Below, piece by piece: positions 1 to 64,000 of a stretch of 64,000 nt of DNA. The first letter of the stretch is position 1, and every line of letters begins with the position of its first letter. Origin of the DNA: an uncultured Solirubrobacteraceae bacterium (GTDB lineage: Bacteria; Actinomycetota; Thermoleophilia; Solirubrobacterales; Solirubrobacteraceae). Below the pieces are notes generated by a model, which was given only the letters and a program-made list of their open reading frames with translations, ran no database searches and had not been told where the DNA came from. The stretch spans positions 2,659 to 66,658 of the forward strand of contig CAWJVE010000001.1 of assembly GCA_963846255.1 (NCBI GenBank), written 5' to 3'. The position numbers and the translations under genes are program-made.

Positions 1-1516
1 AGGCGTGGTCGCATTGACGGGGCTCACGGGCGAATTGGTCGGCTGGACCGGAGGAGCCATCTCGGGGGGGCACACGGCCAATCAAAACGCGTGCGTCGTG
101 GAACCCCTCTCACGAGGTTTGCACGAGCAGATTGCGGCGGGATCGGGCGGAGACGTGTTCGTGCTCGCTCCGCAGTTCCTGCGTGAACAGGAAGAAGAAC
201 GAGAAATCGAAGAAGAAGAAATCGAAAACCCGCCCGGATCGGAAGAATTCGAAGTCGAACTCAGGGAAGTGATCACCTTCGAACCGCTGAAAGAACGCAC
301 AAAAAACGTGCCCGCGATCATCGAGTTCGGTCCCGGCGGTACCGGCTGCGAGGAAGCCGGCGCAGAAGGCGTCGAAGATGAAGTCAACGGCGTCACGAAA
401 CGCGAAGAAGCCCCGCCGGGCACCGAAATCACGTTCACTTCGACGCTCAAGCAGGCGGACGCGACGAAGGTGGAATGGACCTTCGAAGTCGAAGGGAAAC
501 CCGAAACCAAGAAAACCGTCGTGAAGTCGGCAGCAGAACTGCGCGTGAAGGGGAATCCCGTCGCCTCAGGCACCCCAGCGTCACGGAGGCGCTCACGGCG
601 CTTGGCAAATACACCGTCCACGAGAAGATCTACAGCGACGCGCTCGCGAACTCGTCCCAGACAGAGTTCTCGGGAGGCCACCTGGTGAGCCCGTCGTTCA
701 CACTGACGCTGGGGCACAAGCTCGAAATCACCCCCGGCAAGCCCGTCGGGAACTTCACCGTCACGCCGAGCGAAGCCGAAGCCGGCGAAGCCGTGACCCT
801 GTAAGCAAAAGTAACCGACCCCAACGGATCCGAAGGGCAACCGCTGCAATACACGTGGAACTTCGGCGACGGGACAAACGAGCGGCCCGTCGACGTCCCC
901 AAAAACCTCGCACACGTTCAGCGAAGCCAAAAGCTACACGGTCAAACTGACCGTCGAAGACAAACTGAAAAAGTCCGAAGTCTTCACCAAAACCGTGACC
1001 GTGAAGGCGGCGAAGGGAAAGTCGTCGAACCGGCCACCACCGCGCGCCGGCCACAGAAGAAACGCCCGCGGGCGTGGGCGGCTCCTCCGGAGGCGAAAGC
1101 GGCGGCGGCACCGGCGTCACCGGGAGCACGGGGACGACCGGAACCCGGGGGTGCTGTCCTACTCTGCCAGCTACAGCGCCTCGTCGACCGTCAGCAAGTC
1201 AGGCTCCGTGACGGTCACGGTCAACTGCTCCGGTCAGAGCAGCTGCGACGGGACGATCACGCTCAAGACCCTCAAGGCGTACGCGACCAAGAAGGGCAAG
1301 CCGAAGGCGATCGTCACACTCGGCAGTGCCGGCTTCAAGGTCGCCGGCGGCGCCAAGGGAGTCGTGACGATCCATCTCTCGTCGGAGGCGAGAGCGCTCT
1401 TGGCGAAATACCACACGCTGGGCACGCGAGCTGTGGTCGCAGCCACGGACTCCGCGGGTCACAGCCACCCCACGAGCGCCGCCGTGACGCTCAAGCTGCC
1501 CAAGTCGAAGCACTAG
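1..1516 (+). CDS. Large secreted/surface protein with PKD (Ig-like) domains, 5'-truncated, split by apparent indels
   Basis: Pieces in three frames (5-688, 475-804, 995-1516) join into a Glu-rich region, PKD-like motifs (KVEWTFEVEG; VTDPNGSEGQPLQYTWNFGDG; YTVKLTVED), a G/S/T linker and a basic C-terminal beta domain ending VTLKLPKSKH*. Confidence 0.65.
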
Positions 1517-1533
1517 CCCGACGGCCCCCAAAG

Positions 1534-1573
1534 TTGTTGCAGAGATGTTGACGGTATGTAACGGCGATGTAAG
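1534..1573 (+). promoter_or_regulatory. Four 11-bp-periodic direct repeats (PhoB/OmpR-type box) upstream of the PstS-like gene
   Basis: TTGTTGC(1534), ATGTTGA(1545), ATGTAAC(1556) and ATGTAAG(1567) are spaced exactly 11 nt apart and resemble TGTCA pho-box half-sites. Confidence 0.55.
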
Positions 1574-1733
1574 CGCCGCGTACTCCGAATCATAACTTTT
1601 GCGGACTTCGGGTCTGGGAGTCTTGCGATTGGGGGGCAAGTTGTTTCCCCGGCAGAGGGAGGGGCGGAGCTCCTCCAAGTAAGTAACCGGAACAAGTAAG
1701 CAACGGAACCTGCTACCAGGAGGTAGTCACCCA

Positions 1734-3234
1734 ATGAAATCCCTGTCTGCTCGCGGGGTCATTCCTGCGTGCGCGGTCGCTCGGAGCACTCGCTGCCGCG
1801 GCCGTCATCCCGAGTGTCGCGAGCGCAGCCGAACAGTGCTCGGGCGCCAACGATCCGCGGGAAAGGCTCTTCCGCGCAGAAGCTGATCCAGCACAAAATC
1901 TGGAACAAACAGTTCAACACGTCCGCCAACCCGCTCGCGTGCGCGGGACGCAGGGCAACCACGCGACGCCGGCGGTCACGTACGAATCGACCGGCAGTGG
2001 CGAAGGCCTCGAATCGTGGGGCATCGAAAAAACAGTGCGCGCAAGAACTGTGGTTTGGCCCCGGCAACGCATTCATCGGCACCGAGATCGCGCCGAACGC
2101 CAACCAGGAGGAAGAAATCCTCAGCCACACCGCGAACGCGGGACCAAGGTCCTGACGATCCCGGTCGCTCAGATGGCGATCGCGGTCATCATGCACATGC
2201 CGAAAGGCTGCAGCGTGACCGGCGGGCCGCTACCACGGCCGGCACGATCGCGCTGAAGGCGAAGACCGTCGAGCAGATCTTCGAAGGCAAGACCACCGTG
2301 TGGAAGAAGATCCTCAACAAAGCCAAGTTCGTCGGCAAGTGACCACTGGCAGCGGCAAGGAAGAAAAGAAGAAAGAGAAGGAAGAAGTAAAGGCGTGCGA
2401 TAACGCCCCGATCATGCGCGTAGTGCGTGAAGACGGCTCGGGCACGACCGGACCAGTTCAAGAAATTCCTGAACATCCTGTCCAAGAACAAGCCCGTGAT
2501 CGGTACGGAAACGTGGTCGCAGAAGGGCGAAAAAGCCCTGAACACCACGTGGCCGAACGAAGGCACGGACCCCGTCGAGAGAGGCAAAGGGGGCGGCGGA
2601 CTCGTGACGAAGGTGGTGCGAAACCGAAGGCAGCATCGGCTACGCGAACGTCGCGGACGCTCGCGCCAACGCAGCCTTCGATCCCGAGCTAGTCCGAAGG
2701 CGGCACGGGTGGCCCCGGGACGAGCATCTTCTGGGCCGAAGTCGAAAACGCCAAAGGACAAATACGCCAACCCTGCAACCAACGGCGAGAACAAAAGCCT
2801 CGGAACTCGAACTGCAACGAAACCGCATACTCGAACTTCGAAGGCACGAAACCCTTCCCGCCCCCGTCGACGACGGAACCGTGGAACGGCGTCGCAGCGG
2901 CACTGACGCAGAAAAACTACTCCATCTGCTGCGCTGACATACGACATCGCGCTGACCCACTACAAAGGGCTGGCGAAGTCGGCGGTGCCCTTGAAGCAAA
3001 GAAGGCATCGAAGCGGGCAGGCTGGGAGAGCGTGAAGCTCGGCGAAACCGGCGAAGCGAAGAAGCCGAGGCGAAGGCCGTCTCTGACTACATCCGGTACG
3101 AGCTCAGCACCGGTGCCGGTGGAGCCCAGGAAGCCGCCGAAGGGCAGGACTACCTGGGTGACCCGACCAACGCGGAACCGAAACTCAACGTCCGCAAACT
3201 CGCCGAAGAAGGCGCAGAAAAAATCGGCTTCTAG
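1734..3234 (+). CDS. PstS-like phosphate ABC substrate-binding protein (multiple apparent frameshifts)
   Basis: AGGAGG RBS at 1718 and ATG at 1734. Motifs across frames: IRGKGSSAQ, YESTGSGEG, IPVAQMAIAVI, RVVREDGSGTT, SIGYANVADA. Ends KLAEEGAEKIGF*. Confidence 0.7.
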
Positions 3235-3240
3235 CCAGCT

Positions 3241-4342
3241 CTAGGACGCTGCTCGCGCCTGGCAGCGTCGAGGAGCTAGAGGCCGAGAAGCATCGATCGG
3301 CCGGGCGGCAAGGAAGACCGCCCGGCCGGTCTGCGTCTCAGTGCGGTCCCCGGCTCGGGGATCCGACGCTCGCCGTCTAGTCGCCTCCGGCCGAGCGGGC
3401 GACTCGGCGATCGCGAGGTCTTCGAGCGTCACGTCCGGGCCCTGCTCGGCGGCAAGTTTGGCGGAGGCCCCCAGCGTCTCCCACGGGCGCTTGACCGCGA
3501 GCCATATGCCCCCGGCGCCCAGCAGCGTCGCGCACAGGACCCAGCCGAGGGCTTCGGTCCCGAGGCCGACGTACTTCAGCCCCGAGGCGAAGATCACGAA
3601 GGTGATCACGGGCCGGATGTAGCGATCGGGCGCGGTCGAGGAGAACAGCGAGCCGACGAACACCGCGGGGACGCTGCCGATGATCAGCGAGAGGGTGACG
3701 CCGAATTCGACGTGCCCGAAGGCGAGCGGCCCCGAGGGCCGCCGCTGCCGTCAGCGGGACGGCCTGGGTGAGGTCGGTGCCGACCAGCTGGTTGGCACCG
3801 ATGGTGGGGTACAGGAACAGCATCAGGATGATCATCAGCGAGCCGGAGCCGACCGAGGTCATGCCGACGACGACACCGCCGATCATGCCGATCAGGACCG
3901 TCCGCACGGGACGCGGGACGATGTCCTGGATGAAGGAGTAGCGGCCCTCGCCGGAGCGCAGGTCGAGCGTGTAGCGCAGGACCATCGCGGCCGCTCCCAC
4001 CAGCAGCGCCACGCCGAGCACCGTCTCCACGTTCGTCTGCGCCGACTTGGAGTTGCCGATGATGTGCAACAGATAGGCGCCCAGGAAGGCCATCGGCACC
4101 GAGCCCAGCACCAGCCAGCCGACGAGCTTGCGGTTGACCGTGCCTTTGCGCAGGTGCACGCTCGCGCCCACCGGGCGCATCACGACGGCGGCGACGAGGT
4201 CGCTGGAGATCGCGTGCGAGGGAGTGACACCGAACAGCAGGATCAGCATCGGCGTCATCAGCGCCCCGCCGCCCGCGCCGGTCATTCCGACCAGGAAGCC
4301 CACCACGGCGCTCCCGAGCACGATGTAGGGATCTATATGCAT
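3241..4342 (-). CDS. Sulfite exporter TauE/SafE family membrane protein (one frameshift near 3730)
   Basis: GFLVGMTGAGGGALMTPML, GMTSVGSGSLMI and LVGTDLTQAVPL are typical TSUP repeats. The C-terminus continues in the 3241-3663 frame. Confidence 0.85.
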
Positions 4343-4655
4343 GACTGGTGCTCGACCGGGGTACTCGTGGAGCGCATGTCGCGCCAATCCGCCACCCGCG
4401 GCTCCTCCGTCCTCTCCCGAGCAGCGGAAGATAGCGCGACCGCCTCCGCTCGGGGAGCGGAGCCGTTCGGGGCGGCCCGGTGGGCCGCTGCACAGGAGGG
4501 ATGAGTGGGCGCGGACATACCGGGGTTGCGCTCGCTCGCGGCGGTGATTATGATGCGCGACGCGCGACGAGATTTGACCAATCTCGACATTTCTTGGGGT
4601 AATCCGGACGAGGGGCAGCGCTAGGGTCCGGGAGAGGCAAGGAGGCGGGGAGTAG

Positions 4656-6161
4656 ATGAGTGTCGAGGCGGGGAGTGGGACCGACAAGGGATTCCTGAGT
4701 CCGCCGGTAGCGATCCCTCGCGGGGGGCTACTGCGCCGCCGGCGCTTTACGCTGGCACCCGGGATATCCGAGGCGCGCGGGCCGAGCGCCTGTCTGCGCC
4801 GGGATGCGCTGTTCCGTCGCATGCTGCTGATCGCCGACCTGCTCGCGGTCGTCGGCGCCTTCGTGATGACGGTCGAGTTCTCCCACCGCTCGGTGGCGCT
4901 GACCTGGTACGCGCTCGCCGCGCTGCCGATCGTGGTCGTCTGCGCCAAGCTGCTCGGCCTCTACGATCGCGACGAGGCCCTGATCCGCAAGACGACCCTG
5001 GACGAGGCCCCGAAGCTGTTCGAGTTGGCCACGCTGGTGGCGCTGCTGGGGTGGCTTGCGGGTGGGATGTTCGTGTCCGGGCACCTCGACCGCCACGAGG
5101 CGCTGTTCCTGTGGCTCTCGCTGGCCGTGCTGCTCGTCGTCCTGCGCGCCGGGGCCCGGCAGCTGGCGCTGCGCATCGCGCCGATCGAGCGCTGCCTGTT
5201 CATCGGCGATGAGCTCTCGGCCGAGACGATCCGCTCGCGCCTGACCGGCCACGGCGGGGTCCGCGCCGACCTGGTCGCCCACCTGGACCTCGACAAGGTC
5301 GGCCCGTGGTCCACCGACAGCTTCTCCGAAGCCCGTCTGGCCGAGATCCGCGACCTCGCCCAGACGCTCGACGTGCACCGGGCGATCATCGCCCCCCGCA
5401 GCGTCGACGCGGGCGAGATGCTGAACCTGGTGCGGACCCTGAAGGCCGTCGGCGTCCGCGTCAGCCTGCTGCCCCGCCTGCTCGAGGTGGTGGGCTCCTC
5501 GGTCGAGTTCGACGACCTCCACGGCGTCACCGTGATGGGGGTCCGGCGCTTCGACCTGACCCGCTCCTCGGCCCGCTTCAAACGCATCTTCGACCTCCTC
5601 GGGGCCTCCATCGGACTCATCGCCATCTCGCCCCTGTTGATCGTGATCGGGGTCGCCATCAAGCTCGACAGCAACGGCCCGGTGCTCTTCCGCCAGCTCC
5701 GCGTGGGCCGGCACGGCAAGCGCTTCTACATGCTCAAGTTCCGCACCATGGTCACCAACGCCGAGGAGCTCAAGGACGGCCTGCGGGACCGCAACGAGGC
5801 CAAGGATGGTCTCTTCAAGATCGCCGAGGACCCGCGCGTGACCCGCATCGGACGGCTCCTGCGCCGCAGCGCACTGGACGAGCTGCCCCAGCTGTGGAAC
5901 ATCGTGCGCGGGGAGATGAGCCTCGTCGGGCCCCGGCCCCTGGTCGTCGACGAGGATCAGCGCGTGGAGGGCTGGCACCGCCGCCGTCTGGAGCTGATGC
6001 CCGGGATGACCGGCCCCTGGCAGATCCTCGGGCCGGCCCGCGTGCCGCTACGGGAGATGGTCGCGATCGATTACCTGTACGTCGCCAACTGGAACCTGTG
6101 GAGCGACGTCAAGATCCTGCTGCGCACCGTCCCCCACGTGCTCTGCCGTCGCGGTCTCTGA
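4656..6161 (+). CDS. Priming polyprenyl-phosphate glycosylphosphotransferase (WcaJ/WbaP-like sugar transferase)
   Basis: N-terminal TM helices plus a Bac_transf domain: KRIFD, KFRTM, DPRVTRIGRLLRRSALDELPQLWNIVRGEMSLVGPRP, PGMTG. Confidence 0.95.
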   Translation: MSVEAGSGTDKGFLSPPVAIPRGGLLRRRRFTLAPGISEARGPSACLRRDALFRRMLLIADLLAVVGAFVMTVEFSHRSVALTWYALAALPIVVVCAKLLGLYDRDEALIRKTTLDEAPKLFELATLVALLGWLAGGMFVSGHLDRHEALFLWLSLAVLLVVLRAGARQLALRIAPIERCLFIGDELSAETIRSRLTGHGGVRADLVAHLDLDKVGPWSTDSFSEARLAEIRDLAQTLDVHRAIIAPRSVDAGEMLNLVRTLKAVGVRVSLLPRLLEVVGSSVEFDDLHGVTVMGVRRFDLTRSSARFKRIFDLLGASIGLIAISPLLIVIGVAIKLDSNGPVLFRQLRVGRHGKRFYMLKFRTMVTNAEELKDGLRDRNEAKDGLFKIAEDPRVTRIGRLLRRSALDELPQLWNIVRGEMSLVGPRPLVVDEDQRVEGWHRRRLELMPGMTGPWQILGPARVPLREMVAIDYLYVANWNLWSDVKILLRTVPHVLCRRGL

Positions 6162-6374
6162 CCGGCGCCGGGGGGGCCGCCGACAGGCGCCGCTCGCGGC
6201 GCTCACAGGGGGCTTGGGAGCCCTCCACGGACCAGTCGTCGTAGTGGCTGCGACTCTCCGGTGCTGCCGTTCATAGAGGGCCGCGTCACCGCGGGCCGCG
6301 CCGCGGCACAGGAGCACGACCATGGCCGCGATCGTGATCCACACGCTTGGAATGATGAGCAGCAGCGTTGACAT
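6048..6374 (-). CDS. Small hypothetical membrane protein
   Basis: GGAGGA RBS before ATG and a single TM helix MSTLLLIIPSVWITIAAMVVLLCRGAARGD. The 3' end is uncertain because it overlaps the sugar transferase. Confidence 0.4.
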   Translation of the reverse strand: MSTLLLIIPSVWITIAAMVVLLCRGAARGDAALYERQHRRVAATTTTGPWRAPKPPVSAASGACRRPPRRRSETATAEHVGDGAQQDLDVAPQVPVGDVQVIDRDHLP

Positions 6375-6472
6375 CGGGTCCTCCGGCCTCCGCGGGTTCG
6401 ATCGCTCCTCCCGCATCGGCCCTGCGGGCCGCGAGCTTGAATGCTCCGCTCAGGTGCGGCCGGAACTTCTAG

Positions 6473-7651
6473 TCAGCGCTGTTCGAGCGCCTTCTCGAGC
6501 TCTGCCTGCAGCGCCCGGCGGAAGGCGGCCACGGAGAAGCGCTGCGCGTTGGCGACCGCGTCCCGGGGGTCGAACGACAGCTTCTGCAGGTCTTCGATGG
6601 CCCGCCGGAAGTCCTCCACGTCGTCCAGCTGCGCGAGCAGGCCGGTGCGGCCCTCCACCACCGTCTCCAGCGCTCCTCCGGCGCGCGCGGCGATCACCGG
6701 CCGTCCGGCGGCCTGGGCCTCCACGGCGGTGATCCCGAACTCCTCCATTCCCGGGACCAGCACCGCCCGCGCGCCGGCGTACAGCCCGGCCAGCTCGCCG
6801 TCGTCCACCCGGCCCAGGAAGCGGGCCTCGGGGTATGCGCCGGCGAGGACGTCGTGGTCGGGGCCGGATCCCGCCACCGCGATCGGGGCCTGCGCCCGGC
6901 GGGCGGCCTCGAGGGCCACCGCGACGCGCTTGTGGGCGACGAGCTCCGACACCAGCAGCAACTCGTCCCCCGGCACGCCGGGGGCGAAGCGGGTCGTCTC
7001 CACGGGCGGATGTACGACCGCCGCCTCGCGGCCGTAGAAGCTCCTGATGCGCTCGCGGGTGAGCAGCGAGTTGGCCACGTAGCGGTCCACCCGCCGGCTG
7101 GCCGCTAGGTCCCAGCGGCGGATCATCGCGAGCACTCCCCGCATCGGCCCTCTGAGGACGGCCGGGGTCTCCGCGAGGGCACGCTCCCGCTCGTGCCAGA
7201 CGTAGCGGAACGGACTGTGGCAGTAGCAAAGGTGGACGGCGCCGGCCGGCGCCCGGATGCCATGCGCGAAGGCGCTGCTGCTGCTGATCAGGGCGTCGCA
7301 CGGGGGCGCCGTCAGGCGGCTGGCGGCCGCGGGGTAGAGGGGCAGCATGCGCCGGAAGTTGCTCTGGTCGGCGCCCAGCCGCTGCAGCGGCGAGGTGGTC
7401 ACCGAGTGCCCCTGAAAGCGCCACCCGAGCGCCTGCTGGTCGTACAGCAGGGTGAGGATCGGAGCCCGCTCGAACATGTCGCTGATGGCGGCGAACACGC
7501 GCTCGGCCCCGCGCATCACGAGCAGGTAGTCGTGGGCCAGTGCCACCCGGGCCGTGGGGGCTGCAGCCGCCGCCTTTCGGTCGGTGCCGCCGGGCCTCGC
7601 CGCTGTCGCCCCGCCCGGGGCGCCGGAGCCCCACGCGGGGAGATCGCTCAT
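6473..7651 (-). CDS. GT4 glycosyltransferase (WbaZ-like mannosyltransferase type)
   Basis: VALAHDYLLVMRGAERV, YCHSPFRYVW, EEFGITAVEAQAAGRPVIA. Confidence 0.9.
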   Translation of the reverse strand: MSDLPAWGSGAPGGATAARPGGTDRKAAAAAPTARVALAHDYLLVMRGAERVFAAISDMFERAPILTLLYDQQALGWRFQGHSVTTSPLQRLGADQSNFRRMLPLYPAAASRLTAPPCDALISSSSAFAHGIRAPAGAVHLCYCHSPFRYVWHERERALAETPAVLRGPMRGVLAMIRRWDLAASRRVDRYVANSLLTRERIRSFYGREAAVVHPPVETTRFAPGVPGDELLLVSELVAHKRVAVALEAARRAQAPIAVAGSGPDHDVLAGAYPEARFLGRVDDGELAGLYAGARAVLVPGMEEFGITAVEAQAAGRPVIAARAGGALETVVEGRTGLLAQLDDVEDFRRAIEDLQKLSFDPRDAVANAQRFSVAAFRRALQAELEKALEQR

Positions 7652-7693
7652 GCCGCGCAGGCTAGCTGCCCTACGCGGGGCCGGGGCGCCGAT

Positions 7694-8467
7694 ATGTTCA
7701 GGGCCATGTCCGACCAGATGCTGCGGCTGCTCGGCTGGCGCTCGCTGCTGATCCACGGCGACCCATGCGTGCTGGATCGCTGGCTGTGGCTGCGTTCGCA
7801 CCTGCGCACGGGTCCGCTGCGGACGCTCGACGCGGGCTGCGGCAACGGAGCCTTCAGCATCTTCGCCGCCCGCGAGGGGAACGAGGTCCTGGCCACGTCG
7901 TTCTCCGAGCGCGAGCTCGACGACGCCCGTCGCCGGACAGAGCTGCTCGGGCTCGGGGGCGTGGAGTTCGCGGTGCTCGACCTGCGCGACATCGAGCAGC
8001 GCCGCGAGGAGCTCGGGAGCTTCGAGCAGATCATCTGCCTGGAGACGATCGAGCACCTCAGCGATGACCGTGGCCTGTTCGTCTCGCTGGCGTCCCTGTT
8101 GCGGCCCGGGGGGCGGCTGCTGCTCACCACGCCCTACGACCGCCACCGGCCGTTGTACACCGAGCAGCGTCACCCGAGCGCGGTCGAGGACGGGTCCCAC
8201 GTGCGCTACGGCTACTCGCCGGAGCGCCTCGCCGAGTTGGCCCTCGAGGCCGGGTTGCAGCCGCAGCCGGCGGGGTTTGTGAGTGGCCTGGTCTCCCAGC
8301 TGCTGACGAACCTGATGCGGCGCCTGACGGGGCGGTTCGGGCGCATGCCCGCGTGGGCCCTGATGCTGCCGCTGCGCCCGCTGGTGGTACTCGACCGCCC
8401 GCTGACCCGGCTGCTGCGCTACCCCTACCTGTCGGTCGCGATCGTGGCCACGCGCGGCGAGGAGTGA
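7694..8467 (+). CDS. Class I SAM-dependent methyltransferase
   Basis: LDAGCGNG motif I; IICLETIEHL; LRPGGRLLLTTP. Confidence 0.88.
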   Translation: MFRAMSDQMLRLLGWRSLLIHGDPCVLDRWLWLRSHLRTGPLRTLDAGCGNGAFSIFAAREGNEVLATSFSERELDDARRRTELLGLGGVEFAVLDLRDIEQRREELGSFEQIICLETIEHLSDDRGLFVSLASLLRPGGRLLLTTPYDRHRPLYTEQRHPSAVEDGSHVRYGYSPERLAELALEAGLQPQPAGFVSGLVSQLLTNLMRRLTGRFGRMPAWALMLPLRPLVVLDRPLTRLLRYPYLSVAIVATRGEE

Positions 8468-8471
8468 CCCG

Positions 8472-9377
8472 CTAGGCGCCCCCCGCCAGGTGTGCGAAGT
8501 TGGGCCACAGGGAGAGGTCGAGCTCCGGGAAGTCGCGGATCAGGCGCATCACATCGTCGCTGTAGGCCTCGACGTAGGCCGCCCGCGTCGCGGGGTCGAG
8601 CTGCGGCTTCTCGTCACGGCGGCGGGGGTGGGCCTCCAGGCCGGCGATCGGCGCGTCCCCGCCCACACCGAGGAAGGCGAACGTGCGCCGCAGCTCGGTC
8701 TCGGGCTCGGCCGCACAACGCTCGTACTGGAGCACGAGCAGTCGGGAGCGGTCGAAGTGACGGGTGAGCTCGCACAGCTCGGCGTGGTAGAGGCCGCGCA
8801 CGAAGGCCGCCAGCGGGGCGTGGCGGCTCAGCGCCATACCACGGCGTTCGGCCACCGCGGCGTCGAGGGCGAGGCCCGAGATGAGCCGCTCGACGGGGTC
8901 TCTGAGGATCATCAGCAGCCGCGCCTCGGGCGCGGCCCGAGCGAGCAGCGGCGGGATCCAGGGTGCGCTCGCGTACAACGGCGTCCACTCGCCCACCTTC
9001 TGACCGTGCGGGCGCGGGAAGTACTGCTGGTAGGCGGCGAGGTCGTCCTCGCTGAAGCCTCCCGAGTGGAAGCGGTCGAAGAAGTGGAGCTCCTTCATCG
9101 CCACCGGCCGGGCGATCTCCGGGTGGGCGGCGATCAGGTTGTACCAGCGGGTCGTACCGCAGCGCTGGAAGCCAACGCCGACGAAGTCCGGCGGGCCGGT
9201 GGTCCATCCCGGTGGCGCCTGCGGCGGCGCGGGGGGCGTGTCCACGCCGCCATTCCAATCGCCAGGGCCGACGCCGGTCCGGGCGGCCTCTTCGCCGCGC
9301 AGCAGCCCGGCCAGGCGCGCCCGCGCCGACCGCCAGCGGCTCGCTCGTGTTCTGGGCGCTGGTGCTGGCATGGTCAC
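8472..9377 (-). CDS. PAPS-dependent sulfotransferase (divergent copy)
   Basis: PPDFVGVGFQRCGTT (5'-PSB loop), KELHFFD, GEWTPLY, LRDPVERLIS (3'-PB). Confidence 0.9.
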   Translation of the reverse strand: MTMPAPAPRTRASRWRSARARLAGLLRGEEAARTGVGPGDWNGGVDTPPAPPQAPPGWTTGPPDFVGVGFQRCGTTRWYNLIAAHPEIARPVAMKELHFFDRFHSGGFSEDDLAAYQQYFPRPHGQKVGEWTPLYASAPWIPPLLARAAPEARLLMILRDPVERLISGLALDAAVAERRGMALSRHAPLAAFVRGLYHAELCELTRHFDRSRLLVLQYERCAAEPETELRRTFAFLGVGGDAPIAGLEAHPRRRDEKPQLDPATRAAYVEAYSDDVMRLIRDFPELDLSLWPNFAHLAGGA

Positions 9378-9445
9378 TCGGACTCGGCCCGCGGGCCGTC
9401 GGCATCCTAACGGGCGCGCCCCGGCGCTTTGGGTAGGCTCGATGC

Positions 9446-10594
9446 GTGTCCGGCCAGCCGCTGCGGCTCCTCTTCACGCTGCCGTGGGCGACTCGCTCGG
9501 GTGGCGCCGAGGAGATGCTCCAGGCGCTGGTCCAAGGCGGCCCGGCCCACGGCTACGAGTCCGAGCTCGTGTTCCTGCAGGGGGGTCCGTGGCCGGAGCA
9601 GCTTCGCGCCGAAGGTCTCTCGGTTCACGTGCTCGGGGTTGGCCGCGTGCGCCAGCTGCACCTGGGTGCGCGGGCGATCCTGAGGCTCGCCCGCATCCTG
9701 CGCTCGCGGCGGCCCGACGTGATCGTCAACTGGGTGGGCAAGACCCAGCTTTACGGCGCTCCCGCGGCCGTGCTCGCGGGGCTCGGCGAGCGTGTGGTGT
9801 GGTGGCAGCACGCGATCCCCGGCGACCACTGGCTCGACCGTGCCGCCACCGCGCTGCCGGCCGCCGCGATCGGCTGCACCTCACACGCCGCGGCCGAGGC
9901 ACAGAGCGGGATCCGCCCAGCGAGGCCGATGTTCGTGGTTGCGGCCGGGACCCCGATTCCCGAGCACACCGCACCCGAGCGCGCGACGGCGGGGAACGGA
10001 GGGCTGCCCGCCGGCACGCTGCTGATCGGCCTTGTTGGCCGCCTGCAGCCGTGGAAGGGGCAGGACCGGCTCGTGCGGTCGGCGGCGCTCCTGCGCGAGC
10101 GCGGCCACGAGGTTCACGTGCTGCTCGTGGGCGGCGACTCGTGGGGGCTGGCGCCGGAGTATGCGCGTGCGCTGCCGCGGCTGATCGCCGAGCTGGAGAT
10201 GGACGAGCACGTCACGATGACGGGCGAGGTGGCGGACGCGGGGCCGTACATTGAGCGCATGGACGTGCTCGTCAACGCCTCTGACCCGGAGCCCTTCGGG
10301 ATCACGCTGCTCGAGGGCATGGCCCGCGGCGTGGCGGTGGTAGCGGTGGACAGGGGCGGCCCCAGGGAGATCGTCGAAGACGGAGTCACCGGCGTGCTCG
10401 CGCACAGCGGCGATCCGTCCGCGCTGGCCGACGCGATCGAGCCGCTGCTGGCCTTTCCCGAGCGGCGGGGCCAGCTGGCGGCGGCCGGTCGCGAGCGCCA
10501 GCGGGCCGAGTTCAGCGACGACGCGATGTGCCGCCGCTTCGCGGAGCAGATGCGCCTGCTGGTGGCCGCCCGCGGGCCCACGCGGGACGGGTAG
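9446..10594 (+). CDS. GT4 glycosyltransferase
   Basis: SGGAEEM, VGRLQPWKGQD, EPFGITLLEGMARG. Confidence 0.92.
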   Translation: MSGQPLRLLFTLPWATRSGGAEEMLQALVQGGPAHGYESELVFLQGGPWPEQLRAEGLSVHVLGVGRVRQLHLGARAILRLARILRSRRPDVIVNWVGKTQLYGAPAAVLAGLGERVVWWQHAIPGDHWLDRAATALPAAAIGCTSHAAAEAQSGIRPARPMFVVAAGTPIPEHTAPERATAGNGGLPAGTLLIGLVGRLQPWKGQDRLVRSAALLRERGHEVHVLLVGGDSWGLAPEYARALPRLIAELEMDEHVTMTGEVADAGPYIERMDVLVNASDPEPFGITLLEGMARGVAVVAVDRGGPREIVEDGVTGVLAHSGDPSALADAIEPLLAFPERRGQLAAAGRERQRAEFSDDAMCRRFAEQMRLLVAARGPTRDG

Positions 10595-10597
10595 GCG

Positions 10598-11798
10598 ATG
10601 GCCGTCGTGTCGGGGCCCGAGCAGGCCGCGCCGGGCGGGGCGCACTCCGAGGAAGGACCCCTCGACGTCACGATCGTGGCCCACGACATCGGGCCGGTGG
10701 GAGGGATGGAGCTGGTCCTCTCGGAGCTGATCCTCGGCCTGCGCGAGCGCGGCGTGGCGGTGAGCGTGATCGCCCGCACGTGCGAGCTGCCGGCCGGCTC
10801 CGGGGTGCGCTTCCATCGCGTCCGGGGGCCCGGCCGACCGTTCCTGCTCGCCTACCCGTGGTTCCTGCTGGCGGCTTCGCTGGTTACGGCCCGGCGTACA
10901 CGCGGTGTCCTGCAGGTCACCGGCGGGATCGTGCTCAACCGCGCCGATGTCGTCTCGGTTCACTACTGCCACCAGGTCGGTCCCGCCAACCCCAGCCGCG
11001 CGAGTCTCCTCTACCGCGCCAACATCCGCTTGGTGCGGGTCGCCAAGCGCCTGTCCGAGCGGGCGGCCTTCCACCGCAATCGCGAGGCCGTGTTCGCGTG
11101 CGTGTCGGAGGGGGTTGCCGACGAGGTCCGCGAGCACTACCCCCGCCTGGCGCCACGCGTCATCGCGATCCACAACGGGGTCGACCTCGAGCGCTTCGAA
11201 CCGGGCCGCTGGCGCGAGCAGGCGGGCGAGCGGCGCGGGGAGCTCGGGATCGACGAGCGACAGCTGTTGGCGCTCTTCGTCGGCGGCGAGTGGGAGCGCA
11301 AGGGGCTGCGAGCGGTGATCGAAGCGCTCCCGGACGCTTCCGAGTGGATGCTCGCGGTCGCGGGGCCGGGCGACCGCCCCCACTTCGAGCAGCTGGCCCG
11401 CTCCCTCGGGGTCGAGCGAGCGAATCCGCTGGCTGGGGGTGCAGCGGGAGGTGGCGCCCCTGTATGCGATGGCGGACGCGTTCGCGCTGCCGACGAGCTA
11501 CGAGACGTTCTCGCTGGCCACCTTCGAGGCCGCCGCCAGCGGCCTGCCGCTGCTCGTCACGCCGGTCAACGGGGTCCGGGAGCTGCTCGAGCCGGGCGTC
11601 AACGGCCTCTTCGTCGAGCCTCGCTCCGAGAGCGTCTCGGGGGCTCTCGGGCAGCTCTCTGCCGACCGTGCGGGGATGCTCGAGATGGGCCGCGCGGCGC
11701 GCCGGGCCTCGCTGCGCTTCAGCTGGGAGAACACGGTCGAACGCCACCTGGAGCTCTACCGGAGCCTGGCGGGCGGGCGCCGCGGTACCCTCGCCTGA
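10598..11798 (+). CDS. GT4 glycosyltransferase (frameshift near 11425)
   Basis: GGMELV, IHNGVD and RKGL in the first frame; YETFSLATFEAAASGLP in the 11439-11798 frame. Confidence 0.85.
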
Positions 11799-11939
11799 GG
11801 GGGTCGTCCAGCGGCCGCCGCTGGGTGCGGGATTGCCGCACCGCTACTTGCGGATTTAGAGGGTCGGCCCGATACTCTTTAGACATCGGTTACGTCGGCC
11901 CGTACGATGGCCTTGCGCGCCTAAAAATGGACGCTGTTC

Positions 11940-13641
11940 ATGAACGAAACCCCAAGTGCCACCGCGATCCTCGCGCCCATCTGGCGGCGCAAGTGGCTGA
12001 TTCTGATCGTGGGGATAGTGGTCGCCGGCGGGACCTATCTCTACTACAAGCGCAAGCCGCTCACATTCCAGTCTGAAACCCAGGTCTACCTGAGCGCCGG
12101 ACACGAAGAGGAAGCCGGCGAAAAAGGGGCGGGGGAAAGGGCGCGTCGCTGACCGCCTCGGCCCAGCCGACGATCATCAACTCGGTCGTCACCGAAGAAG
12201 CCCGCCACCAGCTCAAGGCGCAGCACAACCACACCGCAAAGGTCGCGGCCAAGGGCAAGAGCAAGGCCAAGGCGAACGAAAAGAGCCAGTTCGTCAACGT
12301 CACCACCACGGCCCGCACGCCACGCGCGTCGGCGCTGCTGGCGAACACGATCGCGTCCGTCTACATCCGCCGCCAGCACAACCAGTACGAGCGCGGGATC
12401 CTCAACCAGCTGCGGATCGCCCACCGGCAGCTCGACCGGATCGAAACCCCGGTGCTCGCCACCAAAGGCTCGAAGGTGAGCGACTCGGCGGCCTCCCAGG
12501 GGAACGTGATCCGCGAGGCCCAGCTGCAGAGCCGCATCAACCAGCTCGAAGCCTCGCTCCAGATCAAAGGCGTCGAACAGCTCAAACCCGCCAAGCCGAG
12601 GGCGGCCACGCTGCTCGGGCCGGCGCCGAAAAAGAACGCCGAGTTCGGGTTCGTGATCGGATTGCTGCTCGCCTCGATCGCCGCCTTCGCGCTGGGGCGC
12701 CTGGACCGCCGCCTGCGGATGCTCGGGGATATCGAAGCCGTGTTCCCCACGCAGATGCTGACGGTGCTGCCCACGGTCCGCCGGCCGGTCGTGGACCGCG
12801 GCGGGTATCCGTCTCCCTCGCGCCTGTTGCTGGAGCCGATGCGTCGGCTGCAGGCGACGCTGTTGCTCGCCGACGGAGCGCCGAAAACGAACGGGTCCTC
12901 CCACCCGGCCGCGGTGGCGCCACCGCTGGGCGCAGGGGAGCTGCCACCTCGCAAGGTCCCGCACACGCTGCTGTTCCTCAGCGCCGAGGCGGGTGACGGG
13001 CGCTCGACGGTGATCGCCGACCTGGCATTGGTGCAGCGCGAAGCGGGCGAGCGCGTCGCGATCGTCGAGGCCGACTTCCGCCGCCCGAGCCAGGCAGGGT
13101 GCTCGGCGTCCCGGGCACGGCCGGGCTGCCGGAGGTGCTCGCGGGGGCGCTCACGCTCGGTGAAGCGCTGCAGGCGTGCCCGCGCCGCAGCCGGAGCCGA
13201 TGGCCGCCCAGCCGCGCGGTGGCTTTGAGACCGCCACCATGCTCGCGGCCCGCGACCACGGCGCGCGTGGCGCTGCTGCCCGAGCCGCGCCGCGGCCGTC
13301 AACCCGCCCGCGCTGCTCGGCAGCCGCGAGATGCACGAGCTCCTCCACACGCTCGCCCAGGAATACGATCGCGTGCTGATCGACGTTCCCTCGCCGCTGG
13401 AAGTCAGCGACGCGATGCCCCTGCTGGCGGCCGTCGACGCGATCGTGCTGGTGGCCCGCGCCGGGCACACCCGCGAGCGCTCCGCCCGCCGGCTGTGGCA
13501 GCTGCTCGCCCACACCACCCTCCGCCCCCGATCCTCGGCGTGGTCGCCAACGGGATCACACCGCGCGAGATGCAGAAGTACGGGATCTCGACCGGCAGCG
13601 GTGAACGGCGGGGCTGGAAAGCCCGTCTGCTCGGCCGATGA
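11940..13641 (+). CDS. Wzz/Wzc-like polysaccharide co-polymerase with a degenerate tyrosine-kinase domain (several frameshifts)
   Basis: IWRRKWLILIVG TM1, P.PKKNAEFGFVIGLLLA TM2, Walker-like SAEAGDGRST, EADFRRP, YDRVLIDVPSPLEVSDA, ILGVVAN. Confidence 0.75.
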
Positions 13642-15203
13642 ACGCGCCGCAGATGCGGCTGCCGAGCGGGGCGGCCGACTGGCATCCGGCCGTCAGGGGC
13701 CGGCGGATCAACGAGGGTGTGGCGGTGGCGCTGGCCGGTCTCGCCTGCGTGGCGGTCGCCCTCGGCATCGCGCTGGCGATGCCGAAGCCCAACTACCCAC
13801 TCGTGGTAGGCGGGATCGTCGGGCTGATCGCCGTGACGGCGCTGGTGACCAGCCCGCGCCTGGAGCTCACCGTCGGCGGCCTGGTGTTCTTCCTCGGATG
13901 CCTCAACGGCCCGCTGAAGCTGCTCAGCGCGACCGGGCGCGTTGGCTCGGCGAATCCAGGACGTGCTGATCGTCGCGATCGTCGCCGGGATGGCGATCCG
14001 GCACATGTATCAGCGGCAAGCCGTGGAAGCTGCCGCCGCTGGCGGGCCTTGCGATCGCGTTCGTCGCGGTCGTGGCGCTCGAGGCCTTCAACCCGAAAAC
14101 GCTCAACCTGCTGAAGGTCGGAGCGGGGTTCAGGGAGCAGCTGCAGTTCGTGCCCTTCTTCATCTTCGGCTGGCTGCTCGTGCGCTCGAAGCCGCGGCTG
14201 CGCAAGATGCTGATCCTGTTCGGGGTGATCGCGCTGGCCAACGGCATGGTCGCCACTTACCAGACCCGCCTGAGCCCAAAGCAGGCCGCCGCCTGGGGCG
14301 AAGGCTACGCCGCCAAATTCGAAGGCAAGGCCAGTCCAAGCACCTACAAAAGCGAAGGCGAGGGCCGACGTGCGGCCCACGGGGCTGGGGGACGAAAGCG
14401 GTGCGGGGGGCGGCACCGGGCTCGTCGCGATCGCGGGGGTCTTCGCCCTGTTGGCCACCACCAGACGAAAACGCTGGATCCTGCTGCTACTGGCGTTCGG
14501 GGCGATGGCGGCGATCGCGACCGGACTCGGACGGATCCAGCTGGTCGGCGGACTGCTGGCGGTGGTGGGCTATCTGCTGCTCGCCAGCGGCGGTGGTCGG
14601 GCGCTCAGAAGGCCGCTACGCTTGCTGCTCGTGACGCTGGCGGTGGCTACTTCCATTCGGGTTCTTGTTCGTCTCGGTGCTCGGAGAAGGGACGTTCTCG
14701 CGCTATACGAGCCTGCTCGAACGGAGGCACCTCGAGCGCCGAGCTACAAGGAAGGCGAGGTGCGGCAGGTCCCCAGCCTGGTGAAGGCGTCGCCGTTCGG
14801 CTTCGGTCTCGGGACGGCGGGTGCGGCCGCGGCGTTCGGGGGCAGATCCACCGAACTCTACGAAGGGCACAACGTCAACGCCGAGACGACCTACAACTTC
14901 ATCATCAAGGAAGTCGGGCTGCCGGGGCTGATCGTCTGGCCCGCCACGCTCCTGACGATGCTGTGGCTCGCCTTCACCCGCATCCGGCGGCTCGTCGATC
15001 CCGAGCTGCAGTTGTATCTGGCTGCCATCTTCGCGCCCATCTTCGCGATGTTCTTCATGTCCTTCGAGGGGCCCGTCTCTCAGAGCCAGGTGCTGGCCCC
15101 GTTCTTCTGGTTCGCCCTCGGCGTCGCCGCCTACTGGCTCGCCGGGCCCGGCTGGCAGGCCGCGCGGCGGAAGACGAGCTCAGATCGGGTGTGCCCGCCG
15201 TAG
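13638..15203 (+). CDS. Wzy polymerase / O-antigen ligase-like polytopic membrane protein (frameshifted)
   Basis: About 12 hydrophobic segments over three frames, with Wzy_C-like PFGFGLG...ETTYNFIIKEVGLPGL; starts overlapping the wzc-like stop. Confidence 0.65.
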
Positions 15204-15239
15204 CGGCGGTGCCCTAGGGGCAGCGGGGGGAGGGGAACG

Positions 15240-17042
15240 ATGAGGACGATGGATTTCCGCCCCGGCCGGGGGCGTGCCGCGCAGAGGCTCGCTGCTCTCC
15301 CAGATCGAGCTGCTGATCGGCGACCGCCGCCGCTACGTCGGCCTCGCTCGCGAGCCTCTCGCTGCTGTCCGGTTTCAGCGAAGGCCTGTTCCTCGCGGTC
15401 ATCGCCCAGGTCGCCTACAAGATCGTCAACGGCAAGGGCGGCGGCTCCCGCGCCGGCCTGCTCCACATCGCGCCTCGGTCAACACGCTGCTGTGGGTCGC
15501 GCTGGGGCTGGCGCTGTTCCGGCTGGCTGCTGCAGTGGCCGATCTCGGTCCTGCCGGCGAAGATCGCCGCCGACGTCCAGCAGAACCTGCGCACGAGGGT
15601 GTTCCGTGCCTTCAGCAACGCCTCCTGGGACGTGCAGTCGCGCGACCGCGAGGGCACGCTGCAGGAGATCATGACCAACCAGACCAGCCAGGCCACGGGC
15701 GGCGCGCTGCAGGCCACGAGCCTCGTCAGCACCTCGCTGGTGTTCGTGATCCTGATGGGCTTCGCGATCGCCCTCAGCCCGACCGCGGCGGGAGCGATCT
15801 TCGTGATCGCGGTCGGCCTGTTCGCGCTCATGCGACCGATGCGGATGCTCGGCGCAAAGCGCAGTCGCGAACTCTCGCGGGCGCAGGTGCGCTACGCGGG
15901 GGCGATCGCCGAGGCCAACCGTCTGGCCGAGGAGTCGCAGGTGTTCGGGGTCACGGACGCCCAGTACGACCGCATGCTCGGGTTCGTCGGCGACCTGCCG
16001 CAACCTCTTCTACCGCACCCAGGTGATCGCCAAAGCGGTCCCCAACGTCTACCAGAGCCTGATCTTCGTGCTGCTGGTGGTGGGGCTGATGGCGCTCGAC
16101 TCCACCGGCGCCCATCACGAGGGGAAGCTGCTGGCGATCGTGCTGCTGCTGTTCCGGGCGGCGCAGAACGCCCAGTCGATGCAGGGCGCCTACCAGTCGC
16201 TGCAGCAGTCGATGCCGTTCATCGACCGCCTGCGCCGGGCCGAGGCCCGCTACCGAGGACAGCGCCCCGGTACGCGGGCAACGAGCCGCTGCCGGGGATC
16301 TCCACGCTGGCATTCGAAGAGCTCTCCTTCGCCTACACCCCGGGGCGTCCGGTCCTCAGCGAGGTGTCCTTCGAGGTCGAGTCCGGCGAAGCGATCGGCA
16401 TCGTCGGCCCCTCCGGCGCCGGCAAGTCCACGCTCGTTCAGATCCTGCTGCAGCTGCGCCAGCCGGCGTCCGGGCGCTACCTGGCCAACGGGCTCGAGGC
16501 GCACGAGTACGCCCCCGAGGACTGGAACCGGCTGGTCGCCTACGTGCCCCAGGAACCGCGGCTGCTGCACGCCTCGGTGGCGGACAACATCCGCTTCTTC
16601 CGCGACGCTCGACGACGAGTCCGTCGAACGCGCCGCCCGTCTGGCCCGCATCCACGACGACATCACCGGCTGGGCGAAGGGCTACGACACGATCGTGGGG
16701 CCTCGCGCGGACGCCGTCTCGGGTGGCCAGCAGCAGCGCATCTGCCTGGCACGGGCGCTCGCGGCGCGCCCGCAGGTGCTCGTGCTGGACGAGCCCACCA
16801 GCGCCCTGGACCCGCATTCGGAGGCGCTCATCCAGGAGTCGCTGACGTCACTGAAGAGCGAGCTGACGCTGTTCACGATCGCGCACCGCATGTCCACACT
16901 GGACATGTGCGACCGCGTGATGGTGATCCTCGACGGCCGCCTGGCCGCCTTCGACACCCGCCCGGCCCTGCAGCAGCACAACCAGTACTACCGCACCGCG
17001 TCGCTGATCGCCACCAGCGCGGCGGGCGGCACGCTTCCTTGA
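15240..17042 (+). CDS. ABC exporter with fused TMD-NBD (PglK/MsbA-like; frameshifted)
   Basis: TM domain followed by GPSGAGKST, YVPQE, VSGGQQQRICLARAL, VLVLDEPTSALD, IAHR. Confidence 0.85.
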
Positions 17043-18106
17043 CGCCCGCCGAGGCTCGGGGCGGCGAGCTGGCGGGGGAGACCGTCGCCGAGCACGCTCC
17101 CGGCCGCGAGCATCCGCCGGCGCAGGGCTCGCCGGCGCCAGCTGCGCCCGTCGAGACGATCGGTCGCCTGCCGGACTTCTTCATCGTCGGGCAGCCGAAG
17201 AGCGGGACCACCGCCCTGCACCACATGCTGCGGTCACATCCGGAGATCTTCATGCCCGCGAACAAGGAGCCGTGGTTCTTCGCCGAGGAGCTGCTCGAGC
17301 GCACACCTCCCCGACCCGCCGGGACGCCGCGCTCGCTGTCCGAGTACACCGCCCTGTTCGCCGCCGCGGGGGCAGAGCAGCGCGTGGGAGAGGCTTCGGT
17401 CCTGTATCTGTGGTCGCGCACCGCTGCGCAGGCGATCGCCGCGGTCGATCCCCGGGCGCGTGTGATCGCGATCCTGCGTGAGCCCGCCAGCCTGCTGCGA
17501 TCCCTGCACCTGCAGTTCATCGAGTCCTACGTAGAGACCGAGCCCGACCTGCGCACCGCGCTCGAGCTCGAGCCCTCCCGCCGTGAGGGACGCAACGTCC
17601 CCCGCCACACCTACTGGCCGCAGGCGCTCGCCTACTCCGAGCACGTGCGCTACGTCGAGCAGCTCAGTCGCTACCGCGACCGCTTCCCGCCCGGGCACCT
17701 GCTGGTGCTGATCTACGACGACTTCCGGCGCGACAACGCGGCCACCGTGCGCACGGTGCTGCGCTTCCTCGAGGTCGACGAGAACGTGCCCCTGCAGTCC
17801 GCCGAGGTCAACCCGACGGTGGTGCCGCGCTCCCAGGGCGTACACGAGCTCCTGCACGCTCTGACGGTCGGACGCGGGCCGCTCGCGCGTGGCGCCAAGG
17901 CGGCGGTCAAGCGCGTCGTCCCCAGGAAGGTGCGCCGCGACGGCGTGCGCGCGGCCAAGAACCGCTTCCTGTACGCCGAGGCGCAGCCCCCCGACGAGGC
18001 CCTGATGAGAGAGCTGCGGGTCCAGTACAAGCCGGAGGTCGTGGCGCTGAGCGAGTACCTCGGCCGCGATCTGGTGCACGAGTGGGGCTATGACGCCCTC
18101 GGGTGA
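17039..18106 (+). CDS. Sulfotransferase paralog A
   Basis: TTG start overlapping the ABC stop; LPDFFIVGQPKSGTT, KEPWFF, GEASVLY, LREPASLLRS, WGY. Confidence 0.92.
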   Translation: MTPAEARGGELAGETVAEHAPGREHPPAQGSPAPAAPVETIGRLPDFFIVGQPKSGTTALHHMLRSHPEIFMPANKEPWFFAEELLERTPPRPAGTPRSLSEYTALFAAAGAEQRVGEASVLYLWSRTAAQAIAAVDPRARVIAILREPASLLRSLHLQFIESYVETEPDLRTALELEPSRREGRNVPRHTYWPQALAYSEHVRYVEQLSRYRDRFPPGHLLVLIYDDFRRDNAATVRTVLRFLEVDENVPLQSAEVNPTVVPRSQGVHELLHALTVGRGPLARGAKAAVKRVVPRKVRRDGVRAAKNRFLYAEAQPPDEALMRELRVQYKPEVVALSEYLGRDLVHEWGYDALG

Positions 18107-19073
18107 CACGCCGGACGGCGAGCCGGGGCGGCTGCCGGACTTCTTCATCGTCGGGCACGCCAAGAGCGGCACGACCGCGCTCTATCGCATGCTGCGAGCC
18201 CACCCGCAGATCTTCATGCCCGACAACAAGGAGCCGTGGTTCTTCGCCAGCGACATGCGCCCGCGCTTCCAGCCGCGCAAAGCCGCGCCCTTGCCACAGA
18301 CGCTCGAGGAGTACAGCGAGCTGTTCGCCGGTGCCCGCGAGGACCAGCGCGTGGGCGAGGCCTCCTCCTCCTACCTGTGGTCGCGGACCGCCGCCGAGGC
18401 GATCGCCGAGGTCCAGCCCGAGGCCCGCATCATCGCGATCCTGCGCGAGCCGGCCAGCTTCCTGCGCTCGCTGCACATGCAGCTGCTGCAGACCCACGTG
18501 GAGAGCGTGAAGGATTTCAGCGCCGCGATCGCGCTCGAGCCGGAGCGTCGCGAGGGACGCCAGATCCCGCGACGCTCTCACCGGCCCCAGCTGCTGCGCT
18601 ACTCCGAGCACGTCCGCTACGCCGAGCAGCTGCGCCGCTACCACTCGGTGTTCGCGCCCGAGCAGGTGCTCGTGCTGATCTACGAGGAGTTCCGGGCCGA
18701 CAACGATGCCACCGTGCAACTGGTGCAGAGCGAGCTCGGCGTGACCCCGGGCGAGCCGGTCGTACCCGTCCACGCCAACCCCAGCGTGCGCATGCGCTCA
18801 CAGGCCCTGGACGACCTCGTGCACGCCGTGTCGGTCGGCAGGGGTCCGGCCGGGCGCGCCGCCAAGGGGGTGCTGAAGACGCTCACCCCGGAGCGGCTGC
18901 GCCGCGAGGCGCTGCGCGTGACCCAGCAGCACGTCGTGCACGGTGCGCCCCAGCAGACCGACGAAAGCTTCATGAACGAGCTGCGCCGCCGTTTCAGGCC
19001 GGAGGTCGAATCGCTCAGCGAATACCTCGGGCGCGACATGATAAGCCTGTGGGGTTATGACCGCCTCGACTGA
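18090..19073 (+). CDS. Sulfotransferase paralog B
   Basis: LPDFFIVGHAKSGTT, KEPWFF, GEASSSY, LREPASFLRS. Confidence 0.93.
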   Translation: MTPSGDTPDGEPGRLPDFFIVGHAKSGTTALYRMLRAHPQIFMPDNKEPWFFASDMRPRFQPRKAAPLPQTLEEYSELFAGAREDQRVGEASSSYLWSRTAAEAIAEVQPEARIIAILREPASFLRSLHMQLLQTHVESVKDFSAAIALEPERREGRQIPRRSHRPQLLRYSEHVRYAEQLRRYHSVFAPEQVLVLIYEEFRADNDATVQLVQSELGVTPGEPVVPVHANPSVRMRSQALDDLVHAVSVGRGPAGRAAKGVLKTLTPERLRREALRVTQQHVVHGAPQQTDESFMNELRRRFRPEVESLSEYLGRDMISLWGYDRLD

Positions 19074-20016
19074 CGCGCTCGTGTCAGCCGCCGCGCGCGG
19101 GCAGAGGGTTCCCGACTTCTTCATCGTCGGGCACCCCAAGTGTGGGACCACCGCCCTCTGGGAGATGCTGCGGGCCCACCCACAGATCTTCCTGCCCGCC
19201 GTCAAGGAGGCGCGCTTCCTGGCGAGCGACCTGCGCGCGATGGTGCCCTCCTCGCCCAACCAGCCCCAGAGCCTGGAGGAGTACCTGGCGCTGTTCGCGC
19301 CCGCGGCGCCCGGCAAGTGCGTCGGGGAGGTCTCGCCGGCCTACCTGCGCTCGCGCGAGGCCGCGGGCGCGATCGCCGCCTTGCAGCCGAACGCCCGCAT
19401 CATCGCGATCTTCCGGGAGCCCGCGAGCTTCGTGCGCTCGCTGCACCTGCACCTGCTCGAGGAACACGTCGAGACCGAGAGAGACCTCGCCACCGCGCTC
19501 GCCCACGAGCAGCTGCAGCGCGCCGGGCAGCGCGTGCTCCGCTACTCCGACCACGTCCACTACACCGAGCAGCTGCGCCGCTACCACGACCGCTTCGCCC
19601 CGGAGCAGGTGCTCGTCCTGATCTACGAGGACTTCCGCTCCGACAACGAGGGAACGCTGCGCCGCGTGCTGCGTTTCCTCGACGTGGACGACGAGGTGGC
19701 GCTGCCGGCGGTCGAGGCCAACCCCTCCTACTCGGTGCGCTCCCAGCGCCTCAACGGCGCGGTGCACGCGCTCGAGGGCGGGGCTCCGGCGGCGCGGGCG
19801 ATCAGGCGTGCGGCCGTCACGCTGACGCCCCGCCGCCTGCGCCGCGGGGCGATGCGGATGTTCCGCAGGCGCGTGCTGTACGGCCCGCCGCCGCAGGCGG
19901 ACGAGCGCCTGATGGCCGAGCTGCGGGAGCGCTACCGCCCCGAGGCGGAGGCCTTCGGCGAGTACCTCGGCCGCGACCTGTCGACGCTCTGGGGCTACCG
20001 GGACGGTCCGGGCTAG
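19057..20016 (+). CDS. Sulfotransferase paralog C
   Basis: VPDFFIVGHPKCGTT, GEVSPAY, FREPASFVRS. Confidence 0.93.
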   Translation: MTASTDALVSAAARGQRVPDFFIVGHPKCGTTALWEMLRAHPQIFLPAVKEARFLASDLRAMVPSSPNQPQSLEEYLALFAPAAPGKCVGEVSPAYLRSREAAGAIAALQPNARIIAIFREPASFVRSLHLHLLEEHVETERDLATALAHEQLQRAGQRVLRYSDHVHYTEQLRRYHDRFAPEQVLVLIYEDFRSDNEGTLRRVLRFLDVDDEVALPAVEANPSYSVRSQRLNGAVHALEGGAPAARAIRRAAVTLTPRRLRRGAMRMFRRRVLYGPPPQADERLMAELRERYRPEAEAFGEYLGRDLSTLWGYRDGPG

Positions 20017-20037
20017 ACGCTCGAGCCCGGGGCGCGG

Positions 20038-21342
20038 CTACTCCACCCGTACCGTCGGTTCGCTCGCCGAGCGCTGATCGGGCAGATTGATCTCGACCCC
20101 GGGCGGTGGGTCGACGTGCCCGGCCAGCAGCGGGTCTTCGGTGTCCCTCATCCACTCCTCTAGCCGGTCTCGCAGATCTCGCGCCACATCGGCAAGGCGA
20201 GCCTCCTCGATCAGGTTGTTCGCCTCGTTCGGGTCGAAGACGAGGTCGTAGAGCTGTTCTCTGGGGACCTCGCACTCTGCCCAGCCGCTGGAGATCAGCA
20301 GCTCCTTGCTGGGGCCGTCGTCAGTGTTGGCGAGCACCGGCGTGCGGCGATCGCCCCAGCGGCGGATCAGCTTGTGGCGGGCGGTGCGCACGCAGCGTTG
20401 GGGCTCATAGGCGGCGTGCCAGGTCGAGCCGGCGAAGATCTCCTCCCGCACGGCGGGACTGTCGCCGCGCAGCAGCGGCATCAGCGAGACGCCCTGCAGG
20501 AAGCTGGGGCGCTCGACGCCGAGGTACTCGCACACGGTCGGGTAGATGTCGATGTGCGAGACGAGCGCGTCGAGCACCCGGCCCCCGGCGAACGGCTCGG
20601 GCCCACGCAGGATCAGCGTCACGCCGAGCCCGCGGTCATACAGCGTCGCCTTCGCCCCCGGGAACGGCATCCCGTGATCGGTCGTGAAGATGATCAGCGT
20701 GTTGCGGTCGAGGCCGTGGGCATCGAGCTGGCTCAGGACCATGCCGACGCCGTGGTCGAGCGATCGCGCGCTCGCCTTGAAGGCAGCTACGTCGGCGCGC
20801 ACCTCCGGACTGTCGGGCAGGTTGTTCGGCGGCTTGGAGTAGTGGACGTCGCGCAGCGATCCGGGGCCGAGGAATTCGCGGTGGGTCTCGAAGAAGCCCA
20901 CCGACACGAACAGCGGCCGGTCGCGGGGGCGGGCGAGGACCTCCATCGCGAGCGGTGCCACCGTGTCCACGTGCGTGGTCGGCACCTTGATGACCTCGTC
21001 GTAGCCGATCACGCCCGGCTCCTTGGAGATGTGCTGCTCGCCGATCAGCGTCGAGGTGTACCCGACCCTCGACAGGGTGTGAACGATGTGGTGGCTGTAG
21101 TCGCGCAGCGACCACCCGCGGTGGGCGAGACCGAGCATCCCGTTCGTCTGTCCGTACTGGCCCGTCAGCAGACAGGCGCGGCTGGCGGAGCAGGTGGGGG
21201 CCGCGCAGAAGGCGTCGCGGAAGAGCACGCCCTGGTCGGCGAGGGCCTGGACGTTCGGCATCGTGACCTGCTCGCCGTAGGGCTGGGTGTAGCGGCCCGT
21301 GTCGTGCGAGTGCAGGTAGAGGATGTTCGGCAGCGGGTCCAT
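20038..21342 (-). CDS. Formylglycine-dependent sulfatase (resembles the sulfamidase/N-sulfoglucosamine sulfohydrolase group)
   Basis: PNILYLHSHD, APTCSASRACLLTG, FFETHR, NTLIIFTTDHGMPFPGAKATLYDRG, EQLYDLVFDPNE. No signal peptide. Confidence 0.9.
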   Translation of the reverse strand: MDPLPNILYLHSHDTGRYTQPYGEQVTMPNVQALADQGVLFRDAFCAAPTCSASRACLLTGQYGQTNGMLGLAHRGWSLRDYSHHIVHTLSRVGYTSTLIGEQHISKEPGVIGYDEVIKVPTTHVDTVAPLAMEVLARPRDRPLFVSVGFFETHREFLGPGSLRDVHYSKPPNNLPDSPEVRADVAAFKASARSLDHGVGMVLSQLDAHGLDRNTLIIFTTDHGMPFPGAKATLYDRGLGVTLILRGPEPFAGGRVLDALVSHIDIYPTVCEYLGVERPSFLQGVSLMPLLRGDSPAVREEIFAGSTWHAAYEPQRCVRTARHKLIRRWGDRRTPVLANTDDGPSKELLISSGWAECEVPREQLYDLVFDPNEANNLIEEARLADVARDLRDRLEEWMRDTEDPLLAGHVDPPPGVEINLPDQRSASEPTVRVE

Positions 21343-21400
21343 GTATTGTTCACTCAGTTGGTGGGCTTCGCTCGGGTTCACTGCGATCGCCGGCACCGTC

Positions 21401-22231
21401 ATGCAGCCGATGCTGTCCTATCTAGTGTGCGCCACGCCGCGGAGCGGCAGCACTCTACTGTGCCGCGCGCTCGATCAGACCGGGGTCGCCGGTCGCCCGG
21501 CGGAGTACTTCGAGGCGCTGATCCACTCAGGTCTCCCGCGCCGCCCACACGAGTACTTCGACCCCGAGCGCCACGCCAACATCGTCGAACGGCTCGCCTT
21601 CCGCGAGATGCCCGATGGGGCCGCCAAACCCAACCCACTGTGGCAACCCGACACCTACGGCCAGTACCTCGGCTGGGCGCTCGAGCAGGGGACCACGCCC
21701 AACGGCGTCTTCGGCGCGAAGCTGATGTGGGGCTACCTCGGTGACTTCGCCGAGCTGCTGCGCGGGATCGACGGCATGGCCGGGCGCCCGATCCCCGAGA
21801 TGCTCGGGCGTGCCTTCCCCGGGCTCCGCTACATCCAGATCAACCGCGAGAACAAGATCCGCCAGGCGATCTCGCTGTGGAAGGCGGTCCAGACCCAGAA
21901 GTGGAAGCAGGAGCCGGGCGAGCCGGAGCGGCCCCCCGTCGAGCCCGTGTTCTCCTTCCGCGCGATCAACTACCTGGTGCGCCAGCTGACCGCGCACGAG
22001 GCCTCGTGGGACGCCTACTTCCTCGGCCTCGGCCAGGAGCCGCTGAGGTTGACCTACGAGCAGCTCGCCGAGGGCACCGGAGCGGTCGTCGGGCGGGTGC
22101 TCGAGCACCTCGGCATCCGCGCCCCGGCCAGCACGCTCGAGGAGCCGCCGCGGCTGTCGGTCCAGGCCGACGCCGTCTCAGAGGAATGGGTTGCGCGCTT
22201 CGACGCGCATCTGCGCTCGCTGGAGGCCTAG
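21401..22231 (+). CDS. Stf0-family sulfotransferase (trehalose-2-sulfotransferase-like)
   Basis: SYLVCATPRSGSTLLC, GVAGRPAEYF, TTPNGVFGAKLMW, RQAISLWKAVQT match Stf0 hallmarks. Confidence 0.92.
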   Translation: MQPMLSYLVCATPRSGSTLLCRALDQTGVAGRPAEYFEALIHSGLPRRPHEYFDPERHANIVERLAFREMPDGAAKPNPLWQPDTYGQYLGWALEQGTTPNGVFGAKLMWGYLGDFAELLRGIDGMAGRPIPEMLGRAFPGLRYIQINRENKIRQAISLWKAVQTQKWKQEPGEPERPPVEPVFSFRAINYLVRQLTAHEASWDAYFLGLGQEPLRLTYEQLAEGTGAVVGRVLEHLGIRAPASTLEEPPRLSVQADAVSEEWVARFDAHLRSLEA

Positions 22232-22980
22232 GCCGCGGCCGCGGGGTCGATCGCCTGGGCGTCGGGCTTCGCAAAGATCAGCGCCAGCGAGTCGAAGCCG
22301 TGGCGCTCGGGGTTGAGGTTGTACTGCACGTGCCAGGTGTCGATCCCGGCGCCCGCCAGCACGCGGCCGAGCCGGTCCAGGGAGTAGGAGCGGCGCATCA
22401 TGTAGGCGTAGGAGAAGTCGACCGCACCGAAGAGTTTGCTGGGGTTCAGGGGGTGCGAGCGGCGACCTCGCTTCCAGGCGTGGGGGGGCGGGAAGGTCCA
22501 GCGCAGCACGCTCCGCAGCGGACGCGGCGGCCGCACCACGACGTTGACGAACCCGACCCCGCCGGCGCCCAGCCCGGTGACCAGCTGCTCGAAGATGCGC
22601 TCGCCCTCGCGCGTGGGGATGTGCTGGAGCACGTTGAGCGAGATCAGCAGGTCGTAGCGGCCCGCCAGGCCGGCCAGCTGCGGGACTTCGACCGTCTCGA
22701 AGTTCTCGAGCTTCATGCGCTCGGCGTTGGCGCGCGCGTCGCGCAGGATCGGCGCCGACAGGTCCATCCCGTAGACCCGCTCGCAGCGCTCCGCCAGGGG
22801 GACCGCGATGCGCCCCACGCCGCAGCCGTAGTCGAGCGCGGTGCGGCCGTCCAGCGTGGCACCCGTTGCCTGCTGGATCGCCTCGGCGATGCCCTCGACG
22901 CGCTTGGATCCGCGTCGCAGCACGTCCTCCTGGGTGGTGTAGCGGTCCCGCCCCCACTCGGTGTCGGTCCGGTACACCAC
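22228..22980 (-). CDS. Class I SAM-dependent methyltransferase
   Basis: ALDYGCGVGRIA, YGMDLS, YDLLISLNVLQHIP. The start may lie further upstream. Confidence 0.85.
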   Translation of the reverse strand: MVYRTDTEWGRDRYTTQEDVLRRGSKRVEGIAEAIQQATGATLDGRTALDYGCGVGRIAVPLAERCERVYGMDLSAPILRDARANAERMKLENFETVEVPQLAGLAGRYDLLISLNVLQHIPTREGERIFEQLVTGLGAGGVGFVNVVVRPPRPLRSVLRWTFPPPHAWKRGRRSHPLNPSKLFGAVDFSYAYMMRRSYSLDRLGRVLAGAGIDTWHVQYNLNPERHGFDSLALIFAKPDAQAIDPAAAA

Positions 22981-23039
22981 AGCGAAGGAAACCGTAGCAG
23001 TCGCCGCGCGGCGCGCAAGCAGGTGGCGGCGAGCGTGCG

Positions 23040-23813
23040 TCAGGCCGCCGGCGGTGTGGCGAGCCAGTTGACCGCGCCCTCGGCCGCGACGAAGGCCGCC
23101 TGTGTGAACGGGCCTTCGCCGGTGACGGTGAAGATCGCGTAGTGGAGCTCGGACAGCAGCTCCCAGAGCGCCGCCGAGCTGGACCCGTACAGCTTGGCGG
23201 TCTCGGCCACGTGCTCGAAGACCAACAGCGGGCGGGCGCCCGAGAGCACGCCGCGGGCCCCTTCCAGCACCTGCAGCTCCGCCCCCTCCACGTCCACCTT
23301 GATCACCGCTGGCGCGAGGTCGGGGAGCTGCTCGTCGAGCGTCGAGACGCTCACGTCGATGTACTCCGGCGCGCCCCGCTCGTCGCTTATCTGCGGGTTA
23401 CGCCGCAGGCCGCTCCAGCCGTCGAGTTTCGTGAAGTGGCAGAACTGTGCGTGTCCAGGGCTGGCGCCGAGTGCCAGCCTGCGGCAATCCACCTGTGGCA
23501 GCTCCCGTTCGATCTCGGCCGCCAGCGCGGGGATCGGCTCGAAGGCGACGTATCGCGCGGCGGGGGCGATGCGGACGGCCTCGCGCAGCACCTGGCCGCG
23601 ATTGGCCCCGACGTCGACGTAGATGCCTCCGGCGCGCAGGCCGGCGGCCAGGACGGCGCTGGTGGCGAGCGCTTCGTCTTCGGCGCGGCGGGCTCCCGGA
23701 TAGAGCGCGCCAACGAGCTCAGGGCGTCCGGTGCGACGGCCCACCGCCCCCACGCAGCGGCGCATGAAGGCGCGTGCGCTCACCGGCGCGAGCGGCCCTC
23801 GGTCGGCCCGCAA
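23040..23813 (-). CDS. FkbM-family methyltransferase
   Basis: VDVGANRG, VAFEP, IKVDVEGAELQVLEG. Confidence 0.9.
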   Translation of the reverse strand: MRADRGPLAPVSARAFMRRCVGAVGRRTGRPELVGALYPGARRAEDEALATSAVLAAGLRAGGIYVDVGANRGQVLREAVRIAPAARYVAFEPIPALAAEIERELPQVDCRRLALGASPGHAQFCHFTKLDGWSGLRRNPQISDERGAPEYIDVSVSTLDEQLPDLAPAVIKVDVEGAELQVLEGARGVLSGARPLLVFEHVAETAKLYGSSSAALWELLSELHYAIFTVTGEGPFTQAAFVAAEGAVNWLATPPAA

Positions 23814-23880
23814 TCCCCGTCGTAGAGCGGGCGTAAAGGCTGTTCGGGGGCCCAGATCGCTCGGCTATCATAGCCCGCCC

Positions 23881-25086
23881 ATGTCGCATCCGGACTCCGT
23901 TCTGATGGTGGTCCCGCGCTGGGTCAGGGACGGGGGTGTGGCGACCTCCACCGCCGCCAGCGCGCAGGCCTTGGCGGCGCGCGGGACGCGCGTGGCGATC
24001 CTCGCGGCGAGGGTCGAATCGGAGCTCGTGCCTCCCGGCGTCACGATCTTCGAGAGCCCTCGGCTGTTTGACCGCGACGCCCCGGTGGCGGAGCGGATCG
24101 GGGAGGCGCTGTCGTGCGAGCCGTCGGTCGTGCACCTGCACCAGCTCGGCGACCCGGGCGTGGTCGGGTTCCTGCGCCGCACCGCGCCGGTGGTGATCTC
24201 CGCCCACGGCTTCGTCGCCTGCACCTCCGGCGTGCACTACTTCCGTCCGGGGCAGGAATGCCTTCGCCCCCACGGCCCGGGCTGCGTGCCCAACCTCGTG
24301 CGCTGCGCCCACACCCGCGACCCGTTCTCGCTGCGAGCGGCCTACGCGCTCGCGGGCCGCGAGCTGGCGGCACTACGCCTGGCCGACATGGCGGTCTCGT
24401 ACTCGAGCGCGGTGGACCGGCACCTCGGGATCAACGGGATCGAGCGCCGGCGGATGGTGCCCTACTTCCCGACCGTGACGCCGGCGCAGCCGTCCGAGCG
24501 CGCGAGCTCTCCACGGGTGGTGTTCGCCGGCCGCGTGGTCGCGCCCAAGGGCGTCGCGACGCTCGTGCGGGCGGCGCGCGAGGTCGATGCCCGCTTCATC
24601 GTCTGCGGGGACGGCTGGCAGCTGCCCGCAATGCGACGCCTCGCGAGCCGCCTGGGTGTGCAGGAGCGCATCGAGTTCGCCGGCTGGCTGGAGCCCGGGG
24701 CGCTGGCGCAGGAGTTCGCGGATGCCTCGCTGGTGGCCGTGCCCTCGGTGTGGCCGGAGCCGTTCGGCATCATCGGCATCGAGGGGTTCGCGGCCGGACG
24801 ACCTGCCGTCGCCAGCCGGACCGGCGGGATCGGCGACTGGCTCGACGACGGGGTCTCGGGCCTGATGGTTCCCGCCGGCGACGCGGGCGCCCTTGCCCGC
24901 GCCCTCAACGAGCTGCTGGCCGACCCGGAGCGCCGCGACGCGATGGGCGCGGCCGGCAAAAAGACGGTCGAGGCGAGGTTCACGCTCGAGCGCCACCTGG
25001 CCGCGATCGGCGAGGCATACGCCGCCGCCCGCGCCGCCTGGCTGGCGGCCCACGGACCCGCGGGCCTGGTGGCCTCGATCAGGTAG
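23881..25086 (+). CDS. GT4 glycosyltransferase
   Basis: FAGRVVAPKGV, PSVWPEPFGIIGIEGFAAGRP. Confidence 0.9.
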   Translation: MSHPDSVLMVVPRWVRDGGVATSTAASAQALAARGTRVAILAARVESELVPPGVTIFESPRLFDRDAPVAERIGEALSCEPSVVHLHQLGDPGVVGFLRRTAPVVISAHGFVACTSGVHYFRPGQECLRPHGPGCVPNLVRCAHTRDPFSLRAAYALAGRELAALRLADMAVSYSSAVDRHLGINGIERRRMVPYFPTVTPAQPSERASSPRVVFAGRVVAPKGVATLVRAAREVDARFIVCGDGWQLPAMRRLASRLGVQERIEFAGWLEPGALAQEFADASLVAVPSVWPEPFGIIGIEGFAAGRPAVASRTGGIGDWLDDGVSGLMVPAGDAGALARALNELLADPERRDAMGAAGKKTVEARFTLERHLAAIGEAYAAARAAWLAAHGPAGLVASIR

Positions 25087-26269
25087 CGCTCAGCGAGGAG
25101 ATCAGCCCGCCGACGAGTTCGGCGCTGCGCGCAACCGCCATGCGGCGTTCGTGGAACTCGCGGCCGCGCGCGCCGAGCGCGTCGCGGTCCGCCGGGTCGG
25201 CGAGCAGGCGCGCCAGCTCGGCGGCGAGGGCGGCGCCGTCCGGCGCGACCACGCGCACGGCGTCCTGCTCCCGTAGCTCGCCCCAGGTCAGCGGCCCGTC
25301 GAGCGCGACCACCGGCCGTCCGGAGGCCAGCTCGCCCGCGAGTGTCCCCTTGCGCGAGGTGGGACCCGGGGAGGCCGCGCAGATCAGAGCAGCGCAACGG
25401 GCGATCTCATCGGACAGCTCCTGGGCCGAGAGCCGTCCGCTGAAGCTGAGCGCGTCCGCCACCTCGCGCTCACGGGCGCCGCTCCGCCAGGCCTCGCCGA
25501 TCTCGGTGTCCGGCCCGGGTGCCCCGAGGAGCTCGAGCACGACCGGCTGCCCGCGCCGGCGGAGCTCGGCCAGGGCGTCCAGCACCAGGGCCGTCGCGGC
25601 CCCTTCGTATGCGTAGCCGAACAGCCCGACGAGCATCGGATCGGGTGTCACGCGAGGACTCGGTGGTGGCAGGTTCGAGAACACGGGTGCCATCGCCAGC
25701 GGGCGTCGCGGAAGCCAGCGCCGCGAGTGCAGCCAGTCCAGGCGTTGGTCGGTGGTCACGATCACGGCGGCGCTCGCCCGTAGCAGCGGCAGCAGCGCGG
25801 CGCGCTGGCTGGCGGCCCAGAAGTCCCCGCGAGCACCGCGTCCCCACGGGTAGGCGAGCTCGTGCGCGAATACGATCACGGGCGGGCCCGCCGCTCGAAG
25901 CGCTGCCAGCGTGGAGCCCAGCAGCAGCGGAAGGCCGCGCTGGGCGTAGGCGAAGCTGGCGTAGTGCAGCACGATCGCGTCGGGGCGCTGCTGGTGAAGC
26001 GCTTGGCGGAGCGCGCCGGCCCAGGCGCGGACCTCCGCCCGCGCCGCGTGGCCCCGCTCGTGGCCGCGGTCGAGCCAATGCAGCGAGCACGGGGTCCCCT
26101 GGGCCGCGAGCTCGGCCGCCAGCAGGCGGGCGTGATCGCGCATCCCGGATGTGGCTCCCAGCGACATGCCGACCGTGGCGGCCCTCAGCACCGGCTCTGC
26201 TGCGCCCGTTGCCGCCGTCCCGGCGATCGCGGCGCGAGCGTGCCGATCAGCCACGCAGAAGCTCTCCAC
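25079..26269 (-). CDS. GT4-like glycosyltransferase
   Basis: SGMRDHA, LFGY, SRKGTLAGELASGRPVV GT-B pattern. The start is uncertain. Confidence 0.7.
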   Translation of the reverse strand: MESFCVADRHARAAIAGTAATGAAEPVLRAATVGMSLGATSGMRDHARLLAAELAAQGTPCSLHWLDRGHERGHAARAEVRAWAGALRQALHQQRPDAIVLHYASFAYAQRGLPLLLGSTLAALRAAGPPVIVFAHELAYPWGRGARGDFWAASQRAALLPLLRASAAVIVTTDQRLDWLHSRRWLPRRPLAMAPVFSNLPPPSPRVTPDPMLVGLFGYAYEGAATALVLDALAELRRRGQPVVLELLGAPGPDTEIGEAWRSGAREREVADALSFSGRLSAQELSDEIARCAALICAASPGPTSRKGTLAGELASGRPVVALDGPLTWGELREQDAVRVVAPDGAALAAELARLLADPADRDALGARGREFHERRMAVARSAELVGGLISSLSAT

Positions 26270-27407
26270 GGTAGGCGGCGTCGATGCTCTCGACGAGGAT
26301 CTCGAGCTCGCCGGTGGGGAGCACCAGACCGTTGCGCCCGGGCTCGATCAGCTCCTTGCACCCGGTGTCCTCGCTGACGATCGTCGGCAGCCCGCACGCG
26401 AGCGCCTCGGCGGGCGCGTAGCCGAAGCCGTCGTTGTAGGCCGGGTGCACATACAGGCGCGCACGGCGCAGGACCGGCAGTGGATCCCCGGGCACGATCG
26501 TCACGCGCGGGTCGCGACGGCGGGCTGCTTCGAGGTAGCGGCGCATCGCGCGGGTGCCCCAGCCGCCGACGAGCACCAGGCGCAGGTCGCTGTGCTCCAG
26601 CCGCGCGACGGCATCCAGCAGCAGTGGGACGCCCTTGGCCACCAGCAGGCCGCCGACATAGACGACGTCGAACGTCGAGGAGCGGTTCTCATCCCCCGGC
26701 TGGGGCGGGGTGTAGCGCGGGTGGGGCGTGAGCGGAAACTGCTGCAGGCGCGCCGGGTCGTGGCCCTCGCGCAGGAAGGACTCGCGGATGTACTGCGTCG
26801 AGACGAGGATGCGCTCGGCTCGCTTGTACTCCTCGAGGTTGCGCCTCAGCAGCCGCGAGACCCAGGGGCGCTCGATCGGGTACTGGCTGTGCGCGAGCTC
26901 GTGGCGGTCGAGCACCTGCCGGACGTGGGAGGTGGCCGAGACCAGGGTCCCGGACGCGAACCCCGACCGGGCGGCCCGGTGCAGCTGCGCCAGGGCCGTG
27001 CCGTTGAAGGCGAGCAGGTGGTCTGCGGCGGGTAGGCGGCCCGCTGCGGCGCCGTCGAAGTCGACGCTCGTGGCCCACATCCGCCAGGCACGCGAGGAGC
27101 GCGCCAGCGGGGCCGCCAGCGACGCCCGCCAGCCGGGGGCCAGCTCGATGTCGTTGCTGCGGTCGGCCGCGTCCCGGCCCGCCGACGGGCGGCGCAGGCA
27201 CGTGTTCGGCCGCCCACCCCGCTCGAGCGCGTCGAGGATCTCGCGCAGATGCCGGCCGAGGCCGCCGGCGTCGAGCGGGGCCGGGCAGGACACCACCACG
27301 CGGCCCTCGGGCAGCGCGGCGGTCTGCAGCCGGTGGGCGTGCGCACGCCAGCGCTCGTCGAGCGGCGCCGGCGCGCCCGAGGCGCTCACCTCACTCGACG
27401 CGGTCAT
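26247..27407 (-). CDS. GT4 glycosyltransferase
   Basis: YVGGLLVAKGV, HPAYNDGFGYAPAEALACGLP. Confidence 0.88.
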   Translation of the reverse strand: MTASSEVSASGAPAPLDERWRAHAHRLQTAALPEGRVVVSCPAPLDAGGLGRHLREILDALERGGRPNTCLRRPSAGRDAADRSNDIELAPGWRASLAAPLARSSRAWRMWATSVDFDGAAAGRLPAADHLLAFNGTALAQLHRAARSGFASGTLVSATSHVRQVLDRHELAHSQYPIERPWVSRLLRRNLEEYKRAERILVSTQYIRESFLREGHDPARLQQFPLTPHPRYTPPQPGDENRSSTFDVVYVGGLLVAKGVPLLLDAVARLEHSDLRLVLVGGWGTRAMRRYLEAARRRDPRVTIVPGDPLPVLRRARLYVHPAYNDGFGYAPAEALACGLPTIVSEDTGCKELIEPGRNGLVLPTGELEILVESIDAAYRGELLRG

Positions 27408-28362
27408 AGCCCCAGAGGGTAATTAGGTCGCGATCGAGGTATTCGCTGAGGCTCTCGACTTCAGGCCTGAAGCGCACCCGCAGTTCGCGCATGAGGGGCT
27501 CGTCGGGTGCCTGCGGGCTCTCATAGAGGGCCCGGCGAGCCGCGCGACCGAGCAGCCGGCGCACCCGGTGGACCGGTCGCGGACGGTCCTGGTCGGCGCG
27601 CTGCGGGGCGTTCGCGCCGCCCCCGAGCCGGTGACGGAGGGCGTCCAGGCGCAGCGAGCGGACGCCAACGCTCGGGTTGGCCTCGACCGCCGGTAGCGAG
27701 ACGTCCTCCTCGACCCCGAGGAATCGCAGCACCGCGCGAACCGTGCCCGCATTGTCGGTGCGGAAGTCGTCGTAGATCAGCACCAGCACCTGCTCGGGCG
27801 CGAACACCTCGTGGTAGCGGCGCAGCTGCTCCACGTAGCGCACGCGCTCGGAGTAGAACAGCGCCTGGGGGCGGTAACAGCTCGGCGGGATCTCCCGGCC
27901 TTCGCGGCGTGCCGACTCGAGTGCCAGCGCCAGCGCCAGATCCTTGTGGTCCTCGAGGCGGTTCTGGACGAGCTGCAGGTGGAGCGAGTGCAGGAAGCTC
28001 GCCGGCTCGCGCAGGATCGAGATGATGCGCGCGTCGGGCGCCACGCGTGCGATCGCGCCCGCCGCCTCGCGCGAGTAGAGGTAGAGCGAGGATGCCTCGC
28101 CGGGGATCTGGGTCGGCAGCGCCGGCGCGAACAGGGGCAGGTATTCCTCGAGCGTTTCGGGCTCCGGCAGGGGCTGCTTGACCCGTGGGCGCAAGTCCGC
28201 CGCGAAGTAGCTCGGCTCCTTGAAGTCGGGCAGGAAGAGCTGGGGATGGCGCTTGAGCATCTCGTAGAGGGCGGTGGTGCCGCTCTTGGAATGGCCGACG
28301 ATGAAGAAGGCGGGCAGGCGTGCCCGCGTGTCGATCGCGCTGGGCTCAGCCGACGTCGTCAT
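27391..28362 (-). CDS. Sulfotransferase paralog D
   Basis: LPAFFIVGHSKSGTT, KEPSYF, GEASSLY, LREPASFLHS. Confidence 0.93.
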   Translation of the reverse strand: MTTSAEPSAIDTRARLPAFFIVGHSKSGTTALYEMLKRHPQLFLPDFKEPSYFAADLRPRVKQPLPEPETLEEYLPLFAPALPTQIPGEASSLYLYSREAAGAIARVAPDARIISILREPASFLHSLHLQLVQNRLEDHKDLALALALESARREGREIPPSCYRPQALFYSERVRYVEQLRRYHEVFAPEQVLVLIYDDFRTDNAGTVRAVLRFLGVEEDVSLPAVEANPSVGVRSLRLDALRHRLGGGANAPQRADQDRPRPVHRVRRLLGRAARRALYESPQAPDEPLMRELRVRFRPEVESLSEYLDRDLITLWGYDRVE

Positions 28363-29362
28363 AGCCCCACAGGGCGACGAGGTCGCGCTGCAGGTACTCG
28401 CTCAGCGCGACGACCTCCGGCTTGAAGCGCCGGCGCAGCTCCGCCATGAACTCCTCGTCGGGCGCGGGGGGCGCCGAGAACACCGCGCGCGGGACGAGCG
28501 GGTAGAAGAAGCGTTCGCGGATCGTGCGGGTGGTCAGCGTCTTGCCGACCGTCCGCAGCCCCCACCACAGCGGGTCCCGCCCCTGCCTGAGCCGGCGCCG
28601 CCACCCCTCCACGCGCTCGCGGGTGGCGATCGTGGGGTTGGCCTCGACGGGCTCGATCGGCAGCTCCTCCACCTCGAGGAAGCGCTCCACGCGTGCCAGG
28701 GTGCCGGCATTATCGGCGCGGAAGTCGTCGTAGATCAGCACCAGCACCTGCTCGGGCGCGAACACCTCGTGGTAGCGGTGCAGCTGCTCGACATAGCGCA
28801 CGCGGTCGGAGTAGATCAGCGCGCTCGGCCAGTAGGAGCGGCTGGGAATGTGCTTGTTTTCGCGCCTGGACTGGTCGAGTTCGACGGCCTCGCGGAAGTC
28901 GTACACCGACTCGTGGCGGTTCTGCAGCAGTTGCAGGTGCAGCGAGCGCAGGAAGCTCGCCGGCTCGCGGATGATCGCGATCATGCGGGCGTCGGGGCGC
29001 ACCGCGGCGATCCGCGCCGGGGCCGTGCGCGACCACAGGTAGGAGGAGGACGCCTCGCCGCGCAGCTGGCCCTCGCGGGCGTCCTCGAACAGGGACAGGT
29101 AGTCGTCCTCGCTCGTGGCGATCCGGCCCGTGAAGCTGATGTCGCGCTCACCCGAGCGCTGCGGATGCGGGTTGTCCTGGGCGAAGTACCACGGCTCCTT
29201 TCCGGCCCCGCCTTTGTACTCCGGCATGAACACCTGCGGGTGGCGGCGCAGCATCTCGTACAGCGCCGTGGTACCGCACTTGGCGTGCCCGACGATGAAG
29301 AAATCGGGCATCCGCGGGTCGATCGCCGGAGGCGTTGAGGATCGCATCGCGGAGGCGCTCAT
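28346..29362 (-). CDS. Sulfotransferase paralog E
   Basis: MPDFFIVGHAKCGTT, KEPWYF, GEASSSY, IREPASFLRS. Confidence 0.93.
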   Translation of the reverse strand: MSASAMRSSTPPAIDPRMPDFFIVGHAKCGTTALYEMLRRHPQVFMPEYKGGAGKEPWYFAQDNPHPQRSGERDISFTGRIATSEDDYLSLFEDAREGQLRGEASSSYLWSRTAPARIAAVRPDARMIAIIREPASFLRSLHLQLLQNRHESVYDFREAVELDQSRRENKHIPSRSYWPSALIYSDRVRYVEQLHRYHEVFAPEQVLVLIYDDFRADNAGTLARVERFLEVEELPIEPVEANPTIATRERVEGWRRRLRQGRDPLWWGLRTVGKTLTTRTIRERFFYPLVPRAVFSAPPAPDEEFMAELRRRFKPEVVALSEYLQRDLVALWGYDDVG

Positions 29363-29399
29363 CGCGAGCTGAGTGTAACCGGCGCCGTGCGCCGTCCTG

Positions 29400-30258
29400 T
29401 CACCCTGCGGCGTGCTCTGCGGGCACCAGGTCCCACATCACCTCGGCGGTGTGAAAGGCCCCCGCGGCGAGCGCCTCCCGCGCCGCCAGACCGAGGCTCA
29501 GCTCATAGCAGCCGATCGCCTGCAGCTTCACGCCGGCTGCCTCGGCGTCGAGGTGCGCGACCCGCGCCTCGCGCAGCGGCGGCATCTCCGGGACGTCGGT
29601 CAGGTACGCCTGCCAGTAGGCATCCACGTCGCCTGTGCCGCGGGGCCCCGGCGCACCCACCCAGGCGGGCCAGCCGTGGGTGACGCAGTAGGGCAGCTCC
29701 GCGTACAGCGTCGACGGGCATGCCCCGCTGCAGCAGCCGCTGCGCGCAGCGGCGCGCGAGCACGTGGTCGACGTGGCCGCCGATGCCCGCCGGGGCATAC
29801 ACGCGCGAGGCCCGCGGGACGGTTGCCGCCAGCGCGCTCCCCACCGCCGCGGCGCCGACCGCGTCGGGACCGGCGCGCTGCTGGATCTCGGGGAGCTCGA
29901 GGTTGTGCGCTTGGCGGTCGACGAGTGCCAGCGCGCGTGCGTCCTCCTGCAGCCGCGCGCGCGCCCGCTCGCGCGAGTCGGCCAGTCCCGCGAGTGCCTC
30001 CCACGGGCCCCTGCGCCCCGGCGCGGGGAGGGCGGCGAAGACGTTCACCACGTTCAGCTCACCGGTGCCGCTCAACACGCTCCAGCAGCTCAGCGCGGCG
30101 TCGTCCCAGTGCGGCGAGAGCACCAGCGGGGGAGCGTCTCGATCGACCTCGACGTCGGCCCCGCCGCTGCCGGGGACGCCTCGCTCGAAAAGTGTTCGGG
30201 AGCGCCGCAGAAGCGAGGCGGGCGCGCTCCGCAAACGGCGTTTCGGAGGGGTCGTCAT
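29400..30258 (-). CDS. PIG-L/LmbE family de-N-acetylase (frameshift near 29715)
   Basis: LSPHWDDAALS and GIGGHVDH metal motifs, R..ED, and YAELPY in the second frame. Confidence 0.82.
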
Positions 30259-30323
30259 GCGCGGCTGGGCGGCAGTATATGTGCGTTTGTGGCACCACCC
30301 CATTGGTAGACTCGGCCGCTGCG

Positions 30324-31305
30324 ATGCACACGGCTGAGGACTTCTCTTCGGATCCATCCGCCGTGCGGGGGAGGGTGCCGGACTTCTTCATCGTCGGCCA
30401 TCACAAGAGCGGTACCACGGCTCTGTACGAGATGTTGAGGCAGCACCCGGAGGTCTTCATGTCCGACATCAAGGAGCCCCGTTTCCTTGCCGGCGACATG
30501 CGTCCCCGCTTTACCCCGCCCCGCGGCCGCCGCCTGCCCGAGACGCTCGAGGAGTACCTGTCACTGTTTTCCGACGCCGCACCGACGCAGCGCGTGGGCG
30601 AGGCCTCGCCGTCGTATCTCTTCAGCCACACCGCGGCGGCGGAAATCGCACGGTTGCAGCCGGCGGCGCGGATCATCGCGATCTTCCGCGAGCCGGCCAG
30701 CTTCCTGTATTCGCTCCACCTGCAGCTCCTGCGCAGCCACGTCGAGTCAGAGAAGGACCTCCTGAAGGCGATCGCGCTGGAGGGCCCCCGCCGGGAGGGC
30801 CGCGAGATACCGCGGCGCTCGCACGTTCCACAGCTGCTGCAGTACTCCGATCACGTCCGCTACGCCGATCAGCTGCGCCGCTATCACGAGCGCTTCCCCC
30901 CGGAGCAGGTGCTGGTGCTCGTCTACGAGGACTTCCGCGACGACAACGAGGGCACGCTGCGCGCGGTGATGCGCTTCCTCGAGATCGACGAGGACCGCCC
31001 GCTCGAGCGCGTGAACGTCAAACAGACGACGACCACGATGCGCTCCCAGCAGCTCGACGACCTGGTGCTGTCGCTCACGCTCGGTAGCTCGGCTCGCTCA
31101 CGCCGCACCCGCGCGGCGCTGAAGGCGCTCTCGCCCCAGCGCGTTCGGCGTGAGGCGTTGCGCCAGTTCCGTCGCCGCGCCGTGCTGGGGCAGGCGACCC
31201 CGCCGGAGCAGGAGGAGATGGAGGAGCTCAGGCGTCGCTACCAGCCCGAGGTGGCGCGGCTGAGCGAGTACCTGGGACGGGACATGCTCGCTCGGTGGGG
31301 CTACT
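30324..31305 (+). CDS. Sulfotransferase paralog F
   Basis: VPDFFIVGHHKSGTT, KEPRF, GEASPSY, FREPASFLYS, WGY. The stop after WGY appears lost to an indel (the ORF runs on to 31430). Confidence 0.9.
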
Positions 31306-32251
31306 GCGAAGACCGTCGTCTTCCAGCGCCACTTCGAGCGCTTCCAGGGCGGCCACCTGAAGGTCTTTCACTACTTCGAGCACGTGCGCAGCTCCCCCGC
31401 GCATCGCGCCCTGATCCGCTTCTCCAGTGACTCCTACTGGGGCCCGGAGAACCCCTGGTGGCCGTTCTCCGACGCTGTGCTCGCGCCGGATGATCCGACG
31501 GTCGGCGATATCCGCTTCCTCGCCGGAATGGACTGGCGCGCGGTGCCCCCGGCGCAGCGCGAGGACCCACCGGTGCCGGTGATCAACCTGATCCAGGGCT
31601 TTCGCCACGCGCGCCCGCAGAGCCCGGCCTTCGAGTTCCTGCGCCACCGGGCGATCCGCCTGTGCGTGAGCCCCGAGCTCGAGCAGGCCCTGAGCGGGAT
31701 CGACGTCGTCCGCGGGCCGGTGATGACGATCCCGATCGGCCTCGACGTCGAGCGCCTGCCCGCACCGCGCCCGCTCGAGCAGCGCGAGCTCGACTGCCTG
31801 GTGCTCGCCGTCAAGGCGCCACGCCTGGGCGCCGCCGTGGCTGAGGGCCTGCGCCGGCGCGGTCAGCGGGTGATGCTCGTCGACCGGCTCCTACCCAGGG
31901 AGCAGCTGATCGAGGGTCTGGCGGGGGCCCGCGTGAGCGTCCACCTGCCGGTGCTCGTCGAGGGCGCCTACCTGCCGGCGCTGGAGAGCATGGCGCTCGA
32001 CACGCTCGTGGTCTGCCCGGACTGCGTCGGCAACCGCTCCTTCTGTAGGGACGGGGAGACGTGTCTGGTGCCCGAACGCAGCGAGGCCGACCTGCTGCGG
32101 GCGGCCGGCGAGCTACTGGCGGCCGGGCCCCGAGCAGCGCCGGGTGCTGCTGGAGGGCGGCCGTGAAGAGGTGCAGCGCCACGCGCTCGTGCAGGAGCGC
32201 CGCGAGTTCCTGGAGATCCTGGGCCGCGTGCCGGAGCTCTGGCTAGCATGA
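31306..32251 (+). CDS. GT-B (GT4-like) glycosyltransferase (indels at the start and near 32130)
   Basis: FQGGHLKVFHYF N-terminus, EGAYLPALESMA, GNRSFCRDGETCL. The C-terminus LEILGRVPELWLA* is in a shifted frame. Confidence 0.7.
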
Positions 32252-32299
32252 GCTTCCCGCCCCCGAGGGCGGCCACCACGGGATAGGCGGGACAGGAAG

Positions 32300-33112
32300 G
32301 TGCTCTACATCGTCACGGTGCACTACCGCTCGCCGCGGTGGATCGAGATCCAGCACCGCTACCTACGCCGCCACATCCAGGTGCCGTTTCAGGTGTGGAC
32401 CTCGCTGGAGGGCATCGACGGCTCCTACGGGCGCTACTTCGACCGCGTCCTCGAGCAGCGGGGCCTCCACGCCGCAAAGCTCAATCACCTTGCGATGGAG
32501 GTCACCCACGAGGCCACCGACGATGACCTGCTGATGTTCCTGGACGGCGACGCCTTCACGATCGCCGACCCGATGCCGCTGATCGAGGAGAGCCTGCAGC
32601 GAGCCCCGCTGCTGGCCGTTCGCCGCGCCGAGAACGTGGACGAGCCACAGCCGCATCCGAGCTTCTGCGTCACGACCGTGAGTACCTGGCGCTCGCTCCC
32701 CGGGGACTGGACCGCGGGTCCCACCTGGACCGGTGCCCACGGCCGACCGACGAGCGACGTGGGCGCCAACCTGCTGCGCAAGCTCGAGCTCTCCCAGACC
32801 CCATGGGTCCAGGTGCTGCGCTCCAACCGGCGCAACCCCGACCCGCTGCACTTCGCCATCTACGGGGGGGTCGTTTACCACCACGGCGCGGGGTTCCGCG
32901 CGGGCGAGCTCAGCCCCGCCCACCGCGACCACGCGCCGGCGGCCCCGGCACGGCCGGGCTTCGCGCCCGCGAGGCCGCTCGCGCGCCTCTACGGCGGCCT
33001 GCGCTGGCGGCGCTGGGAACGCTCGACGAGCGCCCGCCTGGTGCGGGAGTCCGAGCGTGTGTACGGCGAGATCGCCTCCGGCGGGGAAGGCTGGCTGGGC
33101 GAGCTCGCCTGA
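32300..33112 (+). CDS. Hypothetical protein, possible GT-A fold glycosyltransferase
   Basis: Clean 270-aa ORF with MLYIVTVHY, LMFLDGDAF (DxD), PHPSFC, VYHHGAGFR. Confidence 0.55.
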   Translation: MLYIVTVHYRSPRWIEIQHRYLRRHIQVPFQVWTSLEGIDGSYGRYFDRVLEQRGLHAAKLNHLAMEVTHEATDDDLLMFLDGDAFTIADPMPLIEESLQRAPLLAVRRAENVDEPQPHPSFCVTTVSTWRSLPGDWTAGPTWTGAHGRPTSDVGANLLRKLELSQTPWVQVLRSNRRNPDPLHFAIYGGVVYHHGAGFRAGELSPAHRDHAPAAPARPGFAPARPLARLYGGLRWRRWERSTSARLVRESERVYGEIASGGEGWLGELA

Positions 33113-33127
33113 CGGCGAGCGTGTGCC

Positions 33128-33943
33128 TCAGCCCGCGCGGAAGGCGCTCGAGCGGCGCGAGGCGATCTCGTAGGTCAGCGCTTCGGAGACGGTGGCGTGC
33201 AGGCCCCGGGTCCGCACCACCACCCGTACCGTCGCCGAGCCGGAGACCGAGAACGAGTGCAGCAGCGTGTAGCTCCCGTCCGCCTGCACCAGCCCGCGGG
33301 CGATCGGGCGCCAGACTTCCGGGCGGCGCCGGCTCTGGCGCTGGAGGACCACCCGTGCGCCGGGTAGTGCCGGGGTGACGGTCCCGCGGAAGGCGAGCTG
33401 GGTCGCGGTCCCGTCGAGGCGTGCACGGCGAGTGAGGAGCGGGAGCTCCGAGCCCGCGGGTGCCGGCCCCGTGAGGGTCACGGCGGCGGCCCCTACGACC
33501 ACGCGCGTGCGGGCGCTGCGCGCGCCGAGGGCTTCGGCCCAGAAGCTGCTGACCCGTTCGAGCCCCGACGCGGTCGTGAAGCCGAAGTGGCCCGTTTCGT
33601 CGGTGGTCGCGCTGCCGGCGAGCGTGGTCCCCCGCGTCCCGGCCGTGCGCTGCTCGATCGTGACCGTCTGCAGGGCCGCCGCCGCGGGTTCCGGGCAGGT
33701 GAGCGTTCCGTTGAGGGTCGCGGCTTCACCGGCGTGCAGCGAGGGGGAGAGGGGGACGAGCGTGACCGAGCACGCTTCCAGCGTCTCCGCTTCACCCGTG
33801 CCGGGCGCTGGCACTTCGCCGGCCCCGGGTGCCGGGGGAGCGGCTTCGGTGAGCAGGCGGCGCGCCGCGTGGGCGGTGCCGGCCGGCACGAGCGCGAGCG
33901 CGAGCGCGAGCGCGACGGCGCGTCCTGCGTAACGAGCGTCCAC
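33128..33943 (-). CDS. Secreted hypothetical protein with Ig-like beta-sandwich repeats
   Basis: Signal peptide AVALALALALVPAGTAHAA; two modules LNGTL..VTIEQR..TDETGHFGF and FRGTV..VVLQR..VQADGSYTL. Confidence 0.6.
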   Translation of the reverse strand: MDARYAGRAVALALALALVPAGTAHAARRLLTEAAPPAPGAGEVPAPGTGEAETLEACSVTLVPLSPSLHAGEAATLNGTLTCPEPAAAALQTVTIEQRTAGTRGTTLAGSATTDETGHFGFTTASGLERVSSFWAEALGARSARTRVVVGAAAVTLTGPAPAGSELPLLTRRARLDGTATQLAFRGTVTPALPGARVVLQRQSRRRPEVWRPIARGLVQADGSYTLLHSFSVSGSATVRVVVRTRGLHATVSEALTYEIASRRSSAFRAG

Positions 33944-34037
33944 AGGGGCCCATCGGCAGCCGCCGGGACGGGCTTGAACCCGCGCGCTGCTCGCTGGCCC
34001 GGGCTCAAGACGCCGCGCGCTCCCAGGTGGTGGGCGC

Positions 34038-36371
34038 CTAGCCGCCCGCCACCGCCAGGGCCCGCTCGTAGACCTCTTCGAGGCGGCGGGCGATGACCTC
34101 CGGGTGGTAGGCCGAGATCGCCTCACGGGCCGCGCCGGAGAGGCGCTCGCGGGCATCCGGGTCCTGACCAAGCTCGCGCATCGCCGAGGCCAGGAGCCGC
34201 TGGTCGCCCATCCGGAACAGGCGCCCCGTGCGGCCATCCTCGATCACAGTGGCGGGCCCGCCCTGGTCGGGGGCCAGCACCGTCAGCCCGGCGGCCATCC
34301 CCTCGAGCACCACGGTCCCGAAGGGCTCCGGGATCGTCGAGGCGTGAACGAGCACGTCGAGCCGTGCCAGCTCGCGCCAGATGTCCTCCTGGAAGCCGCG
34401 GAAGGAAACCCGCTCGCGGAGGCCGAGGCTGTCCACCAACTCGGTGCAGGGAGCGCTCATAGTCCTGCTCGCCGAACATCGGCGAGCCGATCAGCACGGC
34501 GCTCTCACTCGCCTCCCGGGAAGGCCTCGGCGAAGGCGCGCAGGAACAGGTCCTGGCCCTTCCAGGGCGCGATCCGGCCGAGCATCCCGAAGGTCGTGTG
34601 GGCGTGTGGCGAGCGGGGCAAGGGCGAGGGCTCGACCGACGCCGGGATCACCCAGCTGTCCGCCGGGGCGCTGCCGTCGAGCGTCGCCAGGGTGGCGTCG
34701 GAGTTGGCGATCACGGCCACGGTCAGGCGCCGAACGAGCGCCCGCACAAGCCTCACGGCTGCCGGCGGGATGTAGTCCTCGGCGACACGGTCGCGGACGT
34801 GCCATACGACCGGGACGCCGGCGAGCCGGGCCGCGAGGCTCCCGTAGACGCCGGACTTCAGTGAGTTGGTGTGGACCAGATCAGGCGCCAGCCGGCGCAG
34901 GCGGTGCGCCAGCCGCAGCGATGTAGGAGGCCGTGCTCCAGGCGCTCCCGAGCGCTCCCGCTCCGGGTCGCACCTGCTCGCGGCGCAGGTCGCGCGCGGC
35001 GGCGGCGATCGGCATCACCTCGACTGACACGCCGGCCTTCACGAGCCTCTCGGCCAGCGGCCCTTCCTCGCCCAGGATCACATGGGCGTTGACGCCCCGC
35101 AGGTGCGGAAGCAGGCGGCTGAGCTGGATCTCCCCGCCGGACAGCCGGGCCACGTGGTCGAGGTACACCACCCGGGGGCGCGGGTCGGGCCTGCGCTCCA
35201 GCAGCGAGCGGTACAGCTCGCGGTGGCGGTCGGCCACCGCCGACCAGGAGTGATCCTCGGCGAACCGGCGCGTGCGCTCGCGGCCGGGGAGATGGCCGGC
35301 GGCAGCCTGCCGCAGGCGCCCGGCCAGGGCCCCCGCGTCCCCCGGCGCGACCAGCAGCGAGCGGTCGAGCTCGAGCGCGGCCTCGGCCAGCCCGCCGACA
35401 TCGCTGACGATGCTGGGGGTGCCGCAGGCGGCGGCCTCCAGCACCACCAGCCCGTAGCCCTCCAGCGCGACCGTGGGCACGACCGCCACGTCGGCCCCGC
35501 GGTAGGCGTCGATGAGCTCGGCGTCGCTGACGCGGCCCAGCACGCGCACGCGGCCGGCCAGCGGCGCCCGCCCGGCGCGCTCGCCCAGCTGCTCGCGCAG
35601 CGGCCCGTCGCCGACCAGCAGCAGCGTCGAGCCCTCCGGCAGCACGCCCTCGAGCTCGCCCCACGCGTCGAGCAGCACGTCGAGCCCCATGCGGGGGACC
35701 AGCCTGCGCGTGCACACCGCCACGAACGCCCCCGGGGCGAGACCCAGCTGCGCCCGCGCCCGCTCGCGGTCGCCGGGGGTGAACAGCTCCAGCGACACTC
35801 CCGGAGCCAGCACGTGCACCCCCCATGGACGCACTCGGTAGCGCTCCACCAGCACTCTGCGAAAGGCCGAGGACAGGACCACGTGGGCGTCGATGCGGGC
35901 GTGCACGCGGCGCTCCAAGGCCGCCCGCAGGCGGTGGCGCAGCCGCGAGCTGTCACCCGCGACGACGTTCTCATCCGCCCACGGGCCCTGGAAGTGGAAC
36001 ACCTTCGGGATCCCGCCGGCGCCACCGAGCAGCAGCGGGGCGGCGGCGTACAGGGCGAAGTGGGCGTCGAGCAGCTCGGCGCCGGAGCGGGCCCGCGCGG
36101 TGGCCCGTCTGAAGCCCAGCAGCCGCCGCGCCAGCGACGCCTGCGGCCCGGCGATGACCGCCACCGACGGGGGCGCATCGTCGGCCGGGCCGATCACCAC
36201 CCCACGCGCGTCCTGGAGCTGTTCGAACAAGGCCCGGTAGTAGCGGTTCAGCCCTCCGAGGGTGGCGGGGAACCAGCCCATGCCCAGCATCAGCACGCGG
36301 GGGTCGCGCTCGGGGCGCCCCTCGGGCGAGGGTCCGCGGGGCGCGTGGCTGTGGCTGCTGGTCTCCGTCAC
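34038..36371 (-). CDS. Tandem GT4-GT4 glycosyltransferase fusion (frameshifts in the second half)
   Basis: Domain 1 GGLNRY...EGYGLVVLEAAACG runs in frame into domain 2 VVYLDHVARLSGGEI, which continues GRIAPWKGQD and EPFGTVVLEGMAAG in shifted frames. Confidence 0.8.
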
Positions 36372-36640
36372 CGTGCTCGTCCTTGCAAAATCGGGATTCG
36401 CGCCGTACTGTAGGAGGCGGGCCTGCCGTCGGGGTTTGGGGACTCGCAGAGGCTCGAAACAGCAGACCGGCGCTCTGCGCGAAGTGCCTTCGACCACCTG
36501 CACCCGAGACCACCAGCACGGATGCCCGACATCACCGACCTCCTGCGCCGGCACGCGCTGCGGGCGCCTCTACCCGGTCTCGCCAAGCTCTACAATGAGC
36601 CCATCCGCGAGGGCGATGGGGCCATCCTCGAGGGCCAGCG

Positions 36641-38665
36641 ATGACCGGTACCAACGGAACCTCGGGCACTAACGGAAACGGCGGCGCGCCGTCCAGCGAG
36701 CGCCGCGGGGCTGCGATCGTCGCCGAGGAGGCCAGGGACGCCTTCCGCCGGCTGACCGAGAGGCCCGCCGACCTGCTGCGCTTCGCCACCGCGGGCTCGG
36801 TCGACGACGGCAAGAGCACCCTGATCGGGCGCCTGCTGTATGACAGCAAGCAGGTTCTCAGCGACCAGCTGGCTCACGTCGAGCAGACCAGCCAGCGGAT
36901 GGGCCATGACTTCCTCGACCTCTCGCTGCTGACCGACGGCCTGCGCGCCGAGCGCGAGCAGGGGATCACGATCGACGTCGCCTACCGGTACTTCGCGACC
37001 GCCCAGCGGCGGTTCATCATCGCCGACACCCCCGGGCACGAGCAGTACACCCGCAACATGGTCACGGGCGCCTCCACGGCGGACCTCGCGATCGTGCTTG
37101 TGGACGCCCGCAAGGGTGTCGTCGCCCAGTCCAAGCGGCACGCCTTCATCAGCTCGATGCTGGGGATCCCGCACGTGGTGGTGTGCGTCAACAAGATGGA
37201 CCTCGTCGACTACGACGAGGGCGTCTTCGACACGATCGTGGAGGAGTTCGACCGCTTCGCCGCCCGCCTGGAGATGCCCGACGTGACGTTCATCCCGATC
37301 TCGGCGCTGCTGGGCGACAACGTGGTGGAGCGCTCCGAGGCGATGCCCTGGTACCAGGGCCCGCCGCTGCTCTACCACCTCGAGCACGTCCACATCGCCT
37401 CCGACCGCAATCTGATCGACGTCCGCTTCCCGGTCCAGTGGGTGATCCGCCCGCCGGCCAGCAGCGGGATCGACTACCGCGCCTACGCCGGCCAGGTCGC
37501 CGGTGGCGTCATCCGTCCCGGCGACGAGGTCGTGGTGCTGCCGAGCGGCCAGCACTCGACGGTGGCCGGGATCGACACCTACGACGGGCCCGTGCAGGAG
37601 GCCTTCCCGGCGATGTCGGTGGCGATCCGGCTGGGCGACGACATCGACGTCTCGCGTGGCAGTACGATCGTGCGCAAGCAGAACCAGCCCACGGTCTCCA
37701 ACAGCTTCGAGTGCCTGCTGTGCTGGATGTCCGAGGAGCCCCTCAGCCCGCGGCGGCGGTACGCCGTCAAGCACACGACCAGCAGCGCGATGCTCAGCGG
37801 GGTGGATCTGCGCTACCGCATCGACGTCGAGACCCTGCACCGCGACGAGGCCGCCGAGACGCTGCACCTGAACGACCTCGCCCGCGTCCACATGCGTCTC
37901 AGCTCGCCGCTGGTGTTCGACTCCTACCGCCGAAACCGGCTCACCGGCAGCCTCATCATCATCGACGAGGCGACCAACGAAACGGTCGCGGCCGGGGTGA
38001 TCCTGGACACCGAGGTCGAAGGCCCCGCGGCCACCACCAAGACCGAGCGCAGCCCCAACGTCCGCTGGCAGGGCTCGCGGATGACCCGCGAACGGCGCTG
38101 GACGATGCTCGGCCACACGGGTGCCACGGTGTGGTTCACGGGCTTGCCGGGGGCCGGCAAGTCGACCATCGCGGCGGCGGTCGAGGAGCGCCTGATCGCC
38201 GCCGGTCAGCCGTCCTTCCTGCTCGACGGCGACAACCTCCGCCACGGGCTCAACGGCGACCTCGGCTTCGACGAGGAGGCGCGCACCGAGAACGTGCGCC
38301 GCACCTCACACGTGGCCAAGCTGCTCGCCGAGTCGGGGTCGGTCGCGCTCGTGAGCCTGGTGAGCCCATACGCAGCCGACCGCCGGGCAGCCGCTGCGCT
38401 GCACGGCGATGCCGAGCTCGGGTTCCTCGAAATCTTCCTCAGCGCCACGCTGGAGCTGTGCCAGGAGCGCGACCCCAAGGGCCTCTACGCGCGCGCTCGC
38501 TCGGGCGAACTGGCGGGCATGACGGGCGTGGGGGCACCGTATGAGGTGCCCACCGAGCCGGACCTCGTTCTCTGCAGCCAGACCGAAACGGTCGAGGAAG
38601 AGGTCGACCGCGTGATCGAGCTGCTCATCGAGCGGGGCCTGATCTCGCCGCTGGGCGGCGAGTAG
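36641..38665 (+). CDS. cysNC: Bifunctional sulfate adenylyltransferase subunit 1 / APS kinase (CysN-CysC, NodQ-like)
   Basis: GSVDDGKST, AEREQGITIDVAYRYF, DTPGH, NKMD; C-terminal WFTGLPGAGKST, LDGDNLRHGL, RDPKGLY. Confidence 0.96.
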   Translation: MTGTNGTSGTNGNGGAPSSERRGAAIVAEEARDAFRRLTERPADLLRFATAGSVDDGKSTLIGRLLYDSKQVLSDQLAHVEQTSQRMGHDFLDLSLLTDGLRAEREQGITIDVAYRYFATAQRRFIIADTPGHEQYTRNMVTGASTADLAIVLVDARKGVVAQSKRHAFISSMLGIPHVVVCVNKMDLVDYDEGVFDTIVEEFDRFAARLEMPDVTFIPISALLGDNVVERSEAMPWYQGPPLLYHLEHVHIASDRNLIDVRFPVQWVIRPPASSGIDYRAYAGQVAGGVIRPGDEVVVLPSGQHSTVAGIDTYDGPVQEAFPAMSVAIRLGDDIDVSRGSTIVRKQNQPTVSNSFECLLCWMSEEPLSPRRRYAVKHTTSSAMLSGVDLRYRIDVETLHRDEAAETLHLNDLARVHMRLSSPLVFDSYRRNRLTGSLIIIDEATNETVAAGVILDTEVEGPAATTKTERSPNVRWQGSRMTRERRWTMLGHTGATVWFTGLPGAGKSTIAAAVEERLIAAGQPSFLLDGDNLRHGLNGDLGFDEEARTENVRRTSHVAKLLAESGSVALVSLVSPYAADRRAAAALHGDAELGFLEIFLSATLELCQERDPKGLYARARSGELAGMTGVGAPYEVPTEPDLVLCSQTETVEEEVDRVIELLIERGLISPLGGE

Positions 38666-38711
38666 CCGCCCGACCCCAGACCCGCCCGGCGCGCGGCACT
38701 GCCGCGGGCGC

Positions 38712-39783
38712 TCAGCCTTTGTGCTTGGAGGGCGCGGCCTTCAGCGAGACCGACGAGCTCGCGCCCGACTGCAGCGGCTTGTTGCGCAGGTCGACGTAGG
38801 CGCGGTAGTGGCCGCTGTGTGCAACCTTCACCACCACGCTGAAGCGGGACATCGTCCTGGTGGCCTTCACCGCGATGGTGCTGAACTGGGTCACGAAGCG
38901 GCTCGTGCGTTCGGAGGTCTTTTCGTTGTTGCCGGGCCGGGCGGCTTTGCTCAGCTGGATCAGCACGTGGGCACCGGTCACGGACGGGGATGATCGTCCC
39001 GTACAGGCGCACCAGCCCGGGGGCGGAGCTGTGGCGCACGTGCAACGCGACGATCGGGGTGACCTGCTGCTTGATGACGCCGCTGTACTGAGGCCGGGGC
39101 CCGGTGGTGATGATCCGGAACTCGGCGCTCGTCTGCAGCGAGGACAGGTGGAAGCTGAAGGCGCCGCTGGCGCTCGTAGTGACCGGTGAGGTGACCGTCG
39201 CGAATTCCGACAGGTACGGGAACGCGGTCTCCTGCAGCACGAGCCCGAGCCCGGCGCTGCCGAAACCGGTGACGGTGCCGCTCAGCGCGAAGGAGTGCTT
39301 GTACGGGATCGGCGCCAGCGACTTCGGCATCTGGAACTTGACCTTGCGCGACTTCGAGCCGAAGACGCGGTCCTTGCCGACTCGGGCGTTCCCGTTGGAG
39401 GCGGAGTTGAAGGCGACGACCCTGTAGTGGTAGCCGGGCTGCAGGCCGCCGGTGATCTGGCCCACTTTGATGCGCGTGGTGGCCGCCGGCAGCACCTGCG
39501 GCGGCGTCGAGGACCCATAGGCGGTGGTCGGCCCGTACTGGAAGAAGTAGGTGGTCGGGAGGCCGTGGGGATAGACGGTGCCCTCGAGCTCGGCGGTCGA
39601 GCCCCGCACGTGGGTGACTCCGTCGGTGGCCGCCTGTGGCGGGCCCGTGGAGGCCGCCAGCGCCGACGGCAGCCAGGATGCGAGGGCGGCGCACGTCACG
39701 AGCGCGGCGAGGATCGCGCCGGCGCGGCGGCCTCGCGGCGCTCGCGGCCGCAGGCGGGGCGCTTGGCTGTCGTTGACGGTCAT
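38712..39783 (-). CDS. Secreted fibronectin/Ig-like domain protein (frameshift near 38985)
   Basis: Signal peptide; FN3-like GTVYPHGLPTTYFFQYGPTTAYG...GLQPGYHYRVVAFN; further beta modules; ends VSLKAAPSKHKG*. Confidence 0.7.
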
Positions 39784-39889
39784 CGCTGAGTGAGCGCTCG
39801 GAGGGTCGGCACGGGCGTGCCGTACCCTGATGGAACACGTCGTTGCCGTCAAGGATGCGGTGGCGCCAGCCGGCGGGCGCTCGGACCGC

Positions 39890-39907
39890 CTTCACAATTT
39901 GATCACG
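39890..39907 (+). promoter_or_regulatory. PHO-box-like 11-bp direct repeat upstream of the phosphoesterase operon
   Basis: CTTCACaatttGATCAC, followed by a -10-like TACGCT at 39933. Confidence 0.45.
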
Positions 39908-40002
39908 CCGGGCGGTCGCGGGCGCCCGACCATACGCTACGAGGAGCCGTGCGCGCCTAGAGCGTCGGTCGTCCTCGACCACCCGACCAGAGGGCCCGCG
40001 TC

Positions 40003-40875
40003 CTGTCCACCGAACCGTCCACCGAACCGCTAGCGCGCGAGGCCCCAGAGGCGGATCAAGCCGCCGCGCGCTGCCCGGCCTGCAACGGCCCGATAGCAGC
40101 CGACCAGCGCTACTGCCTGGAGTGCGGAGAGCGCCTGGCGCCGATCAGCGGCTTCCTGATGGGCCGCGGCTCGCAGCAGACCCAGCAGGAGCAGACCCCC
40201 ACCGCACCGCCCGACGCGCCGCCGACGGCGGCGCCCCGCAGCAACCTGCTGGGCGTGCTCGCGGGCGTCGGCGTGCTGCTGCTGGCGATGGGCGTCGGCG
40301 TGCTGATCGGGCGCGCCGGGAAATCCCCCACGGCGGCCAAGCCGGTGGTGATCAGCGGGGCCGCGCCCGCGACCGGGACCGGCCCGGGCGCCACCGAAGC
40401 CGCCTTCACCAGCGACTGGCCCGCCTCGCGCAGCGGCTACACGGTGCAGCTGAGCACGCTGCCCTCGTCGAGCACGGTGGCGGCCGTGACCGCCGCCAAG
40501 ACCGCGGCCACGGCCAAGGGGGCTCCGGCGGTCGGAGCGCTCGCGTCCAGCGAATTCGCCAGCCTCGCGTCGGGGAGCTACGTGATCTACTCGGGCGACT
40601 ACCACAGCCCCGCCCAGGCACAGAAGGCGCTTTCCCACTTGCGGGCCAAGTTCCCGGCGGCCAAGGCGATCCACGTCTCGGGCGGCGGCTCGGGAGCAGG
40701 TGGGTCCGGCGGGTCCGGGAGCGCCTCGAAGGGCGGGTCCTCGGGTGGGTCCTCCCACGGGGGAGGAAGCCTCAATCACCCGGCACCGCCGTCTGCGCTC
40801 AAAAGCCTGAAAGGCAAAGGCAAGAACTACGTGGAAGCGTCCAAGAACCTTCCCAACGTGGTCGAAACGGGATGA
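40003..40875 (+). CDS. Zinc-ribbon, single-TM, SPOR-like extracellular domain protein
   Basis: In frame upstream of the listed ORF is CPACNGPIAADQRYCLECGERL. TM LLGVLAGVGVLLLAMGVGVLIG; YTVQL...YVIYSGDYHSPAQAQKAL. The start is uncertain (CTG at 40003). Confidence 0.6.
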   Translation: MSTEPSTEPLAREAPEADQAAARCPACNGPIAADQRYCLECGERLAPISGFLMGRGSQQTQQEQTPTAPPDAPPTAAPRSNLLGVLAGVGVLLLAMGVGVLIGRAGKSPTAAKPVVISGAAPATGTGPGATEAAFTSDWPASRSGYTVQLSTLPSSSTVAAVTAAKTAATAKGAPAVGALASSEFASLASGSYVIYSGDYHSPAQAQKALSHLRAKFPAAKAIHVSGGGSGAGGSGGSGSASKGGSSGGSSHGGGSLNHPAPPSALKSLKGKGKNYVEASKNLPNVVETG

Positions 40876-40908
40876 GCTCCGCGCCGCGCCCGGGGGAGCG
40901 CTAGGCGG

Positions 40909-41268
40909 ATGGGGCCCCTGCGCGACTCGATCGACACGCGCCTGTCGCTGGAGCGAAGGCGAGAGGCGCTCTCCCAGCAGGTGGCGGAGCTGCACTGGGA
41001 CCTGGGCGGCCTCACCTATGAGATGGCGATCCGCGACCACTTCCGCCTCGACGTGCTCGTGCGCCGGGCGGCCGTGCTGCAGGAGCGCGACGCCGAACTC
41101 GCCGAGGTGGAGCGGCTGCTGGGCTCGCCCGAGGAGCTGGCGGGGACGCGCTGTCCGGCCTGCTCGGCTCCGCACAGCCGCGGCGCCCAGTTCTGCTGGC
41201 AGTGCGGCGAGCGGCTGATGGAGGAACTGCCCAGCTCGCTGAGCGAGCGCTCGCAGAACGGGCTGTGA
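40909..41268 (+). CDS. Zinc-ribbon domain protein
   Basis: Coiled-coil N-terminus followed by CPACSAPHSRGAQFCWQCG. Confidence 0.75.
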   Translation: MGPLRDSIDTRLSLERRREALSQQVAELHWDLGGLTYEMAIRDHFRLDVLVRRAAVLQERDAELAEVERLLGSPEELAGTRCPACSAPHSRGAQFCWQCGERLMEELPSSLSERSQNGL

Positions 41269-42707
41269 GGGGGCTGCCGCGACCCACGCTCGAGGGCGTG
41301 CGGCTGCCGCCGCGGAAGGTGATGGCGGTGCTCGTGCTCGCCTTCCTCGGCTTCGGCGTGCTGATCGGCCGGGCCGCACGAAACTCCGTCCAGGAGGCCG
41401 CGCTGGCGGATGGCGGCGGGCCGCTCAAGGTGTACGTGCAGCCGAGCTCTCCGGGGCCGGCACCCGCCGCCCGGGCGCCGGCGCCCGAAGAAGCGCCCCC
41501 GGCGCAAGCAGCGCCGACTCCCGAAGCGCCGTCGCCGGCCGCCCCGAGCTCCCCCTCCGCCGGCACCGGTGGGCACCCGCACGCCCCGGCCGCGGCGAGC
41601 AAGCCCACCCCCAAGCCGGCGCTCGTGAAGAAGCCGACGACGCTCCCGAAGATCAAGCACGTGTTCCTGATCGTGCTCTCCGATCAGTCCTACGCGGGGG
41701 TGTTCGGACCGGAATCCCAGGCCCACTACCTGGTCGGGCAGCTCGAGCCCAAGGGCACGCTGCTCCCGCGCTATGACGCGGTGGCCCACGAGGAGCTTCC
41801 CAACGAGGTGGCCCTGATCAGCGGCCAGGGGGCGACCCCGCAGACGGCCACGAACTGCCCCGCCTACACGCCGATCGAACCCGCGAGCGCCGGCGCCGAC
41901 GGGCAGGTGCTCGGTCAGGGCTGCGTGTATCCGGTCTCCACGCCCACGCTGCCGGGCGAGCTCGAAGCTCGCCACCTGCGCTGGCGGGCATACCTCGAAG
42001 GCCTCGGCGAAGGGCCCGCACCCGTGCCCGCCTGCTCCCATCCGGTCCTCGGCCAGGCCGACCCGACGACCCCGCCGGCCGGCGGCCCGGCAGCCGGCGC
42101 GAGCGCACCCTCCGGCGCATACGCGACCTACCGCAACCCGTTCGCCTACTTCCAGTCGCTGACCGCCTCCGGGGCGTGCGCGCAGTCGGAGACGGGCATC
42201 TCCCACCTGCGCTCCGACCTCGCCCACCCGGCGAGCACCGCCAGCCTCTCCTACATCGTCCCCGGCCTCTGCCACGACGGTGATCCCACGCCCTGCACAC
42301 CCGGGGCCGTGGTGGGGCCGGCGGGGGCGGACTCCTTCCTGCGCCGGGTCGTGCCTGAGATCCTCGCCTCCGGCGCCTACAAGCAGAACGGCCTGCTCGT
42401 GATCACCACCGACGAGGCTCCCTCCAGCGGCGAATTCGAGGACTCGAGCTCGTGCTGCGGACAGCCCGCCTTCCCCAACCTGGGCGCCCTCGGCGTGAGT
42501 CCGAGCGGCCGTCCGCGCGGGGGCGGAGCGGTTGGCGCGCTGCTGCTGTCGCCGTTCATCAAGGGCCCCGCGAGCAGCGCGGAAGAGTACAACCACTTCT
42601 CGCTGCTGGCGACGATCGAGGATCTGTTCGGCGTCAAGCGCCTGGGCTACGCCGGCCTCTCGGCCGTCACGCCGCTGGCGCCCTCGATCTTCACGGCGAG
42701 CGGGTAG
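41265..42707 (+). CDS. Membrane-anchored phosphoesterase (acid phosphatase/phospholipase C family)
   Basis: TM, Pro/Ala linker, IKHVFLIVL, HEELPNEVALISG, RNPFAYF, YIVPGLCHDG, LLVITTDE, YNHFSLLATIEDLFG. Confidence 0.8.
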   Translation: MRGLPRPTLEGVRLPPRKVMAVLVLAFLGFGVLIGRAARNSVQEAALADGGGPLKVYVQPSSPGPAPAARAPAPEEAPPAQAAPTPEAPSPAAPSSPSAGTGGHPHAPAAASKPTPKPALVKKPTTLPKIKHVFLIVLSDQSYAGVFGPESQAHYLVGQLEPKGTLLPRYDAVAHEELPNEVALISGQGATPQTATNCPAYTPIEPASAGADGQVLGQGCVYPVSTPTLPGELEARHLRWRAYLEGLGEGPAPVPACSHPVLGQADPTTPPAGGPAAGASAPSGAYATYRNPFAYFQSLTASGACAQSETGISHLRSDLAHPASTASLSYIVPGLCHDGDPTPCTPGAVVGPAGADSFLRRVVPEILASGAYKQNGLLVITTDEAPSSGEFEDSSSCCGQPAFPNLGALGVSPSGRPRGGGAVGALLLSPFIKGPASSAEEYNHFSLLATIEDLFGVKRLGYAGLSAVTPLAPSIFTASG

Positions 42708-43450
42708 ACCGCGTCCTCGGGGGACAGATCCCCGAGCGTCACGGGTCGTCGCCTGGAGCTCTCGCGGGCCAGCACGGACTCAAGCGCGAGCATCTCGCGC
42801 GGGCGCTGCAGGGTGGCGGGGTTGAGGTCCACGCGCAGGACTCCGCCGGACAGTCGCCCCCCGGCCCGGATCAACCACGGTGCGAGCGAATCGCCCAACC
42901 ATCCGCGGGGGCCGGCTCCCCAGGCCGGGGCCAGGCCGCTGTCGCGGGTCTCGCCGGCGGTGCGCACGTGCAGCAGCGTCGCCCACCAGCGAAAGCGCCG
43001 CGGAAGCACCTTCAGGAGCTGGCGCGTATAGGCGTAGCCGGGGGCCACGAAGCCGTCCGGCTCGATGCCCGAGAGCTTGAGGATCCGCCAGCCGGCGTCG
43101 ACCGCGCGGCGAGCCTCGCGCTCGTCGAGGCCGGCGAACTCGCTGCGCCGGGAGCGCAGGGCACGGACGCCGCGACCGTCGGCGGGGTCGGCTCCCAACG
43201 GCTCGTGCTGGAAGCCGTTCTGGGCGATCGCGTCTCCCGCCCCTCGTCGCTCCCGCAGCCAGGCGCCCATCTCCGGGCAGCGCTCGCCGAGTGGATGCAG
43301 GTCGCGGGCCGGGATCACGAGCAGCGTCACGCGGTCGATTCCGTGGTCGTCGAGCCAGTCACGGATCAATGCGCAACGCTCCCAGGTCGCGGGCTCGACA
43401 TCGTGGATGGCGACCCCGATCACCCCGTCCGGCTCCGTCCTCTGGGACAT
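42647..43450 (-). CDS. DUF2334 / polysaccharide deacetylase-like protein
   Basis: VAIHDVEP, TLLVIP, GFQH, SEFAGL, GFVAPGY. Confidence 0.75.
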   Translation of the reverse strand: MSQRTEPDGVIGVAIHDVEPATWERCALIRDWLDDHGIDRVTLLVIPARDLHPLGERCPEMGAWLRERRGAGDAIAQNGFQHEPLGADPADGRGVRALRSRRSEFAGLDEREARRAVDAGWRILKLSGIEPDGFVAPGYAYTRQLLKVLPRRFRWWATLLHVRTAGETRDSGLAPAWGAGPRGWLGDSLAPWLIRAGGRLSGGVLRVDLNPATLQRPREMLALESVLARESSRRRPVTLGDLSPEDAVYPLAVKIEGASGVTAERPA

Positions 43451-43483
43451 GCACACACGGTTCTCCGCAAACAGCGAACGCGT

Positions 43484-43522
43484 GTGACCAACCGGCGATG
43501 ATCCCGTGAACTCCTTGTGAAG
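43484..43522 (-). promoter_or_regulatory. PHO-box-like 11-bp-periodic repeats between divergent DUF2334 and uppP
   Basis: The minus strand reads CTTCACaaggaGTTCACgggatCATCGCcggttGGTCAC; GTTCAC is the core of the Streptomyces PhoP repeat unit. Confidence 0.55.
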
Positions 43523-43586
43523 ATCCTCACTATCGCCCGGCTTGACCGGCGGGTGGCGTGGGGTGCAGTCAATAAGCTGCCCGGCG

Positions 43587-44519
43587 ATGACGTTCGCCGC
43601 GACCACGACGTTCGCCGCGAACGCCATGGGCTCCGCACTGACGTACTTCCAGGCCGTGGTGCTGGGGATCCTGCAGGGGGTCACCGAGCTGTTCCCCGTG
43701 TCCAGCCTCGGGCACACCGTCCTGTTCCCGACCCTGTTCGGCTGGAACCAGCTCGTCGACGCCCAGTCCCAGAGCGAGTCCTTCTGGCTGGCCTTCGTGG
43801 TCATGCTCCACGTCGGCAGCGCGCTGGGCCTGCTGTTCTATTACCGGCGCGACTGGGTGGAGATCGTGCGCGCGTTCTTCAACACGCTGCGTACGCGCCG
43901 GGCTCGCACCCCGACCGAGCGGCTGGCGTGGCTGATCATCATCGCCAGCATCCCCGCCGGTGTCCTCGGGATCGTGTTCGAGCACGAGCTGCGCACGCTC
44001 ACCGCCAAGCCTGAGATCGCCGCCATCTTCCTGATGATCAACGGCCTGCTGCTGTTGCTGGCCGAGCGCTTCCGGCGCAAAGCCGAGGTGCGCGAACTGG
44101 CGATCCGCGAGGGCGCCAAGCCCGACGGCGGGCGCGAACTCGACACGCTCGCCTACCCCGAGGCGTTCGTGATCGGCACCGCCCAGTCGGCCGCGCTGGT
44201 GGCCGGGATCAGCCGCGACGGGATCACCATGGGGGCCGGCCTCGGGCGCGGCCTGGACCACAGCGACGCGGCCCGCTACGCCTTCCTGCTGGCGACCCCG
44301 ATCATCCTCGCGGCCGGGATCTTCAAGCTCCCCGACCTGCTCGGGCACCTCGGTAACGGGATCCGCGGGCAGGCCCTGGTGGCGTGCATCACGGCCGCCA
44401 TCACGGCGGTCTTCACGGTCGCCTTCCTGGTGCGCTGGTTCAAGACGAGAACGCTGGTCCCGTTCGCGATCTACGGTCTCGTGTTCGGCGGCGCGATGGT
44501 CATCTACACGCAGACCTGA
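43587..44519 (+). CDS. uppP: Undecaprenyl-diphosphate phosphatase (BacA)
   Basis: GILQGVTELFPVSSLGH, GISRDGIT, AARYAFLLATP. Confidence 0.92.
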   Translation: MTFAATTTFAANAMGSALTYFQAVVLGILQGVTELFPVSSLGHTVLFPTLFGWNQLVDAQSQSESFWLAFVVMLHVGSALGLLFYYRRDWVEIVRAFFNTLRTRRARTPTERLAWLIIIASIPAGVLGIVFEHELRTLTAKPEIAAIFLMINGLLLLLAERFRRKAEVRELAIREGAKPDGGRELDTLAYPEAFVIGTAQSAALVAGISRDGITMGAGLGRGLDHSDAARYAFLLATPIILAAGIFKLPDLLGHLGNGIRGQALVACITAAITAVFTVAFLVRWFKTRTLVPFAIYGLVFGGAMVIYTQT

Positions 44520-44520
44520 G

Positions 44521-45189
44521 GTGGACGACCCCGCCGAGACCCAGGCCAGCCAGCTGGCTTCGGGCGGCGCCTCCAACGAGGAGATCATCGCCGCCGCCCT
44601 CGCCGCCGCCCACCCCGAGCCCGGCCTGCGCTGGCTGGACATCGGCTGTGGGCGGGGAGACCTGCTGCGGCGTGTGCGCGACGAGTGGTCTCCGGCGCAA
44701 CTGCGTGGGATCGACTCGCTCGACTGGCTCGACGAGGACCTGCGCGCGGATGTCGACTTCGAGGTGCGCCCGGCCGAGGAGCTCGCGGGCTCGCCGGCGG
44801 CCGATCGTGTGCTGATGGTCGAGGTGATCGAGCACCTCGAGGCCCCGTGGAGCGCTCTGCGGGCGGCTGCCGAAGTGCTCGCCCCGGGCGGCTGGCTGGT
44901 GCTCAGCACGCCCAACCTCGCCACCCTGCGCCACCGGCTCGAGCTCGCGCGCAAGGGCACGCTGACGAGCTTTCGCCCCGGGTATGACCCGCACCTGTCG
45001 CCCGCGCTGCCGCACGTCAGCGCCCGTATCCTCGGCGAGGAGGGGCTGCTGGTGGGGGAGCCGGGCTACGCGGGCGCCGATGTGATCTCGTTCAGCAAAG
45101 GTCGGATCTGGCCGCAGTCGCTGCGCCGGCGCTACCCTCGACTGGGGTCCGTGTCGGTGATCCTGGCGGCGCGCAGGCCGCCCGCCTGA
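44521..45189 (+). CDS. Class I SAM-dependent methyltransferase
   Basis: LDIGCGRG, EVIEHLEAP, LAPGGWLVLSTPN. Confidence 0.88.
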   Translation: MDDPAETQASQLASGGASNEEIIAAALAAAHPEPGLRWLDIGCGRGDLLRRVRDEWSPAQLRGIDSLDWLDEDLRADVDFEVRPAEELAGSPAADRVLMVEVIEHLEAPWSALRAAAEVLAPGGWLVLSTPNLATLRHRLELARKGTLTSFRPGYDPHLSPALPHVSARILGEEGLLVGEPGYAGADVISFSKGRIWPQSLRRRYPRLGSVSVILAARRPPA

Positions 45190-45281
45190 GCCCGATCCAC
45201 GTCCCCGGGGCGACCCGCGTTAGCCCCCGCCGGGCCCTGGCCGTCAGCGGTCTGGCGCATCATTGAACCGCACACTTGCCC

Positions 45282-46244
45282 ATGCCCAAAGCCCCGCAGA
45301 AAATGTTCGAGACCCGCAGCCAGGCCTGGCGGGAGGTCGGACTGATCCGCCAGCTCGACCCCCGAGCGGTCAAACGCGCGCGGCTGGAGGTGGCGGTGCT
45401 GGTGCCGCTGTTCGTGGCCGTCGTGGTCTTCTACGACAACCGCGTGAGCCTGCTCGGCACGACCCAGGCGGCGCGCCACGGCCGGCCCGCCCACAAGGTC
45501 CTGGAACCGGCGCTGGAAACCACCGTCACGGCGATCGTGGTGGTCGCCCTGGTGATCCTCGGCTGGGCGATCGCCCGCGCACTCGGGCGCGTGCTCGGCC
45601 CGCCGCTGTTCCGGCGGCTGGACCCCGCCACCGCCGGGACCGTCGGGTTCCTCGTGCGCCTGGTGACGATCCTGGTCGCGGTGATCGTGGCGCTGCGGGT
45701 TGCCGGCATCCAGGCCCGCACGCTGGCCCTCGGCGGCGCCTTCACGGCGGTGATCCTGGGCCTGGCCGCGCAGCAGACGCTCGGGAACCTGTTCGCCGGC
45801 ACGGTCCTGCTCAGCGCTCGCCCGTTCCGCGTCGGCGAACGCGTGCGCCTGCAGGGCGGGCCGCTGGCCGGAACGCTGGAGGGGACCGTCAGCTCGCTGG
45901 GCCTGCTGTATACGACCTTCGCCACCGGCGAAGACGTGATCATGGTGCCCAACAGCGTGGTCCTGAACGTGGCCGTGCTGCCCCTGCATGAGCCCGACGG
46001 GGTCGACCTGCGCGCCCGGCTGCGCGCCGGGATGACGCCCGGGGACCTGCAGGAGCTGCTCGAGAGCGAGCTCCAGACGCCGCTCCGGGAGGCCCCCAGG
46101 ATCACGCTCGAGGAGCTCGACGGGGAGGAGGTAGTGGTGCTCATCTCCGCAACGCCGCGGGTCGCCGCCGAGGGCCGCCAGCTGGCCAGCGAACTGCTCG
46201 ACGTCGTCTCCCGTCAGACGCGCTCTTCGGAGGCCACCCTGTAG
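45282..46244 (+). CDS. Small-conductance mechanosensitive channel family protein
   Basis: LGLAAQQTLGNLFAG, RPFRVGERV, VPNS. Confidence 0.9.
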   Translation: MPKAPQKMFETRSQAWREVGLIRQLDPRAVKRARLEVAVLVPLFVAVVVFYDNRVSLLGTTQAARHGRPAHKVLEPALETTVTAIVVVALVILGWAIARALGRVLGPPLFRRLDPATAGTVGFLVRLVTILVAVIVALRVAGIQARTLALGGAFTAVILGLAAQQTLGNLFAGTVLLSARPFRVGERVRLQGGPLAGTLEGTVSSLGLLYTTFATGEDVIMVPNSVVLNVAVLPLHEPDGVDLRARLRAGMTPGDLQELLESELQTPLREAPRITLEELDGEEVVVLISATPRVAAEGRQLASELLDVVSRQTRSSEATL

Positions 46245-47029
46245 CGCAGGAACAGCCACGAGCCCCCGCGCAGGATGCCGATCAGCTCGGCGCCCACCGG
46301 CGGCTCGAGCTCGAGCCCGGCCAGGATCCGCAGCGCCTCCCCGGCCGTCGGCTCGCCCCCGGCCAGCAGCGGCGAGAGCGACAGGAACAGCTCGTCGACG
46401 AGCTGCTCGGCCAGCAGTTCCCGCGCCAGGTGCGGGCCGCCCTCGCAGAGCAGGCTGCGCACCTCGTAACGCAGCCGCAGTTCGGCCAGCGCCGCCGGCA
46501 GGTCCAGCCGGCCGTCCTGCTGCGGGCGCAGGTACTCGACCTGGGCGGCGACGGGGGGCAGGCTCGCCATCGAGGCGGTCAGCACCACGACCCGGGCGGT
46601 CTCGCTCTGCAGCAGGCCGATGTCGGGCGGCAGCTCGAGCCGGCCCGAGACGATGCACGCGAGTGGCTCTTCGGGCATCCCGCGGGCGAGCCGCTGCCGG
46701 CGCACGGCCTGATCGCGGATGATCGGCCCGTAGTGCTCGGCCCGGATCGTGCCGGCGCCCACGAGCACCCCGTCGACGGCCGCCCGCAGCCCGTGGAACA
46801 GCTCGCGGTCGGCCTCGGAGCTGATCGGTCCGGAGCGCCCGGAGAAAGTGGCGCGGCCGTCGAGCGTGCTGACCATGTTGAGCATCACGTGCGGGCGGTC
46901 CCGCTCGGAGCTCGGGCGCTCCCACAGCCCCATCTCCCGAACCAGCTCCTCCACCGGCGCGGGAGGGCCCGGCGGGAGCAGGCGCTCCAGCGTCTGCGGC
47001 GCGGTCTGTGCGGGATCCTCGGTCGACAT
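46214..47029 (-). CDS. RibD C-terminal / dihydrofolate reductase-like (pyrimidine reductase) protein
   Basis: NMVSTLDG, VLVGAGTIRAE, LCEGGPHL, VDELFL. Confidence 0.88.
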   Translation of the reverse strand: MSTEDPAQTAPQTLERLLPPGPPAPVEELVREMGLWERPSSERDRPHVMLNMVSTLDGRATFSGRSGPISSEADRELFHGLRAAVDGVLVGAGTIRAEHYGPIIRDQAVRRQRLARGMPEEPLACIVSGRLELPPDIGLLQSETARVVVLTASMASLPPVAAQVEYLRPQQDGRLDLPAALAELRLRYEVRSLLCEGGPHLARELLAEQLVDELFLSLSPLLAGGEPTAGEALRILAGLELEPPVGAELIGILRGGSWLFLRYRVASEERV

Positions 47030-47227
47030 TACGGCGCAGCCTAGAGGCCGCCGGAGCGCGCTGTGGCGCTCAACAAGTCGACAACATCGCCTCCGTGGGA
47101 CGTGCTACGGTCACGGCGAATGGTCGGGCCCAGGAGGCCCGGCGAAAGCAGTGCAAGCGCTCGCAGGTCGAAGCTCGTGAAAGCATCCTCCGCGTAGCAG
47201 CCAGCACAGACACGGAGGATCCGCACA

Positions 47228-47431
47228 ATGCCAACAGGCACCGTCAAGTGGTTCAGCGACGACAAGGGGTTTGGCTTCATCACCCCCGATGACGGCGACA
47301 AGGACCTGTTCGTACATCACACCGGGATCAACGGCGAGGGTTACCGCTCGCTGCAGGAGGGCTCAAAGGTCTCCTACGACCCGGAGCAGGGCGAGAAGGG
47401 CCCCAAGGCCGTGAACGTCCAGCCGATCTAG
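47228..47431 (+). CDS. cspA: Cold-shock protein
   Basis: [29 protein letters not shown]; GGAGGA RBS. Confidence 0.95.
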
Positions 47432-47459
47432 GCCGCCAGGCTCATCAGATCGCAACTTT

Positions 47460-47490
47460 GGGGGCTCGCCACGGCGGGCCCTCGTCATTT
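47460..47490 (+). terminator. Probable intrinsic terminator after csp
   Basis: Hairpin GGGGGCTCGC-cacg-GCGGGCCCTC followed by GTCATTT. Confidence 0.5.
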
Positions 47491-47523
47491 GAGGACGGGT
47501 ATCGTCGGCCGGGGCACCACGGC

Positions 47524-49116
47524 ATGAGCGGCGAGGCGACCAGCATCAAACTGCGCCTGCCGGCGCCACTGTCCGTGCCGCAGCGGCTGCGCTCGCGCCG
47601 CCGGGATGACGACGGCCAGCTGATCCGCACGCGCCTGGACGTGCGCGTGGCGGGGGTGATGCTGGGCGCGATCGTGGCGCTGAGCCTGTTCATCGTGCTG
47701 ATCACGGCCAACCGGCCGAGCCTGCTGGCGCCGACCACGCACACCGGCTTCTATCCGCACTGGATGTCGGGCCCGCTCGGCGGACTGCTGCCGGGGCTCA
47801 CCGGCAACAGCACGACCCTGCGCTTCATGTTCACCGCGGCGATCGTGGTGATGTTCATCGCCTACGTGTGGGTGCTGCGGTGCGCGCCGCGGGTGCCCGT
47901 CGGCTGGGTGGTGGCGGCGATCGTGCTGGTGCACGCGATCTTCCTGATCTCGCCTCCGCTGGCCCTGACGGACATGTTCAACTACATCAACTACGGGCGC
48001 ATGGAGGTGGTCCACAACCTCAACCCCTACACCACCATTCCGGTGCTCGAGCCGCACAGCGACCCCAGCTACGCGCTCAGCAACTGGCACCAGCTGCTGA
48101 GCCCCTACGGGCCCCTGTTCACGCTGCTGACGTTCGCGGTCGTGCCGCTCGGCGTGGCCGGTTCCTTCTGGGCGCTGAAGGGGATCCTGGTGGTGGCCAG
48201 CCTGGCGATCATCCTGCTCGTCTGGAAGTGCGCCCGGCTGCTGGGTCGCGAGCCGGTCGGGGCGATCGTGCTGGTGGGGCTGAACCCGATCGTGCTCGTG
48301 TGGGGGCTGGGAGCCGGCCACAACGACTTCCTGATGATCCTCTGCATCATGGTCGGCTTCTACCTGCTGCTGCTGAGCCGGGCCTTCGAGCAGACGGGGG
48401 AGGCGCTGCCGCGGCTCGCCCACCTCTCCGAAGTGCGCTCGCGTCTCGCCCGGCTGCCGGACGCCGCCCGCCACTGGCTGCTGCCGCTGTCGGCTCCCCA
48501 GGTCGGCGCCGGCTGCGCCTTCGTGGTCGCGGCCGGGATCAAGGCGTCCGGGGCGGTCCTGATCCCGGTCGTGCTGGCGGGGCTGCTGCGGACGCCCCGG
48601 GCGCTGGTCCAGGTCCTGCTCGGGATGCTGCTCGCGGCCGCGGTGGTGGCCTTCTCCAGCCTGCTCGCCTTCGGCCTGCACATCCCCGACCTGAGCACCC
48701 AGGGATCGCTGGTGACGGGCGAGAGCATCCCCAACCTGATCGGGCTGGCGATCGGGGCCGGTGGCGAGAGCGACGCGCTGCGGAAACTGCTGGTGGCGGT
48801 GCTGCTCGCGAGCGTGGTGGGCTGTTGCTGGCTGGCCTTCAAGCGCCGCGAGACGATCACCGCCGCCGGCTGGGCGAGCGTGGCGCTGCTGGTAACGCTC
48901 AGCTGGGTGCTGCCCTGGTACGTGCTGTGGGTGTTGCCGATGGCCGCCCTGTCGACCTCCGTGCGCCTGCGGCGGGTGTCACTGCTGCTCGGCGTATACC
49001 TGATCATCGCCTGGGCCCCGGTGAGCGGGCTGCTGTGGAACGCGATCCACTTCTATCCCGAACGGACGGCGCTCGGGCGCCTGCACCAGCGGGCCGTCAG
49101 GGAGCTCTTGAATTGA
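47524..49116 (+). CDS. GT-C polyprenol-phosphate-sugar-dependent glycosyltransferase (MptA/MptB-like)
   Basis: TDMFNYINYGR, NPY, SPYGPLF, LNPIVL, GHND, GIKAS, VLPWYVLW; polytopic. Confidence 0.85.
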   Translation: MSGEATSIKLRLPAPLSVPQRLRSRRRDDDGQLIRTRLDVRVAGVMLGAIVALSLFIVLITANRPSLLAPTTHTGFYPHWMSGPLGGLLPGLTGNSTTLRFMFTAAIVVMFIAYVWVLRCAPRVPVGWVVAAIVLVHAIFLISPPLALTDMFNYINYGRMEVVHNLNPYTTIPVLEPHSDPSYALSNWHQLLSPYGPLFTLLTFAVVPLGVAGSFWALKGILVVASLAIILLVWKCARLLGREPVGAIVLVGLNPIVLVWGLGAGHNDFLMILCIMVGFYLLLLSRAFEQTGEALPRLAHLSEVRSRLARLPDAARHWLLPLSAPQVGAGCAFVVAAGIKASGAVLIPVVLAGLLRTPRALVQVLLGMLLAAAVVAFSSLLAFGLHIPDLSTQGSLVTGESIPNLIGLAIGAGGESDALRKLLVAVLLASVVGCCWLAFKRRETITAAGWASVALLVTLSWVLPWYVLWVLPMAALSTSVRLRRVSLLLGVYLIIAWAPVSGLLWNAIHFYPERTALGRLHQRAVRELLN

Positions 49117-50252
49117 GGTTGCTCGTGGTCAGCCATCCGGCGGTCGTGGGGGTCAACCAGGAGCCCTACCGCGAGCTCGCCGCTCGCGGGTGGGAGGTGA
49201 GCCTGGTGGTGCCCTCGCGCTGGCGCCACGCGTTCGCGACCGGAACGGTGCGTCCGCACGGGATCGAGGGCCTCGAGGGGGCGCTGCGGCCTGTGCCGGT
49301 TGCAATGGCGGGGAGCCCCCAGCGCCACTTCTACCTCGCCCGATGCGCCCGGCTGCTCGCGCGCGAGAGGCCCCAAGTGGTGTTCCTGGAGGAGGAGTCG
49401 TTCTCGCTGGCGGCGAGCCAGTGGGGGCGCGCCTGCGCGGCTCGAGCACTGCCGTTCGGAGTGCAATGCGCGGAGAACATCGATCGTGCCCTCCCGGGGC
49501 CGGTGCGCGCGATGCGCGGGCGCGTGCTCGCGCGGGCAGCGTTCGTGGCAACGCGCTCCAATAGCGCGGCCGAGCTCGCACGAGCCTGGGGGGCGCGGGG
49601 CGAGGTGCGCTTCACGCCGCACGCGATCCCCACCTGGCAGCCGCCGTCGGGTTCGTCGCCGCTGCCCGCGCCGCGAGAGCGAGCGTTCACCGTCGGCTAC
49701 GCGGGCAGGCTTGCGGAGAGCAAGGGGCTGTCCGACCTGCTCGACGCGGTGCGCATGCTGCCGGCGCCGGTGGAGTTGTTGCTGGTCGGCGACGGCGCCC
49801 TGCGCGGCGCGTTGGAGGGCCAGGAGATCCCCGGCTCGCGGGTCCGCGTGCTGACGGGGGTCGCGCACGAGCAAATGGCGGGCGCCTATGCGCTCATGGA
49901 CGTGCTCGTGCTCCCCTCGCACACGACACCGACGTGGAAGGAGCAGTTCGGGAGGGTGATCGTCGAGGCGCTGTCCTGCGGTGTGCCGGTGGTCGGGTCG
50001 GACTCGGGCGAGATCCCCTGGCTGCTCGAGCTGACGGGAGGCGGCCTCGTGTTTGCGGAGGGCGACGCGGGCGCGCTCGCGGCGCGGCTCGCTCGCCTGC
50101 GCGAACAGCCGGCGCTGCGAGCGGAACTGGCGGAGCGCGGCCGGCGGGCGTGCGAGGAGCACTTTTCGCTGCGCGCGTCGACGGATGTGCTCGAGGGCCT
50201 GTTGCGGGGCGCCGTCGCAGCCGCGGGCGCCCCCGACAGCCAGCGTGGCTAG
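49113..50252 (+). CDS. GT4 glycosyltransferase
   Basis: TTG start overlapping the upstream stop; YAGRLAESKG, WKEQFGRVIVEALSCG. Confidence 0.9.
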   Translation: MRLLVVSHPAVVGVNQEPYRELAARGWEVSLVVPSRWRHAFATGTVRPHGIEGLEGALRPVPVAMAGSPQRHFYLARCARLLARERPQVVFLEEESFSLAASQWGRACAARALPFGVQCAENIDRALPGPVRAMRGRVLARAAFVATRSNSAAELARAWGARGEVRFTPHAIPTWQPPSGSSPLPAPRERAFTVGYAGRLAESKGLSDLLDAVRMLPAPVELLLVGDGALRGALEGQEIPGSRVRVLTGVAHEQMAGAYALMDVLVLPSHTTPTWKEQFGRVIVEALSCGVPVVGSDSGEIPWLLELTGGGLVFAEGDAGALAARLARLREQPALRAELAERGRRACEEHFSLRASTDVLEGLLRGAVAAAGAPDSQRG

Positions 50253-50674
50253 ACGTCGCCGCTCGGCGGGCGCCGGCCCAGCTTGCGCTCGGTGGTGTGG
50301 CGCTTGTCCGCCAGCCGGCGCTCGCGTGCGGCGCCCGTCGGCTTGGTCGGGCGGCGCGCACGCGGCTGGTGCAGGGCCTCGGCGATGCGGTCGGCGAGGC
50401 GTTCCAGCGCGAGCTCGCGGTTGCGGGCCTGCGAGCGGCCGTCCTGGGCCACGGCCGTGACCCGTGGCCCTGCGCGGCGCAGCAGGCGCGCGCGTTGAGA
50501 GTCGCTCAGCGTGCCCGAGGCGGCCACGTCGAACACCGCTTCCACCCGCGAGGCGGTCACGTTCGCGTGCTGGCCGCCGGGGCCGGAGGACCGGCTCGTG
50601 CGAACCGTCACCTCGTCGAACGGGATCGTCAGTCGCGGCTGGACGCGCAGCCCGCCGCCCTCAGCCCCGGCCAC
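50249..50674 (-). CDS. arfB: Alternative ribosome rescue peptidyl-tRNA hydrolase
   Basis: SSGPGGQHAN, RSQARNRE, RRPTKPT, basic tail. Confidence 0.93.
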   Translation of the reverse strand: MAGAEGGGLRVQPRLTIPFDEVTVRTSRSSGPGGQHANVTASRVEAVFDVAASGTLSDSQRARLLRRAGPRVTAVAQDGRSQARNRELALERLADRIAEALHQPRARRPTKPTGAARERRLADKRHTTERKLGRRPPSGDV

Positions 50675-50681
50675 GCCCGCC

Positions 50682-51128
50682 TCAAGCCTCCCCGGGACCG
50701 CTGAGGTCGTGCAGGGCGCGGACGCGGTCCTGCTCGCCCTCCGGGACGCGCCCGTCGCGCCCCACATATCCGTCCTTGCCGCCGGCGCACAGGTACACGG
50801 CATCGCCGTCACCCACGTTGCGGATCTGGCGCACCGTGGCGGCGTCCACGCGCGCCAGGCCGCCGTCGCCGAGGCTGATCGTGGTGCCGTCGCCGAAGAC
50901 CATCTCGATCTCGCCCCGGTGGACGAAGTACAGCTCCTCCTGGGCGTCGTGGTAGTGGAAGCCCGTTTCCATACCGGCCGGCAGGACGAGTGCGTTCACG
51001 CCGAAGGCGTTGACGTCGAGTGCCCGGCGGACCTTGCGAAAGCCGGGCCCGTCGCCGAGGTCCTCCAGCCCGCACGCGGCCCAGCCCTCGCCCCGCTTGA
51101 CGGCGGGGTAGTCGTTTGACGCCTCCAT
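50682..51128 (-). CDS. Cupin domain protein
   Basis: FGVN, HYHDAQEELYFVHRG. Confidence 0.85.
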   Translation of the reverse strand: MEASNDYPAVKRGEGWAACGLEDLGDGPGFRKVRRALDVNAFGVNALVLPAGMETGFHYHDAQEELYFVHRGEIEMVFGDGTTISLGDGGLARVDAATVRQIRNVGDGDAVYLCAGGKDGYVGRDGRVPEGEQDRVRALHDLSGPGEA

Positions 51129-51142
51129 CTGCCCTCCTCGGT

Positions 51143-51490
51143 CTAGTGGTCGGCCACCCGGCCCCCGTCGGGGGCCAGCGCGCGGCCCTCATGGGACCAG
51201 CGCAGCAGCCCGCCGGCCATGGAGTATGCCTCGAAGCCCGAGGCCCGGAAGGCCTGCGCCGCCATCAGCGAGCGGGATCCCACGCGGCAGTAGAAGATCA
51301 CCGGCCGATCCTGCTGCAGCGTGCCCGCCTCGGAGCTGAGCGCCGTCAACGCGATCAGGCGCGTGTCGGGGATGTGGCCGGCCTCGTGCTCGTAGGGCTC
51401 ACGCACGTCGATGAGCTGCAGCTCGGGGTCCTGGGCCAGCCTTTCGGCCACGGCCGATGGCTCCAGTTCGATGTCGTTCCCAGCGCTCAT
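51143..51490 (-). CDS. Single-domain rhodanese
   Basis: IDVREPYE..GHIP, YCRVGSRS, GGLLRW. Confidence 0.9.
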   Translation of the reverse strand: MSAGNDIELEPSAVAERLAQDPELQLIDVREPYEHEAGHIPDTRLIALTALSSEAGTLQQDRPVIFYCRVGSRSLMAAQAFRASGFEAYSMAGGLLRWSHEGRALAPDGGRVADH

Positions 51491-51608
51491 GTGCGCCCGA
51501 GGCTAGCGGGCGGGCGGGCCCTTCGGGGGCCGTTTGCGGGAGCCGCAAGGCCGCCGGCGGGCGGTGGGCGCGGCGGCGAGGTCTTGCCACTAGGATCAAT
51601 GAACTGGC

Positions 51609-52754
51609 ATGCAGGCGGTGGGCGACCTCTACACGATCCCCCAGGAGAATCTCGACTTCTGCGCGATGATCGGCCAGCTTGCGCGCGAGCGGATCGCGCC
51701 GCGCTCGGCCGAGATCGATGAGCGGGCCGAATACCCCTGGGACATCCGCAAGCTGCTCTCCGAGCAGGACGTGCTGGGGCTGCCCTTCCCGGTCGAGTAC
51801 GGGGGCACCGGCACCGGCACGCTGATGCTCAACATGGGCGTCGAGGAGCTCGCCAAGGTCGACGCCTCGTGTGCGCTGATCCTGATGGTCCAGGAGCTGG
51901 GCACGTTGCCGCTCCAGCTCTACGGCTCCGAGGAGCTGAAGGAGCGCTGGCTGCCGCGGTGTGCCAGCGGCGAGCTGTCCCCGGCCTTCGCGCTGAGCGA
52001 GCCCGAGGCCGGCTCCGACCCCGCCGGCATGAAGACGACGGCCGTCAAGGACGGGTCCGAATGGGTCATCAACGGGACCAAGAACTGGATCTCGAACCTC
52101 GGGATCGCCGACTTCTACATCACCTTCGCCGTCACCGACCGCGAGCAGCGGCGGATGAGCGCCTTCCTGGTCGAGGCCGACCGCCCCGGCTTCAGCGTCG
52201 GCAAGCTCGAGCACAAGCTCGGGATCCGGGCCTCGCCCACCGGCCAGCCGATCTACGAGGACGTGCGGGTCCCGGAGGAGAACATGATCGGCGAGCTCGG
52301 CAGGGGTCTGTCGGTGGCGCTCGGAACGCTCGAACGCACCCGTCTGGGAGCCGCCGCCCAGGCCGTCGGGATCGCCCAGGGGGCGACCGACTACGCCGTC
52401 GGCTACGCGCGCGAGCGGCGCCAGTTCGGCCAGCCGATCAACGAGTTCCAGGGCATCCAGTTCAAGCTCGCGGACATGGAAACCAGCACCGCCGCGGCCC
52501 GCGAGCTGCTGTACAAGGCCTGCGCGATGGCCGACCAGGGCCACCCTCAGCGCGGCAAGTACTCATCGATGGCGAAGGTGTTCTGCTCGGACACGGCGAT
52601 GGCGGTGACGGTCGAGGCCGTGCAGGTGCTCGGTGGCTACGGTTACGTCAAGGAGTACCCCGTCGAGCGGATGATGCGGGACGCCAAGATCACCCAGATC
52701 TACGAGGGCACGAACGAGATCCAGCGGCTCGTGATCGCCCGTACGCTCAAATAG
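51609..52754 (+). CDS. Acyl-CoA dehydrogenase
   Basis: FALSEPEAGSD, INGTKNWISN, RRQFG, GGYGY, IYEGTNEIQR. Confidence 0.95.
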   Translation: MQAVGDLYTIPQENLDFCAMIGQLARERIAPRSAEIDERAEYPWDIRKLLSEQDVLGLPFPVEYGGTGTGTLMLNMGVEELAKVDASCALILMVQELGTLPLQLYGSEELKERWLPRCASGELSPAFALSEPEAGSDPAGMKTTAVKDGSEWVINGTKNWISNLGIADFYITFAVTDREQRRMSAFLVEADRPGFSVGKLEHKLGIRASPTGQPIYEDVRVPEENMIGELGRGLSVALGTLERTRLGAAAQAVGIAQGATDYAVGYARERRQFGQPINEFQGIQFKLADMETSTAAARELLYKACAMADQGHPQRGKYSSMAKVFCSDTAMAVTVEAVQVLGGYGYVKEYPVERMMRDAKITQIYEGTNEIQRLVIARTLK

Positions 52755-52768
52755 CTCGTCACGCTCCG

Positions 52769-53420
52769 ATGCGCTCTTCCAAGCCACCAAGTCCCACGAG
52801 CCCGTTCAGGCGCGTGGGGGTGGCCGCGATCATCGCCATGTCCGTTGGCCTGGTCGTTATCGTGGTTGGCCAGGGGTTCAGCTCGATCGGCGTCGTGCGG
52901 GCACTCGAGGACATCGCCCTGGGCGTGTTGCTGGCGGCCGTGCTGATGGGGGCGGTGGCGTTCGTGGCGGTGAGGATGGCCGGCTGGCGCGACCCGGAGT
53001 CGGAGATCGGAGTTCGACGAAATCGTGCGCAACGCCGAGCTGCTGGCCCGCCAAGGCCTGGCCGTGGACCCGGACGAAAACGAGTTCATGGAGCTCGACC
53101 CGCTCGACGACCGCGACTTCGAAGAGCTTGTGCGTGACGCCCTCGACGATCTCCCCGACCTGCTGCGCAACGCGCTCGCGCACGTCGCGGTCGTGATCTC
53201 CGACGGTGGCCGCCGGCAGGGCGCCTACGGCCTCTACGAAGGCGACGGCGCGACCCGCGACCATCACCACGACCGGATCGTGATCTTCCGTGACACGCTG
53301 CGGCGGGACTTCGGGCACGACCCCGAACTGCTGCGCGACCAGGTCACGCGCACCGTGCGCCATGAGCTCGCCCATCACGTGGGCTTCGACGAGCTCGGCG
53401 TCAGTCGCTTGGACCTGTGA
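52769..53420 (+). CDS. Zincin-like metallopeptidase (DUF1025) with two N-terminal TM helices (frameshift near 53008)
   Basis: FEELVRDALDDLP, YGLYEG, DRIVIFR, TVRHELAHHVG; hydrophobic N-terminus in the upstream frame. Confidence 0.75.
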
Positions 53421-54433
53421 GCAGCGAGCGGCGTGCCGGTACGCCGCCGGTGCACGCCGACGGCCCCGGGGAGCTCCCCGGCCGGCTCCCGGACTTCTTC
53501 ATCGCCGGCCACCAGAAGTGCGGGACGACGGCGCTGTACCTGATGCTCGGCGCCCACCCGCAGATCTTCCTGCCCGCGGTCAAGGAGCCCCGCTACTTCG
53601 CCACCGATCTGCGCTCCACGAGAGCCCGCTCGAGGCCCCCGGGTCAGCCCCCGACGCTCGAGCAGTACGCCGCGCTGTTCGCTGCCGCCGCCCCCGGGCA
53701 GGTCGCCGGCGAGGGCTCCCCGGTGTACCTGCGCTCGCGCGCGGCCCCGGCGGCGATCGCCGAGGTCGTCCCCGGGGCGAAGATCATCGCCATCCTGCGC
53801 GAGCCCGCCAGCTTCCTACGCTCCTTCCACCTGCAGATGGTCTCCAGCGGAGTCGAGAGCGAGCGCGACTTCGCGAAGGCCCTCGCGCTCGAGCCCGAAC
53901 GCCGCCGCGGGCGGCGCATCCCGCGTGGCTCGTATAACCCGGCCTCGCTGATGTACTCCGAACACGTGCGCTACGCCGAGCAGCTGCGCCGTTTCCACGA
54001 CTACTTCTCGGCCGAGCAGGTGCTGGTGCTGATCTACGAGGAGTTCCGCGCCGACAACCAGGCCACGCTGCGCACGGTGCTGCGTTTCCTGGAGGTGGAC
54101 CCGGACCAACGCCTCGCCCAGGTCGACACGCGCGCGGTGAAGGCGGTGCGCTCGAGCCTGCTGCACCGCGTCACCGCGGAAATGCGCCGAGCACGCAAAA
54201 ACCCGGCTGGGGCGGGGCGCCTGGCGCGCGCTGCCGACGCGGCACTGCCCGAGCGTCTGCGCCCGCCTGCCGTACGAGCGGGGTGGCGGCGGCTCGTATA
54301 CGCGCCCTCGAAGCCCGCCGACCCGAAGCTGATGCGCGAGCTGCGCAGGCGCTTCAAGCCCGAGGTGCAGGCGGCGGGCGAGTACTTGGGCCGGGACCTC
54401 GTGTCGCTCTGGGGATACGAGGACATCGACTAG
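53417..54433 (+). CDS. Sulfotransferase paralog G (outside the main cluster)
   Basis: LPDFFIAGHQKCGTT, KEPRYF, GEGSPVY, LREPASFLRS, WGY. Confidence 0.93.
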   Translation: MSSERRAGTPPVHADGPGELPGRLPDFFIAGHQKCGTTALYLMLGAHPQIFLPAVKEPRYFATDLRSTRARSRPPGQPPTLEQYAALFAAAAPGQVAGEGSPVYLRSRAAPAAIAEVVPGAKIIAILREPASFLRSFHLQMVSSGVESERDFAKALALEPERRRGRRIPRGSYNPASLMYSEHVRYAEQLRRFHDYFSAEQVLVLIYEEFRADNQATLRTVLRFLEVDPDQRLAQVDTRAVKAVRSSLLHRVTAEMRRARKNPAGAGRLARAADAALPERLRPPAVRAGWRRLVYAPSKPADPKLMRELRRRFKPEVQAAGEYLGRDLVSLWGYEDID

Positions 54434-54474
54434 GCTGCCGCCAACGGATCCCAACGCGAAGGAGAGCGCCGCAC

Positions 54475-55665
54475 ATGCCTGAAGCAGTGATCGTCGATGC
54501 CATCCGCACGCCCATCGGGCGGGCGGTAAAGGGCTCGCTCAAGAGCGTCCGTGCCGACGACCTGGCGGCGATTCCACTGAAGGCCCTGATCGAGCGCAAC
54601 CCCAGCCTCGAGCCGGGCTCGATCACCGACATCATGATGGGCTGCGGCTTTTGCGAGGGCGAGCAGGGTAACAACGTCGGGCGCGTCGCGGGACTGCTTT
54701 CGGGGATCGACCACCACGTCCCAGCCTGCACGGTCAACCGCTTCTGCGCCTCCTCGCTGCAGACCACCAGGATGGCCCTGCACGCGATCAACGCCGGCGA
54801 GGGGGACACCTACATCGCCGCCGGCGTGGAGGCCGTCTCGCGTGCCGTCCAGGGCGGCCAGTTCGAGTTCAACCACGCCGTCGACGGCTCCGAGGGCTCC
54901 GCCTACAACGTCTACATCCCGATGGGCCTGACCGCCGAGAACGTCGCCGAGCGCTGCAAGGTCAGCCGCGAGTCCCAGGACGAATGGGCCGTGATCAGCC
55001 AGTCACGCGCCGTCGAGGCCGTCAACAGCGGGCACTTCGAGAAGGAGATCGTGCCCGTGACCGTGCCGGCCCATCGCGAGACCGACAAGGAGGGCAATGA
55101 GGTCGAGGTGCCCGAGACGGTCGTCAGCCGCGACGACGGTCCCCGCGCCGGGACCACGCTAGAGAAGCTCGCGCAGCTCAAGCCCGTGTTCAAGCCGGAC
55201 GGTTCGGTCACGGCCGGCAACGCCTGCCCGCTCAACGACGGCGCTGCGGCGCTGCTGATCATGTCCGAAGAACGCGCCGAAGCGGGGGGCTTCAAGCCCC
55301 GCGCGCGCATCATCGCCTCCTCGGTGGCCGCGATCCGCCCGGAGATCATGGGCCTCGGGCCGATCCCGGCGATCCAGAAGCTGCTCGCCGACACGGGCAA
55401 GACGATCGACGACATCGACATCGTCGAGATCAACGAGGCGTTCGCCGCCCAGATCGTGCCCTGCAAAGAGGAGCTCGGCATCTCCGACGAGCAGCTGAAC
55501 CCCTTCGGCGGAGCGATCGCGCTCGGTCACCCGTTCGGAATGACGGGCGCCCGCATCATGACCACGCTGCTCAACGACCTCGAGACGAGCGGCGGGACCT
55601 TCGGCATCGAGTCGATGTGCGTGGCCGGCGGGATGGGCATGGCGATGCTCGTCGAACGCCTGTAG
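54475..55665 (+). CDS. Acetyl-CoA C-acyltransferase (thiolase)
   Basis: NRFCASS, NEAFA, GGAIALGHPFG, CVAGGMG. Confidence 0.95.
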   Translation: MPEAVIVDAIRTPIGRAVKGSLKSVRADDLAAIPLKALIERNPSLEPGSITDIMMGCGFCEGEQGNNVGRVAGLLSGIDHHVPACTVNRFCASSLQTTRMALHAINAGEGDTYIAAGVEAVSRAVQGGQFEFNHAVDGSEGSAYNVYIPMGLTAENVAERCKVSRESQDEWAVISQSRAVEAVNSGHFEKEIVPVTVPAHRETDKEGNEVEVPETVVSRDDGPRAGTTLEKLAQLKPVFKPDGSVTAGNACPLNDGAAALLIMSEERAEAGGFKPRARIIASSVAAIRPEIMGLGPIPAIQKLLADTGKTIDDIDIVEINEAFAAQIVPCKEELGISDEQLNPFGGAIALGHPFGMTGARIMTTLLNDLETSGGTFGIESMCVAGGMGMAMLVERL

Positions 55666-55752
55666 CCGGCGGGGCCTGCTCCCGCGACGGCGTGCCCGGC
55701 GGCTCCGGCCGTCGGGTGGCCGGCTCCGTGGTGACGCGCTGGGGGTAACGCT

Positions 55753-56511
55753 TCAGCGCGGCGGCATCCGCAGTGCGCCGTCGAGCCGGATCGTCTCGCC
55801 GTTGAGCATCCGGTTCTCGACGATGTGGCAGGCCAGCTCCGCGTACTCGGAGGGCGACCCAAGGCGCTGCGGATAGGGGACACCGGCGCCCAGCTTCTGA
55901 CGGGCCTCCTCGGGCAGCGCACCCAGCAGGGGGGTGTCGAACAGCCCGGGAGCGATCGTGTTGACGCGAATGCCGTACTGGGAGAGGTCCCGTGCCGCCG
56001 GCAGGGTCATCCCCACGACGCCGCCCTTGGAGGCCGAGTAGGCGATCTGGCCGACCTGCCCGTCGAAGGCCGCGATCGAGGCGGTGTTGACGCATACCCC
56101 GCGTTCGCCGTCCTCCAAGGGATCGGTGCCGAGCATCGCGGTGGCGGCGTAGCGGAGCACGTTGAAGGTGCCGATCAGGTTGATCGAGATGATCGTCTCG
56201 AACGGCAGCAGCGGGTGGGGGCCCTTCGAGGAGGCCACCTTCTGGGCCCACCCCGTGCCGGCGCAGCAGACCGCTATGCGCAGCGGGCCGCCACTGGCCG
56301 CCGCGGCCACGGCAGCCTCGACCTGGCCCTCCTCACGCACGTCGCAGGACACGAACGGTGAGCCGAGCTCAGAGGCCAGTTGCTCGCCCTTCTCGGCATT
56401 GACGTCGGCGATCGTGACCTTCGCGCCGCGCTCGCGCAGCGCGCGCACGGTCGCCTCGCCGAGTCCCGAGGCGCCGCCGACGACGATCGCGCTGCTGTCC
56501 TCGACGTCCAT
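55753..56511 (-). CDS. SDR oxidoreductase, 3-hydroxyacyl-CoA dehydrogenase type 2-like
   Basis: [27 protein letters not shown]. Confidence 0.93.
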
Positions 56512-56572
56512 GAGGGCGGCAGCCTACATGTCCTGGACGCCGCGGCGTCGTCGGGCAGTATCGTCCCGTGCC

Positions 56573-57421
56573 GTGCGCCGCGCGCTGAATGATGCATTCC
56601 TGGCGGTCGTCTCGTGGCTGAACGAGCGCCGCCTGCCACGGCGGATCGCAGCCATGCAGCACCGCAACCGCTTCGTGCGCGCCGTCTGGACGCGCGCCTC
56701 GGGCGCCTTCCGCTGGCGGCCGGTGACGATCCTCTCCGGGCCCGCACGCGGTATGCGCATCAACCTCCACGGTTCCGCCGTCGCGTTCGCGACGGGGACG
56801 GCCGAGCGGCGCCTGCAGAGCGCGCTGACGCGCGAGTTGCGCCCTGGCGCGACCTTCTTCGACATCGGTGCGAACGTGGGCTTCATGACCCTGATCGCCG
56901 CGCGGCTGGTCGGGCCGAGCGGGCGGGTGCTGGCGTTCGAGCCGGTGCCCGCCAACGCGGCGGCCATCCGGGAAAACATGGCGCTCAACGGAATCGACTG
57001 GGTCGAGGTCCATGAGACCGCGATCGCGGGCAGCACGGGCCGCGCCAGCCTGATCATCTCCGACGTGTCGGCCTTCTCGCGCCTGGCCGCCGTCAACGTC
57101 CCGACGGGCGCTCGCGAGTCGATCGAGGTGGCGGTGACCTCGATCGACGAGTTCCTGGCCGACGGCGCCCACCCGCCGCCGGACGTCGTCAAGATCGACG
57201 TCGAGGGGGCAGAGCTCGAGGTCATCGAGGGTATGCGCCGCACGCTCGCACAGCACCACCCGGTGCTGCTGTGCGAGGTCCACGACCTTTACGCCGAGTA
57301 CGTGGAGCTGATGAGCAGCCTCGCGTATGAGACCGTCGACCTCGACGCCGACGCGCCCGGTGAGGAGGGCGGGCGCAACGCCCACATGCTCGCCCGGCCA
57401 CGGTCGGCGATGGCCGCCTAG
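56573..57421 (+). CDS. FkbM-family methyltransferase
   Basis: FDIGANVG, LAFEP, VKIDVEGAE. Confidence 0.88.
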   Translation: MRRALNDAFLAVVSWLNERRLPRRIAAMQHRNRFVRAVWTRASGAFRWRPVTILSGPARGMRINLHGSAVAFATGTAERRLQSALTRELRPGATFFDIGANVGFMTLIAARLVGPSGRVLAFEPVPANAAAIRENMALNGIDWVEVHETAIAGSTGRASLIISDVSAFSRLAAVNVPTGARESIEVAVTSIDEFLADGAHPPPDVVKIDVEGAELEVIEGMRRTLAQHHPVLLCEVHDLYAEYVELMSSLAYETVDLDADAPGEEGGRNAHMLARPRSAMAA

Positions 57422-57439
57422 TTCCTCCCCAGCCGCGGC

Positions 57440-58465
57440 TCAGAGCGCCGGGGGGAGCTGCGCGCGGGGGCGCGAGAGCGTGAGCGCGAAGCGCTCCTGG
57501 GGGTCGGTGAACCAGCCGGCGAGCTCGAGCCCGGCCGCCGCGAGATCGCCCTCGATGCGCTCGGGGGTGAACTTGGCGCTGATCTCGGTGCGCAGCTCCT
57601 CGCCCTCGTCGAAGTGGACGGTCATGTTGAGGGCGCCGACACGGGAGGTGAGCTCGCGGCGGGCCCGCAGGCGCATCTCGATCCACTCCTGTTCGCGGTC
57701 GAAAAGCGCCACGTGGTCGAAGTCGGCGGGGTCGAACTCGGCCTGCAGCTCGCGGTTGAGCACATGCAGGACGTTGCGGTTGAACTCGGCCGTGATCCCC
57801 TGGGAGTCGTCGTAGGCGGCCTGCAGCGTGCCGGCGTCCTTGACCAGGTCGGTCCCCAGCAGCAGGTGGTCGCCGTCGCCCAGCAGGCGCGCGATCTCGC
57901 GCAGCACCCGTCGCCGTGAGCCGGGCGGGAAGTTGCCGATCGTGCCTCCCAGGAAGGCCACGATGCGCGGGCCGGCCGCGGGTGGGACGTGACGCAGGTG
58001 GCGCTCGAAGTCGCCGATCACCCCGTGCACGCGCAGGCCGGGGTACTCCTCGACGAGGCTTTCGGCGCAGCTGTGGACCATGCTCTCGGTCACGTCTACC
58101 GGGATGTAGCGCTCGAGCGTGCCCGCCGCCTGCAGGGCGTCCAGCAGCACGCGCGTCTTGGCGGCGGTCCCTGAGCCGAGCTCGACGAGCTCGCGTGCAC
58201 CCGTGAGCTCGGCCAGCTCCTCGGCGCGCTCCTCGAGGATCTCTCGCTCGGCGCGGGTGGGGTAGTACTCGGGCAGCTCGCAGATGCGGTCGAACAGCTC
58301 GGCCCCGCGGGCGTCGTAGAGGTGCTTCGGCGGCAGCTCCTTGAACGGACGGGTGAGGCCGTCGAGCACGTCCTCCGCCAGCGTCCGCTGCTCGGCCTCG
58401 TCGAGATGGCGGTCGATCCGGATCGGATCCTCGACGAGCACTTCCTGCGGTGGTGGTTGCATCAT
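57440..58465 (-). CDS. egtD: L-histidine N-alpha-methyltransferase
   Basis: KELPPKHLYD, LPEYYPTRAE, ELGSG, FLGGTIGN, AYDDSQGITAEFN, TEISAKF. Confidence 0.93.
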   Translation of the reverse strand: MMQPPPQEVLVEDPIRIDRHLDEAEQRTLAEDVLDGLTRPFKELPPKHLYDARGAELFDRICELPEYYPTRAEREILEERAEELAELTGARELVELGSGTAAKTRVLLDALQAAGTLERYIPVDVTESMVHSCAESLVEEYPGLRVHGVIGDFERHLRHVPPAAGPRIVAFLGGTIGNFPPGSRRRVLREIARLLGDGDHLLLGTDLVKDAGTLQAAYDDSQGITAEFNRNVLHVLNRELQAEFDPADFDHVALFDREQEWIEMRLRARRELTSRVGALNMTVHFDEGEELRTEISAKFTPERIEGDLAAAGLELAGWFTDPQERFALTLSRPRAQLPPAL

Positions 58466-59592
58466 GCCTCCCGTGCCAGGCGCACGCCAGCGAAGATCTG
58501 GCGCCGCAGTGGTAGGTCCCAGTTGCGGAACGTGGTGCTCGCCACCCGCGGGTGGGTGGCCCAGGAACCGCCACGCAGGACGCGGTAGTCGCGTCCGAAG
58601 AAGACTTCCGAGTACTCGCGGTAGGGGTAGGCGCGGAACCCGGGGTAAGGGCCGAAGATCGACGCGGTCCACTCCCACACGTGCCCGCGGCCGCCGAGCA
58701 CCGGCTCCGCCCGCTGGGTCGAGGTCGCGGCCCTCTCCCACTCGGCCTCCGACGGCAGGCGCGCCTCGTGGGCGCGCGCGAAGGCCTCGGCCTCGAACCA
58801 GGAGACGTGGCAGACGGGGGCGTCCGGCGCGCCCTCTGCCACGGCTCGGTGATGGGTGATGTCGAACTCCTCCTTCCAGGCCCAGCCCTCGTCCGACCAC
58901 CACTCTCGCCGGACGTAGCCGCCGCCCTCGCTGAAGTGCATCCAGCTGGCGTTGCTGACGGGCACCCGGGCGATGCTGAAGGCCGCCACGAACACCTCGT
59001 GGCGGGGACGCTCGTTGTCATAGGAGAAGCCCTCCCCGGCAGCCCCCATCTGGAAGCTGCCCGCCGCCACCGTGCTCCAGCCCGGGCGCTCGGAGGGGAT
59101 GCCCGCCGGGGGCTCGCCCGCCGGCAGCAGCCCGGCGATCGCCATCGTCTGGCGCATCGTCTCGCAGTGCTGGAGCTCGTGCCGCAGGACCATCTCGCAG
59201 ATCACGCCGTCGCCGGTGCCCGTCCGCTGCAGCACCTCGACCGTGCGTTCGCGCACCGCCCGCATGTAGGCCCGCGCCTGATCGGTGTTCAGCAGCTCGG
59301 CGTCGGCTCGCGCGGCACGGGGGGTCTCGAAGGCGTCGTAGGTGCTCGCGAGCTCCGGGCGAAGCAGCTCTCCGCCGCCGTGGCGGTGGCCGATCCAGAG
59401 GTCCTCGTAGGCGGCGATGTGCGCCAGGTCCCAGACCAGCGGGCTCATGATCGGCGAGTGCACCTTCGCCAGCTGCTCCTCGCTGGCGCCGCTGACGAGC
59501 GCAAGCGTCTGCTGGCGCGCCTGCTCAAGCGCGGCGAGCATCGGCTCCGCGTCGTTGACGGTGGGATGGGCGGTCAGCGCGTGGACTGCCAT
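58462..59592 (-). CDS. egtB: Ergothioneine biosynthesis sulfoxide synthase (DinB plus FGE-like domains)
   Basis: MSPLVWDLAH, HELQHCETM, DNERPRH, RLPSEAEWE, YREYSEVFF; coupled to egtD. Confidence 0.88.
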   Translation of the reverse strand: MAVHALTAHPTVNDAEPMLAALEQARQQTLALVSGASEEQLAKVHSPIMSPLVWDLAHIAAYEDLWIGHRHGGGELLRPELASTYDAFETPRAARADAELLNTDQARAYMRAVRERTVEVLQRTGTGDGVICEMVLRHELQHCETMRQTMAIAGLLPAGEPPAGIPSERPGWSTVAAGSFQMGAAGEGFSYDNERPRHEVFVAAFSIARVPVSNASWMHFSEGGGYVRREWWSDEGWAWKEEFDITHHRAVAEGAPDAPVCHVSWFEAEAFARAHEARLPSEAEWERAATSTQRAEPVLGGRGHVWEWTASIFGPYPGFRAYPYREYSEVFFGRDYRVLRGGSWATHPRVASTTFRNWDLPLRRQIFAGVRLAREA

Positions 59593-59631
59593 GACTCGCT
59601 GGCGCCCCACTCTATTGGGAAAGTCATCCCG

Positions 59632-60264
59632 TCAGGGGGTCGCGTGCCAGCCGCCGGTGTCGTTCCAGCTCGAGATGACCGCCGTGTCGTGCTCGTGGCC
59701 GAGCGTGCAGAGAGCGCCGGTGGACAGCGCCAGGCGCCCGCCCTCGGCGGCGGCGAGGGCGATCCAGCGCGCCCCCAGCACGCGCAGCATGTGCCCGTGG
59801 GAGAAGACCGCGGCCGGGCCGGGCTCGCGGGCGAGGGTGGCGATCACACGGTCCGCACGAGCTCCCACCTGGTCGGGCAGCTCGCCCCCCGGGCAGCCGT
59901 CCCGCCACAGCACCCAGTCCGGCCTGCGCTCCTGGATCTCCCTCGAGGTCAGGCCCTCGTAGTCGCCGTAGTCCCACTCCAGCAGGTCCTCGTCGGGCCT
60001 CGCCTGCTCACCCAGGCCGCACAGCTCGCACGTTTCCCGCGCGCGCAGGGAGGGGCTCGACGAGCACGAGCCCGAAGTCGAAACCCGCCAGCCGCCCCGC
60101 GAGGCTGCGCGCAGCCGCCCGCCCGGCATCGGTGAGGGGGATGTCGGTGCGCCCGGTGTGGCGCCCGGAGAGGCTCCACTCGGTCTCCGCGTGGCGCACG
60201 AGCAGCGCCGCCAAGGGCGCTCCCAGGGGCGGCGGGAGGGGGCGGGGCTCGCCGCCGCGCTCAT
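59632..60264 (-). CDS. Histidine phosphatase family protein (frameshifted)
   Basis: [31 protein letters not shown]. Confidence 0.85.
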
Positions 60265-60983
60265 CCCTGGTTCGGCGCCGGCGGGGCGGCGGCGTCGTCG
60301 CTGATGACCGTCAGGCGCTCTCGGCGCAGCAGGCTGGCGGGCACGCTGGCGCTTGGCTCTCCCAGCATCGCGGCGAGCGCGTCCGACTTCGAGGCGCCGA
60401 TCGCCACCAGCAGACAGCCGCGGGCGGCCCGCAACACCGGCAGGCTCAGCGAGATCCGCTGCGGCGGCGGCTTGGGCGAGTCCTCGACGCCGAGGCACAG
60501 GGCCCGCTCCTCGGTGAGCGCGGCCGAGCCCGGGAACAGCGACGCGACGTGCCCGTCGGGACCGATCCCCAGCAGCACAAGGTCGAGTGTCACCATCCCA
60601 TCCGGACCCGCCCCCAGGCGCTCGCGCAGCTCGCTCTCGTATTGCTCCGCCCCGGCGGCGGGGCCGAGCTCGCCCCGCATTCGATGCACCAGTCGCCCCG
60701 CGATCCCGGCCGGTTCGAGCAGCGTCTCCTCCACCAGCCGGTAGTTGCTCTCGGGGTCATCGGGCGCCACGCAGCGCTCGTCGGCGAACCACAGCTCGGT
60801 CTCCGCCAGCGCCTGCGGGTCCTCGCCGAGCAGGCGGTAGGTGCGTTCGGGCGTGCCCCCTCCGCTGAGCGCCACGTGGGCCACGCCGCGCTCGGCCCGC
60901 GCCTGCTCGACCACGCGGCGCACGTGGGCGGCGGCCCGGGTCGCGACCGAGTCGGCGTCGGGACAGCTCGTCAGGCGGGTCAT
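60261..60983 (-). CDS. pgl: 6-phosphogluconolactonase
   Basis: [40 protein letters not shown]. Confidence 0.93.
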
Positions 60984-61002
60984 GCTCTGCGGGCCGTCAC
61001 TC

Positions 61003-62064
61003 TCAGCCGGCCATCGCCAGCGCGGCATCGAGGGCGGGGACGTAGGTGGGGTCGCGCAGCAGCGCCTGGCGGATGCCCTCGCCGAGCACGCCGCCCTCGC
61101 CGCGGGAGGCGCCCGGGAGCGTCCAGTCCAACTCGCCGCCGTCCGCCCGGTGGGTGTGGGCGCGCAGCCCCCCGGGCCCGCGGGACAGCCGCAGCGAACG
61201 ACCGGACGCGGTCTCGATCGCGACGCTCTCCAGCCCGGGCACCATCAGCTCGGGTGCCGCCTGCAGCTGCAGCGCGACGTCCTGCCGGTTTGCGTGGGCG
61301 CGCCCGCGCAGCGCCTGGCCCTGGGTCAGCAGGGTGGCTTCGCGCCACCCCAGGCGCGAGGCGAGCCAGCCCGTCAGCAGCAGCGCGGCGGCCGTCGAGG
61401 CGGGGTGGTGGCGGACGGTCAGGTCGGTGATCGTGAGCAGTTCCCGCCGCCGCGTCGGCGGATCGAAGCTCGCGGCCACGCGCTCGCGCCAGGGCGTGCT
61501 GCGCAGCCACGCGAGGTCCACGACGTAGGCCTGCTCGCCCAGCTGGCGGGCCCACTGCAGGGCCTCGGCCGGGTTGGGCTCCTCGACCGAGTCGAGCAGG
61601 ACCGCCTGTGAGAGGGGGAGCAGCTCGGAGAGCACCTCGTGGTGGCCGTGTGGGGACCACAGCAGCGTCGGCAGGTCGGTGACCACCAGCGGGTCGGCGA
61701 TCGTCAGCAGGTCGTCGAGGTGGACGTCCCCCAGTTCCACCACCACGGTCTCGCGCAGCAGCGACAGCTCTCCCGGCGAGGAGGCGCCGTCCCTGGAGAT
61801 CGTCACGCGCGCGTCGAGGCGCCGGCGGCTCGGCTCATACGACAGCACCACCATGCGCGAGGCGTGGTAGCGACCGACGCCGCGCAGACGGTTGGCGATC
61901 TCGCCCGTCCAGGCGCGGTCCACGAACGCGATCATGTTCAGGACCCTCGCCGGGACCACCTGGTCGTCGTGCGTGTGGGCCTCGAGCAGCAGCTCGCGAA
62001 GCGCCGCTTCGATCGCGTCCGGCGTCGTCGCCTCGGCGCTCCAGACGGCGTCTTCGGTGGCCAT
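61003..62064 (-). CDS. opcA: Glucose-6-phosphate dehydrogenase assembly protein
   Basis: Directly follows zwf; DLPTLLW, VDLAWLRSTPWRE. Confidence 0.85.
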   Translation of the reverse strand: MATEDAVWSAEATTPDAIEAALRELLLEAHTHDDQVVPARVLNMIAFVDRAWTGEIANRLRGVGRYHASRMVVLSYEPSRRRLDARVTISRDGASSPGELSLLRETVVVELGDVHLDDLLTIADPLVVTDLPTLLWSPHGHHEVLSELLPLSQAVLLDSVEEPNPAEALQWARQLGEQAYVVDLAWLRSTPWRERVAASFDPPTRRRELLTITDLTVRHHPASTAAALLLTGWLASRLGWREATLLTQGQALRGRAHANRQDVALQLQAAPELMVPGLESVAIETASGRSLRLSRGPGGLRAHTHRADGGELDWTLPGASRGEGGVLGEGIRQALLRDPTYVPALDAALAMAG

Positions 62065-63613
62065 CAGATCGCGCGCCAGTGGTCCTCGCCGAGCAGCAGC
62101 CGGTTGGCATCCTCGGGGCCCTGGGATCCCGCTTCGTAGACGGGAAGCGGGTCGCTCGAGGAAGCCCACGAGCGTCACGATCGGGTCGCACACGCGCCAC
62201 TGCGCCTCGACCTCGTCGTTGCGGGTGAAGAGGGTCGCGTCGCCGCGCATCACGTCCGCGATCAGCCGCTCGTAGGCCTCCGGCGACTGCGACAGGAACG
62301 AGGACCCGTACTGGAACTCCATGTTGACCGGGCGGATGATCATGCGCGTGCCGGGGATCTTGGCGCCGAGGCTGAGCGACACGCCCTCGTTGGGCTGCAG
62401 CGTCAGCACCAGCTGGTTGGGGCGCACGCCCAGCGAGCCGTCCTGGCTGAAGGCGAGGTGGGGGACCGGCTTCAGCGTGACGGCGATCTCGGTGATCTTG
62501 CGCGCCAGCCGCTTGCCGGTCCGCAGGTAGAAGGGCACGCCCGCCCAGCGCCAGTTGTCCACTTCCAGGCGCAGGGCCGCGTAGGTCTCGGTGTGGGAGT
62601 CCGCCGGCACGCCCTCCTCTTCGAGGTAGCCCGGAACGTCTTCCCCGCCGGCGTGGCCGGCGCCGTACTGCGCCCTGACGGCGATCTCGCGGACCTCCGC
62701 GGCCGACGGTTCGGGGATCGCGTGCAGGACCTTGACCTTCTCGTTGCGGACGTCTTCGGCGGTGAAGCTGACGGGCGGCTCCATCGCGACGTGGCAGAGC
62801 AGCTGCATCATGTGGTTCTGGATCAGATCCCGTAGCGCACCCGCGTGGTCGTAGTACTCGGCGCGGGAGCCGATCCCGAGGTCCTCGGCGGCGGTGATCT
62901 GGACGCAGTCGATGTAGTTGCGGTTCCACAGCGGCTCGAACATGCCGTTGGCGAAGCGGAACGCCAGCATGTTCTGGACGGTCTCCTTGCCGAGGTAATG
63001 GTCGATGCGGAACACCTGCGACTCCTCGAAGATCGAGAGCACCGTCTGCGTTGAGTTCACGGGCCTCCTGCAGCGTGGTCCCGAACGGCTTCTCGATCAC
63101 CACGCGCACATCCACGCGCTCGTGGTGGTCGAGCTCGGAGTGGCCGAGCTCCTTCACGATCACCGGGAAGAAGCCCGGCGAGGTGGACAGGTAAAAGAGC
63201 CGGTTCAGCGGTTCGCCCGCCTCGCCTTCGAAGCCGTCGAGGAGCCCTGAGAGCCGCTGATAGACAGCGGCGTCGTCGAAGTTCCCGGCCACGTAGCGGA
63301 CGTTGGCGTGCAGCGACTCGAGCACGTCGGGGTCCGGCTGACGCCGCGAGAAGCGCCGGATCGCCTCCACGCATTCGTCGGCGAACTCCGCGTCCGTCCG
63401 TTCCCGGCGGGCCACCCCGATCACGTGGAAGTGGCCGGGGAGGACCCCGTCGTGGGCGAGGTTGTAGAGCGCGGGCAGCAGTTTTCGCCGCGACAGGTCC
63501 CCGGTGGCGCCGAAGATGACCAGCGAGGCGGGGGCGACCGGCTGGCGCTCGAGGCCCGCCGTCAGCGGGTTCTCCTGCTCGACGCCGGCCTGGCCCTCGG
63601 CGGCGATCGCCAT
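62064..63613 (-). CDS. zwf: Glucose-6-phosphate 1-dehydrogenase (two apparent frameshifts)
   Basis: FGATGDL, IEKPFG, RIDHYLGKE, RDLIQNH, RWAGVPFYLRTGKR. Confidence 0.93.
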
Positions 63614-64000
63614 CAGCGTTTCGCGCTCTTGACGGCGTGCCCGCCGAACTGGTTGCGCAGCGCGGCCAGCACGCGGTCGGCGAAGTCCCCGTTGCCCCGC
63701 GAGCGCAGGCGCGCATACAGCGAGGCCGTGATCACGGGCGTCGGCACGTCGTGGTCGGTCGCGTCCTGGATCGTCCAGCGCCCCTCGCCAGAGTCCTCGG
63801 TATAGCCCTCGATCGCCGCGAGATCGTTGCCGTCGGCTTCGAAGGCGCGGGCGGCAAGTTCGCACAGCCACGAGCGGACCACCGAGCCCTGACCCCAGAG
63901 GTGGGCGATCTTGGCGTTGTCGAGCTCGTACTCGCACTTGTCGAACACATCGAAACCCTCGGCGTAGGCCTGCATCAGCCCGTACTCGACGCCGTTGTGG
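63613..64000 (-). CDS. gnd: 6-phosphogluconate dehydrogenase, short form (5'-truncated)
   Basis: HNGVEYGLMQAYAEG, GSVVRSWL, DSGEGRWT, LRNQFGGH. Confidence 0.93.
   Translation of the reverse strand, partial: HNGVEYGLMQAYAEGFDVFDKCEYELDNAKIAHLWGQGSVVRSWLCELAARAFEADGNDLAAIEGYTEDSGEGRWTIQDATDHDVPTPVITASLYARLRSRGNGDFADRVLAALRNQFGGHAVKSAKR

Follow-up and report, generated by a model that had tools for sequence, protein, structure and literature searches.

What is made by the gene block at positions 3377-38665 of the window, the whole 64,000-nucleotide stretch of Solirubrobacteraceae DNA analysed here? An earlier note had read the block as a surface-glycan locus. Pfam and NCBIfam scans, together with a protein map drawn from the intact copy of the locus in a 93%-identical relative, recovered every gene named in that note: a priming transferase (PHPT), eight GT4 genes, Wzz/Wzc, a Wzy-like protein, an ABC exporter, eight sulfotransferases, a sulfatase, a PIG-L deacetylase, three methyltransferases, CysNC and TauE. 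The sulfotransferases comprise six paralogs, one 3-OST-like enzyme (STx) and one Stf0, with seven of the eight being of the animal heparan-sulfate type. The eight GT4 genes encode nine GT4 domains, one gene being a GT4-GT4 fusion. Genes beyond those listed previously encode a 270-residue DxD protein, a 273-residue secreted protein and a ninth sulfotransferase. The features are as follows.

3377..4342, minus strand: TauE/SafE anion transporter, one frameshift, variable among congeners (PF01925, E 9e-32)
4656..6161, plus: priming polyprenyl-phosphate sugar-1-phosphate transferase (TIGR03025 above cut-off, 334.9 against 295.55 bits; PF02397)
6473..7651, minus: GT4b glycosyltransferase, core
7694..8467, plus: SAM methyltransferase MT1, variable (PF13847)
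8472..9302, minus: sulfotransferase STx, closest among solved structures to heparan sulfate 3-O-sulfotransferase 1 (E 6e-14)
9446..10594, plus: GT4c, core
10589..11798, plus: GT4d, core, one frameshift
11940..13641, plus: Wzz/Wzc-like co-polymerase, frameshifted in the window, 565 aa in G041
13638..15217, plus: Wzy/WaaL-fold GT-C membrane protein, by model against WaaL, frameshifted in the window, 523 aa in G041 (HpsL, E 2e-8)
15240..17042, plus: MsbA-type ABC exporter, putative flippase, frameshifted in the window, 598 aa in G041
17039..18106, plus: sulfotransferase ST1, orthogroup behind the ABC gene
18090..19073, plus: sulfotransferase ST2
19057..20016, plus: sulfotransferase ST3
20038..21402, minus: formylglycine-type sulfatase, in an insert; best match human N-sulfoglucosamine sulfohydrolase and S1_8A sulfatases
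21401..22231, plus: Stf0-family sulfotransferase, in the insert with the sulfatase (PF09037 met, E 1e-50; below the cut-off of NF047724, mycobacterial trehalose 2-sulfotransferase, 174 against 400 bits)
22228..22980, minus: SAM methyltransferase MT2, rare among congeners
23040..23813, minus: FkbM-family methyltransferase (TIGR01444 above cut-off)
23881..25086, plus: GT4e, core
25079..26254, minus: GT4f, divergent GT4
26247..27407, minus: GT4g
27391..28362, minus: sulfotransferase ST4
28346..29362, minus: sulfotransferase ST5
29400..30123, minus: PIG-L de-N-acetylase, cassette gene, one frameshift (E 1e-4, below the Pfam cut-off; both zinc motifs present, PHWDD and HVDH)
30324..31310, plus: sulfotransferase ST6, cassette orthogroup
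31297..32251, plus: GT4h, divergent GT4, cassette gene
32300..33112, plus: soluble 270-residue protein, candidate GT-A glycosyltransferase (DGDA motif)
33128..33943, minus: 273-aa predicted secreted protein (N-terminal hydrophobic stretch; weak CarboxypepD_reg)
34038..36371, minus: GT4-GT4 fusion, 776 aa in G041, frameshifted in the window
36641..38665, plus: CysNC (ATP sulfurylase large subunit and APS kinase), 905 against a cut-off of 715 bits
53417..54433, plus: sulfotransferase ST7, the seventh paralog in the expanded family, encoded 15 kb away from the block

The block probably directs synthesis of an undecaprenyl-linked repeat that receives its sulfates in the cytoplasm, is flipped by the ABC exporter and is then polymerised to a multiply sulfated surface polysaccharide. 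The priming enzyme would place a sugar-phosphate on undecaprenyl phosphate, and the GT4 enzymes would use common nucleotide sugars to assemble a repeating unit that is large and branched, with roughly ten sugars; nucleotide-sugar genes are absent from the block itself. Each sulfotransferase orthogroup would sulfate its own position at the cytoplasmic face, with PAPS supplied by CysNC plus a CysD encoded on another contig, while optional methyltransferases and the PIG-L deacetylase would give strain-specific marks. The MsbA-type ABC exporter would replace Wzx in flipping the lipid-linked repeat, which the WaaL-fold protein would polymerise under the Wzz/Wzc protein. The undecaprenyl-linked glycan pathway proposed in the earlier note is supported, with many sulfotransferases having intact catalytic residues. 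A heparosan or chondroitin backbone was rejected since no synthase was identified; the block yielded neither a heparosan synthase nor an epimerase. No Pfam family was found for the 270-residue DGDA protein, for which a search of solved structures gave nothing significant (only a viral GT-A protein, E 1.4).

The block is not a chance assembly, since 24 congener loci keep the same gene order and position. The site is fixed, between the PKD/PstS-like and U356/SPOR/bacA genes. The methyltransferase set, to which the heavy methylation proposed in the earlier note would be due, differs from locus to locus. Each of the 24 congener loci that have the Wzy-like gene contains 3-10 sulfotransferase-family matches; the ABC gene is present in 21 and sits 28-33 kb on in the other three. 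The sulfotransferase subfamily was present in 98 of 150 sampled congeners with approximately six matches per genome (619 matches over 99 genomes in total), counts of congeners that include kin and are not independent samples. Searches by tblastn with four Wzx queries detected no Wzx in the scored stretch of any of the 24 congener loci. The flank of one locus has a weak match (25%), and Wzx exists elsewhere in the source genome. Same-backbone loci of sister genera lacked a sulfotransferase match in all 11 cases and had Wzx in seven; one such locus has the ABC protein (52%) without sulfotransferases. In five congeners that lack the subfamily, the U356 neighbourhood contained neither a subfamily match nor such a locus, and these genomes may belong to another subclade.

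The ABC exporter is a single chain of 598 residues with ABC_membrane and ABC_tran domains. Whole-chain export of the Wzm/Wzt (KpsMT) type was rejected on the basis of this one ABC chain in place of a separate permease and ATPase. The protein scored below the cut-offs of flippase families (PglK NF050066, 160.5 against 1000 bits, a narrow PglK model whose score says nothing on function; HepA, 227 against 725), and a phmmer search against solved structures returned generic eukaryotic exporters. In-frame fusions of the ABC protein with ST1 were found in P0024, P0025, L029, L077 and L058; in three congeners ST1 does not come next after the ABC gene. Among longer versions of the protein were two relatives whose N-terminal half is unassigned; the others were unrelated double ABC proteins, and no further sulfotransferase fusion was among them. 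From the gene context and the fusions, we infer that the exporter flips the undecaprenyl-linked glycan.

The next question is whether the flipped oligosaccharide is polymerised or ligated. The Wzy-like protein scored 19.1 bits against the Pfam Wzy_C cut-off of 31.7. Its mediocre structural model (pLDDT 63) matched WaaL with a Z score of 19.4 and an rmsd of 4.3 over 341 aligned residues, and a Foldseek search with this model returned no match at E ≤ 0.001, the best being WaaL at 1.7e-3. The modelled WaaL-like fold would fit a polymerase and a ligase alike. The Wzz/Wzc protein has a Wzz N-terminus, two membrane spans and a kinase-like domain with the Walker A sequence GDGRST, in which Arg stands for the Walker A Lys across the clade. 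It is unlikely that the same lipid-linked sulfated oligosaccharide is attached unpolymerised, in single units, to proteins that are secreted or on the surface (or to a lipid), the WaaL-fold protein being an oligosaccharyltransferase served by a PglK-like flippase. Consistent with such ligation, the best match of the model is the ligase WaaL, the Wzz/Wzc protein has lost the C-terminal tyrosine cluster, large secreted PKD-domain proteins flank the locus, and the block contains no LCP wall-attachment gene, two being present elsewhere in the genome; ABC flippases so built are also described as serving ligase and N-glycosylation pathways (PMC2841628). However, in nearly every locus read the Wzz/Wzc gene adjoins the Wzy-like gene, and in the remainder it lies within a few genes of it, an arrangement also found in sister genera that use Wzx, and sister loci have separate O-antigen-ligase/TPR proteins. 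Moreover, no Wzy polymerase structure surfaced for comparison with the model.

The sulfation steps of the polymer pathway depend on the sulfotransferase paralogs, the nearest characterised sequences and folds to which are heparan-sulfate NDST1 and 3-OST (17-22% identity in structural alignments); N- and O-sulfotransferases score alike against them. All 94 of the 94 alignment rows keep the PAPS-binding Lys, Arg and Ser as well as the KEP Glu. The ELHFFD sequence of STx aligns with EVHFFD of heparan sulfate 3-O-sulfotransferase 1, and 3-O-sulfotransferases carry a Glu-His-Asp triad. The residues invariant in the paralogs are the catalytic residues named in PMC11625862. By crude hydropathy, no sulfotransferase has a signal peptide-like stretch. 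Only 11 of 90 rows had their nearest neighbour within their own genome, and dN/dS was 0.13-0.38 in 14 of 14 ortholog pairs; as judged from sequence comparison, the six paralogs are old and under purifying selection. Recent tandem amplification for dosage alone was rejected.

More unlikely still than ligation is that the polymer is made with mostly redundant paralogs, or paralogs acting on one or two positions, some of them serving glycolipids or small acceptors, the product being therefore only moderately sulfated. The paralogs share 53-60% identity and have identical catalytic residues, their copy number is loose (1 to 14 with a constant GT core), and three sulfotransferases, ST7 among them, are encoded away from the block. 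Trehalose is sulfated by relatives of Stf0 (PMC11625862), and synechan is reported to be made without one of its two sulfotransferases (PMC8205485). Against redundancy, every orthogroup is under purifying selection, the loop past KEP differs among paralogs in length and sequence, and orthogroups persist across genomes. Two of them track gene context, ST1 behind the ABC exporter (SH-aLRT 98) and ST6 in the PIG-L/GT4 cassette (SH-aLRT 99; 9 of 11 rows), within a tree whose backbone is largely open (32 of 107 inner branches). Since the paralogs form cross-genome orthogroups tied to gene context, the site-specific sulfation claimed previously has support, of an indirect kind.

A pathway-owned PAPS supply, as the earlier note put it, lacks support in that form: the locus has CysNC and no cysD. 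The CysNC is the only CysN found in the source genome, which is 81% complete, and the only CysD is on another contig within a sir-cysH-cysD cluster; many congeners have a full cysD-cysNC pair in the locus. Nor are the sulfatase and Stf0 supported as pathway parts. They form a mobile 2.2-kb insert that is absent from the two closest relatives, the two genes occur as a pair at other places in other congeners, and the insert is likely a passenger with its own substrate. Stf0 was also found on plasmids in eight records, all distant. Activity of the sulfatase is doubtful since the 81%-complete genome yielded neither a formylglycine-generating enzyme, with only an EgtB domain found, nor a radical-SAM sulfatase maturase.

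At least nine genes are frameshifted in the window. The same single-base indels (e.g. at 12130, 15471, 15525 and 15992) set the window apart from two relatives and from short-read contigs of four other runs; thus, the frameshifts are most likely read errors and not decay. That the locus is degenerating and makes no product is very improbable: wzc, wzy, the ABC gene, PIG-L and two GT genes are frameshifted and GT4a and cysD of the relatives' loci are missing, but the shared indels separate the window from relatives and other runs, flanking genes are also frameshifted, and in G041 every frame is open.

The polymer reading can be extended to the deacetylase-sulfotransferase-GT4 cassette, found in 11 of 12 genomes. 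A rather unlikely idea is that of a two-gene bacterial NDST and a coat akin to a glycosaminoglycan, each repeat of which would be sulfated at up to eight or nine positions. Here GT4h would add GlcNAc, PIG-L would strip the acetyl group and ST6 would N-sulfate the amine, while ST1, docked on or fused to the ABC exporter, would license export of the finished repeat. PIG-L and the sulfotransferase are separate divergent genes in all cassettes read, never one chain, and PIG-L is not tightly bound to a sulfotransferase (one within 450 nt in 18 of the best 30 loci). Genomes without the locus contain a more distant PIG-L group. If true, this extension would mean that a large soil clade has bacterial heparan-type N- and O-sulfotransferases that are soluble and differ in site specificity.

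The description of the system as undescribed did not survive comparison with actinomycete precedents, wps-1 of Actinoplanes missouriensis (PMC13390465) and the sulfated wall polysaccharide of Arthrobacter (PMC7278926). As described, wps-1 resembles this locus in its actinomycete host, Wzy- and Wzz-like genes, heparan-sulfate-type sulfotransferase, methyltransferase and adjacent sulfate adenylyltransferase/APS kinase, sulfation being predicted from the genes without chemistry; it has 11 genes, two sulfotransferases, GT2/GT26 enzymes and a Wzx flippase (PMC13390465), whereas the present locus has approximately 30 genes, eight sulfotransferases, eight GT4 genes, an ABC exporter and a deacetylase. 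The Arthrobacter product, a polysaccharide-peptidoglycan complex with a trisaccharide repeat, is cited in PMC7278926 as a chemically described sulfated wall glycan of an actinobacterium. The synechan xss cluster of Synechocystis sp. PCC 6803 likewise combines a priming transferase, eight glycosyltransferases, Wzy, a co-polymerase and sulfotransferases, but is reported with two sulfotransferases, Wzx, an outer-membrane export protein and its own regulators in a Gram-negative host; synechan is sulfated, with sugars and sulfates roughly matching the gene numbers, 8 and 2 (PMC8205485). Capsule clusters of Cobetia marina KMM 1449 and Vibrio sp. KMM 8419 contain cysNC/cysD and sulfotransferases and have NMR-proven sulfated products, but are described with KpsMT-type whole-chain export, disaccharide repeats and one to three sulfotransferases (PMC11766843, PMC11641403). 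The locus shares with the synechan, Cobetia and Vibrio types PAPS-dependent sulfotransferases within the cluster, not a complete PAPS gene set. By analogy, the sulfated polymers chemically shown for like gene mixes in Synechocystis, Cobetia and Vibrio favour the sulfated-polymer reading.

Two further comparisons concern the sulfotransferases. The putative glycosaminoglycan-like cluster of Pontiella sulfatireligans is likewise GT4/GT2-rich with a glycosaminoglycan-type sulfotransferase and methyltransferases, but as reported has one sulfotransferase in the cluster and an amino sugar that would be made via a transaminase, in a marine member of the Verrucomicrobiota, where a dye assay indicates mostly N-sulfation (PMC7356697). 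Heparan sulfate NDST1 and the 3-O-sulfotransferases share the Lys/Glu catalytic pair, whereas the locus enzymes are predicted to be cytoplasmic without a membrane anchor and the deacetylase is a separate PIG-L protein. For the exporter, Wzk/PglK are also single-chain and MsbA-type and are reported to flip undecaprenyl-linked glycans and replace Wzx (PMC2841628), but the locus ABC protein falls under the PglK cut-off, lies beside Wzy- and Wzz-like genes and in some cases is fused to a sulfotransferase. Glycan clusters with sulfotransferases are a general kind already known, recurring in many lineages. No description of this locus was found in the literature on Solirubrobacter, Thermoleophilia, Solirubrobacteraceae and N-sulfation, a search in which subscription journals were thinly covered and supplements may hold cluster surveys.

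Bacterial sulfated polysaccharides are still described as rare outside cyanobacteria; those of actinomycetes were called unverified in 2026 (PMC13390465), and glycosaminoglycan-active sulfotransferases were, as of 2020, stated not to be known from prokaryotes (PMC7356697). With its hundreds of soluble heparan-type sulfotransferases, already grouped into orthogroups, the locus family offers a natural enzyme panel. It adds a candidate pair of deacetylase and sulfotransferase and a fusion of exporter and sulfotransferase, and all of these can be expressed and assayed with no culturing. If the pathway is real, the enzymes could be used for engineering heparin-like polymers, and a widespread soil genus would be a sulfate sink with a strongly anionic coat.

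At 70% G+C the window is rich in shadow frames and genes were therefore predicted using a codon model, and their products were compared with Pfam and NCBIfam. Each gene listed in the earlier note was found between 3377 and 38665. A relative with 93% DNA identity (G041), in which all locus frames are open, served as the clean reference; there the last two GT4 glycosyltransferase frames are a single 776-residue fusion, thus the earlier count of eight GT-B genes holds. The single-base indels of the window are most likely read errors since the same differences were seen against two relatives and against short-read contigs of four other runs. The main features are:

3377-38665, the glycan locus
15240-17042, ABC exporter
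29400-32251, cassette of PIG-L (de-N-acetylase), sulfotransferase ST6 and glycosyltransferase GT4h
53417-54433, sulfotransferase ST7, outside the block

Gene order was mapped in 24 congener loci, all containing a Wzy-like gene. Nearly all are at the same site, flanked by a PKD/PstS-like pair on one side and the U356, SPOR and bacA genes on the other. The core comprises the priming transferase, GT4b, GT4c, GT4d, GT4e, Wzz/Wzc, the Wzy-like protein, the ABC exporter and 3-10 sulfotransferase-family matches (counts in three loci are possibly inflated by frameshift pieces); methyltransferases, a second sulfotransferase family, PIG-L, TauE and cysD-cysNC are variable. The locus is real and conserved. 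One congener (G212, C2 and C6) contains the whole locus in two copies and another (G193, C1) has two ABC genes within one locus. The flank at 1-3234, of lower G+C content (62%), encodes lysine-rich secreted PKD-domain and PstS-like proteins; these genes adjoin the locus in most carriers, diverge fast (25-45% identity) and possibly encode surface proteins or glycan acceptors.

Identity to ST2 among the paralogs ST1-ST7 is 53-60%. Of the solved structures, the closest in sequence and fold (predicted model, pLDDT 74) are an uncharacterised Alicyclobacillus enzyme followed by heparan sulfate NDST1 and 3-O-sulfotransferases; for the separate STx the closest match is 3-OST-1 (E 6e-14). All 94 complete rows (of 133 candidates, the others being short or without the motif) retain the Lys, Arg and Ser that bind PAPS as well as the KEP Glu, residue types named catalytic in an excerpt of PMC11625862. 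The dN/dS was 0.13-0.38 in 14/14 ortholog pairs. A tree of 110 rows (quick search, SH-aLRT support only, 32/107 inner branches open) placed 12 of 13 ST1-labelled rows in a single 15-row clade (SH-aLRT 98). The paralogs did not cluster by genome, with the nearest neighbor in the same genome for just 11/90 rows. Searching with ST2 (E ≤ 1e-40; congeners at least 85% complete) gave matches in 98/150 congeners and 0/16 genomes of other families of the order, with a total of 619 matches across 99 genomes (1-14 in each). A class-wide profile search, scoring at most 7 candidates per genome, matched 37/300 genomes with one or two distant copies each, the sole drawn congener excepted. None of the locus sulfotransferases has an N-terminal hydrophobic stretch, a result suggesting that sulfation should occur upstream of export.

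Gene overlaps of 17 nt occur at 18090-18106, 19057-19073, 28346-28362 and 27391-27407, and the conserved C-terminal WGYD motif of the sulfotransferases contains the ATG of the following gene. In relatives the motif has TAT in 71/82 cases, compared to a 15% share of TAT among the tyrosine codons of called genes; at 57 of the 71 a frame of at least 200 residues begins. Each sulfotransferase gene thus brings along a start for any gene behind it, which may favor tandem arrays. Elsewhere in the window's own genome (G000, C3:33580-36431) two second-family sulfotransferases and a methyltransferase adjoin polyphosphate kinase and phosphate-uptake genes; in congeners this family stays within the glycan locus. 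Genomes of another family of the order (G027, G032, G036) have 17-25 Sulfotransfer_3 matches, which belong to another type and in several cases lie in tandem multi-domain frames.

The ABC gene end was read in 56 loci, a set biased because most were fetched around a sulfotransferase and in which at least three rows count a stretch a second time; a sulfotransferase start lay within 500 nt in 54. In-frame ABC-sulfotransferase fusions were found in three of the 56 (two of the fused frames were displayed), and the same fusion exists in two database proteins, for which ST1 was the best match. Against the link, the ABC gene is relocated away from ST1 in three congeners and stands without any sulfotransferase in one sister-genus locus. 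The protein is a generic MsbA-type exporter scoring under all flippase cut-offs; Wzk has shown that an exporter of this type is able to replace Wzx (PMC2841628, in part). Two relatives of the exporter (P0121 and P0122, 43% identity) have an extra N-terminal half of ∼580 residues for which Pfam gave no family.

The Wzy-like gene was found in 30/300 family genomes, 21 of which are other genera. In 11 of these 21 loci that were read, 11 sulfotransferase queries gave no match (11/11) and a domain scan of 88 of the 114 further, unlabelled proteins found no sulfotransferase domain; Wzx was present in 7, the ABC gene in one and neither within the stretch in three. Since the sister-genus loci have no sulfotransferase match and mostly Wzx, it appears that an older Wzx/Wzy locus acquired sulfotransferases and the ABC exporter in one clade; we infer this direction from kin that are not independent.

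GT4h, present in 12/151 genomes, lies in a divergent PIG-L / sulfotransferase-GT4h cassette in 11 and beside PIG-L alone in the twelfth. The cassette position within the locus differs between genomes, and of the 11 cassette sulfotransferases included in the tree 9 fall in one clade (SH-aLRT 99) and two in another. PIG-L retains the HxDD and HxDH motifs and resembles glycopeptide glucosaminyl deacetylases. Judged by context alone, the cassette would have the look expected of a split N-deacetylase/N-sulfotransferase, a reading weakened because PIG-L is also found outside the cassette and, of the 30 best PIG-L loci, only 18 lie within 450 nt of a sulfotransferase. The best match of the sulfatase, N-sulfoglucosamine sulfohydrolase, would fit N-sulfation, tempered by next matches to S1_8A enzymes and by a search of the 81%-complete genome that found no sulfatase maturase. 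Inclusion of the sulfatase and Stf0 in the glycan system, as in the earlier note, is not supported: both are missing at this site in the two closest relatives. Stf0 occurs in 45/150 congeners, each of which is also in the list of carriers of the expanded sulfotransferase family, is paired with the sulfatase in 7/7 loci read, and in several genomes has coordinates far from the glycan locus.

The proposal that the locus has its own PAPS supply fails for this genome: cysNC is present in the window and cysD absent, CysD is on another contig behind sir and cysH with no cysN after it, and no CysN besides the locus CysNC was found in the genome. Many congeners have cysD-cysNC inside the locus plus a second cysN; thus, a dedicated PAPS supply is common in the genus though not in this genome. 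The egtD-egtB-like ergothioneine genes at 57440-59610 belong to a nearby sulfur-consuming pathway.

The Wzy-like model matched WaaL (Z 19.4, rmsd 4.3, 341 aligned) more closely than SEDS polymerases (Z 11-12.5), which places the predicted protein among undecaprenyl-pyrophosphate GT-C enzymes with a fold fitting polymerase and ligase alike. The co-polymerase retains Wzz and kinase-like domains, with one or no tyrosine at the C-terminal end in congener copies but tyrosine-rich tails in several copies from sister genera. Two LCP genes elsewhere in the genome make wall attachment of the glycan possible. Downstream of the locus, a 530-residue multi-span GT-C-like protein (47524-49116) weakly matches alpha-1,6-mannosyltransferase A and is conserved together with bacA and ST7. 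The genome also contains a second, ordinary Wzx/Wzy cluster (C2:2613179-2633982) with an asparagine-synthase-like gene, in which no sulfotransferase match was found.

The locus probably makes a multiply sulfated surface polysaccharide. The literature searched held no description of the Solirubrobacteraceae locus; its kind is already known. From the published portions available, sulfated products are tied to gene sets of this type for synechan (PMC8205485) and for Cobetia and Vibrio capsules (PMC11766843, PMC11641403), Pontiella exopolymers are N-sulfated by dye assay (PMC7356697), and a review cites a sulfated polysaccharide-peptidoglycan complex of Arthrobacter (PMC7278926). The actinomycete Wzx/Wzy cluster wps-1 of Actinoplanes, for which sulfation is predicted, contains a methyltransferase and two sulfotransferases, of which one is of the heparan-sulfate type, and has a PAPS gene next to it (PMC13390465, in part). 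The locus works like synechan and wps-1 but with Wzx replaced, and is therefore not a strict Wzx/Wzy member. Sulfotransferases in glycan clusters are thus an already known kind; the locus's own features are the ancient diversification of its heparan-type sulfotransferases within a large soil clade, the coupling of an ABC exporter to one of these enzymes, and a mobile deacetylase-sulfotransferase-GT cassette.
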